Shown here in pieces: positions 1 to 64,000 of a stretch of DNA of 64,000 nt (position 1 is its first letter; each line of letters starts with the position of its first letter). Source of the DNA: Raja brachyura (lineage: Eukaryota); NCBI GenBank assembly GCA_963514005.1, contig OY740809.1, positions 20,894,001 to 20,958,000 of the forward strand, in the 5' to 3' direction. The notes beneath the pieces were generated by a model. That model did no database searches. It saw only the letters and a list, made by a program, of their open reading frames with translations, and was not told the DNA's origin. A program made the translations under genes and the position numbers.

Positions 1-31
1 ATTTTCTGAGATCTTTAATCATGTGTTTCAG

Positions 32-158
32 AATTGAACAGATATATCAGAATGTTATGGCTTTGTGGCACCAACTGCACCTTAATATGAAAAGTGTTGT
101 GGCTTGGAATTACCTAGTGAAAGATATTGAAACTATTCACACTTGGAACAAAGACACT
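32..158 (+). CDS. MACF1: MACF1 exon, plakin domain (IEQIYQNVMALWHQLHLNMKSVVAWNYLVKD...)
   Basis: ttcag| acceptor, |gtacgt donor, phase 2 to 0. Confidence 0.9.
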
Positions 159-597
159 GTACGTATCCACTATTTTTTCTTACATATTGCAGTCAGACCC
201 TATCAAAAAAGTATAAATCTGTCATCCTACCCTGTAATTTGCCATTCATTCCTGGTTATATTTCTACAAGATAGACCCTTTTGGTTTGCAGAAGTTGTTC
301 TTGTAAAATGTATCACATGTAGCCTTGTGTAAATGATGGTTAACATTTCCAGATTCGGTTTAAATAACCTCTTTAATATGATCAACGTTTTACATGAGAA
401 TATTTTAACTATGAAATGCAAATTGTATATTAACTTCCTTAGAATATATTTTGTTTTATTGGGTACCAATGTTTCCGTAAAACCTCCTTACAGATCAGTG
501 CAGGATGCTAACTTCTCCAAGTTTGCTTGGAGAATGAAGGCCACTTATGACAGTTGTATATCAAGTTTTCACAATCTCAATACAATTGGCATTTCAG

Positions 598-781
598 ATT
601 AAAACACTCGAAGCAACCGAGCAGCAGCAACTGATGAAAAACCTCCAGGTGCATTATGAGGATTTCCTTGAAGACAGCCAGGAGTCGCAAGTGTTTTCCA
701 TTGCGGACAGACTGCGGTTAGAGGAAGAGGTGGATGGTTGTAAGGAGCATTACGAGCAGCTATTGGCCACCATGGAAACAG
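598..781 (+). CDS. MACF1: MACF1 exon, plakin domain (IKTLEATEQQQLMKNLQVHYEDFLEDS...)
   Basis: tttcag|, |gtcagt, phase 0 to 1. Confidence 0.92.
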
Positions 782-1169
782 GTCAGTTGAAAAACCCTCG
801 CGATATCACATCGTATGCCCTTCGATTAGTGTCATCAGCGTAATTATTTTCTATAATAACACCGTTGTTGACATAGCATTCAAAGTTTCTTTCAAAAGCA
901 ACCTGTGGATTTAGATTTCCACTTCTTTAAATATCCGCCCATTCATCCCAACAACAAAACATCAGCCACCGCAGAAAAATAACACGATCCATTGAATGTA
1001 ACTTTTTTTCTAGCAACGGCAGTGTAGGACATAAATTATTGACTTTAATTCATGAAAAACTGGAGTCATAGATGAAAGGATAGGGCAGAGCTTGTACACT
1101 CTCACTTCCTACCATGTGAAAGTGGGTAGCATGTGTGGCAACAATGCATCACCTCTGCACCAGCTCATT

Positions 1170-1890
1170 TCATTTGAAAGGGAGAACAACAACACACCTA
1201 CACAAGCCCTCTCCTCCTGATGACCCTATGTTCTCAGTCCCTGATACCAACATCAGAGTATACTTCAAGCAGCTGAATCGATGCAAAGTACCCAGCCCAG
1301 GCAGCATCCCTGGCTAAGTGCTGAGGTCTGTGCGCACCAACTGGCTGGAGCATTCAATTACCTCTTCAACCCCTCACTTCTATGGTCTGAGGTTCCCAAC
1401 TGCTTCAAAAGGGCACCTATTGTACTGGGTTCCCAAGAAGATCACGGTTACTATCATCAGTTAGCACTTGCACCCTCCGTAATGAGGTCTTTCAAGAAGT
1501 TGGTTGTGACGCGAATCAGCTCCTGCCTCAGAAATGACCCAAATCTACACCAATTTGGGTATCGGTGATAGGTCAACAGCAGATGCTATTTCTCTAGTTC
1601 TCCACTCTGCTCTGGACCATCTGGCTAACAGAAACACTTGCGTCAGCTTGCTGTCCATCAGCTACAGCTCAGCATTTGACACAGTCACCCTCTCTAAACT
1701 TATCAGGATCCAGTTTCTGGGCCTCTGTACCTCCCTTTCGCAACTGGAATTCTCTTTGGCAGACCTCGGTCAATGTAGATTGCAAACCACAGCTCCTCAT
1801 CACTGACCAACAAAATGGGGGTACCTCAGGGCTATGTGCTTAGCCCCCACTCCATACTCTTTACACGCATAACTGCAAGCACAGCTCCAA
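1170..1890 (+). mobile_element. Degraded Rex1/Babar-type non-LTR retrotransposon RT fragment
   Basis: Frameshifted RT motifs CAHQLAGAF..LFN.SL, QFGYR, RSTADAISLVLHSALDHL, YSSAFDT, then G.PQG. Boundaries approximate. Confidence 0.8.
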
Positions 1891-3397
1891 TGCCATGCTG
1901 ACCCCGAATCACTGAAATTCATATCGAAATAATAGAGCCTCCTATATTTAACATATTTAGTAATGTGCAAAGAATAACCTACCTCTGTGTAATAACCAAT
2001 GGAGAATAAATGGAATGCCCACCCAAAGTTCATAAGTACGATTATAACGCAGCATTAGAGTTCTGTGTTCAGGTTAAAACAATTTGGCCATTTATTTACA
2101 GGTAAAATAGTTCATAAAAATAGAAAGATATAATTCATCTAAAATTAATGAGTGTGATTATCAAGGAAAGGAATGCATCAAACAAAATAATGCCTGCAGA
2201 AAATTTAATTTGCTCTCCTCATGGCCATTTGGTCTTGCATTCAATCAGCAGTTGCTTCTTGCTTAGTCCTGAGCTCATTCAGACGCCACCTGCTGGTTGC
2301 TAGAATCAATTGACACGGTTATTCTACCTGATCTTCACCGTGGTCCTGAAGTACATTGCAAAATACCTGAGATTTAATCTGCGTGAACAGAAATTAATGT
2401 GATGATTTGCGGCTATGATGTTAAATAAACAGAATCATCAGTTCAACGTGTTTGCAAAAGCATTAAATGCACTCAATGTCAAAATGAGGTAACTTAAAAA
2501 TTAAATAAAATTAAATATTAAGAGAGCTTAATTGTCTTATGCATCAGGAACAGAACAGCTTGAAACCCAGTAGACTATTTGATTCATCACCCTAGTCTGA
2601 GCTCTGACTTGACGTAGCACTCGGGGTACCCTCCAGGACTTCCAACACATGGACTGGACTTCGCATTTTGGACTATTTATGTTTTCTAGGTTTTTAAAAA
2701 AAAAATTAAGGGCACCAGATTGTAGCGAATATTAATTTGTGGTTGTGCAAAAGAAGTTCTGTGCATACGTGACAATAAAGAACCATTGACCATTGGTTTG
2801 CCATGGTTCATTCAGCAGCAGGATCAATGATTACTGGTTCTATTGTAGCTCTGTTACTGCGCTCATATCCAAAGTCAGGCTGCCCATCGAGCCACCCTGC
2901 TGGTCTTCCTCAGCAGCTTGTGCTTTCCCCTGGCAGGTCACTCTACTCCCTTCCGTTATCTCAAGTAAAACATACCTCGAGCCTGTAAGCTTAGTAGTGA
3001 ATTTAGCCAAGCCACAAGGTTGATAATGTTGAGCATTGGTGGAACACAAAAATCGGGGAGAGTTGAGGGACAGCAGGAGGTATCGCGATTAGGAAGGAAC
3101 AGTCCTTCCATAACGCGCAGTCTCATTGTCCTCAACCTCATTGTGACCATGGACTTTGGCTTTGGCTCTGGGACAGTTGTGCTACAACTATATTCTGCAT
3201 GTTTGTCTCTTCCCCTTTGCTCTACCTTTCGTCCTTGAGTGAGGCTTGATTGTATTTATGTGTAGTTTGATCTGATTTGATTGGATAGCAAGCAAAACAA
3301 AACCTTTCGCTATATCTCGGTTCATCTGACAATAAACCTAAACCTAAAGTCCAAAGAGGTATTTTAGTGAGAATTCAAAATTGTATCATTAGAGACT

Positions 3398-3703
3398 GGC
3401 GGCACAGTGGCGCAGCGGTAGAGTTGCTGCCCTACAACGCTTGCAGCGCCGGAGACCCGGGTTCGATCCTGACAACGGGTGCTGTCTGTGTGGAGTTTGT
3501 ACGTTCTCCCTGTGGGTTTTCTCCAAGATCTTCTGTTTCCTCCCACACTCCAAAGACGGACAGGTTTGTAGGTTAATTGGCTTAGTATAATTGTAAATTG
3601 TCCCTGGTGTGTATAGGATGGTGTTAATGTGCGGGATCACTAGTTGGTGCGGGCACAGTGGGCCGTAGGGCCTGTTTCCACATTTTATCTCCAAACTAAA
3701 CTA
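3398..3703 (+). mobile_element. tRNA-derived V-SINE (HE1-like), full length
   Basis: A box TGGCGCAGCGG, B box GGTTCGATCC, central V-domain-like GTTCTCCC..GGGTTT..TTTCCTCCCAC, CR1-like tail ending AAACT repeats. Confidence 0.85.
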
Positions 3704-4499
3704 CAAAAGCAAAATGTTTTTCCTCGGTGTGTTACTGTTCAGGAGTATGAATAAAACCACAGTTTGCTTTTGATTGTTTTTTATTACTTGACTGCCAAGA
3801 AATAAAATATTGCTTTGTTGCTATAACCCATGCCCTAACACTGAACGTACAATTTAAATCATAAACCATCCAGTGGTTGACCCTTAAGTTGTATTATTCG
3901 TCAAAGTGTTAACAAATGTATTATTTTAGGAAGGTGATTTGGTCTATTGAAAATGGTGACGCATGCATCTTATTGTTGGAATCTAGAACTTTCATGAATC
4001 TTAACAGCTTTGTCATTTTCTTGAGGTACCTATCTACCTGCTGTCAAAAATTATAGATGTTATATTTTGGTAATCCCATGTTTGGGTGTGAGAGACTGCC
4101 AATTCTACCTGTCATGTGCAAATTGCCTGAGCATTTCTTTTTAAAAACTGGTACAGTGCTGCTGCTTTGATCAGCAATGGGTGGGTGGCTTAACATGTGC
4201 CTTGTTACTGCAGGAAAAAAGTACAGTATGACATTTCACTCTGAAGGTTATGGTGCACTATTATTTTGTCTTGTCATTAAGATGCAATGTTCAATTTCCA
4301 GGTCTGCTGGTCTGCCAGGCAACAGTGGGTGATGGGTGCAGTATTTTGTGTTATAAGCAAACGAGTTTCCAATAAACGTCCAGTGAATTTAATAATTCCA
4401 TTCATTTAACGTGTGTTTATCTCTTGAAATGTGACTTCAAAATAGCAAGAGTGGTTGGCTTAGTTTGAATTTTAGAATTGTTATGTATTTATTAAACAG

Positions 4500-4657
4500 A
4501 AGAAAAAGATGAAACACTGAGTAAGACCTGCATCTCAGAGCTACAAAATATACACCTGCGCCTGGGAAAGTATAACGACCGATTAATACGGAGACTTCAA
4601 GCCTCAGTTGAAGGAGATGTCATGCAAGAAAATACCTTCAGAATTGCTGAACAGGAG
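4500..4657 (+). CDS. MACF1: MACF1 exon (EKDETLSKTCISELQNIHLRL...RIAEQE)
   Basis: aacag|, |gttagt, phase 1 to 0; not in the ORF track. Confidence 0.88.
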
Positions 4658-5034
4658 GTTAGTCGAGGGGGAGGGGGGAGAACAAGGGAGGACTTGCATG
4701 GGATGCTTTCTAACTGTGTCAGCGCCCTTTCTGTGGTAACTATTTGCATACCGTGGGTACGAAAGCAAAGAATTTCACTGACTTGTCACATGTGAAAATA
4801 AAGTATTCAATTCAATATATATCAACAGTATGTTGAAACTGATGATCACGTCTCCCTGTATTTTAAGAGCTTTTCTATGATAACCAAAGTTGTCATATTT
4901 TAACATTACCCTCATGACAAATGCATGCAAGTATCTAATTATCTCTTGCTACGTCTTTCCATTGTTTACCTGTCTTTCAAGTCAATTGATCAAAATCTGC
5001 GCATTGATTATTTGACACTTTACTCCTTTTACAG

Positions 5035-5213
5035 CACATGCAGCAGGAATTAAGTGGGTTGAAATCTGAATTGAATGACGTGACAAAGAGATGCGAGACC
5101 TTTTTCTACCAGTCTCCTTCTGCAGCCAGTATCCCAGTTCTACGCTCTGAGTTGGACCTGGTGGTGCAGAAGATGGATGAAGTGCATTCATTGTCCTCAG
5201 CCTACTTGGACAA
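5035..5213 (+). CDS. MACF1: MACF1 exon (HMQQELSGLKSEL...PVLRSELDLVVQKMD)
   Basis: tttacag|, |gtgagt, phase 0 to 2. Confidence 0.9.
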
Positions 5214-5497
5214 GTGAGTCTTCATTTATATAAACACCAATAATGAAAGTATCCATACTTCTGAGGATTTAAAAATGACTGGTATATCTTATTCTTGGTG
5301 GACTAGCTGAAATAGTATCTTTGGCCAGCCTGTAGTATATATCTCATTCATCGATGAAAGGGCGTGAATGTTCCAAAAAAGAAAAATGGAAAATTGTCTG
5401 GTTGGATCCAGTTTGGAGTGCATTTAAATGTATCACTTTTGTGTTCTGTGTAAAATATGTTTAATTTCAGTGGAAAATACATGTTAATTTCTTTTAG

Positions 5498-5636
5498 GTT
5501 GAAGACGGTGGATGTGATGTTGAAAAATAGCCAAGGAGCGGAGATGCTGGTTAAGATGTATGAAATGAAGCTGAGTGAGGAGGACATGATCCCAGTAAAC
5601 CAGCAGGCTGTTAAAGGACACAGGAGCGTGCTGCAG
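5498..5636 (+). CDS. MACF1: MACF1 exon (LKTVDVMLKNSQGAEMLVKMYEMKLSEE)
   Basis: ttttag|, |gtacga, phase 2 to 0. Confidence 0.9.
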
Positions 5637-5739
5637 GTACGATAAAGCATTTGGTGACTGTGAACACGATCCTACATGATTGCTTCTGGAAATCCTAGTC
5701 TTTGCCAAGTTGGAGACAAGAAAAGCAATGTACAATTTC

Positions 5740-6095
5740 CACATAGTATGGAGCCAGGCCCTTCAGCCCATTGCATCCGTGCTGACCATTGAGCACGGTA
5801 CACCAATCCCATTGATTCTTCCACTTGCATCCCCATCACCTCTTCCCTTTCCCCAGATCACTCATGCCCTTATGTCCTCCCAGCCATTTTCCTGCCGTCT
5901 CTGACCACTAGAAACAATTTACAGTAGTTAATTGTCCCACCAATTATCATATATTGCGTGTGAGAGCAATTGGAGTGCCCCCAGGCAAGTCCATGTGGTC
6001 ACGGGGAGCTCGTACAAATTCCACACGGCAACCAAGATCAAGGTTCAACTTGAATCTTTGAAACTGGGAGGCAGCAGAGTGCACTACTGTGCTGG
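5740..6095 (-). mobile_element. Degraded HE1-like SINE
   Basis: Recognisable similarity to the reverse complement of the 3398-3703 copy; boundaries approximate. Confidence 0.6.
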
Positions 6096-7329
6096 TGTAT
6101 CTTTACACGAGCAGCTTACACGATTATAATAAGATAATTAACTCGGCTTAACTTCAATGTTTATGGAGGGAACCTGTAAAAGATCTCAATTCTGTTGGTT
6201 GAAAGGAAGTCAAGGAGGGCTTTAGTTTGAAGATGTGTAAACAGGTTTCAGCAGGGGAAATTTGAGCGGTAGGTTTTTAGGAGGTGCGAATGTTGGCATG
6301 GATTCAGGGTAGAGGTGAAAGGAGGACTCAGCAAGACAATGGAGGAATTTCAGTAGTATTATTTTATAAAACAAGCTGGTGCAGACTGCAAACATAAATG
6401 CAGTAAGACTATGGGACTTTATGGGTTAGCAATGTTTGTTCTGTACCTATGCTTTGGCAGAATGGAAGGAATAAGACTTATCAAAGAGCACTGAAATAGA
6501 TTATTTGGAGGTGACAAAACATGGTTCAGGTTATCAGCTGGAAGGATTCAGGCGGAGATGGGAGGTGGCGATGTTATGGAGTTGGATGCAGATGTGATTA
6601 AAAAGGAAAAGGACATCAGGATCTTAACTGGACATATTTGGTAGAGCAGATATGAGCAGAATATGATATTGTCGTCAATAATTTTAGAAATATTTCAAAT
6701 GTACAGGAGAATTTCAAAGAGTCTTATTCGTTAAAGTTATCAAAAGATCTTAAGCTACCTGATGAGAAAACTAATAGTTAAAGCTGAATTGAGATGAGGT
6801 GCCAGGAGATAACTCGGCAGTGCCGTAAACAAGTGACTTGTGCCATTTCATACGGACTTGTGTTGGAAGTTCTATTATTCATTGTACCAACAGTCTAGAT
6901 GTTGGAAAACGAAACTGCATTCTCAAGTTCGCTGGTAAACATTCTTGAGCAGCATTGTAATCTCTGATAATGAGAAGAAATGGTGTGGCAAGTGGATTGT
7001 GGCCAACGACTTTGAACTTGAGAAGTATAGATCAGTGCTGTTTAAACAATGAACAGTTAAGTACAAAAGAGATGCAATGAGACTTGGTGGTGGTCAATGT
7101 TACATGGATCTGTAACTTTCACAGACAAGTTAGGTATTCGACTGGACTGGATTGGATAAGTCCATTTTTCACAGTTTGCTCTTACTGATGCCCGCTATCT
7201 CTATTATAATACAAGGTTTCAGAGCCCCAGCATCTTGTGCTTCAGTTACGTAAGGCATTAGAGAGATAACATCTGAAATATGTTTACAGTAATGAATGTG
7301 TTGGAAGTAGTTCAGAGAAGACTTAGTAA

Positions 7330-7740
7330 TAATATATGGATTGGACAGGTTGTCTTGTGCGGAAAGGTTGGGCAATCTAGAATGGAGTTTAGAAGAGCGA
7401 GCTTGGACTTGATTGAAATATAAGAACCTGAGGGATATTAACCAAATAGATACGGAGAGGGTGTTTCCTCATGTAGACAAATCTAGAACCTGGCTCAGTG
7501 CTTACAAATAAAGAATGGCAGATAAGGGGAATATTAATTTGAACAATCTTTCTCAGAGGATGTCGGAAGCAAAGTTTTTGAATATTTGTAAGGTAGAAAT
7601 AGATGGAGGCTTGATTCCCAAGGGGTGAAAAGTTGGGTGAGTGGGCAGAAATGCAAATTCGTAATTATAATCAAAATACCATGACGTTAAAGAGCAGAAC
7701 AGACTTGAGGAGCTGTGGCCTTCTTTGTATCCCTGACTTG
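7330..7740 (+). mobile_element. Degraded CR1 LINE 3' fragment
   Basis: Similar to the 3' end of the CR1 at 59032-61645; boundaries approximate. Confidence 0.55.
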
Positions 7741-8115
7741 CGTGTTCCTTTTTGTATAAAAGAGCATTTGCAGAGATTAAGAAGGTATATTGGACAGTGA
7801 CCCATTGGGTATGGATAGATGTTGGCTCAAGAGCAAGGTTCATACAGTTAGGTTGATGATAGATGATCACAGTTTGAGAGCTGCTGAAATGGACACTTTT
7901 GTCAAAATAGATATTTGTAAATACACTATCCAATACATGTGAGCATCATTATTTTAAGCATGAAAGATTACTCATATATTTTTTCCACTCCAGACTATTG
8001 CTTCTGAGCTTATTATGGAGGCCCAAATGAGGATAACAACAGTGTATATACTTTTTTTTAATTGATATTTAAAATGTTGACTCTACAAATGAACCCGTAA
8101 CTTAAACTATTGCAG

Positions 8116-8309
8116 CAATGGCTTGGCGATGTGAAGGATAAGCAGCAAGTGTTTTCCTCTTTGGACGAGGAAATGCAACGAGCACAGGCGGTTTGCAAAC
8201 ATCTCTTTGAGCTACACAATGAGCGCAGCTTGGATTTGGAACGACATCAAGAGAAAGCGGTACAGCTGAAAGACCGATGGCGAAACATCCAAACACAGAT
8301 CGAGACCAG
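8116..8309 (+). CDS. MACF1: MACF1 exon (QWLGDVKDKQQVFSSLDEE...DLERHQEKAVQLKDRW)
   Basis: tgcag|, |gtcagt, phase 0 to 2. Confidence 0.92.
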
Positions 8310-9159
8310 GTCAGTCATCCTCTTGATTCCATTTTTTTTAATGTGAATTTTTCGGTTTTCGCTTTGAGGAAATCGTGATTAAAAAATATATTCAGGAATT
8401 ATTTTCCCTGAGTTGCTGAATTTATCTCTATTTGGCAATTCATCTTCAAGGCCTCTTATGGAAAGCTATTGGTTTATCTCAGTTCGCTGCTTTCCATGTT
8501 GAAAAAATAATTTACCAGTCATTTGATTAGGATGCAGAACACATGATAACAGATGTGCTTGAATTCCTGATAACAGAATGAACAAATGAAACAGAGCCCT
8601 TCAACGGGAATGTACATTAAAACGTTTCTACATTGATTTCTTACTTTTTTCCCTTTTACTAAGTTTCTACTTTTCCAAAGGTCATTTTGTTGAACTTGAA
8701 TACCAGAATACTTTTCTACTATTCGGTGGCAAGCACAGTTCCCCGCATATTGTAACTGTATTGTAACCAAGTATCTTACATGATCTTGCATTCTGACTTT
8801 TTATTATCAAACTTAACACTCTGGAATGACCACTGCCACCCCTTTTCCTGTTTGCATTCCCATTAATTACTTCCAAATCTGCCCAATTTTCGAACTTGAT
8901 GGTTTGAAGCTTGGAAGTAGATTGCACAACAAGCAGTGGCCTTTTACATGATTTCTCAGCAATTTTAAAGCAAATGTCAATATCCTATGAAGATTATTTT
9001 GTGCTATTTTAGTTTTCTGACTTAATAGGTGAGGGAGCTTCTCACAATGATATCTATCTGACAGCCTGTTAGTGCTTTCATGCTGCAAGCTCATCTCCAC
9101 ATATACTTCATCACAATGTCACAAGCAATGTCTGAACTACTTAACATAATCCTACAAAT

Positions 9160-10000
9160 CACAGCGTCATACTGCATGGAAACAGGCCCCTTGCCCATGG
9201 TGACCAAGATGCCCCATCTACACTCGTCCCAGCTTCCCGCATTTGGCCCATAACCCCCTTAACCATTCTTATCCATGTTCCTATCCAAATGTCTTTTAAA
9301 TGTTGTTATAGTACCTGCATCACTTTCCTCCGCTGGCAGCTCGTGTCATACACCCACCACCCTCTGTGTGAAAAAAATGTAGCTCCATCAGATTCCTATT
9401 AACTCTTTCCCTGTCACCTTAAACCTATGTCCTCTGGTTCTTGATTCCCCAATTCTGGGAAAAAGACTGTGCATTTATGTCATTATTCCCCTCCTGGTCT
9501 TATCCACCTCTATAAGATCACCCTCATAGCCCTGTCCCACGGTACGAGTTCATTCCAAGAGCTCTCCCGGGTTTAAAAAAAAAAAAAAATCAAACTTGTG
9601 GTAAGCGCGGAGAATGAATGTAGCGGCTACGTCGAAGCTCGGAGACGTCTCTTAGCGGTAACGGCAGGCACTCGGGAAGACTCGCTAACGGCAGGTAAGC
9701 ACGGGAAGACTCGTGAAGACTTTTCAACATGATGAAAAATGTCCACGAGAGCCCCGGGTACCGACGAGTGGCTATTACTGTGAATCTCCGAGTTCGAATC
9801 AGGGCAAACTCCAGAGAGCTCTTGGAATGAACTCGTACCATGGGACAGGGCTTTTAATCCTCCTGCGCTCCAAGGAATAAAGTCCTAACCTGCCCAACCT
9901 CTCCCCGTAGTTCAGGCCCTCAGGTCCTGGCAACATCCTCGTAAATGTTCCCTGCACCCTTTCCAGCTTAACAACGTCTTTCTTTTCAAGGATGACCAAA
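9160..10000 (-). mobile_element. CR1 LINE 3' fragment interrupted by a MITE
   Basis: Minus-strand peptide KLERVQGTFTRMLPG..YGERLGRLGLYSLERRR is the CR1 ORF2 C-terminus. Confidence 0.8.
9528..9854. mobile_element. PIF/Harbinger-like MITE
   Basis: 39-bp TIRs AGCCCTGTCCCACGGTACGAGTTCATTCCAAGAGCTCTC with 1 mismatch; TAA on the right flank. Confidence 0.8.
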
Positions 10001-10431
10001 AGTATGTTGCAGTTTTATGCAAAAACACCTCTTTTTAGAAAATGAAGAACTGCAGATGCTGGTTTTCAAAAAGGGCGCAAGTGCTGGAATAACTCAGCGG
10101 GTTAGGCAGCATGAAACACAATTGCACATAACACTCCAGAGTACAGTTTAACCCGTGTTTTGTAAAGTTGCCTTCAAAGGTCAGACTTGTTTTCTATGCC
10201 CTGACCTATGAGGCAAGAATGCTATACGCCACCTTTGGCACTCATTTGATCTGTGCGGCCAGATTCCGAGAGCAATGGCCTTGGACAGAGAGACCCTGTG
10301 GTCCATTAATATTCTTTAGTGCCCTACCACGTACAATCATGTCCTTCCCCTATGATGAACAATGAAGAGTAGGAGAATTGACTATTACTCCATCCTAAGT
10401 CACTTTATTCTGATCTTTCTGCACCATACAG

Positions 10432-10594
10432 AGAGTCTGAATTGGCGACCATCGAAGTATTGCTGAAGAATTACAGGGGCTGCCATCAGTCACTAATAGA
10501 TTGGATTGAGGAAACCACTGCACAGCAAGGAAAGATGGAGCCAGGGAAGGCAGAAGATACAAAGATCCTCTCCGAACAGCTGAGTCAACAAATG
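10432..10594 (+). CDS. MACF1: MACF1 exon (ESELATIEVLLKNYRGCHQSLIDWIEETTAQQ...)
   Basis: atacag|, |gtagga, phase 2 to 0. Confidence 0.9.
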
Positions 10595-10651
10595 GTAGGA
10601 AATATCTCATCTACTTGATGTATCCACTGCAACAAGGAGATGCCTGAAATG

Positions 10652-10864
10652 TAGGATGGAACTGCAGATGCTGGTTTACACGGAAGATAGAACACAAAAT
10701 GTTGAGTAACTCAACTGGAGAAAAGGAATAGGTGATATTTTGGGTTGAGACCTTTCTTCAGATTCCAGAATCTTCAGTCTGAAGAAAGGACACGACCCAA
10801 AACGTCACCTATTCCTTTACTCCTGACCCGCTCAGTTACTGCAGCATTCTGTGTCTATCTTTGG
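10652..10864. mobile_element. Fold-back Penelope-derived repeat with degenerate hammerhead cores
   Basis: Inverted arms; flanking TGCCTGAA(A/G)TG duplication at 10641-10651 and 10865-10875. Confidence 0.75.
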
Positions 10865-11099
10865 TGCCTGAAGTGGCTGTTTAAAATAAAATGCCATATT
10901 TAAATAAAGCATGACCGAGAGATTACACAGTAATGTTTCTGTGTTGCTTATTTGTATTTCACCTTGCACTCATGTTTACATGCCTTCAGATCCATCCTTG
11001 CTGTTGCATATATCTTGCACAAAACTAAGAATGGTCCAGGAATGGTGAATCATGCACAGGAGGCATTCCCTTAATTTCAATGTATTTATTTCTGTTTAG

Positions 11100-11183
11100 G
11101 CTCTGGTTGCTGAAATAGAAAATAATCAAATCAAACTTGATGAATGCCAGAGTCTGTCTAAACAGTACTCTGCAGCTGTGAAG
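11100..11183 (+). CDS. MACF1: MACF1 exon (ALVAEIENNQIKLDECQSLSKQYSAAVK)
   Basis: tttag|, |gtaagc, 84 nt, phase 0 to 0. Confidence 0.92.
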
Positions 11184-11283
11184 GTAAGCCTTCACATTTA
11201 TTGGTTCAAATCTTTAAACAAAGTGAAGTGGTTTTCTTCTGAAAAGCAACAGGATTTAAAACTGCCTCATTTGACTTGCCTAG

Positions 11284-11391
11284 GATTACGAACTGCAGTT
11301 GATGACCTACAGAGCCTTTGTTGAATCTCACCAAAAGTCACCCGTAAAGCGCCGTCGAATGCATTCATCATCGGATGTCATAACCCAAGAG
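11284..11391 (+). CDS. MACF1: MACF1 exon ([36 protein letters not shown])
   Basis: cctag|, |gtgaga, 108 nt. Confidence 0.95.
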
Positions 11392-11509
11392 GTGAGAGAA
11401 GTTTGTTGAACATCACCACGGATCTTTTTTTGTTTCAGACACCTAAATTGTAAACTTGCGAGTTTTGAAGTTTTTGTCAATATTTAGTAGCGTCTTATCC
11501 TTTCTATAG

Positions 11510-11608
11510 TTCATGGATCTCAGAACACAATACACCGCACTGGTGACTCTAACAACTCAACATGTGAAGTACATCAGTGATGCTTTGAGGCGGCTGGAAG
11601 AAGAGGAG
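11510..11608 (+). CDS. MACF1: MACF1 exon ([33 protein letters not shown])
   Basis: ctatag|, |gtaagt, 99 nt. Confidence 0.95.
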
Positions 11609-11835
11609 GTAAGTGGGCTAAGAAATTAGGAAAGACTTTTGAAAAAGGATTTAAACAAACTTGGACACTAGTATATTTGAACTAGGCTAAAACCTGACAA
11701 TAAAGGTAATTCAAAAAAAAAAATTTGATTCCAAACAAATACATTGGAGGTGTGTGTAAGTCTCATTGTTTCTTAACTAGTCTGAGTCATAGAACTATGA
11801 ACATGGACATGGACAATGAAATGAATAGATCCTCT

Positions 11836-11945
11836 GGGGTTGCACAAAAAGCTGGAGAAACTCAGCGGGTGCAGCAGCATCTAAGGAGCGAAGGAGATAG
11901 GCGACGTTTCGGGTCGAGACCCTTCTTCAGACTCATTCAGATTCA
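11836..11945 (-). mobile_element. 110-bp Penelope-derived insertion with an intact minimal hammerhead ribozyme core
   Basis: Minus strand reads CTGAAGA-A-GGGTCTCGACCC-GAAACGTC; perfect 13-bp TSD GAATAGATCCTCT at 11823-11835 and 11946-11958. Confidence 0.75.
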
Positions 11946-12530
11946 GAATAGATCCTCTTTTGGGAGGGCAGGCGATTGATGGGTGAAGGGCCTCAACCAC
12001 AGCTCCCAAAGTAAGTGTCACATCTGATCTGCCGAATTGATACCCTGTTGCAGTTTATAAGACCATTACCAGAAAGGGGATATGATTCAGAAAATGCACA
12101 GATATTTCAAGTTCAGTGAGAACTTTAGAGAGTTTTGATTTGCTTTATAGATATTCAAAGCCATTCAATGACAACAAATATGCAACATTTGTATGACACT
12201 TTTATATCACTTGGAGTAAGGATTACAGCCCATTGCATTTTTCGATCCATTCTCTGGGATCTGCAAAATTACAAAATAGATGAAGTAGCACAGTGGCACA
12301 ATCAGAATGTAAATTGTGGAATTACAATCCAGATGTTACCACTTGGCCCAGGGTATCTAAACCACCTTGTTTAAAGGCTACCCACAAAGTTTCATCACCC
12401 TGCCCACACCCCAGAACCCTGGGATATTTCTCTGTCGAGCATGTATTCTGTTGCATTTAACAACTTGAACTGAGTATGTTTAATCATCCTTTTCAGCAAT
12501 GCATATTTTTCTTTATATTGCTGAGTTTAG

Positions 12531-12683
12531 AAAATTGTCGAGGAGGAGAAGCAGGAACATGTTGAAAAAATGAAGGAACTCTTAGGCTGGGTTTTGAACG
12601 CGGATCAGATCCGAAAAAATAAGAATGTTTTACCAGAAGCAGCGGGCCTGGAAACCATTGAGCAGTCATTCAGTGAGCAACAG
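12531..12683 (+). CDS. MACF1: MACF1 exon (KIVEEEKQEHVEKMKELLGWV...)
   Basis: tttag|, |gtacgc, 153 nt. Confidence 0.9.
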
Positions 12684-14644
12684 GTACGCAACCACCTATG
12701 TCTGGCTACGTGAATTATCGAGAGAAAAAGTAAAACTGCATGTGATGAATTGTTGGCGTTACAACAGATAATCCTTCAAATGCATAACCAATCCAGGTGG
12801 GGTAAATGCAAGCTAATATTTCAAATGGAGAAGTTTTATCAGAATTATGTTCCCACTTCTCCCCACACCGGCTGCCAACCCATAAACATTGAAACTGAAA
12901 GGTTTTTGGAATCAGTGTTCTCCCCTCAGTTTGTTTTAGCATGTGTACAGAGATAACGCTCATGGAGTTTTATTGTACTTTATTGTCCAGTTCTTTGAAT
13001 TTGTGTATCAAGCATTGTAAGTATCTTTGATTTCCTCAATGTCATCTTCTCAAAATATTTCACATAGAGCAAACTAAAAGTGCAAACCAGAAAATTCTTA
13101 TTGCTTATTATTTTATTTTTCCGTGTGTAATATTTTACATGCAGCTTAAAAACAGTTTTCAACATGTCAAAAACTGCTTGCCTGTCACCAGAACTGGCAA
13201 TGCTTGGAGGTCAGATTTTAAGATGCACAAAAAGGACAGGGGAATGGAGAGAATTAAAAGAATTCTCTGCGATCGGATGGGGGGGCAGTAAAGATTCAAA
13301 TGGACGGGACGTGAAAGCACCGATTTAAAAATCTATAGGGGGTGTAAATGTGCAATAATAAGTTACTGAATACATGTAAAAGGAATTGGAATTAAAATGC
13401 TGGGTTGACTGAGATATTTAAACTTTGTGTTCAATCTGGAAGGCTGTAGAAGATTTCAGTTGAGGTCAAGGCTCAGTTATAGGTTACCGTTAAGCTTATT
13501 TGGAACAATGTAGGGGGTCAAGAACAAGGAAGTCGGGAAGAGCGATAATTAAAATGACCAGTGATTGGAACACATGGCCATGCTCCTGATCTGAACTGAA
13601 ACATTCCAATCCCCAAGTGTAACATTTTTTAGGCAGTGAATTTAAAACACAGAAGTGAAAATAGTGCAAGTAAATTACTGGTTTATATGAGAAGAATGAT
13701 TGAGGTCAGAGATGACAGGAGAGGTGAAGATAAAAGAGAAAGTGAAATTAAAAATAAATAACGGCAAGTGTTGGAAATATGAAATAAGTATAGAATATTG
13801 TAAATGATCAGCAACTTAGGCAGTATCTGTGAAGAATGAAAGGGAATTAGCATTTCAGATCAACAAAATAGCATGACTGGAGAATCTCAGCAAGGTGGAA
13901 CTCTGCCATTGGACTTCATCAACATACCTGCGTTGCGGCCAGGAAAGTTGCTGGCCTGTAATTTTGGGACTTCCTTGATCGCATGGGATTACTGAACATT
14001 GGCACCTACACAAATAAATGTCAGTATTCTATGCAGAACTGGCAGCGTTTCCATCCTAAATCCAGGCTATTTTCAGTTATCTTAATATTTAGCTTTATTG
14101 TTGTTCCTTTGCCCTCAAAGTTAAGTAAATACTTTGTTTTGTTTCTAGTGTTTAAAAAAAGATTACTTTTTAAACTGATTCCAGGCCTATGCAGTTTTGC
14201 ATTTTTATTGTTAATTTGACATAGCATATTGTTCTGTCAAAGGAAAAATCTAAAACCTATTCTGATAACGATAAACCAGATTCATACACCATTTTTATTT
14301 TATTGTCTTCGTGCCAAATATAATATTCATTTATGCAACATTTACATGTATTCTATGACCTATGTACTTTTCATTAAAATTGTAAGAAGAAAAGTGATTA
14401 TTTTGATAAGAGATTTTCTTGTTTTCTGAGCCATGATGAATATAAGTAAATTGCCATGTGAAGTATATTTACCTGTGTTGAGCAAGCATATGCAAGCAAT
14501 TTCTACGAAGATTAGTGCATGTTCTACAAACTATGTAGCCACATCTGTGCTAAGTTACCAATTTTATTGGAAGACATGGCTCTAAGTGGAAGAAAGTCAA
14601 CAAAGTGCAGAAATTGAGCCTCAAAATATTTATTAATGTTGTAG

Positions 14645-14733
14645 GTAATCACTGAAGAACTCAATGCCAAGAAAGATCATGTAGCAGAGGCAATCAAAAC
14701 GACACAGATATTTCTTGCCAAACATGGAAACAG
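14645..14733 (+). CDS. MACF1: MACF1 exon (VITEELNAKKDHVAEAIKTTQIFLAKHGN)
   Basis: tgtag|, |gttggt, phase 0 to 2. Confidence 0.92.
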
Positions 14734-17456
14734 GTTGGTGTTTTTTTTATTATGTAGTCATGTTAAATCATCAGTTGATACCCTGACAATACATTACTAA
14801 AATAACACAGCTGTGATTCGATAATATCTGTTTCCCTCTTAATTATATATTGGAAAATGGTATGGAAAAATATATGGAAAATGAGTGAGAATCAGTTGAA
14901 ATTCCTGTTGAGATCATGCTTTTACTTGAATGTGCATAATAATTCTTGTAATGGAATTTCTATTGTTTTCCTTGATTTCTCTGCCCAGTAAAATATGTTT
15001 TCAGCATTGGTGCCACTATGATAATCACCATTGATTTTGACAGCTCTATATTTGATGCCAGCGCCATAAGTAAGACCGCAGAATTATAGATGACCATTTC
15101 AATGGTGGCACATGTGACAGTCTCTTGTTTTCAAAATTGGCTCATTTAGACATGAACCGAAACACAGTCTGTGAAACGGCTTCATTACGGTCTGATGTCT
15201 GGTTATCATCATTTCATCAGTGGAAGAAAGCCAAACAATAACGTTTCCAATATTAACATCATTGGAGTAATCCCATTTACCATTTTACTCAATCATTCAA
15301 TTAGCGATGCGCATGCAGGAAACAGTAATCTATAGTTTGACCAGAAGAAACAAAAGTGAACGCATGCATTTTTTTGCACATGATTATCATTTGCATTATA
15401 AAATGGCATCTGCCTTTACAGAGGTTTTATCTACTTATTTAGAACATAAGGGAGTGCAGATGCTGGTTTACAAAGTGCTGGTGTAACTCAGCTGGTCTGG
15501 CAGCATCTCTGGACATGAACAGGCTTTGTTTCATCAATGGACCATTCTTGACTGATTGTAGTGAGGGGTCAAAGCTGGAAGAGAGGTGGAGGCAGCATAG
15601 AGTCAGGCACTTGGTAGCTGACAAATGGCTACGAGGTAAGGAAGCATGAACTGTGAAGCCAGTGGAGGGGTATAGGTAGAAGGGGATGGGGGACGCGATT
15701 ATAGGAGCACATCCAGGACCATTCACATCCAAGTCATTAATGTATACAGCAAACAGCAAGGGTCCCAGCACTAATATCTATGAAACATTGTTCTCTTAAT
15801 ATTAAAACTTACACTGGATCCAATTTGCACCTTGGCTTGTTTCTCATGGGCTGTACATTTTTGGACCAGCCTTCCATTTGAGACTTGGTCAAAGGCCTCA
15901 CTGACGTCCATGTAAACCACATCAACCACATTGTCCTTATATTTAGTTACTCTTTAAAATAAATCTAGTGAAATTATACAGGCAGGATCTCCCACCATCA
16001 AATTTGTGCTGATGATCCCAGATCTTTCTTTACCTATTTCGGACGGCGTCAGGCTGGGCAGCCTTACTCAACGGCGCCCCCTCAGTGTATAATCTACTAT
16101 TGAAATAGGTCAAAGGACAAAGACCATTTATTATGTGACAATAAATATCCTTTGTACTTTGACCTATTTCAAGAGTCGATTATTCCTCCTCAGGATATTT
16201 TCCAATAAATGATGACATTGTTTATGTGCCTAATTGGGTGCAGAATCTGCATATTAACCTTTTGCAAATTGTGCACAAGGACATCAGATCCCTCTGCATC
16301 TGAGCTGTGGGATCTCTCACTGAGTAGACAATGTGCTATTTTCTTTTAAAGGACATTAACATTTTCCCACATACTCGATATGCCAGATCTTTACCCACCC
16401 ACTCGCTTAATTCCCTTTGAAATGCAAGGGACCAGATGCTGACGTGCAAAATAAAGACACAGTACTGGAGTAACTCAGCGGATCAGGCAGCATGTCTGGC
16501 GCTGCGTGATCTGAGTTACTCCAGCACTTTGTGTCTTTCTTTAGCTTGTATTTATTTGTGTCTTCCTCACAACTTAGTTTTCTACCTGTTTTTGTCATTG
16601 GTGCATTCTGCATCCCTACGTTCAGTGCCTTCATTCACAGCATTTATATAAATACTTAAAACGTTGAGGCCCCAGCACCAATTCCTGTTCCAATCCATGC
16701 ACCTCATGCTTGCATTTTGCTAGACAGAAAAAGCCCCATTCATGCTTATCCTGTTTCTTTTCCGCTAACCAATATTCCACCATATGTTTAGTTTAGTTTA
16801 TTGTTATCACACCTACCAATGTACATTGAAAATCTTTTTGTTGCATGCTACCCAGACAAAGAAATTACTATACATGATTATGTCCAAAGTGTGCAGATAA
16901 ATGATAAAGGGGACAACTTTTAGTGCAAGACAAGTTGCCTGATAACAGTTGGGAGCAGTTGCCTGATATCTCCTATTCCATGAGCTTAGATTAACTGTGG
17001 TAACCTTTGAGGAAGGTACTTTACTTGAAAGAGCTCCAGTAAATTGGTCAAACATGATTCACTTTTCACAAAATCATGTTGACTATAGCTTATCTTCTTG
17101 ATATACTCAACATCCTGTTATGAAGATTTAATAAAAAGCTTCTTATGTTTGCTTTGAAACATGTGTTAAGTTAAATGGTTTGTCATTTCTGCTTTTGGTT
17201 TCCATCCTTTAAAAAAAAAAAATCAGATTGCATTTATCTTTTCCAATCTGCTCCAAATCAATTTTTGAAAATTAACATCGACACATCAGTTACTCCAGCA
17301 CTTTGTGCCCAGCTGTGGAATTAACCTGTTAAAGAATTGAGACAGTTGACTCATGATTTGAATCATTGGAAGAAAATCCTAGTCATAATATTTACGCAAA
17401 AGAACAAAGGAAAATGTGCTGATCATGTAAATTCTGTTCAACTATTTAATCAAATA

Positions 17457-18738
17457 CAGTGCCCTCCATAATGTTTGGGACAAAGACCCATCATTTATTT
17501 ATTTGCCTCTGTACTCCACAATTTGAGATTTGTAATATTAAAAAAAATCACATGTGGTTAAAGTGCACATTGTCAGATTTTAATAAAGGCTTTTTAATAA
17601 AAGATTTTTATACATTTTGGTTTCACCATATAGAAATTACAGCAATGTTTATACATAGTCCCCACATTTCAGGGCACCATAATGTTTGGGGCACAGCAAT
17701 GTCATGTAAATGAAAGTAGTCATGTTTAGTATTTTGTTGCATATCCTTTGCATGCAATGACTGCTTGAAGTCTGCGATTCATGGACATCACCAGTTGCTG
17801 GGTGTCTTCTCTGGTGATGCTCTTCCAGACATGTATTGCAACAATCTTTAGCTTATGCTTGTTTTGGGGGCTAGTCCCTTCTCTCCTCCATACTTTGCTC
17901 TTGCCATCACTCTGATATAAGTTAATCTTCATCTCATCTGTCCACAAGACCTTTTTCCAGAACTGTGGTTGCTCTATTAAGTACTTCTTGGCAAACTGTA
18001 ACCCGGCCATCCTATTTTTGCAGATAACTAATGGTTTGCATCTTGCAGTGTAGCCTCTTTATTTCTGTTTATGAAGTCTTCTACGGACAGTGGTCATTGA
18101 CAAATCCGCACCTGACTCCTGAAGAGTGTTTCTGATCTGTCGGACAGGTGTTTGGAAATGTTTGTATATTATAGAGAGAATTCTTCTGTCATCAGCTGTG
18201 GAGGTCTTCCTTGGCCTACCAGTCCCATTGTGATTAGTAAGCTCACCAGTGCTTTCTTTCTTCTGAACTAACTCTTTCCAAACAGTTGATTTTGGTAAGC
18301 CTAAGGTTCGGCTGATGTCTCTAACAGTTTTATTCTTGTTTCTTATTCTCACAATGGCATATTTGACTTTCATTGGCACAACGTTGGTCCTCATGTTGAA
18401 AAACAGCAATAAAAGTTTCCAAAGGTGATGGAAAGATTAGGTGTTGAGAGCTCTCTTATACCTGCATTAAGGAGGCAATTACACAAATCTGAGCAATTAC
18501 AAACCCTATGAAGCTGTGTCCCAAACATTATGATGCCCTGAAATGGGGGGACTATGTATAAACACAGCTGTCATTTCTACATGGTGAAACCAAAATGTAT
18601 AAAAATACCCTTTAATAAAATCTGACAATGTGCACTTTAACCACATGTGATTAATTCTATTACAAATCTCAAATTATGGAGTACAGAGGCAAATAAATAA
18701 ATAATGGGTCTTTGTCCCAAACATTATGGAGGGCACTG
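17457..18738 (-). mobile_element. Tc1/mariner IR/DR transposon with internally deleted transposase
   Basis: TA TSD (17455-56, 18739-40); TIRs of about 230 bp starting CAGTGCCCTCCATAATGTTTGGGACAAAG; HTH plus GRPRK, WKKVLWTDE and C-terminal IACKGYATKY. Confidence 0.95.
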
Positions 18739-18870
18739 TAGAATCTAAGAAAGAAATACATTTTTGAAAAATTCTGTTTTAATAGTTAAGAATCTGATTT
18801 CCTTTCACCTTTCTTTTCATTTCCCCTTGACCATCTTAATTTATAAATATTGAACTGTTTGGTTTCACAG

Positions 18871-19006
18871 AATATCTCCAGAAGAACAGCAACAGGTGAC
18901 ATCACAGTTGAACACACTGAAGGAAACCTATGGTAAACTGTGTGACGAGTCTGCAGCAGAGCTCCAGCAACTACAAAACAAGCTCACTCACGAAGTGCAA
19001 CGAAAG
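18871..19006 (+). CDS. MACF1: MACF1 exon (ISPEEQQQVTSQLNTLKETYGKLCDESAAELQQLQNKLTHEVQRK)
   Basis: tcacag|, |gtacac, phase 2 to 0. Confidence 0.92.
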
Positions 19007-19933
19007 GTACACTTTGGAGGACTAGGACATTGCCAGAAGTTAATATTTTCAATGTTTTTATCATATCAATGTTTTGACAGTTTGACCTGCATGAATCAAT
19101 GTATGAATGCAATTGTGAATGTATGGACATAAATTACACTGCATGGAATGTTTTACCTGTAATAGCACGAACTTCATTACTCACACATACATCAGACTAC
19201 TCATCACTTGAAGACAATGTTTTGTTTCTCAGCCAATTATCTCCAATTCAATCTGCTGCATATTGTGGTAAATTGTTTATGCTTTGCCTCGCCTAGGCGC
19301 ATGCACAAGTGTGTGCTTAATATATTGTGAGGATTTAAACAAGGCAATCACTAAGCTAATCTGACTTGGAATATAAATATTTATATTTCAAAACTCAGTG
19401 ATCAAATAGCCTTATTTGAGTAAATAAAGATGAAAGACAATTTTGCTATTTCAAGTCTTGGGGTGTTTTACATGGAACCAGATGCATTTGAAGTGTAAAT
19501 CATAAAACTGCAGATACTGGATATCTGAAATATAAGCACAGAATGCTGGCAGCATTCAGCATGTCAAGATGAGCCTGACCGGCTGATAGGTTCCAACATT
19601 TTCTGTTTATACATCAGTTTTCTCATGATCTAATTTATGTACAAAATGCTGAAAGAATCAACGTTAAATTGTATTAATTGTTTCCGTGATGGAAATTTTT
19701 CTGCTTTTTCTTTGATTTGTGCCCTGGAATCTTTTGCGTTCACCTGAGATGAGAGAATGGGATCCTAGTTTTATGGTTTAATCCAAATTTTTTGAGTAAT
19801 GCAGAGCATATCTTATAAATCACAGTGATGATCATTTCCACCCAATGACAAGATGATGCATTGCCTGAGAAACATATTCCGAATTTGCTGAGACCTCATG
19901 TTCATTGTATATTGCTTCATCTGCCCATGACTC

Positions 19934-20031
19934 TGTGTGTGTGTGTGTGTGTGTGTACCTGGTGTAAATCAGTAAGTTTCCTTGTCCTTGTTTCCTGAAA
20001 TTTATTTCCGATCATCTAGGACAAACATATA

Positions 20032-20069
<38 letters not shown>

Positions 20070-20079
20070 ATATCATATC

Positions 20080-20110
<31 letters not shown>
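19934..20110. repeat. (TG)n and (TA)n microsatellite cluster
   Basis: Directly visible dinucleotide runs. Confidence 0.95.
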
Positions 20111-20113
<3 letters not shown>

Positions 20114-21084
20114 GTGTAATGTTGCCTGTACACAGTGATGCACTGTGAAATGGCAAATATCATTTAGATTTTAATGTGATCACACCACAAATTTATTGAC
20201 CTATTTCAGTATCTTTTAAAGGCTTTTGGTTATTTATCTCAAATCAATTTATCTTCTAACCTGCCTTGCCTGTATTATTCAGGCAAAAGGTAAATGTTTA
20301 TTTTTGTGTCTTTTATGCTTCACTGTGGAAGGGAGCCCATGTTTGAAGTGTGGTATAACCTTTGCTTGCTGTAAACAGCATAGTGCGATCATTATCAATT
20401 ATGAATTTCCATGACCAGTTGAGCATGATGTGTCACTATGAATTGTGAATAAATATGTCAAATTAACCAGCATCCTTGCTTACAACTCAAAAACTAACCA
20501 TTCTCAAATAGAAGATGGATTAAAATTTGATATCAAATATCCCTATAAACGGCGCATGCTGGACCTAACAACAAGCTTACACTGTGTGTGTGATACTGCT
20601 GAAATACTCGCATTAGCTCTGCTTTGCCACTGGCAAGCCGCCATTGCTGGTAAGTAAATGTTTTTGTCTTCTTCTGTACTAAATGTGTTATATTAAATCT
20701 TCGTTATGTTTCTGTATTTGTCCTTCGTGACTCTAACTCCAATTCAAATATTAGACAATAATGAACAAAACAAAACTCATAATAAATGTCAGACATCTTT
20801 GATCTAAGTTTCAAAGGAGCTGCAAATCCATCATGTCCAAAAAGGAACATTTAACTGTTCCATGTTGTTGCTCGAATTAACTACACAAATGCCCCCCTAA
20901 AAGCCTTCAGGCAAGTCTACACTAAATGACGATCTCCCCTCCCATCCATTAGAGCGGGCAGCAATAAAACATGTCTAGAATTGGAGGAAATCCCAGTGCT
21001 TTCTCACAAGGTGCTCAACAAAATCAGTGTATGCAGGAGAAGGAGCAGGTTAAGTGTTTATCTTCTGGTTCACGAATTATCAAA

Positions 21085-21485
21085 CATACAACTCTACAGC
21101 ATAGACCCTTCAGCCCACAATTTTTGTGCCGAACATGATGCCAAGTTAAACGGATCTCATCTGTCTGCACATGATCCATATCCCTCTATTCCCTGCACTT
21201 ACATGTGCCTATCTGAAAGCCTCTTAAACACCACTATCGTATCTGCTTCCACCACCGCCTCTGGAGGTGTGTTACAGGCCCCCACTACTCTCAGTGTAAA
21301 AACTTGCCCTGCAAATCTCTATTAAACTTTCCCCCTCTCACCTTCTAGCTGTGCTGTCTAGTGTCGGACATCTAGACCCTGAGAAAAAGGTTCTGACTGT
21401 ATCCTATCATTGCCTCTCATAATTTTTTATACTGTACTCTATCTCCAACACTCCAGAGAAAACAATCCATGTCTATCCAACCTCT
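21085..21485 (-). mobile_element. CR1-type LINE 3' fragment
   Basis: Matches the copy at 55195-55525 and other CR1 3' ends; boundaries approximate. Confidence 0.7.
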
Positions 21486-22479
21486 TTATTGTTTTGTAAA
21501 TTAAATAACATTAAAAAGGGATGGGGAACAAATAATGGAACGTTTTCATGTGCTAGTCTTAGTTCTGTTATAGGAATCTAATTATGAAATTATTGAAATC
21601 ATGTACAATGCTATTAAAAAAAAAACACTAATCCAGTTCACTTACTGAACTAGATAGGTTAACATTCCTAACGCAATATGTAACTATCCATGTGAAATTT
21701 AAAATATATAGAAGTCTATTGTTTAGTCTGTAGAAAGAAATGAAATTCAGTCCATAGACCCGGAGAAAACAATATCTGATTTCTTACCTTATTTCCTTTC
21801 CATCCTGTTAATGGCTTGAAACGTCAGAATTCAGGAGTACCATTTGTGAGCGCAGCTTTAAAGCTGTCCTAAGTAGCAGATGTTACGAAAAATGTTGTGA
21901 AATTCGAGATGCTTTGTATTTTGATAGTGATCTGGATTTCTTTTTGAAAGGGTTAGCCTGTGTTAAATAAGCAGTTCTGAAAACAGTACCACATTTCACA
22001 CAATCTGTTTCTGTTGTCTAAATCTAATACCCATAATGATTCAGGAAGTATTTAAACAACTATGAATTCGAAGATTTACATATTTTACAAAGAGCAGAGA
22101 TTTTACTAAGCATTTGTCTGGACAATATCATCTTTATGTTTGCTGTGTTGCTTGCTTTTTTTGTGCAAAATGTTATGCTTACTGTATTTCTGTCCCATGA
22201 TACCACAAGCTCAGAGGTAATGCAGAAATTATTCATTCTATTGTACACTGTCTAATATCTGTGAATAATATGTCTGGTTCTTGAATTCCTTCACAGTTTT
22301 TAAAAGGCCTACACCGTCATTACTGTGTGCATGACGTCTTAGTTTAGAAGTTTGCTACATTAATCATAAAAGGAAAATGTATAATTTTGCAGTCAGTGCA
22401 GCTTGACATATACATTGTAAATGATGGCTCCTGTTAAGAGAGAGGGCCATTATTGCTATAAATATAATTGTCCCATAGA

Positions 22480-22685
22480 TCCTGCCACAGACGGCAGCAG
22501 AGGCCAAGTCAATGGTTTTTTTAAGGTGGAGATTGATTTTTGTTGATTAGTAAGGGTGTCAGGGGCTAAGGGAAGAAGGCAGAAGAATGGGGTTGAGAGG
22601 GAAAGATAGATCAGCCATGATTGAAAGGCAGAGTAGAATTGATGGGCCGAATGGCCTAATTCTGCTCCTAGAAGATATGAACATG
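22480..22685 (+). mobile_element. CR1-type LINE 3' tail
   Basis: Near-identical to part of 31600-31960 (GATCAGCCATGATTGAA..GATGGGCCGA). Confidence 0.7.
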
Positions 22686-23714
22686 ATTATCAGAAACCAA
22701 GATTATTTGTTCCACATTTGTTCCAAATGACATTCTTCCAATTATTTCTAAAAGGTGTGATTTCTTATAGCTTTAATATATTGCAATATGAGCAAAAATG
22801 TTTTTCAAAGTAGTCAGTTATGTTTTCAAATGCAATGAAAGGTGTCTATTCAAAAATAGCTTTGAATGGCAACAGTATAAATACAAGAAAACAAAATAAA
22901 TTTGAAGGATGCAGGAAAAATACTGGGCAGTGAGACAATTACATTTCTTTTGAAAAGAACTGGCTCAGGTTCAAAGAGCTGAATGACTACGGCCTGTTTG
23001 CCAGGTTATTTTGCGATCCTCTTTTATGTTAATAGTCACATTATGTATCTGGAGGTACACAATTATATCCATAATTTCTAAGTGTCCTACGCATACATAA
23101 ACAGTTAAAGGGATGAAATAGCACCAGGGTTAATTCGATGTTGTATCAGTTCAGGGAGGTCTGCACATAATGCCCCATTGACATGCATTGATGCACATTC
23201 ATTTCGTGCATGAGTCTGTTTTCAAGGCTGTATAAAAGCTGGCATGGAGCTATTCAACATCAGTTAATTAACTGGAGATTAGCGAGATGATGGTGTGAAT
23301 TTATTACTTTGCAGTGGAAATTTCATGCCAAATTCAAAACTGCAAGTGTAAAATTGATGCAAATGTAAAATTGACATGTAAATGTAAAAGTGATTGACAA
23401 TTGTAAACCAGTTAAAAACCAAATTCACGAATTACATCTTTTTTTTCTAAACTACAATTCTGAGGCCTATTTATTTATTTTGCCTCTCCATCCCCATATT
23501 TAGTAATTATCTATGTATAGATAATTACAGTATAAGCTTTTCGCTGTACATCTGTGTGTGTGACAATAATAAATCTTAAACCTATTCTGTTGAGAACAGT
23601 TCTGAAAAAAATCCTAATATTAGTAGAATTATCTGTTTATATTTTACAAGTATGTTTGCAGATTTATCAGTTGCTGTAAGTTCAGAGACTTAACTTGTGA
23701 TTTACATTTTCCAG

Positions 23715-26700
23715 GAGAATGAAACAATTGCAGGTGTGATTGACCTGGGAACAGTAGAAATCTTTTCAATTTTCCGTGCCATGCAGAAGGGTTTTATAGA
23801 CCAGGACACAGGCCTTGCCCTGCTTCAGATTCAAGTGATTAACTCTGGCCTCCTTATTCCTGAAACCTGTGAATACCTGACGGTGGAACAAGCTTTAGAA
23901 AGGGGTGCGATAGATAATCGAACAGCTAAATCCTTGAAAGAGTTGCAGGCTGCCGCACAGCTCTTGAAAAGCACCGATTTTAAAAGCAATAAACTTCTTC
24001 CTGTGGCTGCTGCTGTGGAAGAGAAGAAAATTGAAGAGAATGTGGGACTGAAGATTTTGGAGATCCAGCTTAACTGTGGCTTTGGAAAACTACCAACAGC
24101 TGAAGCTGTGGATCTAGAGAAAGCTTTCCAACTGGGCCTGATCAGTGCATCCCTCCACTCCAAGATGAAGGCTAGACAAAGAGTACAGAAAGGTTTGATT
24201 GATCCCAACACAGGAGAAAAGCTTGGACTTTCAGAACTGGTACAGCGATGCATTGTAGATAAAGAAAGTGGATTAACTTTATTTCCAATAAAGCAACTTG
24301 CCGGTGGGATGATATGTCTGAAATCTGGAAAGAAGGTCAGCTTATTCCGTGCTATCCAAGAAGGGTTGATCGACCAACAGGTGATGGTCAGACTTTTAGA
24401 GACCCAATTGTTTGCAGGTGGCATCGTAGACCCGAGAACAGGGCACCGACTAACAGTGGATGAAGCAGTGAGACATAATCTCATCGATCATGATATAGCT
24501 TGTTCCATATTAATGCGTCAAATCCAGACGGGCGGTATTATCGATCCTGTCTCAGCTCAGCGATTGAGTCTGGATGAGGCTGTACAACGGGATTTGATGA
24601 CTCCGGGAAGCGCATTGGTTGTGCTGGAGTCTCAGTTGTCCTTTAAGGGACTGCTGTGGCCAAAGTCTGGTGAAGTCCTTCCTGTGGCCAGTGCAGTGCA
24701 ACAGGGTCTTGTCTCCGTTGATCTTGCACATGCAATCCTGAAGAAGAGACCCACCATATCAGAACTTTATTGCCCCGAAACCACTGAGGTACTGTCTTGG
24801 GAAGAATCAATTGAGCAAGGAATTTTAGACGACAAAGCTGCTGAAGTATTGAAGTCAATTCGTATTCCAGATACGATGCCAAATATGAAAGAACCTGGTT
24901 TTCCAATTGTAGACAGATTGAACTGGAGGACGGCTGGTGGAATGCTGCCAAATTCCAGTCTGGAATCCCTGGTTGCTGACAACAATGCACCAGTCTCACA
25001 TAGTCAAATGGTAGAAGAAAGGCTATTGTCTTTCTTAATGGCACAAAGTTATATGAATGTGCATAATGGTAACAGATTGCTTTTGATTGATGCCAAGTTG
25101 AATGACATCACTAAAGAATTCATAAAAACAAGAGTAAACACTGCAGTTTTGAAGAGTAAAAAAACGTTGGAAGAATGCAATAAAGAATATGATACCACCA
25201 CAAATTATGCTGAATTATACCATCCAGAGAAGCTAACATTAAAACAAAATGACAGCTCTAAAGCAAGTGATAAGATAGAAGCTGGTTATGGAATGTATGA
25301 AAGACAATCGGATGGATGGATTAAGGAAATTAGAAACAGTGAGGAAATGCCTTTGAAGAAGAATGTGGATTTTCCAGCCTCTGAAGAAAAAACATATAAG
25401 ACTGAAATCTGTTGCAAGGATATTGTGACTAATGAACAACAAGCAGTTCAAAAGGAACTGAACACAACGGAATATGAAAATGGTCAAAAAGAAAAATTGA
25501 AAATACTGCGCGGCAAATCTAAATTTGAAAGTGTAATTAGTAGAGAATCAAATGTTGCTGAAAAATCTACAAAAGGATCTCAGAAAGCAAATATGCCTAG
25601 CATAGTTACTGAAACTTCTCATTATACAATAAGTGATGTCGAAATTCAATACACTTCACAGGATCAAGTCGACAATAAATGCTTTGAGGAAGAAGCTATC
25701 GTTTTGCAGACAGTTGAAGCATTCCATCTGCCAGACTCTCATATTACTTCAACCAGTTCAGCTGTAGGTTTTCCAACATCAGCAGTTCACGGGTCATTGA
25801 AAGAGACTCGGTGTGATGTTATACTAAATAATGGAGCCAAAGCTGTCGTAAGTGTTAGCAGCACTGGACCAACATCGTGTGATATTAAAAATGGAATTGG
25901 CCAAGGCAATGTGAATGGGTCCTTAAAAGGGAAAAATGCAGAATTGCATAGTGGTGAACAAAATCCTGAACTAAATGATCCTGCTAAATATTTCCAATGC
26001 CAGAAATTGCCAATAATGTCAAAGCCAAGAGAAGACTATTTGGATGATGAATCCACTTTAAATGTTCTGATTGACCAGCTTCAAAATGGTGGTGTCGTTG
26101 ATGAACAGACAGGCCAGAGACTAGCACTGAATGAAGCAGTAACCAAGGGAGTGCTTCCAAGCCACACTGCCCTCAAACTAGTGGAAAAACTGGCCATCTT
26201 TGGTGGTTTCTTTGATCCACAGACCTGCGAAACTGTGACGGTGGCTGAGGCAGTAGATGAGGGTCTGGTGAATGAACAGATGATTCGGAAGATCTTGAAC
26301 TCTGAGAAAGTTATCTGTGGGGTCATCTCTCCAGGTTGCACTTCCGTGCGTTCAGTCAAGGAGGCAGCTGAAGTAGGGCTTCTGGATCAAGAAACTGCAG
26401 CAAGAGTCCTGGAGGGACAAGTCATCTCTGGTGGGATCATCGACTTAAAACGAGGCAAACAGTTATCAGTGACTCTAGCATCAAAAATGGGCTTAGTGAA
26501 TAATGTCCATCTGGATAATTTGATCAAGCTAGAAAAGGCCACAAAGGGAAGAGAATCGGATGAAAACACAAAACTACGCATGATTTCTTTACAAATGGAA
26601 ATGAATGGCATAGTGGACCCACAAACAAAAGAACGCATAACAGCTGTTGAAGCAAGAAAGAGGGGAATCATTGATAAAGAAGCCATGCTTAACATTTTGA

Positions 26701-28844
26701 AAAAGCAGGTGGCCTTTGGGGGAATTAATCATCACCTGTCAGGAATGAGACTTTCCGTGACGGATGCTGTTAAATGCGGTCTGATTGATCAGGATATAGC
26801 AAGCGAATTGATTGAAGTGGAGAAAGCTGGTCGGCATGCATATATCCATCCAAAGACTATGGAGTCAATTAATTTATCTGATGCTGCATCATTAGATCTA
26901 GAGGACACTGCATTTGCTTTCAAAACTAAAGAAACTCAAGCCTGGAGTAGAAGCCTTAAGGAGCCGGTAGCTTCTGAAAATCTGACAATAAGACAAAGTA
27001 CTAATCAAGGAAGAACATCTGCACTGACAAAAGCAATGTCCTCTGAGCAGTATCGAGGAATTGTAGATCCTCAGCAGTGTAGGATAATACCTTACTCGGA
27101 GCTAATTAAAAAAGGAAAAATAGACTTGGAATCAGGCCAGAGATATATGGAAGCCAGATATTTCACAGGCATCCGAGATGAACTAGCAGGCAAGAACTTA
27201 ACACTTGCTGAAGCAGCAAAAACGAGGCATGTGGACCCAGTCGCTGCCATGAGACTGCTGCAAGCCCAGGCTGACACTGGTGGGATTGTAGACAGTACCA
27301 CTGGTGACAGGATGACACTGCAAAAAGCTGCACAATGTGAGCTACTAGATGATGATATGTTTGAGATTATTGTCACAAATCAGCTTTTGGATGGAGGAGT
27401 CATTGATCCACTCACTGGAGAGAGAGTGCCACTCCTTCAAGCGGTTGACAATGGTCTGATAAGCCATAAAATGGCTGAAGAAATCCAGTCCAATGTCGGA
27501 TCGACTGGTGAAAATTCTGATCCTGACGTGGGCACTAATCTGGAGATGGAAAAATTCATTATGCCATTGATACCAAGTACATCTTTTGACGGGGCACTCT
27601 CAAATGAAGGGAGTCAGATATTATCTCCAAAAATGGAAAAGGACTCCCATTTGAGGATTAGGGATGAAAATCCAGTTCTCAGTTATAAAAACAAAGTGCC
27701 TAATTCTCATGACAACCCAGTGGATTTATCATCTGGGCTACTGGTAGAAAAAATGCCTGTTACAAAGAATTCACTATCCCTGAAGTCTGTTGATATGAAA
27801 TATGTAGTACGTGAGAACAAAGAAAAAATTGATATCCCCACTATGTTAGCCCCTGAAGAAATGGTGTATATGGACAGAGAAACAAACATAAGCAATGTGG
27901 GACGAATGGTTGAGGAGGAAATGGAGCTTGATAATTATTCAAAGGATGGCTTCGACGTTATGGCGAATGTGCAAGATGTTATGAGTTTGGAAAGAACTGA
28001 TGAAAGGATCTTTGTGAAAAGAAAGAAGGATCATTCTGCTGATGAAAAACAAATGGTGATTTCTCACGATGTGATGGATGAGAGTGATCAAGGCATTTAT
28101 TTGACAATGGATTGTGGAATGAACGAATTCAAGTCAGATGCAAGGAAACATACACTGATAAGTAGGAAAGGACTTCCTGATTACTTACTGAAGGAAAGTG
28201 AGGAAACGGCTAAACAAACAATGAATGATGAAAGATTAGGAGGGAGCATGTCGAAAAGTAAGGATGATGGAAGAATGCTTTTACAACAAATAAAGGAGAC
28301 CATTGCAAGATCAATTCACGAAAGTCCAGGTGAATTGCAGTCATTTGTTGAAATGGTCCAACATGTTGGATGTAATGAAGAACCACATGGTAAAGTAAGG
28401 GAACTGAACAGTGTAAATGAAGATGCAGAATCAGCAGGTAAAATGTCAGAAGATGAAAATAAACTTTCAACTGTAAGTGAACAGAATGTGTTTGCGATGC
28501 CCATAATAAGGTCTGATAACAGTGAAAACATGGCAATGCTTTCAGAAGGCAGGCAACCAAATGCCAAATCCAGAGATGTAGTCGACTTGGGGATAAATGA
28601 AAGATGTGAACCAATAAAAGTTGCAGAAGAACAAAGACAAAATGAATTGACAGAATGTATCCAGCCTACCTTGGACAAAAAATTGAATTCTAATTTTGAA
28701 GAGGAGAATAAAAGTAGCCCGATGATAAACGAAGGCTTCCTGCAGAAACAGATTGATGAACCAACATTCATGGTCTTGAATGAACAAGGACGGATTATCA
28801 ACAAAGATACTGAGGACAAACAAGAAGTAATAACTGAAATACAG
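23715..28844 (+). CDS. MACF1: MACF1 giant plectin-repeat exon (MACF1b-type), 5130 nt / 1710 aa
   Basis: ttttccag| acceptor, CAG|gtaagc donor, phase 0 to 0. Plectin repeats (GGIVDPRTGHRLTVDEAV, GGIIDPVSAQRLSLDEAV, GGVIDPLTGERVPLLQAV) form two clusters at about 23715-24870 and 26050-27490, each followed by a low-complexity linker. Confidence 0.95.
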
Positions 28845-30769
28845 GTAAGCTTATTGGATCATTCTTCTTTAAACATTAGAATTATTTTTATATTTCTGTC
28901 TTTTCACATCCTTTGATTGCTTTGACCCAATTGAGAGGACGGAGGATTTCCTTGAATGCTGTTCTGTACCAGTCTCTGCAGGTATACAGCAGTGGTCTGG
29001 TACAACTTTCCCCTTTTGAAAGCCTGCTTCCAAACTTGATGTTGAGCATTCTTGTAAATGTTGTTCAGTCAAGTGGACAGGTGATGGAAAAAGTCAATTG
29101 ATGGGATAACTGACTGCTCCAAGGTCTTTAATTACGATTTAATGACCTGCTGCAGTGTTGCATTTCCTTAACCCATGCATTTGTTTCAAATATTTAGGAA
29201 ATAATTAGGAAATACTGGTATCCCAAGAACAAAATTTAAATTGATCATCAATGTAGTATTGAGAATGGAATGAAAGCATTAATGTTTAATTTTCAAGGTA
29301 TTGGAAATAAACACTAACAAAGACATCTGAAATGAGATCTCTATCCCATGAATAAAGATGAACATTATCTTTACTATTGGCCTTGAAAAGTGACATTTTG
29401 TAAATCACTTTTAACTGGTTGAAAATGCTTACTTAATTTTGGGAAACTGTTACTCTAATCTGCACAGGCAGAATTCAGTTAAAACGGAAATCCAAGAAAA
29501 GGCCACATTTTGGTGGGTTTTTTCACCTTCTCACTTGCAGTCTTGTATTTAAGATGACCCAATTGAGTGTTGCTTTTTACTGATAAATCAGTAGCATTAC
29601 AAGTGAAATAGCCATTAGAGACTGACGTGAGACTCAGTATGTGATGAACCACAGTTGGACATGCTTGTGGGGGGGTAACTTTGATTCTTCTAACAAATTC
29701 TGCATCAAGACAGCTGTTTGATCTGTTCTATATTCAAAATTGAGCAAAGGTTACTCTGAATTATATCATCTGTTGTTTACTGCATATCATTTTACAGTCT
29801 AAAACCATGTTATCTCCAGAGATTAGGTAGTTGGAAAGCAAATAGATTGCTGGGGAATGATTTGGTTCAGGTTGGAGGATAGAATTGAAGAAAAAAGAAA
29901 TACAAATTAATGTAAGTGTATTTTAGACTTTGCGAATCTCCAATGTTATTTTAATAGCTCAAACAACAACTTCAAAGAGCCTACACAGGCAAGGTTATCT
30001 GAATGGTAGCCTCCTGTGCTATAAGATTCTCTAATCAACATTTTACTCCCTTCTGGACATATCTCTTGGAGTCTGATTAAGGTCTATGTGACCATGCAAA
30101 TCGTCATAACTATTTTCTGAGGTTTGCAGAAGGCTTTGTACTATTTCACTTGTTATTCCACACAGCCATCGTGCTGAATTTGTGCCAGATCCTCCCTTTC
30201 TTCCAACTGCTCTTTGTGCAGATACTCTTATCTGTTTCCTCGCTGCTTCGTATAATGCAAGTAAAATCTTTTCGAAATAGAAATTACTTAAGTAACTTTG
30301 TTATAACAACCCAGTGAAAGATTAAACAGCAGTGAGGCTGAAATTTGGCATTTTCGCATTTTCTACATTTACCACAACTGAATAAAATGTTATTAAAGTA
30401 AAAGATCTGATTGCATTGATTCAGTGTATAACATTAATCACATTTTGATGGAATACCAAGGAAAATTTCAATTTCTTGTTAGGGAAAGTTGTTACATGCC
30501 CTTCCTATGAATGCTGAAAAGTGAAATCTATATTTTAAGTCGGCTACAATGTACTATCGTACATATAAAAGATGATGTTCTTTATCCCCCCCCCCAAGCA
30601 GGATGACTTAATTAAAACAGTCTTTCACAGAGTTGGGCTTGAATTTGGTGTCAGATATGAGATCTGTTATCATTCCAAAGCTGGCTTAAAAAAAATTGAA
30701 GTTCTTACAATATAATTTGTTTATTGAGGCAAAAAAACTCATCATGAGCTGTATTTAGTGGGTGCAAGA

Positions 30770-30955
30770 TATTGCAGATGTTGGTTTACAAAAGAAAACA
30801 CAAAGTGTTAGAGAAACTCAGGAAGTCAGGCAGCATCTCTGGAGAAGATTGATAGGTGATGTTTTGGGCCGGGACCCTTCTTCATCCATCTAAATAAGGG
30901 TCCTGACCGTAGTCACCTATCCATGGTCTCCAGAGATACTGCCTGACCCAGTGAG
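30770..30955. mobile_element. Fold-back Penelope-derived repeat
   Basis: Inverted arms GTCAGGCAGCATCTCTGGAGA / TCTCCAGAGATACTGCCTGAC. Confidence 0.7.
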
Positions 30956-31599
30956 CACAAGCGTGAAAGCATTGCATCCTTTCCCCAGGATAGGGGGATT
31001 TTCTAACTTCCCCCTTATGCATACACCCTTCTGATTACATCTGTAATAATGGAATGGCCAGGTTGTTTGTTGCAGTCGGGTATCATTCTGCATATTTGGC
31101 TGAGCCCTTTTGAATGATTTTCTTTTTGCAGTAGAATATAGATTAGAGATCATGGATTATGATCTTCGCAGTACATCTGTCACCTTTGTTGCCATGCTAC
31201 TGTATATCATCTCATCCAAACAGATTGACAGAGTCAAAGGCTCTGAATTATGAGTACATTATTGAACATTGTCAAGTCGGGTAAAGAAAGGAAAATGTGC
31301 CTTGTAAAGTTAATTTTCAGTGACAGAGCTGATGTTTGACATCTGTCAAGTCAAGATGAGTTTATCATCATGTGCACAAGTATGATGAAGTGCAGGAACA
31401 ATGAAAATGGTGCTTGCAGCAGCATCACAGGCACATAGCCTCAGGCAAACACACAGAAATCACATTGTGCACAACTGTGAAAAGAAAAAAACTGCAAAGA
31501 AACAAACATTAGTGCAAAATCAGCGACAGTGCAAGAGGTAGGATGTAGTGGTCTGATGAATTAGAATTAGGGTTGTGCAGGTCAGTACAAGAACTTGAT

Positions 31600-32328
31600 G
31601 ATTATGGATCGTGGATGTGGAGAGGATGTTTCACTGGTGGGAGAGTCTTGGGCCAGAGGTCATAGTCACAGAATTAAAGGATGTTTCTTTAGGAAGGAGA
31701 TGAGGAGGAATTTCTTTAGAATTTCTAAAATTTCTTTAGGTGGTGAATCTGTGGAATTCTTTGCCACAGAAGGCTGCGGAGGCCAAGTCAATGGATATTT
31801 TTAAGGCAGAGATAGATAGATTTTTGATTAGTAAGGGTGTCAAGGGTTATGGGGAGAAGGCAGGAGAATGTGGTTAGGAGGGAGAGAGAGATCAGCCATG
31901 ATTGAATGTCGGAGTAGACTTGATGGGCCGATTGGCCTAATTCCACTCTCATCACTTATGACCTTATGATTATTGGAAAGTAACTGTTCCTGAACCTGAT
32001 GGTGTGGGTGTTTGGGCTTCAGTCGTCCTTTCCTTGTTGCGTTAAACCTATGCCTTCTAGTTCTTGATTCCCCTATCCTGGGGAAAAAAACTATGTGCAT
32101 TCACCCTATCTATCCAGCTCATGAATTTATAAACTGCCATAAGATCTTAACCTTTAACATCCTGCACTCAAGGAAGTAAAGTCCTAGCTGCCCAACCGCT
32201 CCCTGCAGCTCGGGCACTTGAATCCTGGCAAAATCCTCAAATAATCTTTTATGCATGTTTTCCAGCTTAATTCCATCTTTTCTATAGCAGGGTGACCAAA
32301 ACAGAACATAATACTCCCAAGTGTGGTG
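31600..32328. mobile_element. CR1 fragments (+ about 31600-31960, - about 32040-32328)
   Basis: Peptides RKEMRRNFF and EYYVLFWSPCYRKDGIKLE are CR1 ORF2 3' end. Confidence 0.7.
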
Positions 32329-32639
32329 CAAAATAGTAAGATTAAATGAGAGCTTACCAGTTTGAAGTTTGATCTTTATTTTATGAGGGCTTACAGTGAG
32401 CGATTACGTGAAGCCAGTGCACATGCGGGGTTCAGTGTGTCTATATACTACAGACCATATATATATACACAATAAATAAACAGATAATATGCAATAGTCT
32501 GTTATTTTTCCAGAGTTTGGAGTTTGGTGGTGGTGGGTCCACCAGTTTAAATTTCATTTTGAATATTTTTGGAGGACCAGGAAACCAGGAAGCAACAGTT
32601 ACTCCAGAGAGTTGCTCCAGCTCCAGGGAGTGATTCTGC

Positions 32640-33098
32640 ATTGTTTTTCAATAGTCACGGTGAGGCAGCGACCGGACAGCAATGGAGGCCAAAACTCCCA
32701 CAATGCAAAGGGAGGGAGAAAGTGGCTGACGACGACCAGTTGCCGTGGCAGTGCGCATGTGCAGGGCCACACATGCGCACAACCACGGCCGATGATGCGC
32801 TTGGCAGCCGGCCGTGCCGAGCGGAGACCCGAGCGCAGAGAGCACAGGGCTAGAGACGAGCGCAAGAGCCGAGCGCTAGCGCAGAGAGCTAGCGCCGAGT
32901 GCAGAGAGCTAGCGCCGAGAGCAGAGAGCTAGCGCAGAGAGCTAGCGCCGAGAGCAGAGAGCTAGCGCAGAGAGCTAGCGCCGAGACTCGGACACGGATG
33001 GCGGGCGGGTGTCCCGGTTGCTTGGCATGGCTTTTAGGTTGCCCGGCGGGACTGTAGGTTGCCATTGGCACCCGGGCAACCTCTAATTTCGAGCCCTG
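32640..33098. mobile_element. One end of a GC-rich hAT-like DNA element nested in the DIRS
   Basis: Terminus CAGGGCTCGAAATT on the minus strand at 33098, with repeated GGTTGCC subterminal motifs; abuts the truncated RT; left boundary uncertain. Confidence 0.5.
32875..32986. repeat. Minisatellite of 20-bp (GCAGAGAGCTAGCGCCGAGA) and 13-bp (GCAGAGAGCTAGC) units
   Basis: Directly visible. Confidence 0.9.
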
Positions 33099-35084
33099 AT
33101 ATAACATCCTTTGGAAACCAGTTGCTTAGGAGTCCTGAAAGTTTCCATTTTAAAGTGTTTATACTGGACATAGGAGTTCATTCGGGTTAGGTCTAGAATG
33201 ACTCGACATCCAACATCCTTCTTTTGCTTGGGGAATATATTAGTGCTGAGGCTGATGAGCCGTCCTTTCAATTGCCCGTTTTTTGAATAAAGTTTCAATT
33301 TCATAATTTACCTGTTTTAGAGTTTCTGGATTTGGAAACACCAATTCTTGACTTGGTGTATGTTGTGAGTGGATGTAATTCAAAATTAAACTCAATTTGA
33401 AACTCAGTATAAACGCCTTTGATGTTATGCAGTACGATTCATTGTAGAACAATTGCAATCTACCCCCTACTGGTGACTGGTCTCTAGAGGATATGTCCTG
33501 GACAAGTCCAGCTGCTCATACGGCCATGGTTGCTGGATTCTTTTGCCTCCTAATTTTGCTGGGGATGTGCACTGTTGCATGCCAATGGCGTAGTAATGGG
33601 AGCTTGCCCCGCACCAGCGTCTGTGACCCATCTGAAGGGGTATGGTTGACGAGGTGGCATCCTGCTTGTCGAAAGTGATTTGATAAGGCCGACAGTCTTC
33701 GCCTCGTCATCTAAGTCTTTGACTTGTTTTGCCAGATCTTCACCAAACAACAAGTTTGGTGGCTGTATGTTGGATGATCTGCACAGTGTTGCAAATTTCG
33801 GATTCAAAGTTGGCTTGATGGCGTTTTTCGTCAGGCAGTTGATCTCAAAGTGGGCGTTACACATCCACAGTATGTCTTGATAATGGTGCCCTTTGACTGA
33901 CTGACCAAATGCAGTTATGCCTGATCCGATTAGTTTTAAGGCTTTCTGCAGCCTTGGTTCATGCAATCGAATGGTTGCAACCATTTGCCCCCGGATGGAC
34001 TGGTTCACAGTGGGCACTCTGAGTGATGCACAAATTACTGGTGTCTCATATCGTTTGGATGTTTCATCCATTGTTAATTCTTGGAGCTGTTGAGAGGTCA
34101 TGTAATTAATGTTTCTGGCCAGATTTTTGCCTCACCAGTTCCTGCCGGTATTGCGAATTTGCATGCCACGTCCGGCACACCTGGAGCTAAGCTCTTGTGC
34201 TTTGGGGTATGCTCCTCTGCTATGCCACCAACTTCAGGGTCAGTATCACACTACCCTGGCTCTCCCTGCTCATGCATAAGGGAGGTATCATGCAGCCCTC
34301 GACCTGGCGCTGCTGGTATGGGCTCCCATGCAGACCCACGGATGTATGCTTACTCCTGTTGGTACAGGTCTTCCCTGCATAGACCTGTGCCGGAGGCTGT
34401 TGCTGCGGGCTGCTGGGGTAACCTAGGAGTATAGAACTCTTGTTGGGACACCTCATGATGGAGTATCTTTCCCATGAGGTGCTCCATTTTGTCTAGATGT
34501 CCTCCATGGTGGGAGGTGACTTCTCTTGGCCTGACTCATCAGAGTCCACAGGCCTTGGTGATTTTCTTTTGGCCTTTGTCCCGACTGGAGTGGCCATGGT
34601 GCTCTATGGCACCGGAGTCGCTGCCGCTGGTTGAACTGTCGGCGGTTCTGGAGCCGGCGTAAGCGCCCGCCCGCTGACTGCAGTCCCGGGGTCAATTTTC
34701 TTGACTTACCCGGCGGCACGACTCTACCTCCCTTTACCCGATTTGTCAATGTCCCTGCTGGCTCCTGAAACTAGCCTTACAGGACCTTGGGAACATTCGC
34801 AACGTAGTTAAAACTTACCTGCGAGTTTTTACTTACTGCAGGTGGAGCTGCGCTCTCCAGCCCGTCGCTGCGCCATGCGTCTGACGTAATGACGCGCATG
34901 CGCACTGGCGGGCCTTCTTCACGGAATCACTCTCGTGACTCCAAAGTAAAATCATCCATATGGCCACAGTTTTGTAGGTGCAAAGATCAATCTGTGTTGT
35001 AGTTTAAAATATATATATAATTTCTATTGAATTCCATGAAATTATAATTGATATATTTGTTTTATTATTTCCTATTGTCACCAG

Positions 35085-35234
35085 CCTTTTTGTAGTAAGC
35101 AGCAATGCCTGGAACATGACAAGAATCTTGTTTCTTACCTGTCTCATGTGCTGGATATTGAGGTCAGGCTGAAGCAACAGAAGCCAGTTGCTGACAACCT
35201 GCCAATGCTTCTTGAACAATTGCACGTGGCAAAG
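35085..35234 (+). CDS. MACF1: MACF1b-type exon (PFCSKQQCLEHDKNLVSYLSHVLDIEVRLKQQ...)
   Basis: caccag|, |gttagt, 150 nt open, phase 0 to 0; resembles the MACF1b sequence after the giant exon. Confidence 0.82.
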
Positions 35235-35297
35235 GTTAGTCCATCATGCTTAATAGTTATGATTGGTATTTATTTATCAGAACTCAATTCTGCTTTG

Positions 35298-35528
35298 TAG
35301 GAACAGGAAACTGCAGATGCTGGTTTACTAAAGAAAAACACAAAGTGCTGGAGTAACTCAGCACGTCAGACAGCATCTCTAGAGACCGTGGATAGCTAAT
35401 GTTTTGGGTCAGATCTCTTCTTCAGTCACTTCTGAAGAAGGTTCCCAACGTGAAACGTCACCTATCCACATTCTCCAGGAATGCTGCCTGATCCACTGAG
35501 TTACTCCAGCACTTTGTGTCTTTCCTTG
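35298..35528. mobile_element. Fold-back Penelope-derived repeat; sense-strand hammerhead core at 35432-35459
   Basis: Inverted arms; CTGAAGA..GAAACGTC; TSD AATTCTG(C/G)TTTG at 35286-35297 and 35529-35540. Confidence 0.75.
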
Positions 35529-35676
35529 AATTCTGGTTTGGACTTTTTCCTCAAATTTTGCTTAGTTTTTTGATGGTTAAACTGTGCAGTGCATTCTATT
35601 TATTTGTTTTGACATCTGATTTTTATAATTTTTGAAAATGCTGGAGTCTTTCACACTGTCTTCACACTGATTTTAG

Positions 35677-35886
35677 GGCTTTGAAGCAGAACTTGAGAAG
35701 CTATCAGTCCAGATTGACCAGGAGATGATATTGGTTAAGACACTCGAAGGATGCACACATGTACCTGATCAATTACAGAAGGCGCTTGAGAAAGACTCGA
35801 AAAGCTTGCAGATCTCATTTACCTCGGTCTACGAGCAGTCAAAAGCTTGGCATGGAGCATTGACAGATATTCTGGCAACGAAGAAA
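35677..35886 (+). CDS. MACF1: MACF1b-type exon (GFEAELEKLSVQIDQE...VPDQLQKALEKDSKSLQISF)
   Basis: ttttag|, |gtaagc, 210 nt; VPxQLxKALEKDxKxLQ motif. Confidence 0.85.
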
Positions 35887-36562
35887 GTAAGCTAAATGAA
35901 AGACAGAAAATCAAATCATTTAAAAATGTATATTTCTTGGTTTCTTCCTTTGTGAGCATTATCCGTGATCAGTGTATAAAGGTCATCTAATGAAAGTATA
36001 TACTTGGTGGTTGGTTTATTTAGTTTAGAGATACAGCAAGGAAACAGGCCCTTCCGCCTACCGAGTCTGTGCCAACCAGCGATCACTCCATACACTAGCA
36101 CTATCCTACACACTAGGGACAATTTATAATTTTTACTGAAGCCAATTAACCTACAAATCTGTATGTCTGCCGTCAATTGAACCTGTATGAGGATAACATG
36201 TAATCATAGGTAAATTATTGAACAGTTGTCAGTGGACATGCAATGTAGATGCAAATGGTTGCACATCCATTAGTATTTGCAGTTGCTGAACTGCTACTTA
36301 AACTAGAGTTTTTCAACTATTACTTCGTGTTAATGTATGTCCAAATCAATCTTGGACCTATTTATCACTGACTTGTGATGGAATTTGTGATGGTTCATTA
36401 AATCACAATGCTGATTCTGCATCATTTTTTATTGTCCTGGATTGGAAACCAAATAATGTTTCTTCAACTGATCAGGCATTTACCTTCAACGGTGGTCAAC
36501 TATCCTCAAGATATGACCTTAATATTTTGTAATAACTGGAACTCATTTGGTAATTGTTTTAA

Positions 36563-37074
36563 AGGGCCTGTCCCACTTGGGCGACCTAATCCGTGAGTTC
36601 TGGCGAGTTTGCCCTCGACTCCTACTCACAGCATAGTCGACACAAGGTCGTAGGAGGTCTACGTAACTCTCCTTCATGCTCGAGAGTGGTCTCCGCGTTC
36701 TCGAGGCCTCAGCTAGGGCGTGGCGTTTTTTCAATATGTTAAAAAATGCCCGCGAGTAAAAAAAGAGTAGCCATGGGAAAAATCGATACTTTTTTTACTC
36801 GTAGGTTTAGTCGTAGTAGGTCGTCATGTTAGTCATAGGTAATCGAAGGTAGTTGTAGATAGTCTTCATCATATTCGATGGGAGGTCGAAGGAGGTCGTC
36901 TTCACTCTCCACTATTCGCTGTCCAATTTTCCCGAAGTTAGTCGTAGCTAGTGGAAGCTGGTCTTCAACATGGTCGAAGGAGGTCTTCTACATAGTCGAG
37001 GGAGGTCTTCAACATGTCATTTTTTCAAACCCTTCTAAACTCGCCAAATAGGTCACCCAAGTGGGACAGCCCCT
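36563..37074. mobile_element. PIF/Harbinger-like MITE
   Basis: TIRs AGGGCCTGTCCCACTTGGGCGACCTA / TAGGTCACCCAAGTGGGACAGCCCCT; TAA TSD at 36560-62 and 37075-77. Confidence 0.85.
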
Positions 37075-37877
37075 TAAGTATGCTGATTTTTGACACTTTG
37101 TCATAAAGCAGTCAGAGTACAGTATATCCGTTAAAAATTAGATGAAACAAAAACAAAGAGAAAGTGTTGGCTTGCTATCTTGTTATGAATGGGGAAAAGA
37201 AGCTTTTTCAAAAGTTTTTCCAAGGATCAGTTTTAATTTGCTAGGTATCCACATCATAGGGGTGGGGGGGGGGGGGGGGGGGAATTTGCAAGGTGTATAA
37301 TAGTGAAATATTCAGCTTCTTTCCTATGGATTAAATAGTTAATGTAAGATTAAGCTTTGATCACTGTTCCATCTGGACACAATATGTTACAATTAAATCT
37401 GTGCCATTGCCAAAATTGTGATCGCAGCATTTCAGCACTATACTTCAGCATCAATCATAAAATACACACTGGATCAGACAGAAAAATGAACAACTTGTGT
37501 GATGAGACAAGTTGTTTCTTTCAACCACCTGCTCTGCAGCTCCAAAACCAAAATTTGTATCCTTGAATGAGCATGCAGTTATTTTAGGTGGTCTATAGAA
37601 AACTGGATTTGCTAAATTATCAGACAATATATTCATTGATTAGTCATCACAGTGATTTGTAGCATTGTTTGCTAACACATTTTGCAGAGTCTAATCAGCA
37701 GTCAGATCACTAGGAATATCATTGAGAGCAAAATTCAAACAGTTGCCTTGACTTGTTACATTACAATTAAGTTAGTGAGTTTTAAAAAAGGGCCTTCGGT
37801 ATTATGTTAGACAGCAGACCAGATCTTGCTGGAAACCATTTCCAGTGTTTTTGTTCATGGAGTGTACATTTCATTAC

Positions 37878-38145
37878 CTCGTAGCGTCAGAGATAGAGGT
37901 TCGATCCCAACTTCGGGTGCTGTCTGTGAGAACTGTTCGAATGTTCTCCCTGTGACCATGTGGCCTTCTTCTGGGTGCTCTGGTTTCCTCCCACGTCCCA
38001 AATACGTGTGGGTTTGTAGGTTAATTGGCCTCTGTAACTTGCCCTGGTATGTTGGGAGTAAATGCAAAAGTGGGATAACATAGAACTAGTGATGGTCAGC
38101 GTGGACTCGATGGGCCGAATAGCCTGTTTCCATCCTGTATCTTTC
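37878..38145 (+). mobile_element. HE1-like V-SINE, 5'-eroded
   Basis: B box GGTTCGATCC, V-domain and CR1-like tail. Confidence 0.8.
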
Positions 38146-39357
38146 AGAGGGAAGTTCCTTTGATGGACAAGAAAAATGAAAAAGTAATAATTTGCTCCAA
38201 ATGTGCTTTTTACTTTTGCCCATAAATAGCAACAGGAAAATGACGATTTAATCTGTTTTTAATTATGTTGTTTAAGATAAGAGAGGAATGTTTCTGAACA
38301 TATTGGACATGTGGCTATATTAGTTTTTCCTTTTGAATGGGTGTTTGGTCAATGGGCTCAATTTAGCCAGCTGTCTAAGTTTTTAAGCTGTTTGCACACT
38401 TACTGCTGTTGCTGGGAAGTGTAATTTAATATAGCATCTCACCACAAGGTAAAGAGGTATGTAAGAAGTGAGGCCATGCTGGGTGCAGGTTGCCAGTTGC
38501 TGGCAGTGGATTCTGGTATACCAAAGGCTGTAGTCGGAAAGCTTAACAAGTGTTTTTGCCCAATAAAAGTTCTTCTGCATAAGGGAATAAAATAACAACA
38601 TTTCTGACTTGTGTAATTGAAGTTAAATTTCTCAAAATGTGGCTGGACGTTGACAGTTGTGGAGATCTAATAGAAACAGTCCAGTTAAAGAGAGGTTTAT
38701 ACTTCTATCATCCCCTCCAGGATTCAAGGTGATCAAGAAATGAATTGCATTAGAAATTGCTGTTCTCATGTAGGGAACATACTGTAGCGTGCACCCAGAA
38801 ATAGCATTAGCCAAATGACTAGATAATCTGTTTTTAATTTGGTTTGTTGAGGAATGTGTTGGCCAGGACTCTTGAGATTATTCCCCTTCTCTTCCAAAAT
38901 CTTTGAGAGAAGTTGGACGTCTGTTTTTAAAATCATTCCACATGATGGCTTCTTTGGGTGGGCCGCGTACTATCAGAGCGGCAAGGTCAACTCAGATTTT
39001 TGAGGAGGGCCTGAACCCACAAATTTAAGTTGGTTGCTTGGAAAGGTAAAAGACCATAAGGTGGTTTCAAATTTGTTTAGTTGAGATATGCGAGGACTGT
39101 TTCTGAATATCATGCATATGTCGAAATACTAGTATTTCCGTTGAATAGGTTTTTGGTTAACAGGCACCATTTTAACTAGTTGAGTAATTTCATTGCATTC
39201 TCCCATTAGGTAGATCATATTATCTAATTTATATGCTGATTTCTTCAGGAACCCAAAATAAAAAATTCAGATGATCATAACTTGTAGGTGTAATAATAAT
39301 TTGAATTTTAGGGGAAGCAGAACTCCTGGCAAGATGCAATAACTACCCTATGAATTT

Positions 39358-39674
39358 ACTTTAGAGGTACTGCATGGAAACAGGCCCTTTTGCCCACTGA
39401 ATCTACACTGGCCATCCATCACCCATTGGCACTACTTCGATGTTACCCCAGTTTTCGCATCCACTCTGTACACACTAGGGTTAATTTACAGTCAATTAAC
39501 CCACAAACCCGCACGTCTTTGGGAAGTGGGGGAAAAGTCGGGGCACCCGGAGGAAACCAACGCTGTCACGGGGAGAACCTGCAAACTCCACTTGGGCAGC
39601 CTCCGAGGACTGGATCGAACGTGGTTTGCAGTTGGCTCTGTGAGGCAGCAGCTCCACCAGCCGTGTCATTGTGC
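39358..39674 (-). mobile_element. HE1-like V-SINE
   Basis: Reverse-complement similarity to 3398-3703. Confidence 0.8.
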
Positions 39675-39940
39675 TGATCGTCCGCATGAGGCACAGGGTT
39701 TGAACAGTGAGAATGTGACACCAATACCTGAATATGTCTAAATAAGATCGATATTTAAGTAAAATTGTCATTCCAAATATGTAGAATTCCATTGCAATTA
39801 CATAATTTGATGAGCCAAAATCACTGTTATTTCAAGAAAATATCTTTGTTCCTAACCTCATAGTATTTAATCACAAAGTGTAAATTTATGCTTTTGCTAT
39901 TTGACGTGTTTACAATTAGTCCTCCCATTCTTTTTTGTAG

Positions 39941-40177
39941 GAGCTAAAGGGATCATGGTCACACACTAAAGCAGATATTGATGAAGTGAATATTGATATC
40001 CAACGTTTTAACACTGATCATGCTCAAGCCTCAAGCCCTCAACAAAGCAGCATGTTGTTGCATAAACAATTAGATGACCCACTTGGGTCATTCGGAAATA
40101 TTTCTGAAAATATTGGGGCATGGACTTCAACACCAGATCTTCAGCTTCAGGATAACGTGTCTGTGGAATCCAAGCAG
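39941..40177 (+). CDS. MACF1: MACF1b-type exon, divergent (ELKGSWSHTKADIDEVNIDIQRFNTDHAQASSPQQS...)
   Basis: ttttttgtag|, CAG|gtttgg, 237 nt open, phase 0 to 0; DIQ..HAQ..PQQS motif recalled from MACF1b. Confidence 0.7.
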
Positions 40178-40628
40178 GTTTGGACCAGCCACCAATTAGA
40201 CGTAAAATACAATAGTTTTGAGCCATAGAAAATATTTCTAAAGCAAAATGTCAGGTGTGATATAATGCATTATCTGACAATAGGTAAAAGTGAGAACCTA
40301 GTTTTTATGAATATTAAGATATGCAAGTAATTGCAATCAAGTGCAAACTGTTGAAAAAGTAAAAACGGACATTGTAGCTTTTAAGCCACTTGCTGAAAAG
40401 TTGCTTTACTGTCAAAGTCTTTACGCAGTGAATATACATAAATAAAACTGTAATCCATTATCCAATTTGGAAATCGCGCATCTTTGGCATCTAGCTGGAA
40501 CTTGCAGTAGCACCAGTTCCTGAGGCCCCATGCCACTTGCAGCTCCCGGATGGTTGTGCTCCTCTCCTTGCAATGAGGCCCCAGTTATCTTGCTGGCACT
40601 CCCGTCCCTGCACTTTCCGACCACTTGA

Positions 40629-40794
40629 GAGAAGAAATGGGTGACATTTCGGGTCGAGACCCTTCTTCTAAAGATGAGTCTTGATCCAAAATGTCACCCA
40701 TTCCTTCTATCCAGAGATGCTGCCTGTCCCGCTGAGTTACTCCAGCATTTTGTGTCTGTTTTCTGTGTAAACCAGTATTTGCAGCTCTTTCCTA
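40629..40794. mobile_element. Fold-back Penelope-derived repeat
   Basis: 18-bp TSD CACTTTCCGA(C/G)CACTTGA at 40611-40628 and 40795-40812. Confidence 0.75.
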
Positions 40795-42214
40795 CACTTT
40801 CCGAGCACTTGATGGACTCTGTTTCCAGCTTCCAGGTCTGCGCACTGGGAAGCGGGTTCCCCCTCTCCTTTGCCACTCGCCAGGAGCGGCTTTCCATGCA
40901 CCTTTGACAGGGGTCCTGGAGATAGATTTGTATAATAATTTAATTAAATTAGAAATAAAGGAACTTGGCTGTTTGAAAGAAAATGTGTTGATCTGTATTC
41001 AACTGATATAAACGTTGGTTGGCAGTGCGCTTGCTGATTTTAGCACAGTTTAATATGAACTGCGCAAAACAGCTGACATACCAAGTACATTTAAGAGATT
41101 CCATGTAATTTCCGTCCATGGTATGAACGCACATCAATGGTCCAACTTACGCTCTGTTTGGGATCTTCGTAAAGCTGCTCCAAGAATCTTTTCTCCTTTA
41201 ATCTAATGCCAGTCAGTAGCCTCAGCCATGTGTGTATTGTGTGTGTGTAAGTGTGGTGTCCGAAATTACTGTGGATTATTTCTCTGTCTTGTTCAGTGCA
41301 ATGCTTTCAGTAACCCTCTAACCAATGTTCCTTGAGTCAATCTTGTAATCTGTTTTGCCTTGCTTTTTCCAGATACTTTTGTTCCGTTAACCGCCACGGC
41401 TCACATAATGAAGATAATGCTTTGCAGTGGATCTGAAAATGGTCATTGAAGTGTTAACTGTGGTTTTTAACCATGAGACCACATGCTAATAGTTCTTGTC
41501 ATTGTCGTTCTATAACAGCTGATTCTTCACTGCTTCTATAATGTATTTCCGTGAAATCTCCACACAGTGGCTTCCCTGTATATTTGTGACACATCTTGCT
41601 CAATTGTACTAATTCATAATGTGATATCTGTAGTCCATCTAAAGGCTGGAGATTAGGACTATTTGCTTGTGACTGCTGTTTAATTTCAAGCAGCTCTTTG
41701 AAAATTGCTCAGACAAATGTTCACAGAATTCTGAGTGTGTAATGTAAGCATTTTAACTGCATATGGCAGCGCATTCTAACATCACCCATCAATTTTCTTT
41801 CATCTGCCATGAAATCATGTGCATTAAAATTTAATCAGCCAGTTTGAATCCATCTAGTTTTATAGATCTCAGATTATTATCTCTCAAGCTTAGCTTTCTA
41901 AATCTCATTCAGAACTTAAATATTTCAAATCAATTACTAAATCTAAAGTTATACTATTGTGGGCCTCATACATGTTCAGATGATTTGAAGGCAAAGTGCA
42001 CAACTACATGTGCAGACAATTGTTTTTGGGTTGAGTTGAATCAAGTAAAATTTAAGTTTTATTGGCTTATGAAAAAAAAACTGCATGGATCTATTGTGTC
42101 CACCCAGCCAGAGATGATCTATAGACATCATTAAGTTGTATTTGAAAATGCCAGTTATGAGAATTAGCAGCACATAAATGGAAAGAAGGAATGTACATTC
42201 TAGTTTTGTTGCAG

Positions 42215-42364
42215 ACGCGGCAGGAACAACAGGAGGAATGCGAGCAGAAACTGGATGAGCTTGGAACATGGCTGGCCCAGACAGCTAACATGGTGGCCAG
42301 TCACCAGGTGGCAGTTAGCGAGTGTGACTTGCCATCTCTTCATGAGCAGCAGAGGGCGATTCAG
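42215..42364 (+). CDS. MACF1: MACF1 spectrin-repeat exon (TRQEQQEECEQKLDELGTWLAQ...)
   Basis: ttgcag|, |gtttgt, 150 nt. Confidence 0.9.
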
Positions 42365-42436
42365 GTTTGTGAAGCCAATTTTATAATAATGGACTGGCTT
42401 TTGCCTTAACTCAAACTGTTTTTTCACCATTAGATT

Positions 42437-43145
42437 TAGTCATACAATGTGGAAAAAGGCCCTTCGGCACAACATTCCCAGGCTGACCAACTTGCCCCAA
42501 ATATAGTAGACCCACCTGCCTGTGTTTGGCCTAAATTCCTCCTCGTCTCCTTTCTAAAGGAACGTCCTTTTATTCTGAGGCCGTGCCCTCTGGTCATAGA
42601 CACTCCCACTAGTGGAAACATCGTCTCCATGTTTGTTCTATCCAAGCCTTTCATTGGTTAGCTAGTTCTGGTCACCCCACTACAGGAAAGATGTAGCTTT
42701 GGAGAGGGCGTAGAAGAAGTTTAGCAGAATGCTGCCTGGAATAGAGGGTATTGGTCATAAGGAAGGTTGGACTAACTTGGATTGTTTTCTCTCGAGGTAT
42801 AAGGCTGAGGAGAGACCTGATAGAAGTATTAAAAATATTATGAAAGGCACAGAATCTTTATCCCAGGATTGAAATATCAAAGATTAGAGGGCATTGCTTT
42901 GTGAGAGGACCAAAGTTTAAATGCGATCTGTGGGGTTTTTTTTACGGAATGATGGGTGCCTGGAGCACACCACCAGGGGAGGTGATGGAAGCTGATACAA
43001 TAGTGGGTTTATGAGGGGGACATAGATATCAAGGGAATGGAGGGATATAAATGACCTGCAGGCAGAGGAGATCACTTTAACTTGGCATCATGTTGAGCAC
43101 AGACATTGTGTGCTGAAGCATCTTTCCTGTATTGTTCTGTTCTAT
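42437..43145. mobile_element. Adjacent, oppositely oriented CR1 3' fragments (- about 42437-42655, + about 42665-43145)
   Basis: Peptide MKGLDR..FPLVG..TRGHGLRIKGRSF on the minus strand and homologous sequence on the plus strand. Confidence 0.7.
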
Positions 43146-44389
43146 TGAATGGGAGCAGCTCCATCGAAATACATTGCAAGACTTATTGCACTTATTGTTT
43201 ACTAATTACATAATATGACTCCGGGAGATACCTTAACTGAGAGTGGATCAGTAGCTAAGTAAATACTTAATCTAAATGTGCTTCAACTTTGAACAGCAGC
43301 TGCACATTACAATCTCCAGCTAGTACAGTAGGGGAACAGCCCGCCCTGGATTCCAGCTGGGTGAGAAATTGGAAGGATGAGCAGAGCGTTAAGACCAAAT
43401 GCAATAATATTTTGGAGATGGGATTAGGTGACATGGTTGATCCGGAAACTGGTTAAACTGCTGCCAGATGCATGGAAGTTAACTGGCGTTGGTACATTTA
43501 AGGGAAAGCTGTGTTAAATACTTGAGGAAGCTAGAGAATGGTTTCATAGACAGAGGAAGTTTATGAAGAGCGTGAGATTGAGGTATAAAAGTAGAAGTGT
43601 GTTTATGATGTATCACGAAGAAGCTGCAGTTCAGGAAATAGGCGATCATCTGTTTTTATCAGTATTATTTACGATGGAAAGCACATAAAAACATCTTTTT
43701 TTTTAGCTTTTCTCCAACTGTAAAATAATTCCATATGCCCCTTGTAATTAATGCACGACATTCTAAAACTTTAGATGAAGCAGAGTTAATTAATTTTCCA
43801 ACACTGTTTTTTGTTGTTTTTGTGCATAAAGCCTATATTTGGTCTTTTCGCTAAATCATTTTTACGAGACGAACCATCATTTTTTGAACTCCGCATCACT
43901 GAAATTTAATATCACTTCTTAAAATATCGTTTAGATCTCCAGTTTGATGGTTTAAATTAAATTCAGTATCGTTACTAATGTCATTGAGATATTTAGCAGA
44001 AGTATAGCTGATATCATAAAAAATATTTTCCACTTCTCAACTCAGGATAGTAGCTGGCTTCCATCAAAACATAACAGCAGATGGGAAATATGGTACGGTT
44101 TTCTGAATTTCCTCATCAATCCGCTCCGTATGTTAAGAAAAAAACCAGCAGTTGGTTGACCATGAACTGCTTTTGTCATGGACATAAATATCAGTTACTT
44201 CTCAACCGCGCAGTAACAAGAAGTACAGTTGAGAAGTGGATGACTTTAGTAATTTTACCAGGCTGCAACCTCAGTGAGTCATCAACCGAAATAGAATGGG
44301 CAAGTTTACTTGGGTAAAACCCTCTATAATTGTGGGGTTCATCTTCTGCTTAAAATAAAGTGTGCCTAACACAAGGCTACAGGAATTTG

Positions 44390-44544
44390 TAGAAATAAGG
44401 AACTGCAGATGCTGGCTTATGGGGGAAAAAAAGACACAAAGGTCTGGAATATCTCAGCAGGTCAGGCAGCATCTCTGGAGAACATGGATAGACGATGTTT
44501 CAGGTTGAGAGCCTTCTTCAGACTGATTGTGGGGGGGGGGGGGG
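44390..44544 (-). mobile_element. Penelope-derived half unit with hammerhead-like core and poly-G
   Basis: 15-bp TSD GGCTACAGGAATTTG at 44375-44389 and 44545-44559. Confidence 0.75.
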
Positions 44545-44667
44545 GGCTACAGGAATTTGATATGATTTTGGCATGAAGTACATGTAGGTATATTGTCAGT
44601 GTTGTTTGGTGTGCCGTCTTTCACAATAAGGCTATTCAATTATTTTTTCTGTTATGTTCCTTCTTAG

Positions 44668-44901
44668 GCATTACAAAAAGACATGCAATCTCGCACTGCT
44701 GCTATGGAGGATGTGATCAAGGCCACAGAACACTTATTACAGGAGAATGAGGGAAAGCTAGGTACTGAAGAATTGGCAAAAGTTGAGACAAAACTATTGG
44801 AAGTTAAGGCTCAGCATAAAGTCTTGAGTCAAAGTGCGGAGAAACTTCAGAAACAAGTAGACAGTGCCTTAACGAAAGCTGTCCAGCAAGAAACAGAAAA
44901 G
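44668..44901 (+). CDS. MACF1: MACF1 spectrin-repeat exon (ALQKDMQSRTAAMEDVIK...QQETEK)
   Basis: tcttag|, |gtaata, 234 nt. Confidence 0.92.
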
Positions 44902-46153
44902 GTAATACCCAACAGAAAATCGAAAGAAGTATTGAAAGTCAGTACAGTACCCCCACATTATAATGGTAGACTGTATCCCCATGTTACCGCACATGGGGTA
45001 TCAAAAATTTCCCTTATGGACTTTACAAGTGACGACCAGAACGTTTAAGATACTGAAAACATTTTGCTCTCGTGTAATATGTGCGGAAAAGTAGCTAAAC
45101 AAACACAAAATGTGAAAATAACAACGAATTGTGGTGATTTTGTTAAGGGTTCCCATTTCAGAACGTTGTAATAGCAGCATTTTCTAGGAAGGCAATGTCA
45201 CCCATAACAGGGTATACTGTACTGTGATGCAAGAGCAGTTTTATACTAACCAAATGCTCAAACGGTATAGAATAGAGGTGAAGGAGCCGCAAATGTATCC
45301 AATGTTTGTTGCTTCCTGTTTTTTCTAGTTGGGTGGAAAATGGTCATTTGATGATGCAAATACCAAGTTTAGAAATAGTAATCCAGGGAATTATGAAAAT
45401 GCAGTGAATAAGTGCATAAATGTTTTGTTATTGGAATGAGGGAGAAAACCATAAGGGAGTAAATAATGGTGGTGAAGTAACTTTACACTGGGGTAGAGCA
45501 GTTGAGCAGGAGATGGAGATTTGGGGGCTGGGCTGGGGTGGTGGCAGAGATAGAGAGCAAGGGGAAATCAAGATGGAAAGAAAGGGGTTGAGAGAAAAGG
45601 TGAGCAAAGTAGGTGGGAGCTGAGAGGGAGGTGGACCAGGAAAGAGAGATGGAGAAAGACAGGGCATGGAGAAGGAGCTGAGGAAGAGAGAGTGGGCAAG
45701 AACAGATATTTGTCATGTGTGTTTGGTTAGAGAGTGTTGGTGTGCCTCATCTTCAGTGTTTAATACTCCTCTCCCATTGGACCAACGCTGGCCAAGTCCA
45801 CGTGCTTGGTCAGCTGAAATGGTCTGCCATTGGCGCAGAACCTATTGAAAAGCTTCTTCAACTCACCTGACTTACTCATCGTCAATCTTGGTGTGGAAGA
45901 TTGCAACCTTCACGTGGTCCGCCATGTTTCGACGAAGGCAATCAACCCGGCGTGCACAATCAAATAAGATCAAATAGAACAAGTTGTCCAACAACTTTAG
46001 GCTGTGCAAGCTATACGCAAGAAGAAGATCGTCAATCTGTAGGATTTCCACCAAAGACGAAAATAAAATGTTTAACTTCTACCTAAACTTTGTAAAACAT
46101 CAGAACTTCTATGAAATTTGTATCTTCGAGCTAACAGAATTTTGTGATTGTAG

Positions 46154-46402
46154 GCAAAAGCAGAAGAGGAACTTGAAGAAAATAAGGTTAAGATCGATGG
46201 TCTGTTGGAGTGGCTGTCATCCGTGGGGCAGCCGACAGCCACATATTACCCTCACACGCGGTCTCGTGAGGTCAGAGACCGTCTCGGCGAAGATGAATTT
46301 GATGCTTTAGGAAATGGTTTGCAGCCACGAGACCGGGACGATGTAATGGATACTCCGGCTGGGAAGGGTGGAAACCTGAACCAACAGCAACAGGCATTGA
46401 AG
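46154..46402 (+). CDS. MACF1: MACF1 exon (AKAEEELEENKVKIDGLLEWLSSVG...LNQQQQALK)
   Basis: tgtag|, |gtatga, 249 nt. Confidence 0.88.
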
Positions 46403-46599
46403 GTATGAACACTCCTGAATAGTCAGCTTTAACTCCTCTGATTTAGTCATCCTCAATCTGGAGCATTTTCCTAAAATAATGAGAGAATGTTTAAATGCTC
46501 CCAAAATTTTGAAAAATATCAATACTTTAGACAAGTGAATTTTTCAACAATTACAATCACAAATAAAATAAAATCTCTGCTCTATTGTTTTGACCTCAA

Positions 46600-47900
46600 T
46601 GTCAAATAGGAAGGGTATTGAGTTCAAAAGTTGGGACATCATGATGCAGTTGTACAAGTCATCGATGAGACCACACTTGTGGCCAGTTATAGGAAGGATG
46701 CCATTATGTTGGAACAGATGTAGAAAGACTCTCGAGGTTGTGGACTTGAGTTATAGGGAGAGATTGGATCGGCTGCAACATTTTTCTTTGGAGTAAGGAG
46801 GCAGATGGGAGACCATATTGAGATGTCCAAGATCATGAGGGGAATGGATAAAGTGAATACTCAGTCTTTTTTCCCAGGGTAGAGGATTCTAACACCAGAG
46901 GACATAGACATCGCCTAATCCCACCATGATAAAAGTAATTGATTAAGTCATTATTATGATAATACTATTTAAGATTACAAAATTTCAATTAGAGACAGAT
47001 CTGCAATGTGAATGTTCGATGTGGTTTTCTGTATGCTGATTTTTTTTGTGTCAGGAAACTTGATATCTTGTATTTGTAAGAAACTTGATATCTTGATATA
47101 TTGTATTTATACTAAATTAGTCAGAGAGTCATGCAGTATGGAAACAGGCCCTTCAGCCCATTTTGCCCATGTCAACCAAGATGCCCTATCTCCACTAGTC
47201 CCTCCTGCCTGTTTGGTCCATATCTCTTTAAATCATTCCTATCGATGTACCTGTCCAAATGTTTTTTAAATGTTGTTATGGTATCTGCCTCAACTACCGT
47301 CTCTGGCAGCTCATTCCATATACCCACCACTCTCTGGTTAAAAAGATTGCCCCTCAGATTCCTATTTAATCTTTCCCCTCTCACCTTAAACCTATGACTT
47401 TTAGTTCTTAATTCCCCTACTCTGGGTAAAATACTCTCTGCATCTACTCTATGTAGTATGCCCCTCATAATCTAAAACACCTCTATAAGATCACTCCTCA
47501 TCCTCCTGCACTGTAAAGAATAAAGTCCTAGCTTGCTTGGTCCTGGCAACATCGTCGTAAATCTTCTCTGCATTCTTTCAAGCTTATAAAACTCTTTCTT
47601 ACAAGCAGAGTGGCCAAACTGAACACAAATGTGACCTCACCAGCATCTTGTACAGCAGTAACATCCCAACTACTATACTCTGTACCTAGACTGATGAAGG
47701 TCAATGTGCCGAAAGCTGCCTTAACCACCCTGTCTACCTGTGACACCACTTTCAAGGAACTATTTACTTGCACTCGTAGGTCCCTCTGCTCTACAACCCT
47801 TCCCAGGGTCCTGCCCTTGTTTGATTTTCCAAAATCTCTACCTCGCATTTATCTGCAATAAACTTCATTTACCATTCCTCAGCCAACTTGCCCAGCTGAT
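46600..47900. mobile_element. CR1 fragments (+ about 46600-46910, - about 47120-47900)
   Basis: CR1 ORF2 C-terminal peptides (IEFKSWDIMMQLYK; RGNLFNQRVVGIWNELP). Confidence 0.75.
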
Positions 47901-47931
47901 CAAATTGAAACCAAATCCCCAAGATATTATC

Positions 47932-48225
47932 AGTTTAGTTTTGTTTAGAGATACAGGGCGGAAACAGGCCCTTCGGCCCACCGAGTCCGCACCGACCAGC
48001 GATCCCCGTACACAAGCACTATCCTGCTGAGTGGCCAATTTTACCGAAGCTAATTAACCTACAAACCTGTACGTTTTTGGAATGTGGGAGGAAACCGGAG
48101 CATTTGGAGAAAACCCACGCGGTAACAGGGAGAATGTCCAAACTCCATACAAACAGCACCTGTAGTCTGGATCAAACACGGGTCACTGGCGCAGCAAGGC
48201 AGCAACTCCACCTCTGCACCACTGT
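47932..48225 (-). mobile_element. HE1-like V-SINE
   Basis: AGTTT tail repeats, V-domain, degenerate tRNA head. Confidence 0.8.
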
Positions 48226-48272
48226 ATCTAAGAGCAATGTAAATGAACCAAATACACTTTATTTTGTTTTAG

Positions 48273-48501
48273 GAACATCATGAAACGTTGCTGTCACAGC
48301 AACAAGCTTTTGTATTGGCGACACAGTCAGCTCAGTCCTTTCTGGATAAGCATGGCCATAATCTTTCACCAGAAGAGAGAAAACAACTGCAGAGTAACTT
48401 GAACAATTTGAAGGAACAGTATGAGACCGCGCTGTTACATGCAGACTCTCAGCTGAAATATGTTCACGCTTTGCAGGAAGAACTCCAAAAATTTCAGAAA
48501 G
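48273..48501 (+). CDS. MACF1: MACF1 spectrin-repeat exon (EHHETLLSQQQAFVLATQSAQSFLDKHGHNLSPEE...)
   Basis: ttttag|, |gtaagt, phase 0 to 1. Confidence 0.93.
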
Positions 48502-48656
48502 GTAAGTTAAAGAATTCCTTTGTTTTCCATGCTTCAATTAAGGTCTATTTACTGAAAATTGAGAAGAATTATAACTATGATGACAGAAAACTGCATGTGG
48601 TTTAAAATAACAAGATCTGGAGACTAGCTTTAATAATTCTTGCCAGATTCTTGCCA

Positions 48657-48978
48657 GTTTAGTTTAGTTCAGAGATACAGTGTGGTAACAGGCCCTTTGG
48701 CCCACCAAGTCCATGTTGACTAATGATTTTCCCGGTTCTCACTAGTTCTATATTATCCCAGTTTCACATCCTACCCACTAGGGGTAATTTACAGAACCCA
48801 GTTAACATACAAACCTGCACGTGTTTGGAATGTGGGAGGAAACCTGAGCACCTGGAAAAAGCCCAAGTGGTCACAGGGAGAACGTACAAGCTCCATACAG
48901 ACAGCACATGTAGTGAGGAAAGACCTCGGGTCTCTGGCGCTGTAAGGCGGCAACTCTACCGCTGCGCCACTGTACCGC
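48657..48978 (-). mobile_element. HE1-like V-SINE, full length
   Basis: Ends CTCTACCGCTGCGCCACTGT, the reverse complement of the SINE head. Confidence 0.85.
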
Positions 48979-49087
48979 GAGTAATGTCTAAGTGATTTGG
49001 GACATTTTCTGACTAATTTCCTAAGCTCCGAAGCATTCCGTGTAACCAGTTTTAATATTTAATAACCATCTTAATTTCTTTTATTAG

Positions 49088-49404
49088 ATCATGGTGAATT
49101 TGAAGCCTGGCTAATTCAGTCTGAGCATGAACTAGAAGAGATAAAAGCAGGTGAAATGGACTCCGATTCATTACAAGTCAAGTTGCAGAAGCAGAAGGGT
49201 TTCTCTGAAGATGTTATTTCCCACAAAGGAGATCTAAGATACATCACTATTTCTGGGCAAAAGGTCTTGGATGCGGCAGATGTCTTTGCAGAAGCTAATG
49301 CAAATGAAGATTTTAAGAGCCCAATCGACCCATCTGTAACCAGCACACTGGTGAAGGAGAAGTTAGAAGATGCCAAAAATCGCTATAGCACACTTCATTC
49401 AAAA
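49088..49404 (+). CDS. MACF1: MACF1 spectrin-repeat exon (HGEFEAWL...FSEDVISHKGDLRYITISGQKVLD)
   Basis: attag|, |gtatga, phase 1 to 0. Confidence 0.95.
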
Positions 49405-49742
49405 GTATGACTTCTTTCATTTTCTTAATATAATGGCATTTGAAGTCTTGCATTGTATTTGAAATTTTCAATTATGCCTAAGCTCAGTGCATTAATATGC
49501 ATGGAGCAAGACTAACAGAAATATGTACGTTTTAGTCATGTAAGAGGACGTGTGATAACTTGTGACTGTTCAGCTAAGTAATACTGGTAATGACCAGTCA
49601 CCATTCTCAGGTGATCAAAGCATTATGCATCTCCCTTACTGGCCTAACACACTTTGATGAAACAGAGACCATTGCAAGGATTTATCATGAAATAATACGT
49701 GGTCTAATTTCTTTTAGAGAAAACAGTAATAATGTTCCTGAT

Positions 49743-50110
49743 GGACACATAAAGCTGGAGTCATTCAGCGGGTCAGGCATCGTCTCTGGGGGGAAAAAGA
49801 ATATGTGAAGTTTTGGGCCAAGTCCCTTCTTCAGACTGAGAGTCAGGGGAAAGGGAAACAAGATATAAACGGTGATATAGTGAAATACAGAACAGAAAGG
49901 TATGCAAAAGGTAACGATCAAGGACATGTGGAGCCCACAATAGTCCATTGTTGGTTGTGGGCTTAGTGATAATGAGTTATACAGACAATGAAACTCAACT
50001 AGATGTCAATGAAACTAGTACAACGACTTAGGTGGGGGAGGGGGGGAGAGAGAGGGGATGAAAGGCTAACTTGAGGTTTGGGAAATCAATATTCATACTG
50101 CTGGGTTGTA
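49743..50110 (-). mobile_element. Penelope-like element 3' fragment (ORF C-terminus, 3' UTR, hammerhead-bearing terminal repeat)
   Basis: Minus strand 50110-50071 encodes QPSSMNIDFPNL, resembling the PLE ORF end, and is contiguous with the CTGAAGA repeat unit. Confidence 0.65.
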
Positions 50111-50145
50111 TTCAGCGGTTTATTGGAATGAATATAATTCCTAAA

Positions 50146-50348
50146 AGATAGACACGACAAGCTAGAGAAACTCAGCAGGACAGGCAGCATCTCTGGAGAG
50201 AAGGAAGGGGTGACATTTCGTGACGAGACCCTTCTTCAGACCCGACCCGAAACATCACCCGTTCCTTTTCAGAAATGCTGCCTGTCCCCCTGAGTTACTC
50301 CAGCTTTTTGTGTCTCTCTTCGGTTTAAACCAGCATTCCTTCTTACAC
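50146..50348. mobile_element. Fold-back Penelope-derived repeat
   Basis: TSD AATATAATT(C/G)CTAAA at 50131-50145 and 50349-50363. Confidence 0.72.
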
Positions 50349-50642
50349 AATATAATTGCTAAAGCCAGCGCAGATCAAATGGTTCTGAATAATTATAATT
50401 TAATCCTTTCCTTCTAACTTTGGTGTGCATTGAATGTTGCCTTTTCATCTATGGTTCTCAAAAAAATGATGCAGGCAGCATCCAATTCACAATGGTCTTT
50501 AACTAACATTAGTTTTAGCAATGGACCAGTAACATATTGCGTGAACCATTTTGGAGAGGTTGAACACTCGATACTAGGCAGCATTTCACCAAAATTGAGG
50601 GTTTTAAAAATCCACATAATTATTTATTTGTTTGGTTTACAG

Positions 50643-50819
50643 TGCAATAAACTTGGCACTCACCTCGCCAATATGTTGGAGAAATATCAACATTTCCATG
50701 ACATTGCCAGTGAGCTGAATTCATGGCTAGAGAACTCGGAGGCAACTGGAGATAGGCTTCTGTTGGAAACTATTTCTTCTGATCCAGAAAGCTTACAGAA
50801 ACACCTTGCAGAAATCAAG
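50643..50819 (+). CDS. MACF1: MACF1 spectrin-repeat exon (CNKLGTHLANMLEKYQHFHD...)
   Basis: ttacag|, |gtaatc, 177 nt. Confidence 0.92.
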
Positions 50820-51017
50820 GTAATCAAAGTTGTTTTTCTATAAATTGCTGCATAATATTACTTTTTCTGAATTACAAGTAGAAATGTGAATGTCTTGAAA
50901 TAATGTTAAAATGCACCTCAAACAATGGGAATTGAGGCCAGATGGAAGGTTTTTAAGCTTGATATTTGGAATAGTATGGTGGGCACGCTAAATTTAGTTC
51001 CATTTTTGTTTCAATGA

Positions 51018-52445
51018 AGAAACAAGGAACTGCAGATGCTGGTTTACAAAAAATGACACAAAGTGCTGGATTACTCAGTGGATCAGGCAGCATCTCTGGA
51101 ACTGAAGAGTCTGAAGAAGGGTTCTGACCCAAAAAATCACCTAACCATGTTCTTCAGAGATGCTGCCTGGCCTGCTGAGTTACTGCAACACTTTATCTTT
51201 TTTTTTGTTTTTTTGGAAGCCTGACAATGAACCTACAGTAATCTGCTTCTGGGAAGCTGAACTGCTCTACAATTACAATGTGCATATTTTTAATCTTGTT
51301 TTCATGAGCTTCCCAGTCTTTGGGTTACCTGCATGGACATTCAACTGAGACTCAGTGATTGGGGACAATGGTAGCTGAATTCTGGATAACCTCAAATTTA
51401 CAGTAGTAGAACAAGGGTGGCCAACAAAGAGGTGATGGACTAAACAGGTCCAGATATAATAAAGGATTGTAGCAGAACATGAGGTAAGGTGTCAGAAAGA
51501 TATGATTTTGGACTCAATTTGGGGTCAGATTTGTTTGCAAGATTACAAAAAGTTTAGTTTAATCCAAATAAATATGGAGTTAGTAGTTATGCACATGGAA
51601 TTTGCAACAGAAAAACAAACCGGTGGCTACAAATTTCAAAATATTGAAGAGTATTGCTGCTCGTTCAGTCAGCGAGACAGCCTGACCATTGAGTTACAGT
51701 AAATGAGTTGGGGTTTGACGATGGTGAAGTTAAAACTGTGTGCTGTCAGTGTCAATATAGAAATTAGTGTTACGTACTTGGCCGGGGTATTTGAGGGCAT
51801 CACCCACTTGATTAAGGCACAAGAGACTATAGGTGCTGGAAACTGGAGCTAAAAAAGAGCTGATGGAGGAACCCAGCCGGTCAGGAAGGAAATTTTCAGA
51901 CAGCATTTTGGATCTAGACCCTTCATCTGGATGACAAGAGTAGAGGCGAGATGGTCAGTATAAAAATTCTGACTAACCTGCCAATCAACCCCATCTGTGT
52001 AGGAAAGAACTGTAGATACTGGTTTAAATTGAAGATAGACACAAAATGCTGGTTTGAACTCAACGAGACAAGCAGCATCTCCAGAGAAAAGGAATGGGTG
52101 CCGTTTCGGGTTGAGACCTTTCTACAGATGATCAGTCTGAAGGAGGGTCTTGACCGGAAACGTCACCCATTCCTTCCCTCCAGAGATGCTGCCTGTCCCA
52201 CCAAAAACAGAAGGAGAACTGCTGGAGGAACTCAGTATCTATGGAGGGAAATGGAGAGTCAGCATTTTGTGTCTATTTTTGAATCAACCCCATCTCATCT
52301 GTATCCACCTAGCTCTTGTCCTACCCTCTCTGTATATTGCCTTTCTCTCCTCTACTCTTTTATGGAGGGTGTAGACACAAAACGCGACTCTCCATTTCCC
52401 TCCATAGATACTGAGTTCCTCCAGCAGTTCTCCTTCTGTTTTTGG
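51018..52445. mobile_element. Cluster of Penelope-derived fold-back repeats (about 51018-51200, 51828-51930, 51996-52200, 52205-52445)
   Basis: Same GGAACTGCAGATGCTGG / GCAGCATCTC / CTGAAG motifs; boundaries approximate. Confidence 0.65.
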
Positions 52446-53458
52446 TACATATTTAATGAATGTGAGAGATCCAGGATAGTAGATGGGAATTTTTGGAGTA
52501 AAAGAACAGGAGCAGTAAACAGTTACTACATGAACTTAACCTGTTGCAGTCAAATATTTGTACTTGGTGCTGAAGAGGCACATGACGACTTTGGCATTAT
52601 TGTGCAAATCTTGCTGTGTTTTAAATCTAAGGTTCAAGTTTTGCATGCGATGCAAACTCTATAATAATGTTTTTAAATATTTTCTTCCATCTTGGTATTG
52701 TCGGCAATTATTGGCTATTGATATTTGGATTACTTTGTTGTTTATAGGGCCAGTCAGAGACTGGAGCCTCATGAAGACTAGCTAAGGACAGTGAACTCAA
52801 TAACAACAGGGAATGCTCATGCATCAAATATGTTAAATACTTACAAACATTTATGATGATCGATGTAGATTTTTGATCTGGTGACATGTTAAAGCTGTGA
52901 AGTTAGGCAAAAATGCTGGAGAAGCTCAGTGGGAGAGGCAGCATCTATGGAGCGAAGGGACAAAAATGCTGGAGAAACTGATACTTTTTATTTCAACATG
53001 TTTGCTGCCATGTCAAATGAGCAGAAAATGGTAAAAAATATACTGGGAAAGGGTATATTGTTTCTTTTATTTGCGTCATATTTTAATAAACCTTCTAAGA
53101 ATCGCCTTGTGTGGTTACCTGTTCACAATCAACCTGAGATCATTTGTCGGAGTGGCAACTCGTAAGTAAATCTGCAAAAAGATGGTGGACGTGAAAACTG
53201 ACCCAGCTCTCGGTCTTCCAATATCCTGTGGCAACTAGGTCCTTGCTAATTCAAGCAACACTCTCTCCCAAAGCAGGCTGTCGCGTCGGGGATTACTGTG
53301 GTGTTTTTACAGCATCTTTATCCCAATCCGTATATCTCTGTAATGCACTTGGGCAATATCAAAATCCAACAAGCCATCGGTTGAGCTAAGTGGTCCTTTT
53401 ACAGTAAGAAGGATTCATTTAAATATGAATGAGTTATTGTATAATTTTGATTTTACAG

Positions 53459-53582
53459 GTGCTTCAGGGAGACCTAGCTGAACATGAAGTCAGCGTAGAA
53501 AAGTTACAAAAAGCAGCAAACTCCTTGATGTCCACGGATGATGACCTTGTTCCAAACCAAGATCAAATTCAACTAACGACAG
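53459..53582 (+). CDS. MACF1: MACF1 exon (VLQGDLAEHEVSVEKLQKAANSL...)
   Basis: ttacag|, |gtacca, phase 0 to 1. Confidence 0.92.
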
Positions 53583-54905
53583 GTACCATTTCAGTACTAG
53601 CTGTTTTCATCAAAATGTGGTTCTGTAATTACAACAAATAGGAAATATCTCAGTAAATCATACATCTTCAATATATATAAATAATATTGGTGATCCACCA
53701 ATTTCTCTATCTTTCTAAAAAAATTAATTGTAATTTATAATTCAGGCTTCAAATCTTGAGTCATCTTCACATAGTAGATCATAAATCTACTATCATTTGA
53801 TTACAGCAATGAAACCTTTCAGGTAAATAGAAATATCATCTACAAATGCCGGTGACTGGAATGTTTTAAATATAAATGTAAGTTTTCAAAGTTGAATAAT
53901 ACTTGAGAAATGGCCTTTCTTCACTAAATTGATGGTAGTGATTCAGACATCCCAAAAGTATTGTAAAATGTGTATTGTATGATGTTTCTGCCAAAGTGGC
54001 ACATAGTTTATGTGTTAGGTCATATGAAACTGTTGCATGAGCAGTAACCTATGGTTTAGAATTGTTGGGTTAATCTTTCCTTATTTGGTGCACTGAAAAT
54101 AAAAATAGCACCAATTGGGAATTCCTGAAGGGAATCAAAGCGATACACTGACATTAAGTTATTGAAGCAACTAATTAGGCTCTAGTTGTGCCTTGACTGA
54201 AGCTGTTCATTCAATTCTAAGGAAACTATTTGTAAATCTGACAATTTACAAACAATAGAAAAAAATATAAATATACTGGGGATCTGAAACAAATCAAGAA
54301 AACAGACTGGGAATATAGAATTCAGTCAGGAGATGAAATGTATGAGGGAAACATTGACGTTTTAATGTTGCTTTTCTTTTTCCAGATGCTCTATTAAACT
54401 ATTCTACTTTCTACATTTTTTTTGTTTTCTAAATACCAAGTTGGCTAATATTTCTGCTAATTTTCTGACAAATCCATTTATCTTGTGTATCAGTTCTACA
54501 AATGTATCATGGGTAAAGTAAGTGGACAAATGGTTTAATGTTATGCAACGGGAATGTGGCGACTGTGAACATCTGGCAGTGATGCAGTCAGGGAAGTATT
54601 TGTGACTAACGGCACAAAGGCCCACAATGAGGGGTGATTTTTCATGCTCTGCGGGAAGTGCAGCGCAGAGACACGCAACCGAGCACCCCAACAGTGCAGA
54701 GTGGGCCGCTGCGACCAGGCTTCTGCTGAGAACTTTCGCAGCTGTTATCAGAGTCGGCCCCGCTGAGCAGAATACTCTTTATGTTTTTTGCTGCCCCACT
54801 TCCCTCCACTCCACCTGCTCCCCTTCTTGATGGGGAAAAAAGGGTTTAAGTCAAAAGGGTCTTATAACAAAATATTGCACAGAACTGAATAGTCTAATTG
54901 TATTC

Positions 54906-55017
54906 GACAGAAGATAGACACAAAAAGCTGGAGTAACTCAGCGGGTCAGTAGCATCTCGGGAGAAAAGGAATGGGTGACGTTTCGGGTTGAGACCCTTCT
55001 TCAGACTGAGAGTCAGG
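54906..55017 (-). mobile_element. Penelope-derived half unit with near-intact hammerhead core
   Basis: Minus strand CTGAAGAAGGGTCTCAACCCGAAACGTC; TSD AATTGTATTC at 54896-54905 and 55018-55027. Confidence 0.75.
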
Positions 55018-55194
55018 AATTGTATTCCTCTGTTTCTCTCTTCTCCTCTTGTTTTGCATATTCCTCCTCCTTTTCCCTGTTCCTCAATTTACTCTTGTCG
55101 CACATTACAATCGCACCCCGTTCCGTTTTTTCATTCCCTACTCTCCTTGTTGCTCCCACATTTCCCTCTTAACTTTCCTCCTTACAACATAGAA

Positions 55195-55525
55195 GAGTAC
55201 AATACATGAATGAACCCCTCAGCCCACAATGTTTGTGCCGAACATAATGCCAAGTTAAACTGATCTCATCTGCCCATACATGATCCATTTCTATGTGACT
55301 ATATAAAAGCCTCTTAAATACCACTATTGCATCTGCCTCCACCACCCCTGGCAATTCGTTCCAGGCACCCGCCACTCTCTGTGTAAAACAAAACTTGCCC
55401 CACACATCTCCATTAAACTTCCCCTCTCTCTCACCTTACAGCTATGCCCTCTAGTGCGGGACAATTCCAGCTTGGGGGGGGGGGGGGGGGGGGGAGGGTT
55501 CTGACTGTCCAGCATATCTATGCCC
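55195..55525 (-). mobile_element. CR1-type LINE 3' fragment
   Basis: Peptide FTQRVAGAWNELP. Confidence 0.7.
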
Positions 55526-55703
55526 TTTTCTTTCCTTTATCCATTTACTTTAAAGCAAAGTTCACCTTTCACTTGCATTACTGACTTTTAGTTTAATTCT
55601 CCAAAATAAATATTTGTATTTATGCAAACTGAAACTTTACATGATACAATCATTCAAAACACATTCTGAATATCTGAATAACATAGTCTTGTTTTCCTTT
55701 TAG

Positions 55704-55912
55704 ATTCCATTACGCAGAGGGTCAAGAAATTGTCTACAGTCGTTTCAGAACACAATGAGAAGATGCAGGTATCAATCGCTCAGTCTCAGAGTGTTCAAGA
55801 AGGTCTGGATAATTTACTGAACTGGCTGGAAGGTGTTGAAAAGAGTTTGAAAAATCAGGACAATTTGCCGTTGTCATCTGCTGCCATCCAGGATTCCCTG
55901 GCCCAAAACGCG
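55704..55912 (+). CDS. MACF1: MACF1 spectrin-repeat exon (SITQRVKKLS...SQSVQEGLDNLLNWL)
   Basis: ttttag|, |gtgagt, phase 1 to 0. Confidence 0.93.
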
Positions 55913-56318
55913 GTGAGTCTTCTCCTAGTCTTTTGCTTTTTGCAGCAGTTAAATATGGCATAATTGAGAAGTTATGATAGCCATATCATGCCTGGTGTCA
56001 TAGTTTCATACATGTATTATGATTTTGTGACAGACTCTGTCTAAGTAGATTCCTTGCCGCTTCCTTGTCAATATTGCTTTACCCACTGATTGCGAGTGTT
56101 TTCCCTCCATCCCTCCCTCTCTCTTTCCCTTCCTTGTTTCCTTGATCATTCCCTCTCTCTTTCTCATATATCACAGGACAAATATATATCTCAATCAAGA
56201 GCATACTGGAGCAAGCAATGGCCAAGAATAGCAGTAAAATTACAATGTATGAAGTTTGTGCTGAAGTCCAAAGACGTACACTATTTTAAATAACCCTTTG
56301 TTTTCTAAAACTTTTCAG

Positions 56319-56636
56319 AAATTAAAGCAAGATATTGCTAGTCATCAAAGCAGCATTAACACAATCCAGGAAATGGTTCATGGTTTTATCGAAAACACAG
56401 ATAGAGCAACTGCTTCCTCACTGCAAGAGAAGCTTGAGCAGTTGAATAGCCAAGTGCGAGCGGTGTGCAATGAGCAACAGGTGAAGGAGGAGAAGCTGAG
56501 GAAACTGCTACCTAAAACAGAGCAGTTTGAAAAACTGGTGCAGGATGTTGGACAGTTCATCGAAAACAAATCTCAGAGCCTGGCAGCTGGAGGAGATCCC
56601 AATGAAGATATTGCTCACTTTTCACAGAAAATACTG
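56319..56636 (+). CDS. MACF1: MACF1 spectrin-repeat exon (KLKQDIASHQSSINTIQEMV...)
   Basis: tttcag|, |gtaagt, 318 nt. Confidence 0.93.
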
Positions 56637-56706
56637 GTAAGTACATTATTTGTGAAATTCTACTTCTATCTTCATTTCTATTAATGGCACCAAAAATATA
56701 TATTTT

Positions 56707-56737
<31 letters not shown>

Positions 56738-58009
56738 TAATATATTGAATGTATTAAACAGCTAGCTATGTCCAGCTCTCTTCATAACTTAGATAATGAA
56801 GTGATCCATGTCCAATGTCTATAAAACTTTCATTATGTTTTTGTTTTGTGGACCCTTGGAGCTCATCCTTAATTTTCTTTGTGATGGTTCTTCCGCCTAG
56901 CCTACATGTGTGCCACACTAGTACTATCTAAATAAGCAAGTACTTAACCATTTCCCAAGGATGTGCCACTGCTCAGATTCCTCTCACCAAGCTCTTGAGA
57001 GCAGATTCTAAACTAGAGTAGGGCAGATTCTAAACTATACTGCAGGCTCTATCCCACATGTGGTAGAATCAACCTTGTCTACAGCTGTCACATAATGTCC
57101 CCACGTGTACCCATTGTTCTTATCAATGAAGACAATCATGCCATATGCCGCCTTCACCACCTATCTATGTGCGTCACCACTTTCAGGGAGCTATGTTTCC
57201 GTACTCCGAGTTATCTTGACTCGACAATACTTTCCACGAACCTACCATTTACTGTGCAGTCCTGCCTGGTTTCATTTGCCAAAATGCATCACCTCAAATT
57301 TGTCAGATTTTAATTCAACCATGGGCCACTTCCTCACTTGATCCAGGATTTCCTTTGCAAACTTAGACGTCCTTCCTCACCGTTTTGGTACCATCCGCTC
57401 CCTTACTAACCAAAACCCATTCTCAAACCAAATAGAACTGTGTATATTTCTTCACTGCATGAGAGTGGTTGGAGAATATGGTCCACAACGATAATCTTGA
57501 CGGGAAGCAGAGGTGTACAAACTGTTCTGAAATGAAATCTCATCCTCACCTGAAAAATAAATATCGTTTTGAAATGGATTTTAAACATTCTTAATTTAGT
57601 TAAGTTTACAGATACAGCGTAGAAACAGGTCCATCGGCCCACCGAGTCCACGCCAACCATTGATCACCCATGTTCCATGTTCTCTACACTGTGTTCTATA
57701 CACCATGTTCTTAACCTGCAAACCTGCTCGTCTTTGGAATATCTTGTACAATTAAATATATTATTGTAATACTGCCTTCAGGCAACATCTGTCTTTGATA
57801 AACATGTTAATTTGATCATCTCTTGTACTCTTGACTCTTTCTACAAATCATGGATTTTAAGTTCAGTTGAGTGCTGAGATTGCAGAACAATCCCTCTCAC
57901 TGTTTTACATCACTTTCATTAGAAGATCAACAGTGGCAACATTTAAACATAGAAGAGCAGCTAGGCTACCGTTTTTAATGGCACGTGGCCATGTGTTTCC
58001 TTACCACAG

Positions 58010-58176
58010 GAGGCAAGCACAGAAATGGTGAAGCAAAGGGAAGACCTACAGGCTCTGCAGCAGCTCGCTGAAGAACTGACTACATTTGACATCTTGGCGG
58101 AAAAGAATCAGCTCACGGAGACTGTCAAAGACCTAACCAGAGGGTACAAAAAACTAGAACTGAATATTAAGAAGAG
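58010..58176 (+). CDS. MACF1: MACF1 exon (EASTEMVKQREDLQALQQLAEEL...)
   Basis: ccacag|, |gtaaga, phase 0 to 2. Confidence 0.88.
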
Positions 58177-59031
58177 GTAAGAGATAATGATTCTTCAAAT
58201 TGACTTTCCTAAACCATTTATTAGCTATTATTATCATTTCTTCGCATATTTGACTTTAAGGGGCTCGAAGCCCATTCAGCAAATTAATGCATTATCACGT
58301 ATGCTGACTAAAAGGTCAAAATCGGCATGAATATTTTGAGCAGCTTGAATCCGTGTGAATTTATTTTTCTCTTTCTGTTTTCCTTCTTTCCTGTTTGTTA
58401 TTTTTTTTGATGAATCCATTTCCATTCAATAATCTTCATTTGCAGGCCTCCAGTAGCGCACACATTTTCTCTCGTGTTCGCTCTCACTCCTGTACGCTAT
58501 CTCCTGATGATTGAATGAGTTGTCACTTGGACAAACAATACATTGTCAGCCTGGGAAGCATTTACACCGTGATGTCTGCAGGTGGCAAAGATGCGATTGG
58601 GATTGTAATGGCGGTTGACGTAACAAAGCTCAAGAGGGTAGTCTTTGTGGTGGCCAGAATGTGTGGTTGGAGCATGCCTCGCGATTTTAAATTGTAGACC
58701 ATCCAAACTTCAGTGAAAGGCCATATTATCTCAATGAATTTGATTAAGTCTTTCCAGAAAACTTTTTGAACACTATGTTTTTGAATAGGAAAAGGAACGA
58801 TTCTCATCACAATTTTACTGCGATGATTTTGTTACATTTTTGGATTCCTTTTGTAATTGGGTGCAATCGTTAACATTTTCATCCATATCTGTCAATATTC
58901 TTTATTTGCGGCACATTTGATTTTTAGTTTTGCCAGGGTTAATGAAATGTTTTCACTCATCAAATTCTTTGTAATTATGCATTCCATGAAATCTAAACAT
59001 GACTTGTTAATTTGTTTAGCAACATTAATTT

Positions 59032-61645
59032 AGAAACATGGAAACATAGAAAATAGGTGCAGGAGTAGGCCCTTCTAGCCTGCACCGCCGTTCTACATGA
59101 TCATGGCTGATCATTCAACTCAGTATTGTGTACCTGCCTTCTCTCCATACCCCCTGATCCCTTCAGCCACAAGGGCCACATCTAACTCCCTCTTAAATAT
59201 AGCCAATTAACTGGCCTCAACTACCTTCTGTGGCAGATAATTCCAGAGACTCACCACTCTCTGTGTGAAAAATGTTTTCCTCATCTTGGTCCTAAAGCAA
59301 TTCCCCCTTATCCTTAAACTGTGACCCCCTTTTTCTGGACCTCCCCAACATCGGGAACAATCTTCCTGCATCTAGCCTGTCCAACCCCTTAATTTTGTAA
59401 GTTTCTATAAGATCCCCCCTCAATCTTCTAAATTCTAGTGAGTACAAGCTGAGTTTATCCAGTCTTTCCTCATATGAAAGTCCTGATATCCCAGGAATCA
59501 GTCTGGTGAACCTTCTCTGTTTCCCCTCTATGGCAAGAATGTCTTTCCTCAGATTTGGAGACCAAAACTGTACATAATACTCCAGGTGTGAGCTCACCAA
59601 AACCCTGTACAATTGCAGTAGAACCCTGCTCCTATACTCAAATCCTTTTGCTATGAATGCTAACATACCATTCGTTTTCCTCACTGCCTGCTGCACCTGC
59701 ATGCCTACTTTCAATGACTGGTGTACCATGACTCCCCGGTCTCGTTGCATCTCCCCTTTTCCTAATCGGCCACCATTCAGATTATTATCTGAACAGGACT
59801 GGTCTACCCTCCTGTTTTTGCCACCAAAGTGGATAACCTCACATTTATCTGCATTATACTGCATCTGCCATGCATTTGCCCACTCACCCAGCCTATCCAA
59901 GTCACCTTGCAGCCTCCTAGCATCCTCCTCACACCTAACACTGCCCCCCACCTTTGTGTCATCCGCAAACTTGGAAATGTTGCAGTCAATTCCCTTGTCC
60001 AAATCATTAATATATATTGTAAATAGCTGTGGTCCCAGCACTGAGCCTTGCGGTACCCCACTAGTCACTGCCTGCCATTCTGAAAAGGACCCGTCCTACC
60101 CTTTGCTTCCTGTCTGCCAGCCAGTTCTCTATCCACATCAATACTGAACCCCCAATACCGTGTGCTTTATACTAATCTCTTATGTGGGACCTTGTCTAAA
60201 GCCTTCTGAAAGTCCAGACATAACACATCCACCGGTTCTCCCTTATCCACTCTACTAGTTACATCCTTGAAAAATTCTATAAGATTCGTCAGACATGATT
60301 TACCTTTCGTAAATCCATGCTGACTTTGTCCAATGATTTCACCACTTTCCAAATGTGCTGCTATTCCATCTTTAATAACTGACTCTAGCAGTTTCCCCAC
60401 TACCCATGTTAGGTCTGTAATTCCCCATTTTCTCTCTCCTTCCTCCTTTAAGAAGTGGGGTTACATTAGCTATCCTCCAATCCTCAGGAACTAGTCCAGA
60501 ATCTAAAGAGTTTTGAAAAATTGTCACTAATGCATTCATTATTTCTGTGGCTACTTCCTTGAGTACTCTTGGTTGCAGCCTATCTGGCCCTGGGGATTAA
60601 TCAGCCTTTATTCCATTCAATTTACCCAACACCACTTCCCGGCTAACCTGGATTTCGCTCAGTTCCTCCATCTTATTTGACCCCCGTTCCCCTGCTATTT
60701 CCGGCAGATTATTTATGTCTTCCTTAGTGAAGACAGAACCAAAGTAGTTATTCAATTGGTCTGCCATGTCCTTGTTCCCCATGATCAATTCACCTGTTTC
60801 TGACTGCAAGGGACCTACATTTGTTTTAACTAATCTTTTTCTCTTCACATATCTATTAAAATTTTGGCAGTCCGTTTTTATGTTCCCTGACAGTTTTCTT
60901 TCATAATCTATTTTCCCTTTCCTAATTAAGCCCTTTGTCATCCTCTACTGGACTCTGAATTTCTCCCAGTCTTCTGGTAGGCTGCTTTTTCTGGCTAATT
61001 TGTATGCATCATCTTTTGTTTTGATACTATCCCTGATTTCCCTTGTTATCCACTGATGCACTACCTTCCCTGATTTATTCTTTTGCCAAGCTGGGATGAA
61101 CAATTTTTGTAGTTCATCCATGCAGTCTTTAAATGCCTTCCATTGCACATCCACCGTTAACCCTTTAAGAATCACTTGCCAGTCTATCTTGGCCAATTCA
61201 CGTCTCATACCCTCAAAGTTACCTTTCTTTAAGTTCAGAACCCTTGTTTCTGAATTAATTATGTCACTCTCCATCCTAATGAAGAACTCAACCATATTAT
61301 GGTCACTCTTGCCCAAGGGGCCACGCACAACAAGACTACTAACTAATCCTTCCTCATTACTCAATACCCAGTCTAGAATAGCCTGCTCTCTGTTCCTCTT
61401 CATGTTGGTTTATAAAACTATCTTGCATACATTCCAAGAAATCCTCTTCCTCAGCACCCCTGCCAATTTGATTCACCCAATCTATATGTAGATTGAAGTC
61501 ACCCATTATAACTGTTTTACCTTTGTTGCACGCATTTCTAATTTCCTGTTTGATGCCATCCCCAACTCCACTATGACTGTTAGGTGGCCTGTACACAACT
61601 CCCACTAGCGTTTTCAGCCCCTTAGTGTTTCGCAGCTCTACCCAT
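59032..61645 (-). mobile_element. 5'-truncated CR1 (HER1-like) LINE with APE endonuclease and RT remnants
   Basis: GVVYRPP, MGDFN, LGKSDH (APE); SQHGF..KSCLTNL, LDFQKA, SGVPQGSVLGP, FADD (RT); AGAAACAT-type tail; several frameshifts. Confidence 0.95.
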
Positions 61646-62897
61646 TTGTGGCTTCAAGTTAACCTTTCTTAGAGTTTAATGAAACTTAAAACTGACTCTT
61701 CATTTCTTAGTAACAGTGCATTTGTTTGAAATGAGCAGGTTTGCACTTTTTGAATGCACATGATCACTTGCCCCTTAGAACACGCATCATGTTTACCATC
61801 CGTCTCAGCAGTTTTTAAGAAAAAACAGGCTCAAACTGGCTTTATGTTCTGAAAGGTAGAAAACTTTTGATGTGGTATAAAAACGAATGGTTTTCAACAA
61901 AGTCTGATTTGCCACGAGTTATTTTCTGTGGATATATTTTTAAAGCAAGTTAAAATTGGCTGCCGAAGTAAGATGGTGATCAATATGTCTGAATTTCCAG
62001 GCGGTGGTCAGCTACCACTCTGGCTGTTTCAAATCTTGTAGGTTCACTTAGCTGTAATGTGTCTTCTGAATGTAACTGATACTTAGTTTAGAGATGCAGC
62101 TCGGAAACAGGCCCTTCGGCCCACCAGGTCCGTGCCGACCGTTACTCTGGGCTTGAGACACCCCAGTGCAGTACAGAGCTCCAATGTTGTAAGTGGCAAA
62201 TTCTGCCCAGAGGACCCAACGTTCACCAATTATCAAAACACACGCCTTGAATGTTTCTGAAAATCTGTGACAATAACCAACATTCAAAACTATTACGTCT
62301 TTTTTGTGATTAACTATTAAATGTTTTAAAATAGGCAATCATTTTATATATTTTTAAATTTAACAACCATAAAACTTGTCTTGCATTCTCTCGGCCACAC
62401 CTCTCCACTTCAATGATTGGAGTCACTGAATATTGGGCAGATTTTCTAGGGAAAAATGAACTGCTGTGGAATTGCAGCAGATTGGCATTTCGTCTTGGAG
62501 CCCAAGCCGAGTTCAACATTATAGTGTCGTTGGGAAATTAGGAAGTTTAGGACCTCGCCATTCTTGAGAGTTATGGGGGTAAATGCTTGCATTTCCACAA
62601 CAAATATTGAGGCCTTTGTGTATAGAAGCCTGCTTGGATTTAACAGAAGACTGCCTCTTTGAAACGATTCCCTCTGTTGAGTGATGAATACTCATTCTCT
62701 GGTGGTCACCACTACAATGGGGAACTGGGAATGATGGCAGGGAATCACCAAGTACAATCGGGGAAAAAACCCATTGTAATTGTATCAGGAAACCAGATAT
62801 GTATTCTAAATTAGTTCAAGTAGCCCAGCATTTCCAACATTAGAAGCATTTTCTAATAATGGATAAATAGGCCACTGATTGAGCTTCAATTTTTCAG

Positions 62898-63054
62898 GGA
62901 GGAAGAGGCAACATCCTGCCAAAAGTCTCTGAGCGACTTCACTTCCCTGGTTGAGTCGATTAGAAAATGGTTAAAGGAAACAGAGACACGCATTCCGTGT
63001 TTTGAATCGGCACTTGATACAGACACAATCAAGGAACAGATCCAAGAAGTGGTG
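62898..63054 (+). CDS. MACF1: MACF1 exon (EEEATSCQKSLSDFTSLVESIRKWLKETE...)
   Basis: tttcag|, |gtaagt, phase 2 to 0. Confidence 0.92.
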
Positions 63055-63372
63055 GTAAGTCTACATAAAATGAAAAGCATACGGTATTTGCTATTTTAAG
63101 GAATATCAGGATATATATATTTTTTTCTTGTGCAGGATGACTGTGAAGATGAAACAGTCTGTAAACATGCTTTCCACATTTTGGTCAAGCAAGTTTGCTC
63201 CTCCTTGTGAGCAAACATTTCCTGTTATTATTTTGAGGAGGACGGGAGGGAGAATGGTCCCATCGTGTGAAGCAATTGTTCATAATGTCTGAGAAAAGAA
63301 GCACAAAAAACAAGCCTCAATTGACAAAGGTTTTTACTAAAACGGTATGATAAGGCTTATTTTCATTGACAG

Positions 63373-63499
63373 GTTCTTTTGGAAGATTGGTCAGCAAAAT
63401 CTCCACAAATTCAAGAAATAAACCACAAAGGAACTGAGTTAGAAAGTCTCATCATGGAAATAACATCTCCAGACACTGCTTTGAACACCAGTAAAACAG
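63373..63499 (+). CDS. MACF1: MACF1 exon (VLLEDWSAKSPQIQEINHKGTELESLIMEITSPD...)
   Basis: gacag|, |gtaaca, phase 0 to 1. Confidence 0.92.
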
Positions 63500-63753
63500 G
63501 TAACATCTTGGATCAGGAAAAGTGCAGTTAACCTAATCGTTTTGGAACTTTTTATTTAGCTTTTTAACTAACTTTGTCGTCTTCTATAATGCTCCAACCA
63601 CTATCATAAGAGTGTGCTCAAGACACCTGATCGAAATCTCTCTCAAAGCAATTCTACAGTAAACTTAGAACAAGTAAGAATGAAAATGAATGATTTAAAT
63701 TTCCCTTTAACTCCACATAGTCAGTCATGTGTCAGCAGAGTAAGCGGCTTGAT

Positions 63754-63893
63754 NNNNNNNNNNNNNNNNNNNNNNNNNNNNNNNNNNNNNNNNNNNNNNN
63801 NNNNNNNNNNNNNNNNNNNNNNNNNNNNNNNNNNNNNNNNNNNNNNNNNNNNNNNNNNNNNNNNNNNNNNNNNNNNNNNNNNNNNNNNNNNNN
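63754..63893. other. Assembly gap (140 N)
   Basis: Run of N. Confidence 1.
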
Positions 63894-64000
63894 TTCTCCC
63901 ACATTGCCATCAACTCTTCCCAGGCTCTGCCACTTACCTAACCATTAAGAGCAAAGTATAATTAATCTATCAACCAAAACATCCAGAGGATACTCTCATG

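Follow-up and report, generated by a model that had tools for sequence, protein, structure and literature searches.

Short hammerhead-bearing units in the introns of a Raja brachyura spectraplakin gene are probably truncated ends of Penelope-like retrotransposons

What kind of element leaves dozens of short, hammerhead-bearing units in the introns of a single gene? The 64,000-nucleotide stretch of Raja brachyura DNA analysed here (the window) had been described in an earlier note as carrying at least a dozen intronic copies of a Penelope-derived, retrozyme-like family. A profile built from nine copies in the window located 18 loci with 28 arms between positions 10036 and 55017 (Table 1), all of them between coding exons of a plus-strand spectraplakin gene (plectin and spectrin repeats). 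This corresponds to one locus per 3.6 kb and about 5% of the window DNA, with insertions of 60-380 bases. The 28-mer quoted as the best-preserved form has a single exact occurrence, at 11903-11930 on the minus strand. The copies are 70-95% like the reference, with 5' and 3' ends called partly by eye, and fall into at least three subfamilies by their upstream sequence. A local inverted copy at 52185-52273 was left out of the arm count; the segment 52200-52260 matches 52386-52446 exactly in inverted orientation.

Ten of the 18 loci are head-to-head pairs, an arrangement overlooked in the earlier note even though four of its seven cited loci (10641, 35286, 40611 and 50131) have it. An extra tail is limited to one arm in all ten pairs. 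The 3' ends are also highly regular; 26 of 28 fall in two clusters (+87 to +99 and +119 to +130), with preferred ends at about +97 and +128, roughly 30 nt apart, counted from hammerhead C3. In four of four public runs, both of these ends recur as heterogeneous loose ends, at 50315 and 50336. Arms resemble their own partner more than they resemble the arms of other pairs (permutation p=0.008), and all ten pair junctions differ from each other.

Table 1. Loci of the hammerhead-bearing unit in the window; signed numbers are positions in the unit
Locus	Unit	Strand	Type	5' end or junction and other features	Tail	Direct repeat
10036..10112		-	solo arm	5' end about +49; no hammerhead core	yes	
10641..10875	10652-10864		head-to-head pair	junction -1/-5, short filler	left arm	11 bp, 1 mismatch (10641-10651, 10865-10875)
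11823..11958	11836-11945	-	solo arm	intact core 11903-11930	no	13 bp, 0 mismatches
15440..15740		-	longer solo copy, second subfamily	decayed core; about 190 nt pyrimidine-rich sequence upstream; 5' end approximate	yes	
16419..16542			head-to-head pair	joined downstream of hammerhead, +43/+51	left arm	not found
17288..17318		+	short fragment	+67 to about +90		
19506..19606			old head-to-head pair	junction +57/+47	left arm	not found
30765..30955			head-to-head pair	junction +1/-1	left arm	not found
35286..35540	35298-35528		head-to-head pair	junction 0/-1	left arm	12 bp, 1 mismatch
40611..40812	40629-40794		head-to-head pair	junction +2/0; left arm short	right arm	18 bp, 1 mismatch
44375..44559	44390-44544	-	solo arm	C-run at 5' end	yes	15 bp, 0 mismatches
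49740..50115		-	longest copy	candidate ORF end 50071-50110; untranslated region about 230 nt; hammerhead decayed, core start 49833	no	
50131..50363	50146-50348		head-to-head pair	junction -2/+14	right arm	15 bp, 1 mismatch
51018..51201			head-to-head pair	junction +45/-3	left arm	none convincing
51819..52446			older head-to-head pair, third subfamily	arms to about -55 and about -80; interrupted by the 51983 element		
51983..52295	51997-52281		nested head-to-head pair	junction -5/-5	left arm	14 bp (51983-51996, 52282-52295)
52898..52960		-	solo arm	starts at +33	no	
54896..55027	54906-55017	-	solo arm	intact core	no	10 bp, 0 mismatches

All seven direct repeats of 10-18 bp claimed previously are real, each starting at the cited base, and an eighth, missed before, lies at 51983 and 52282. 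Target site duplications (TSDs) of 10-18 bp therefore flank eight of the 18 loci, including five of the ten pairs, while a convincing repeat is absent at the other ten loci. Among 1358 random placements, a repeat scoring like the weakest cited one was found in 3.9%, the score of the two next-weakest was reached in 1.2%, and that of the four best in none. These duplications support the claim that the loci are independent insertions. Inverted arms at ten loci, five of them with TSDs, would also be expected of non-autonomous DNA transposons (MITEs) that move whole. We find this scarcely credible, however, as the TSDs vary in length, solo arms have them too, the two ends are not equivalent (only one arm has the tail), and the junction is different at every locus.

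The pair architecture with its one-sided tail is instead what has been published as the mark that endonuclease-bearing Penelope-like elements leave on insertion. PMC3846280 and PMC8557442 describe Penelope-like insertions with a one-sided tail of 30-40 bp and an adjacent inverted truncated copy. The insertions of Penelope/Poseidon, Neptune and Nematis covered there share with ours the 5' truncation, head-to-head inverted copy, TSD, solo pLTRs, 30-40 nt tail at one end and palindrome at the inverted junction. They differ in that both arms here are only stubs of 40-200 nt, very densely spaced and without a recovered ORF, and the TSDs here exceed the 8-10 bp of the Adineta examples in these papers. 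A further parallel is PAc, the Poseidon-type element of Anolis carolinensis, for which PMC11167929 reports two reverse transcriptase start sites and hammerhead cleavage that is dispensable for insertion in vitro; like PAc, our units have two 3' ends downstream of the hammerhead and an uncut hammerhead in the insertions. The PAc ORF starts inside the hammerhead region, whereas a coding role of the unit here could not be shown. We consider it likely that the units derive from endonuclease-bearing Penelope-like retrotransposons as terminal-repeat ends with 5' truncation, and that the hammerhead is probably a passenger that does not serve to excise the unit.

The Penelope-like origin proposed in the earlier note is thus upheld by architecture and motif, and it is on these that membership rests, since no parent protein was found. 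The candidate ORF end at 50071-50110 encodes a 13-residue C-terminus that, we assume, resembles the end of a Penelope protein. It had been taken as joined to a copy of the unit; the link to the arm at 49740-49833 holds, through about 230 nt of pyrimidine-rich sequence, but that to the unit at 50131 does not. Both the untranslated region and the candidate ORF end are also multi-copy in public runs, where the majority letters of the other copies give an in-frame stop directly after the ORF-end motif. The 49740..50115 copy is present at the same site in one other organism (organism E, public run), and 13 nt of its upstream sequence are identical in the 54896 copy. Endonuclease-bearing Penelope-like elements have one ORF combining a telomerase-like RT with a GIY-YIG endonuclease; neither sequence was recovered here, and a motif scan of the window gave no other remnant. 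The 13-residue peptide had no match in a protein search, and the translated arm had none among longer proteins or in Pfam, both being short queries in weak searches.

The claimed minimal type I hammerhead motif also stands, with a palindromic ACGT instead of stem III. Among 14 aligned arms, the core letters (CUGANGA, the extra base, G10.1-C11.1, GAAA and NUH) are intact in five, and core letters plus full helix II in two (11930 and 55004). Ten arms have G-C or G-U at the 10.1-11.1 pair, seven read AAAA for GAAA, and five retain the ACGT (15.2-16.2, without helix III), the others having mostly CpG-type changes. A pyrimidine tract and CAG lie upstream of the core. PMC4209133 describes minimal hammerheads in metazoan Penelope-like terminal repeats, as opposite-strand pairs and scattered singles, and these have in common with ours CUGANGA, one unpaired base before helix II, G10.1-C11.1, GAAA and the palindromic 15.2-16.2 without helix III. 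Helices II and I measure 4 and 2 bp here, against 7-8 and 4-5 bp in Schistosoma, while helix I in D. virilis is likewise 2 bp (PMC4209133).

Does this ribozyme process the units, as the labels "ribozyme-processed" and "retrozyme-like" implied? Under that proposal, dimeric hammerhead cleavage would free unit RNAs that form circles and are reverse-transcribed by the Penelope protein in trans. Retrozymes do stem from Penelope terminal repeats and leave monomers. Animal non-LTR retrozymes (PMC7229834; bioRxiv 10.64898/2026.07.22.740005) resemble our units in being short and non-coding, with a type I hammerhead, Penelope terminal-repeat ancestry and TSDs longer than 4 bp; the retained palindromic ACGT fits too. 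However, they form head-to-tail arrays with circular RNAs and canonical hammerheads (helix I of 6 bp), whereas the units here occur singly or as head-to-head pairs, and their motifs are minimal and mostly decayed. There are no head-to-tail tandem units in the window; three short same-strand gaps (197-406 nt) separate nested or adjacent separate insertions. Paired cores lie on opposite strands, precluding an in-cis dimer within one transcript, and the core is kept at the unit's 5' end, although cleavage would remove it. Of the 28 arms, none starts 3 nt or less from the predicted cleavage site, which fits the in vitro finding that insertion can do without hammerhead cleavage. Covariation in the stems was likewise absent, with no compensatory change in 84 stem cells of the 14 aligned copies, which is below shuffles (a test of low power given their decay), and 75% of cells are paired compared with 77% in shuffles. 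Rfam gave no hammerhead family, either for the window or for the best copy, and its miRNA matches in the window were rejected as chance hairpins. The retrozyme model is largely refuted, and we regard it as very improbable.

The 5' ends separate solo copies from pairs. Solo copies end at -281, -190, -26, -13, -3, +33, +49 and +67, compatible with a flat hazard (p=0.32). Among paired arms, 12 of 20 end within 9 nt at the palindrome TCAG-T-CTGA, which overlaps the catalytic core (p=1.4e-4 per locus in a post hoc test). Random breakpoints, which the earlier note associated with ordinary truncated Penelope insertions, are thus found in the solo copies but not in the paired arms, whose junctions cluster. 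A fold in the RNA that stalls synthesis upstream of the core was rejected as an explanation, being no better than shuffles (z=-0.07), as was a splice acceptor behind the cluster, since the fillers have no shared upstream exon.

Could the cluster instead mark the start of a short RNA? A terminal-repeat promoter might initiate RNA at TCAGT, immediately 5' of the hammerhead, so that reverse transcription beginning at the internal sites close by would give copies of 100-135 nt. Such stubs could undergo further rounds of transcription and mobilisation in trans, behaving like a SINE-type non-autonomous family. In line with this, 13 of the 28 arms end at -6 to +2, the unit is far deeper in public runs than its upstream parts (a steep drop is predicted), and Penelope promoters with initiator-like motifs are located in the pseudo-LTR. 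The sequence TCAGTCT presumably fits the initiator consensus YYANWYY, but that pattern occurs every 86 nt in the window. Moreover, 12 of these 13 arms belong to pairs and only one of eight solos is there (Fisher p=0.025), six arms read through the TCAGT site, and in D. virilis the start site is found upstream of a 75-nt intron that ends right next to the hammerhead. We judge this explanation to be quite improbable. A shared fixed 5' end or common junction, as in SINEs, is absent among the copies. With scattered solo breaks, differing junctions and several subfamilies, there is no need for the distinct non-autonomous family that had been proposed.

How, then, would truncated Penelope-like ends come to lie in pairs? 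Going by the anole Penelope work, the element's endonuclease would nick both strands of the target, and reverse transcriptase would begin on uncleaved RNA, at two internal sites a short way downstream of the hammerhead. A single priming would leave a solo stub. Priming from both sites, once each and on opposite strands, would give a head-to-head pair with one tail, as would a single priming followed by fold-back. We infer from the junctions that the two short cDNA ends may meet preferentially at the self-complementary TCAG-T-CTGA overlapping the start of the catalytic core, the join leaving small fillers or deletions. The inserted copies would then decay neutrally, mainly by CpG loss.

A very high copy number is supported, as the unit is matched by more than 100,000 contigs in each DNA run, in public runs of three organisms. 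Summed contig depth reaches 1.2e7 on the unit (run X1) and 5.9e4 on the candidate ORF end, a ratio of about two orders, although depth is not copy number and differs up to 100-fold depending on local divergence. The density of copies seems to exceed by far that of coelacanth and Xenopus, for which PMC4209133 gives 4,000-9,000 motifs (intact motifs only). Conceivably, though we doubt it, Penelope enzymes make a dedicated ultra-short product, present in more than 100,000 copies, with its 5' limit set by the conserved TCAG..CTGA palindrome; the stubs would then renew themselves as a SINE-like class. On this same unlikely reading, the palindrome limit would be an RNA start or a cDNA-cDNA annealing site.

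Viral, metagenome and prokaryote collections were scanned for the motif, with no occurrence in any of them. A search of the open literature found no description of such a family in cartilaginous fishes; an earlier description elsewhere, as in Repbase or Dfam, is quite possible. The two searchable supplement files of PMC4209133 yielded no mention of shark or skate, and a term search of the supplements of PMC8557442 and PMC11167929 found nothing relevant. The preprint bioRxiv 10.64898/2026.07.22.740005 includes one chondrichthyan.

Most likely, then, the units are mostly ordinary: truncated ends of a jumping gene of known type with its usual small hammerhead motif. The only extra is that the back-to-back pairs tend to join at a short palindrome on the ribozyme edge. 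The result extends a described pattern to one more lineage, and its value lies in scale. According to PMC3846280 and PMC8557442, the formation of Penelope inverted repeats and one-sided tails is unresolved, and a genome-wide table of unit junctions could test twin priming against fold-back. If the ultra-short-product reading were true, the question of how these inverted repeats and tails form could be settled from the stubs, which would make up a genome-sized record. Such dense intronic inverted repeats might also form double-stranded pre-mRNA.

A profile made from nine copies in the window and matched on both strands gave, after alignment and correction, 18 loci comprising 28 arms (single copies of the short, hammerhead-bearing intronic unit), or 3,269 bp (5.1% of the window). 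Ten of the 18 loci are head-to-head pairs of arms and eight are solo. The direct repeats cited in the earlier note (loci 10641, 11823, 35286, 40611, 44375, 50131 and 54896) are all seven exactly where it placed them, 10-18 bp long with at most one mismatch each; of 1358 random placements, 3.9% equalled the weakest repeat and none the four best. An eighth direct repeat, of 14 bp, flanks a pair nested inside an older pair. Upstream of the core, the copies carry at least three sequence types, indicating that several subfamilies are intermixed.

With the hammerhead C3 set to 0 and the reference sequence stopping at +130, the unit consists of a core (0 to +27), a further ~70 nt and an optional tail. 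The 3' ends of the 28 arms fall at +87 to +99 (13 arms) or +119 to +130 (13 arms), with two shorter. In 10/10 pairs exactly one arm carries the tail (p=0.001 versus a coin toss). The 5' ends behave differently in the two types of locus. The random breakpoints of ordinary truncated Penelope insertions, which the earlier note said would refute its reading, do describe the solo copies, which start at -281, about -190, -26, -13, -3, +33, +49 and +67 and fit a flat hazard (p=0.32), but not the paired arms, 12/20 of which start at -6 to +2. Taking only the least favourable arm per locus, 6/18 loci start in this 9-nt window, which was picked post hoc (p=1.4e-4). The cluster falls on TCAG-T-CTGA, a self-complementary sequence that shares bases with CUGA. 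No arm of the 28 begins at the predicted cleavage site (+28) or up to 3 nt from it.

The junctions all differ between paired loci (see table), and arms within a pair are more alike than arms of different pairs (p=0.008), as expected if each pair was built at insertion. In the nested pair, part of the right arm is replaced by an exact 61-nt inverted copy (52200-52260) of 52386-52446, the end of a neighbouring older element; templated repair, conversion or assembly error could each have produced it.

Features of the window and of the pair junctions
Feature	Position	Strand	Details
Pair junction	40611		without filler
Pair junctions	30764, 35286, 10641		short fillers
Pair joins	50131, 51019		asymmetric
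Second dispersed repeat	3679, 5750, 22663, 31944, 36040, 38131, 39376, 42451, 47140, 47960, 48684, 57621, 62103		13 matches to one 21-nt motif
Tc1/mariner-type remnant	17455-18740		inverted repeats 83-94 nt at 93-98%; weak transposase HTH match
CR1/L2-type LINE remnant	59292-61491	-	RVT_1 match
GC-rich tandem array	32839-33003		mixed 13- and 20-nt units

As the earlier note claimed, the motif is that of a hammerhead, fitting the minimal form of Penelope terminal repeats described in the available part of PMC4209133 (CUGANGA, one additional nucleotide, G-C at the base of helix II, GAAA and a palindromic ACGU). Helix II has 4 bp and helix I 2 bp. The core letters are kept in 5/14 aligned arms, two of which also keep helix II, and GAAA is replaced by AAAA in 7/14. 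The suggested search for stem covariation found no compensatory changes and pairing not above shuffles, which is what neutral decay would give; Rfam yielded no hammerhead match. According to the same portion of PMC4209133, minimal motifs show no activity as monomers and weak activity as dimers, and the accessible text of PMC11167929 reports that in an anole element cleavage requires protein and insertion does not require cleavage. Immediately before one hammerhead, a pyrimidine tract with a terminal CAG (49833-49862, minus strand) resembles a splice acceptor. The Penelope element of D. virilis contains an intron that runs up to the 5' side of helix I (PMC4209133, in part).

Non-LTR retrozymes, as far as the available text describes them (PMC7229834; bioRxiv 10.64898/2026.07.22.740005), have tandem units, a canonical hammerhead and cleavage-set ends. 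The units in the window have none of these and are not retrozymes under that definition, which makes the earlier retrozyme-like reading very unlikely. They instead share the signature of endonuclease-bearing Penelope-like elements given in the available parts of PMC3846280 and PMC8557442: one-sided tail, inverted truncated neighbour, target site duplications and palindromic junctions. By four of five testable features (one-sided tail, inverted truncated neighbour, variable 5' truncation and target site duplications) the units are Penelope-like insertion stubs; for the fifth, the ORF, protein searches recovered no parent. Two arms contain open frames of 42-43 codons (35296-35421, minus; 40668-40796, plus), in the same frame in the tail. 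The parent ORF may begin there; searches with these frames gave no match.

The simplest reading is that the units are stubs left by extreme 5' truncation of such elements. A pair would form when synthesis is primed on both strands, or else through fold-back, with the palindrome as the most frequent joining point. For its enzymology this account draws on other species: in the anole element, both target strands are cut and then extended, and the tail is delimited by two internal start sites for RT (PMC11167929, in part).

Four public DNA runs placed 119,414, 133,114, 122,946 and 14,402 contigs on 49660-50420, the region of the long copy (the minus-strand 49740 arm, ~230 nt of untranslated region and a candidate ORF end). 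In 4/4 runs, loose ends with heterogeneous continuations lie at these same two 3' ends and also slightly upstream, by a few bases, of the core. In the long copy, the stretches that precede the core are multi-copy, including 50076-50101, which is joined to the untranslated region within single contigs; summed depth, which is not copy number, is 5.9e4 in one run (X1) versus ~10 on the flank, and reaches 1.2e7 on the unit itself. One contig from another organism (E) spans the flank and the 49740 arm, so this insertion predates the split from E.

The window has 40% GC and one assembly gap (140 N, 63754-63893), and its repeat types suggest a cartilaginous fish. Its plus-strand gene has a giant exon (23694-28916), which is an open frame of 5.2 kb encoding 11 plectin repeats, with spectrin repeats on both sides of this exon; on this predicted domain content the gene is a spectraplakin, and the exon that of a dystonin/MACF1-like isoform. 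The second dispersed repeat is probably a SINE, presumably V-SINE-like. An unannotated 193-aa frame (33550-34131, minus) adjoins the GC-rich array, and the two are possibly a DIRS/LTR remnant.

Literature searches, which did not extend to Repbase, Dfam and some supplements, yielded no paper on this unit family in cartilaginous fishes. The units are real and well observed, and belong to an already described kind, Penelope-like insertions; of most note are the junction cluster and their very high density.
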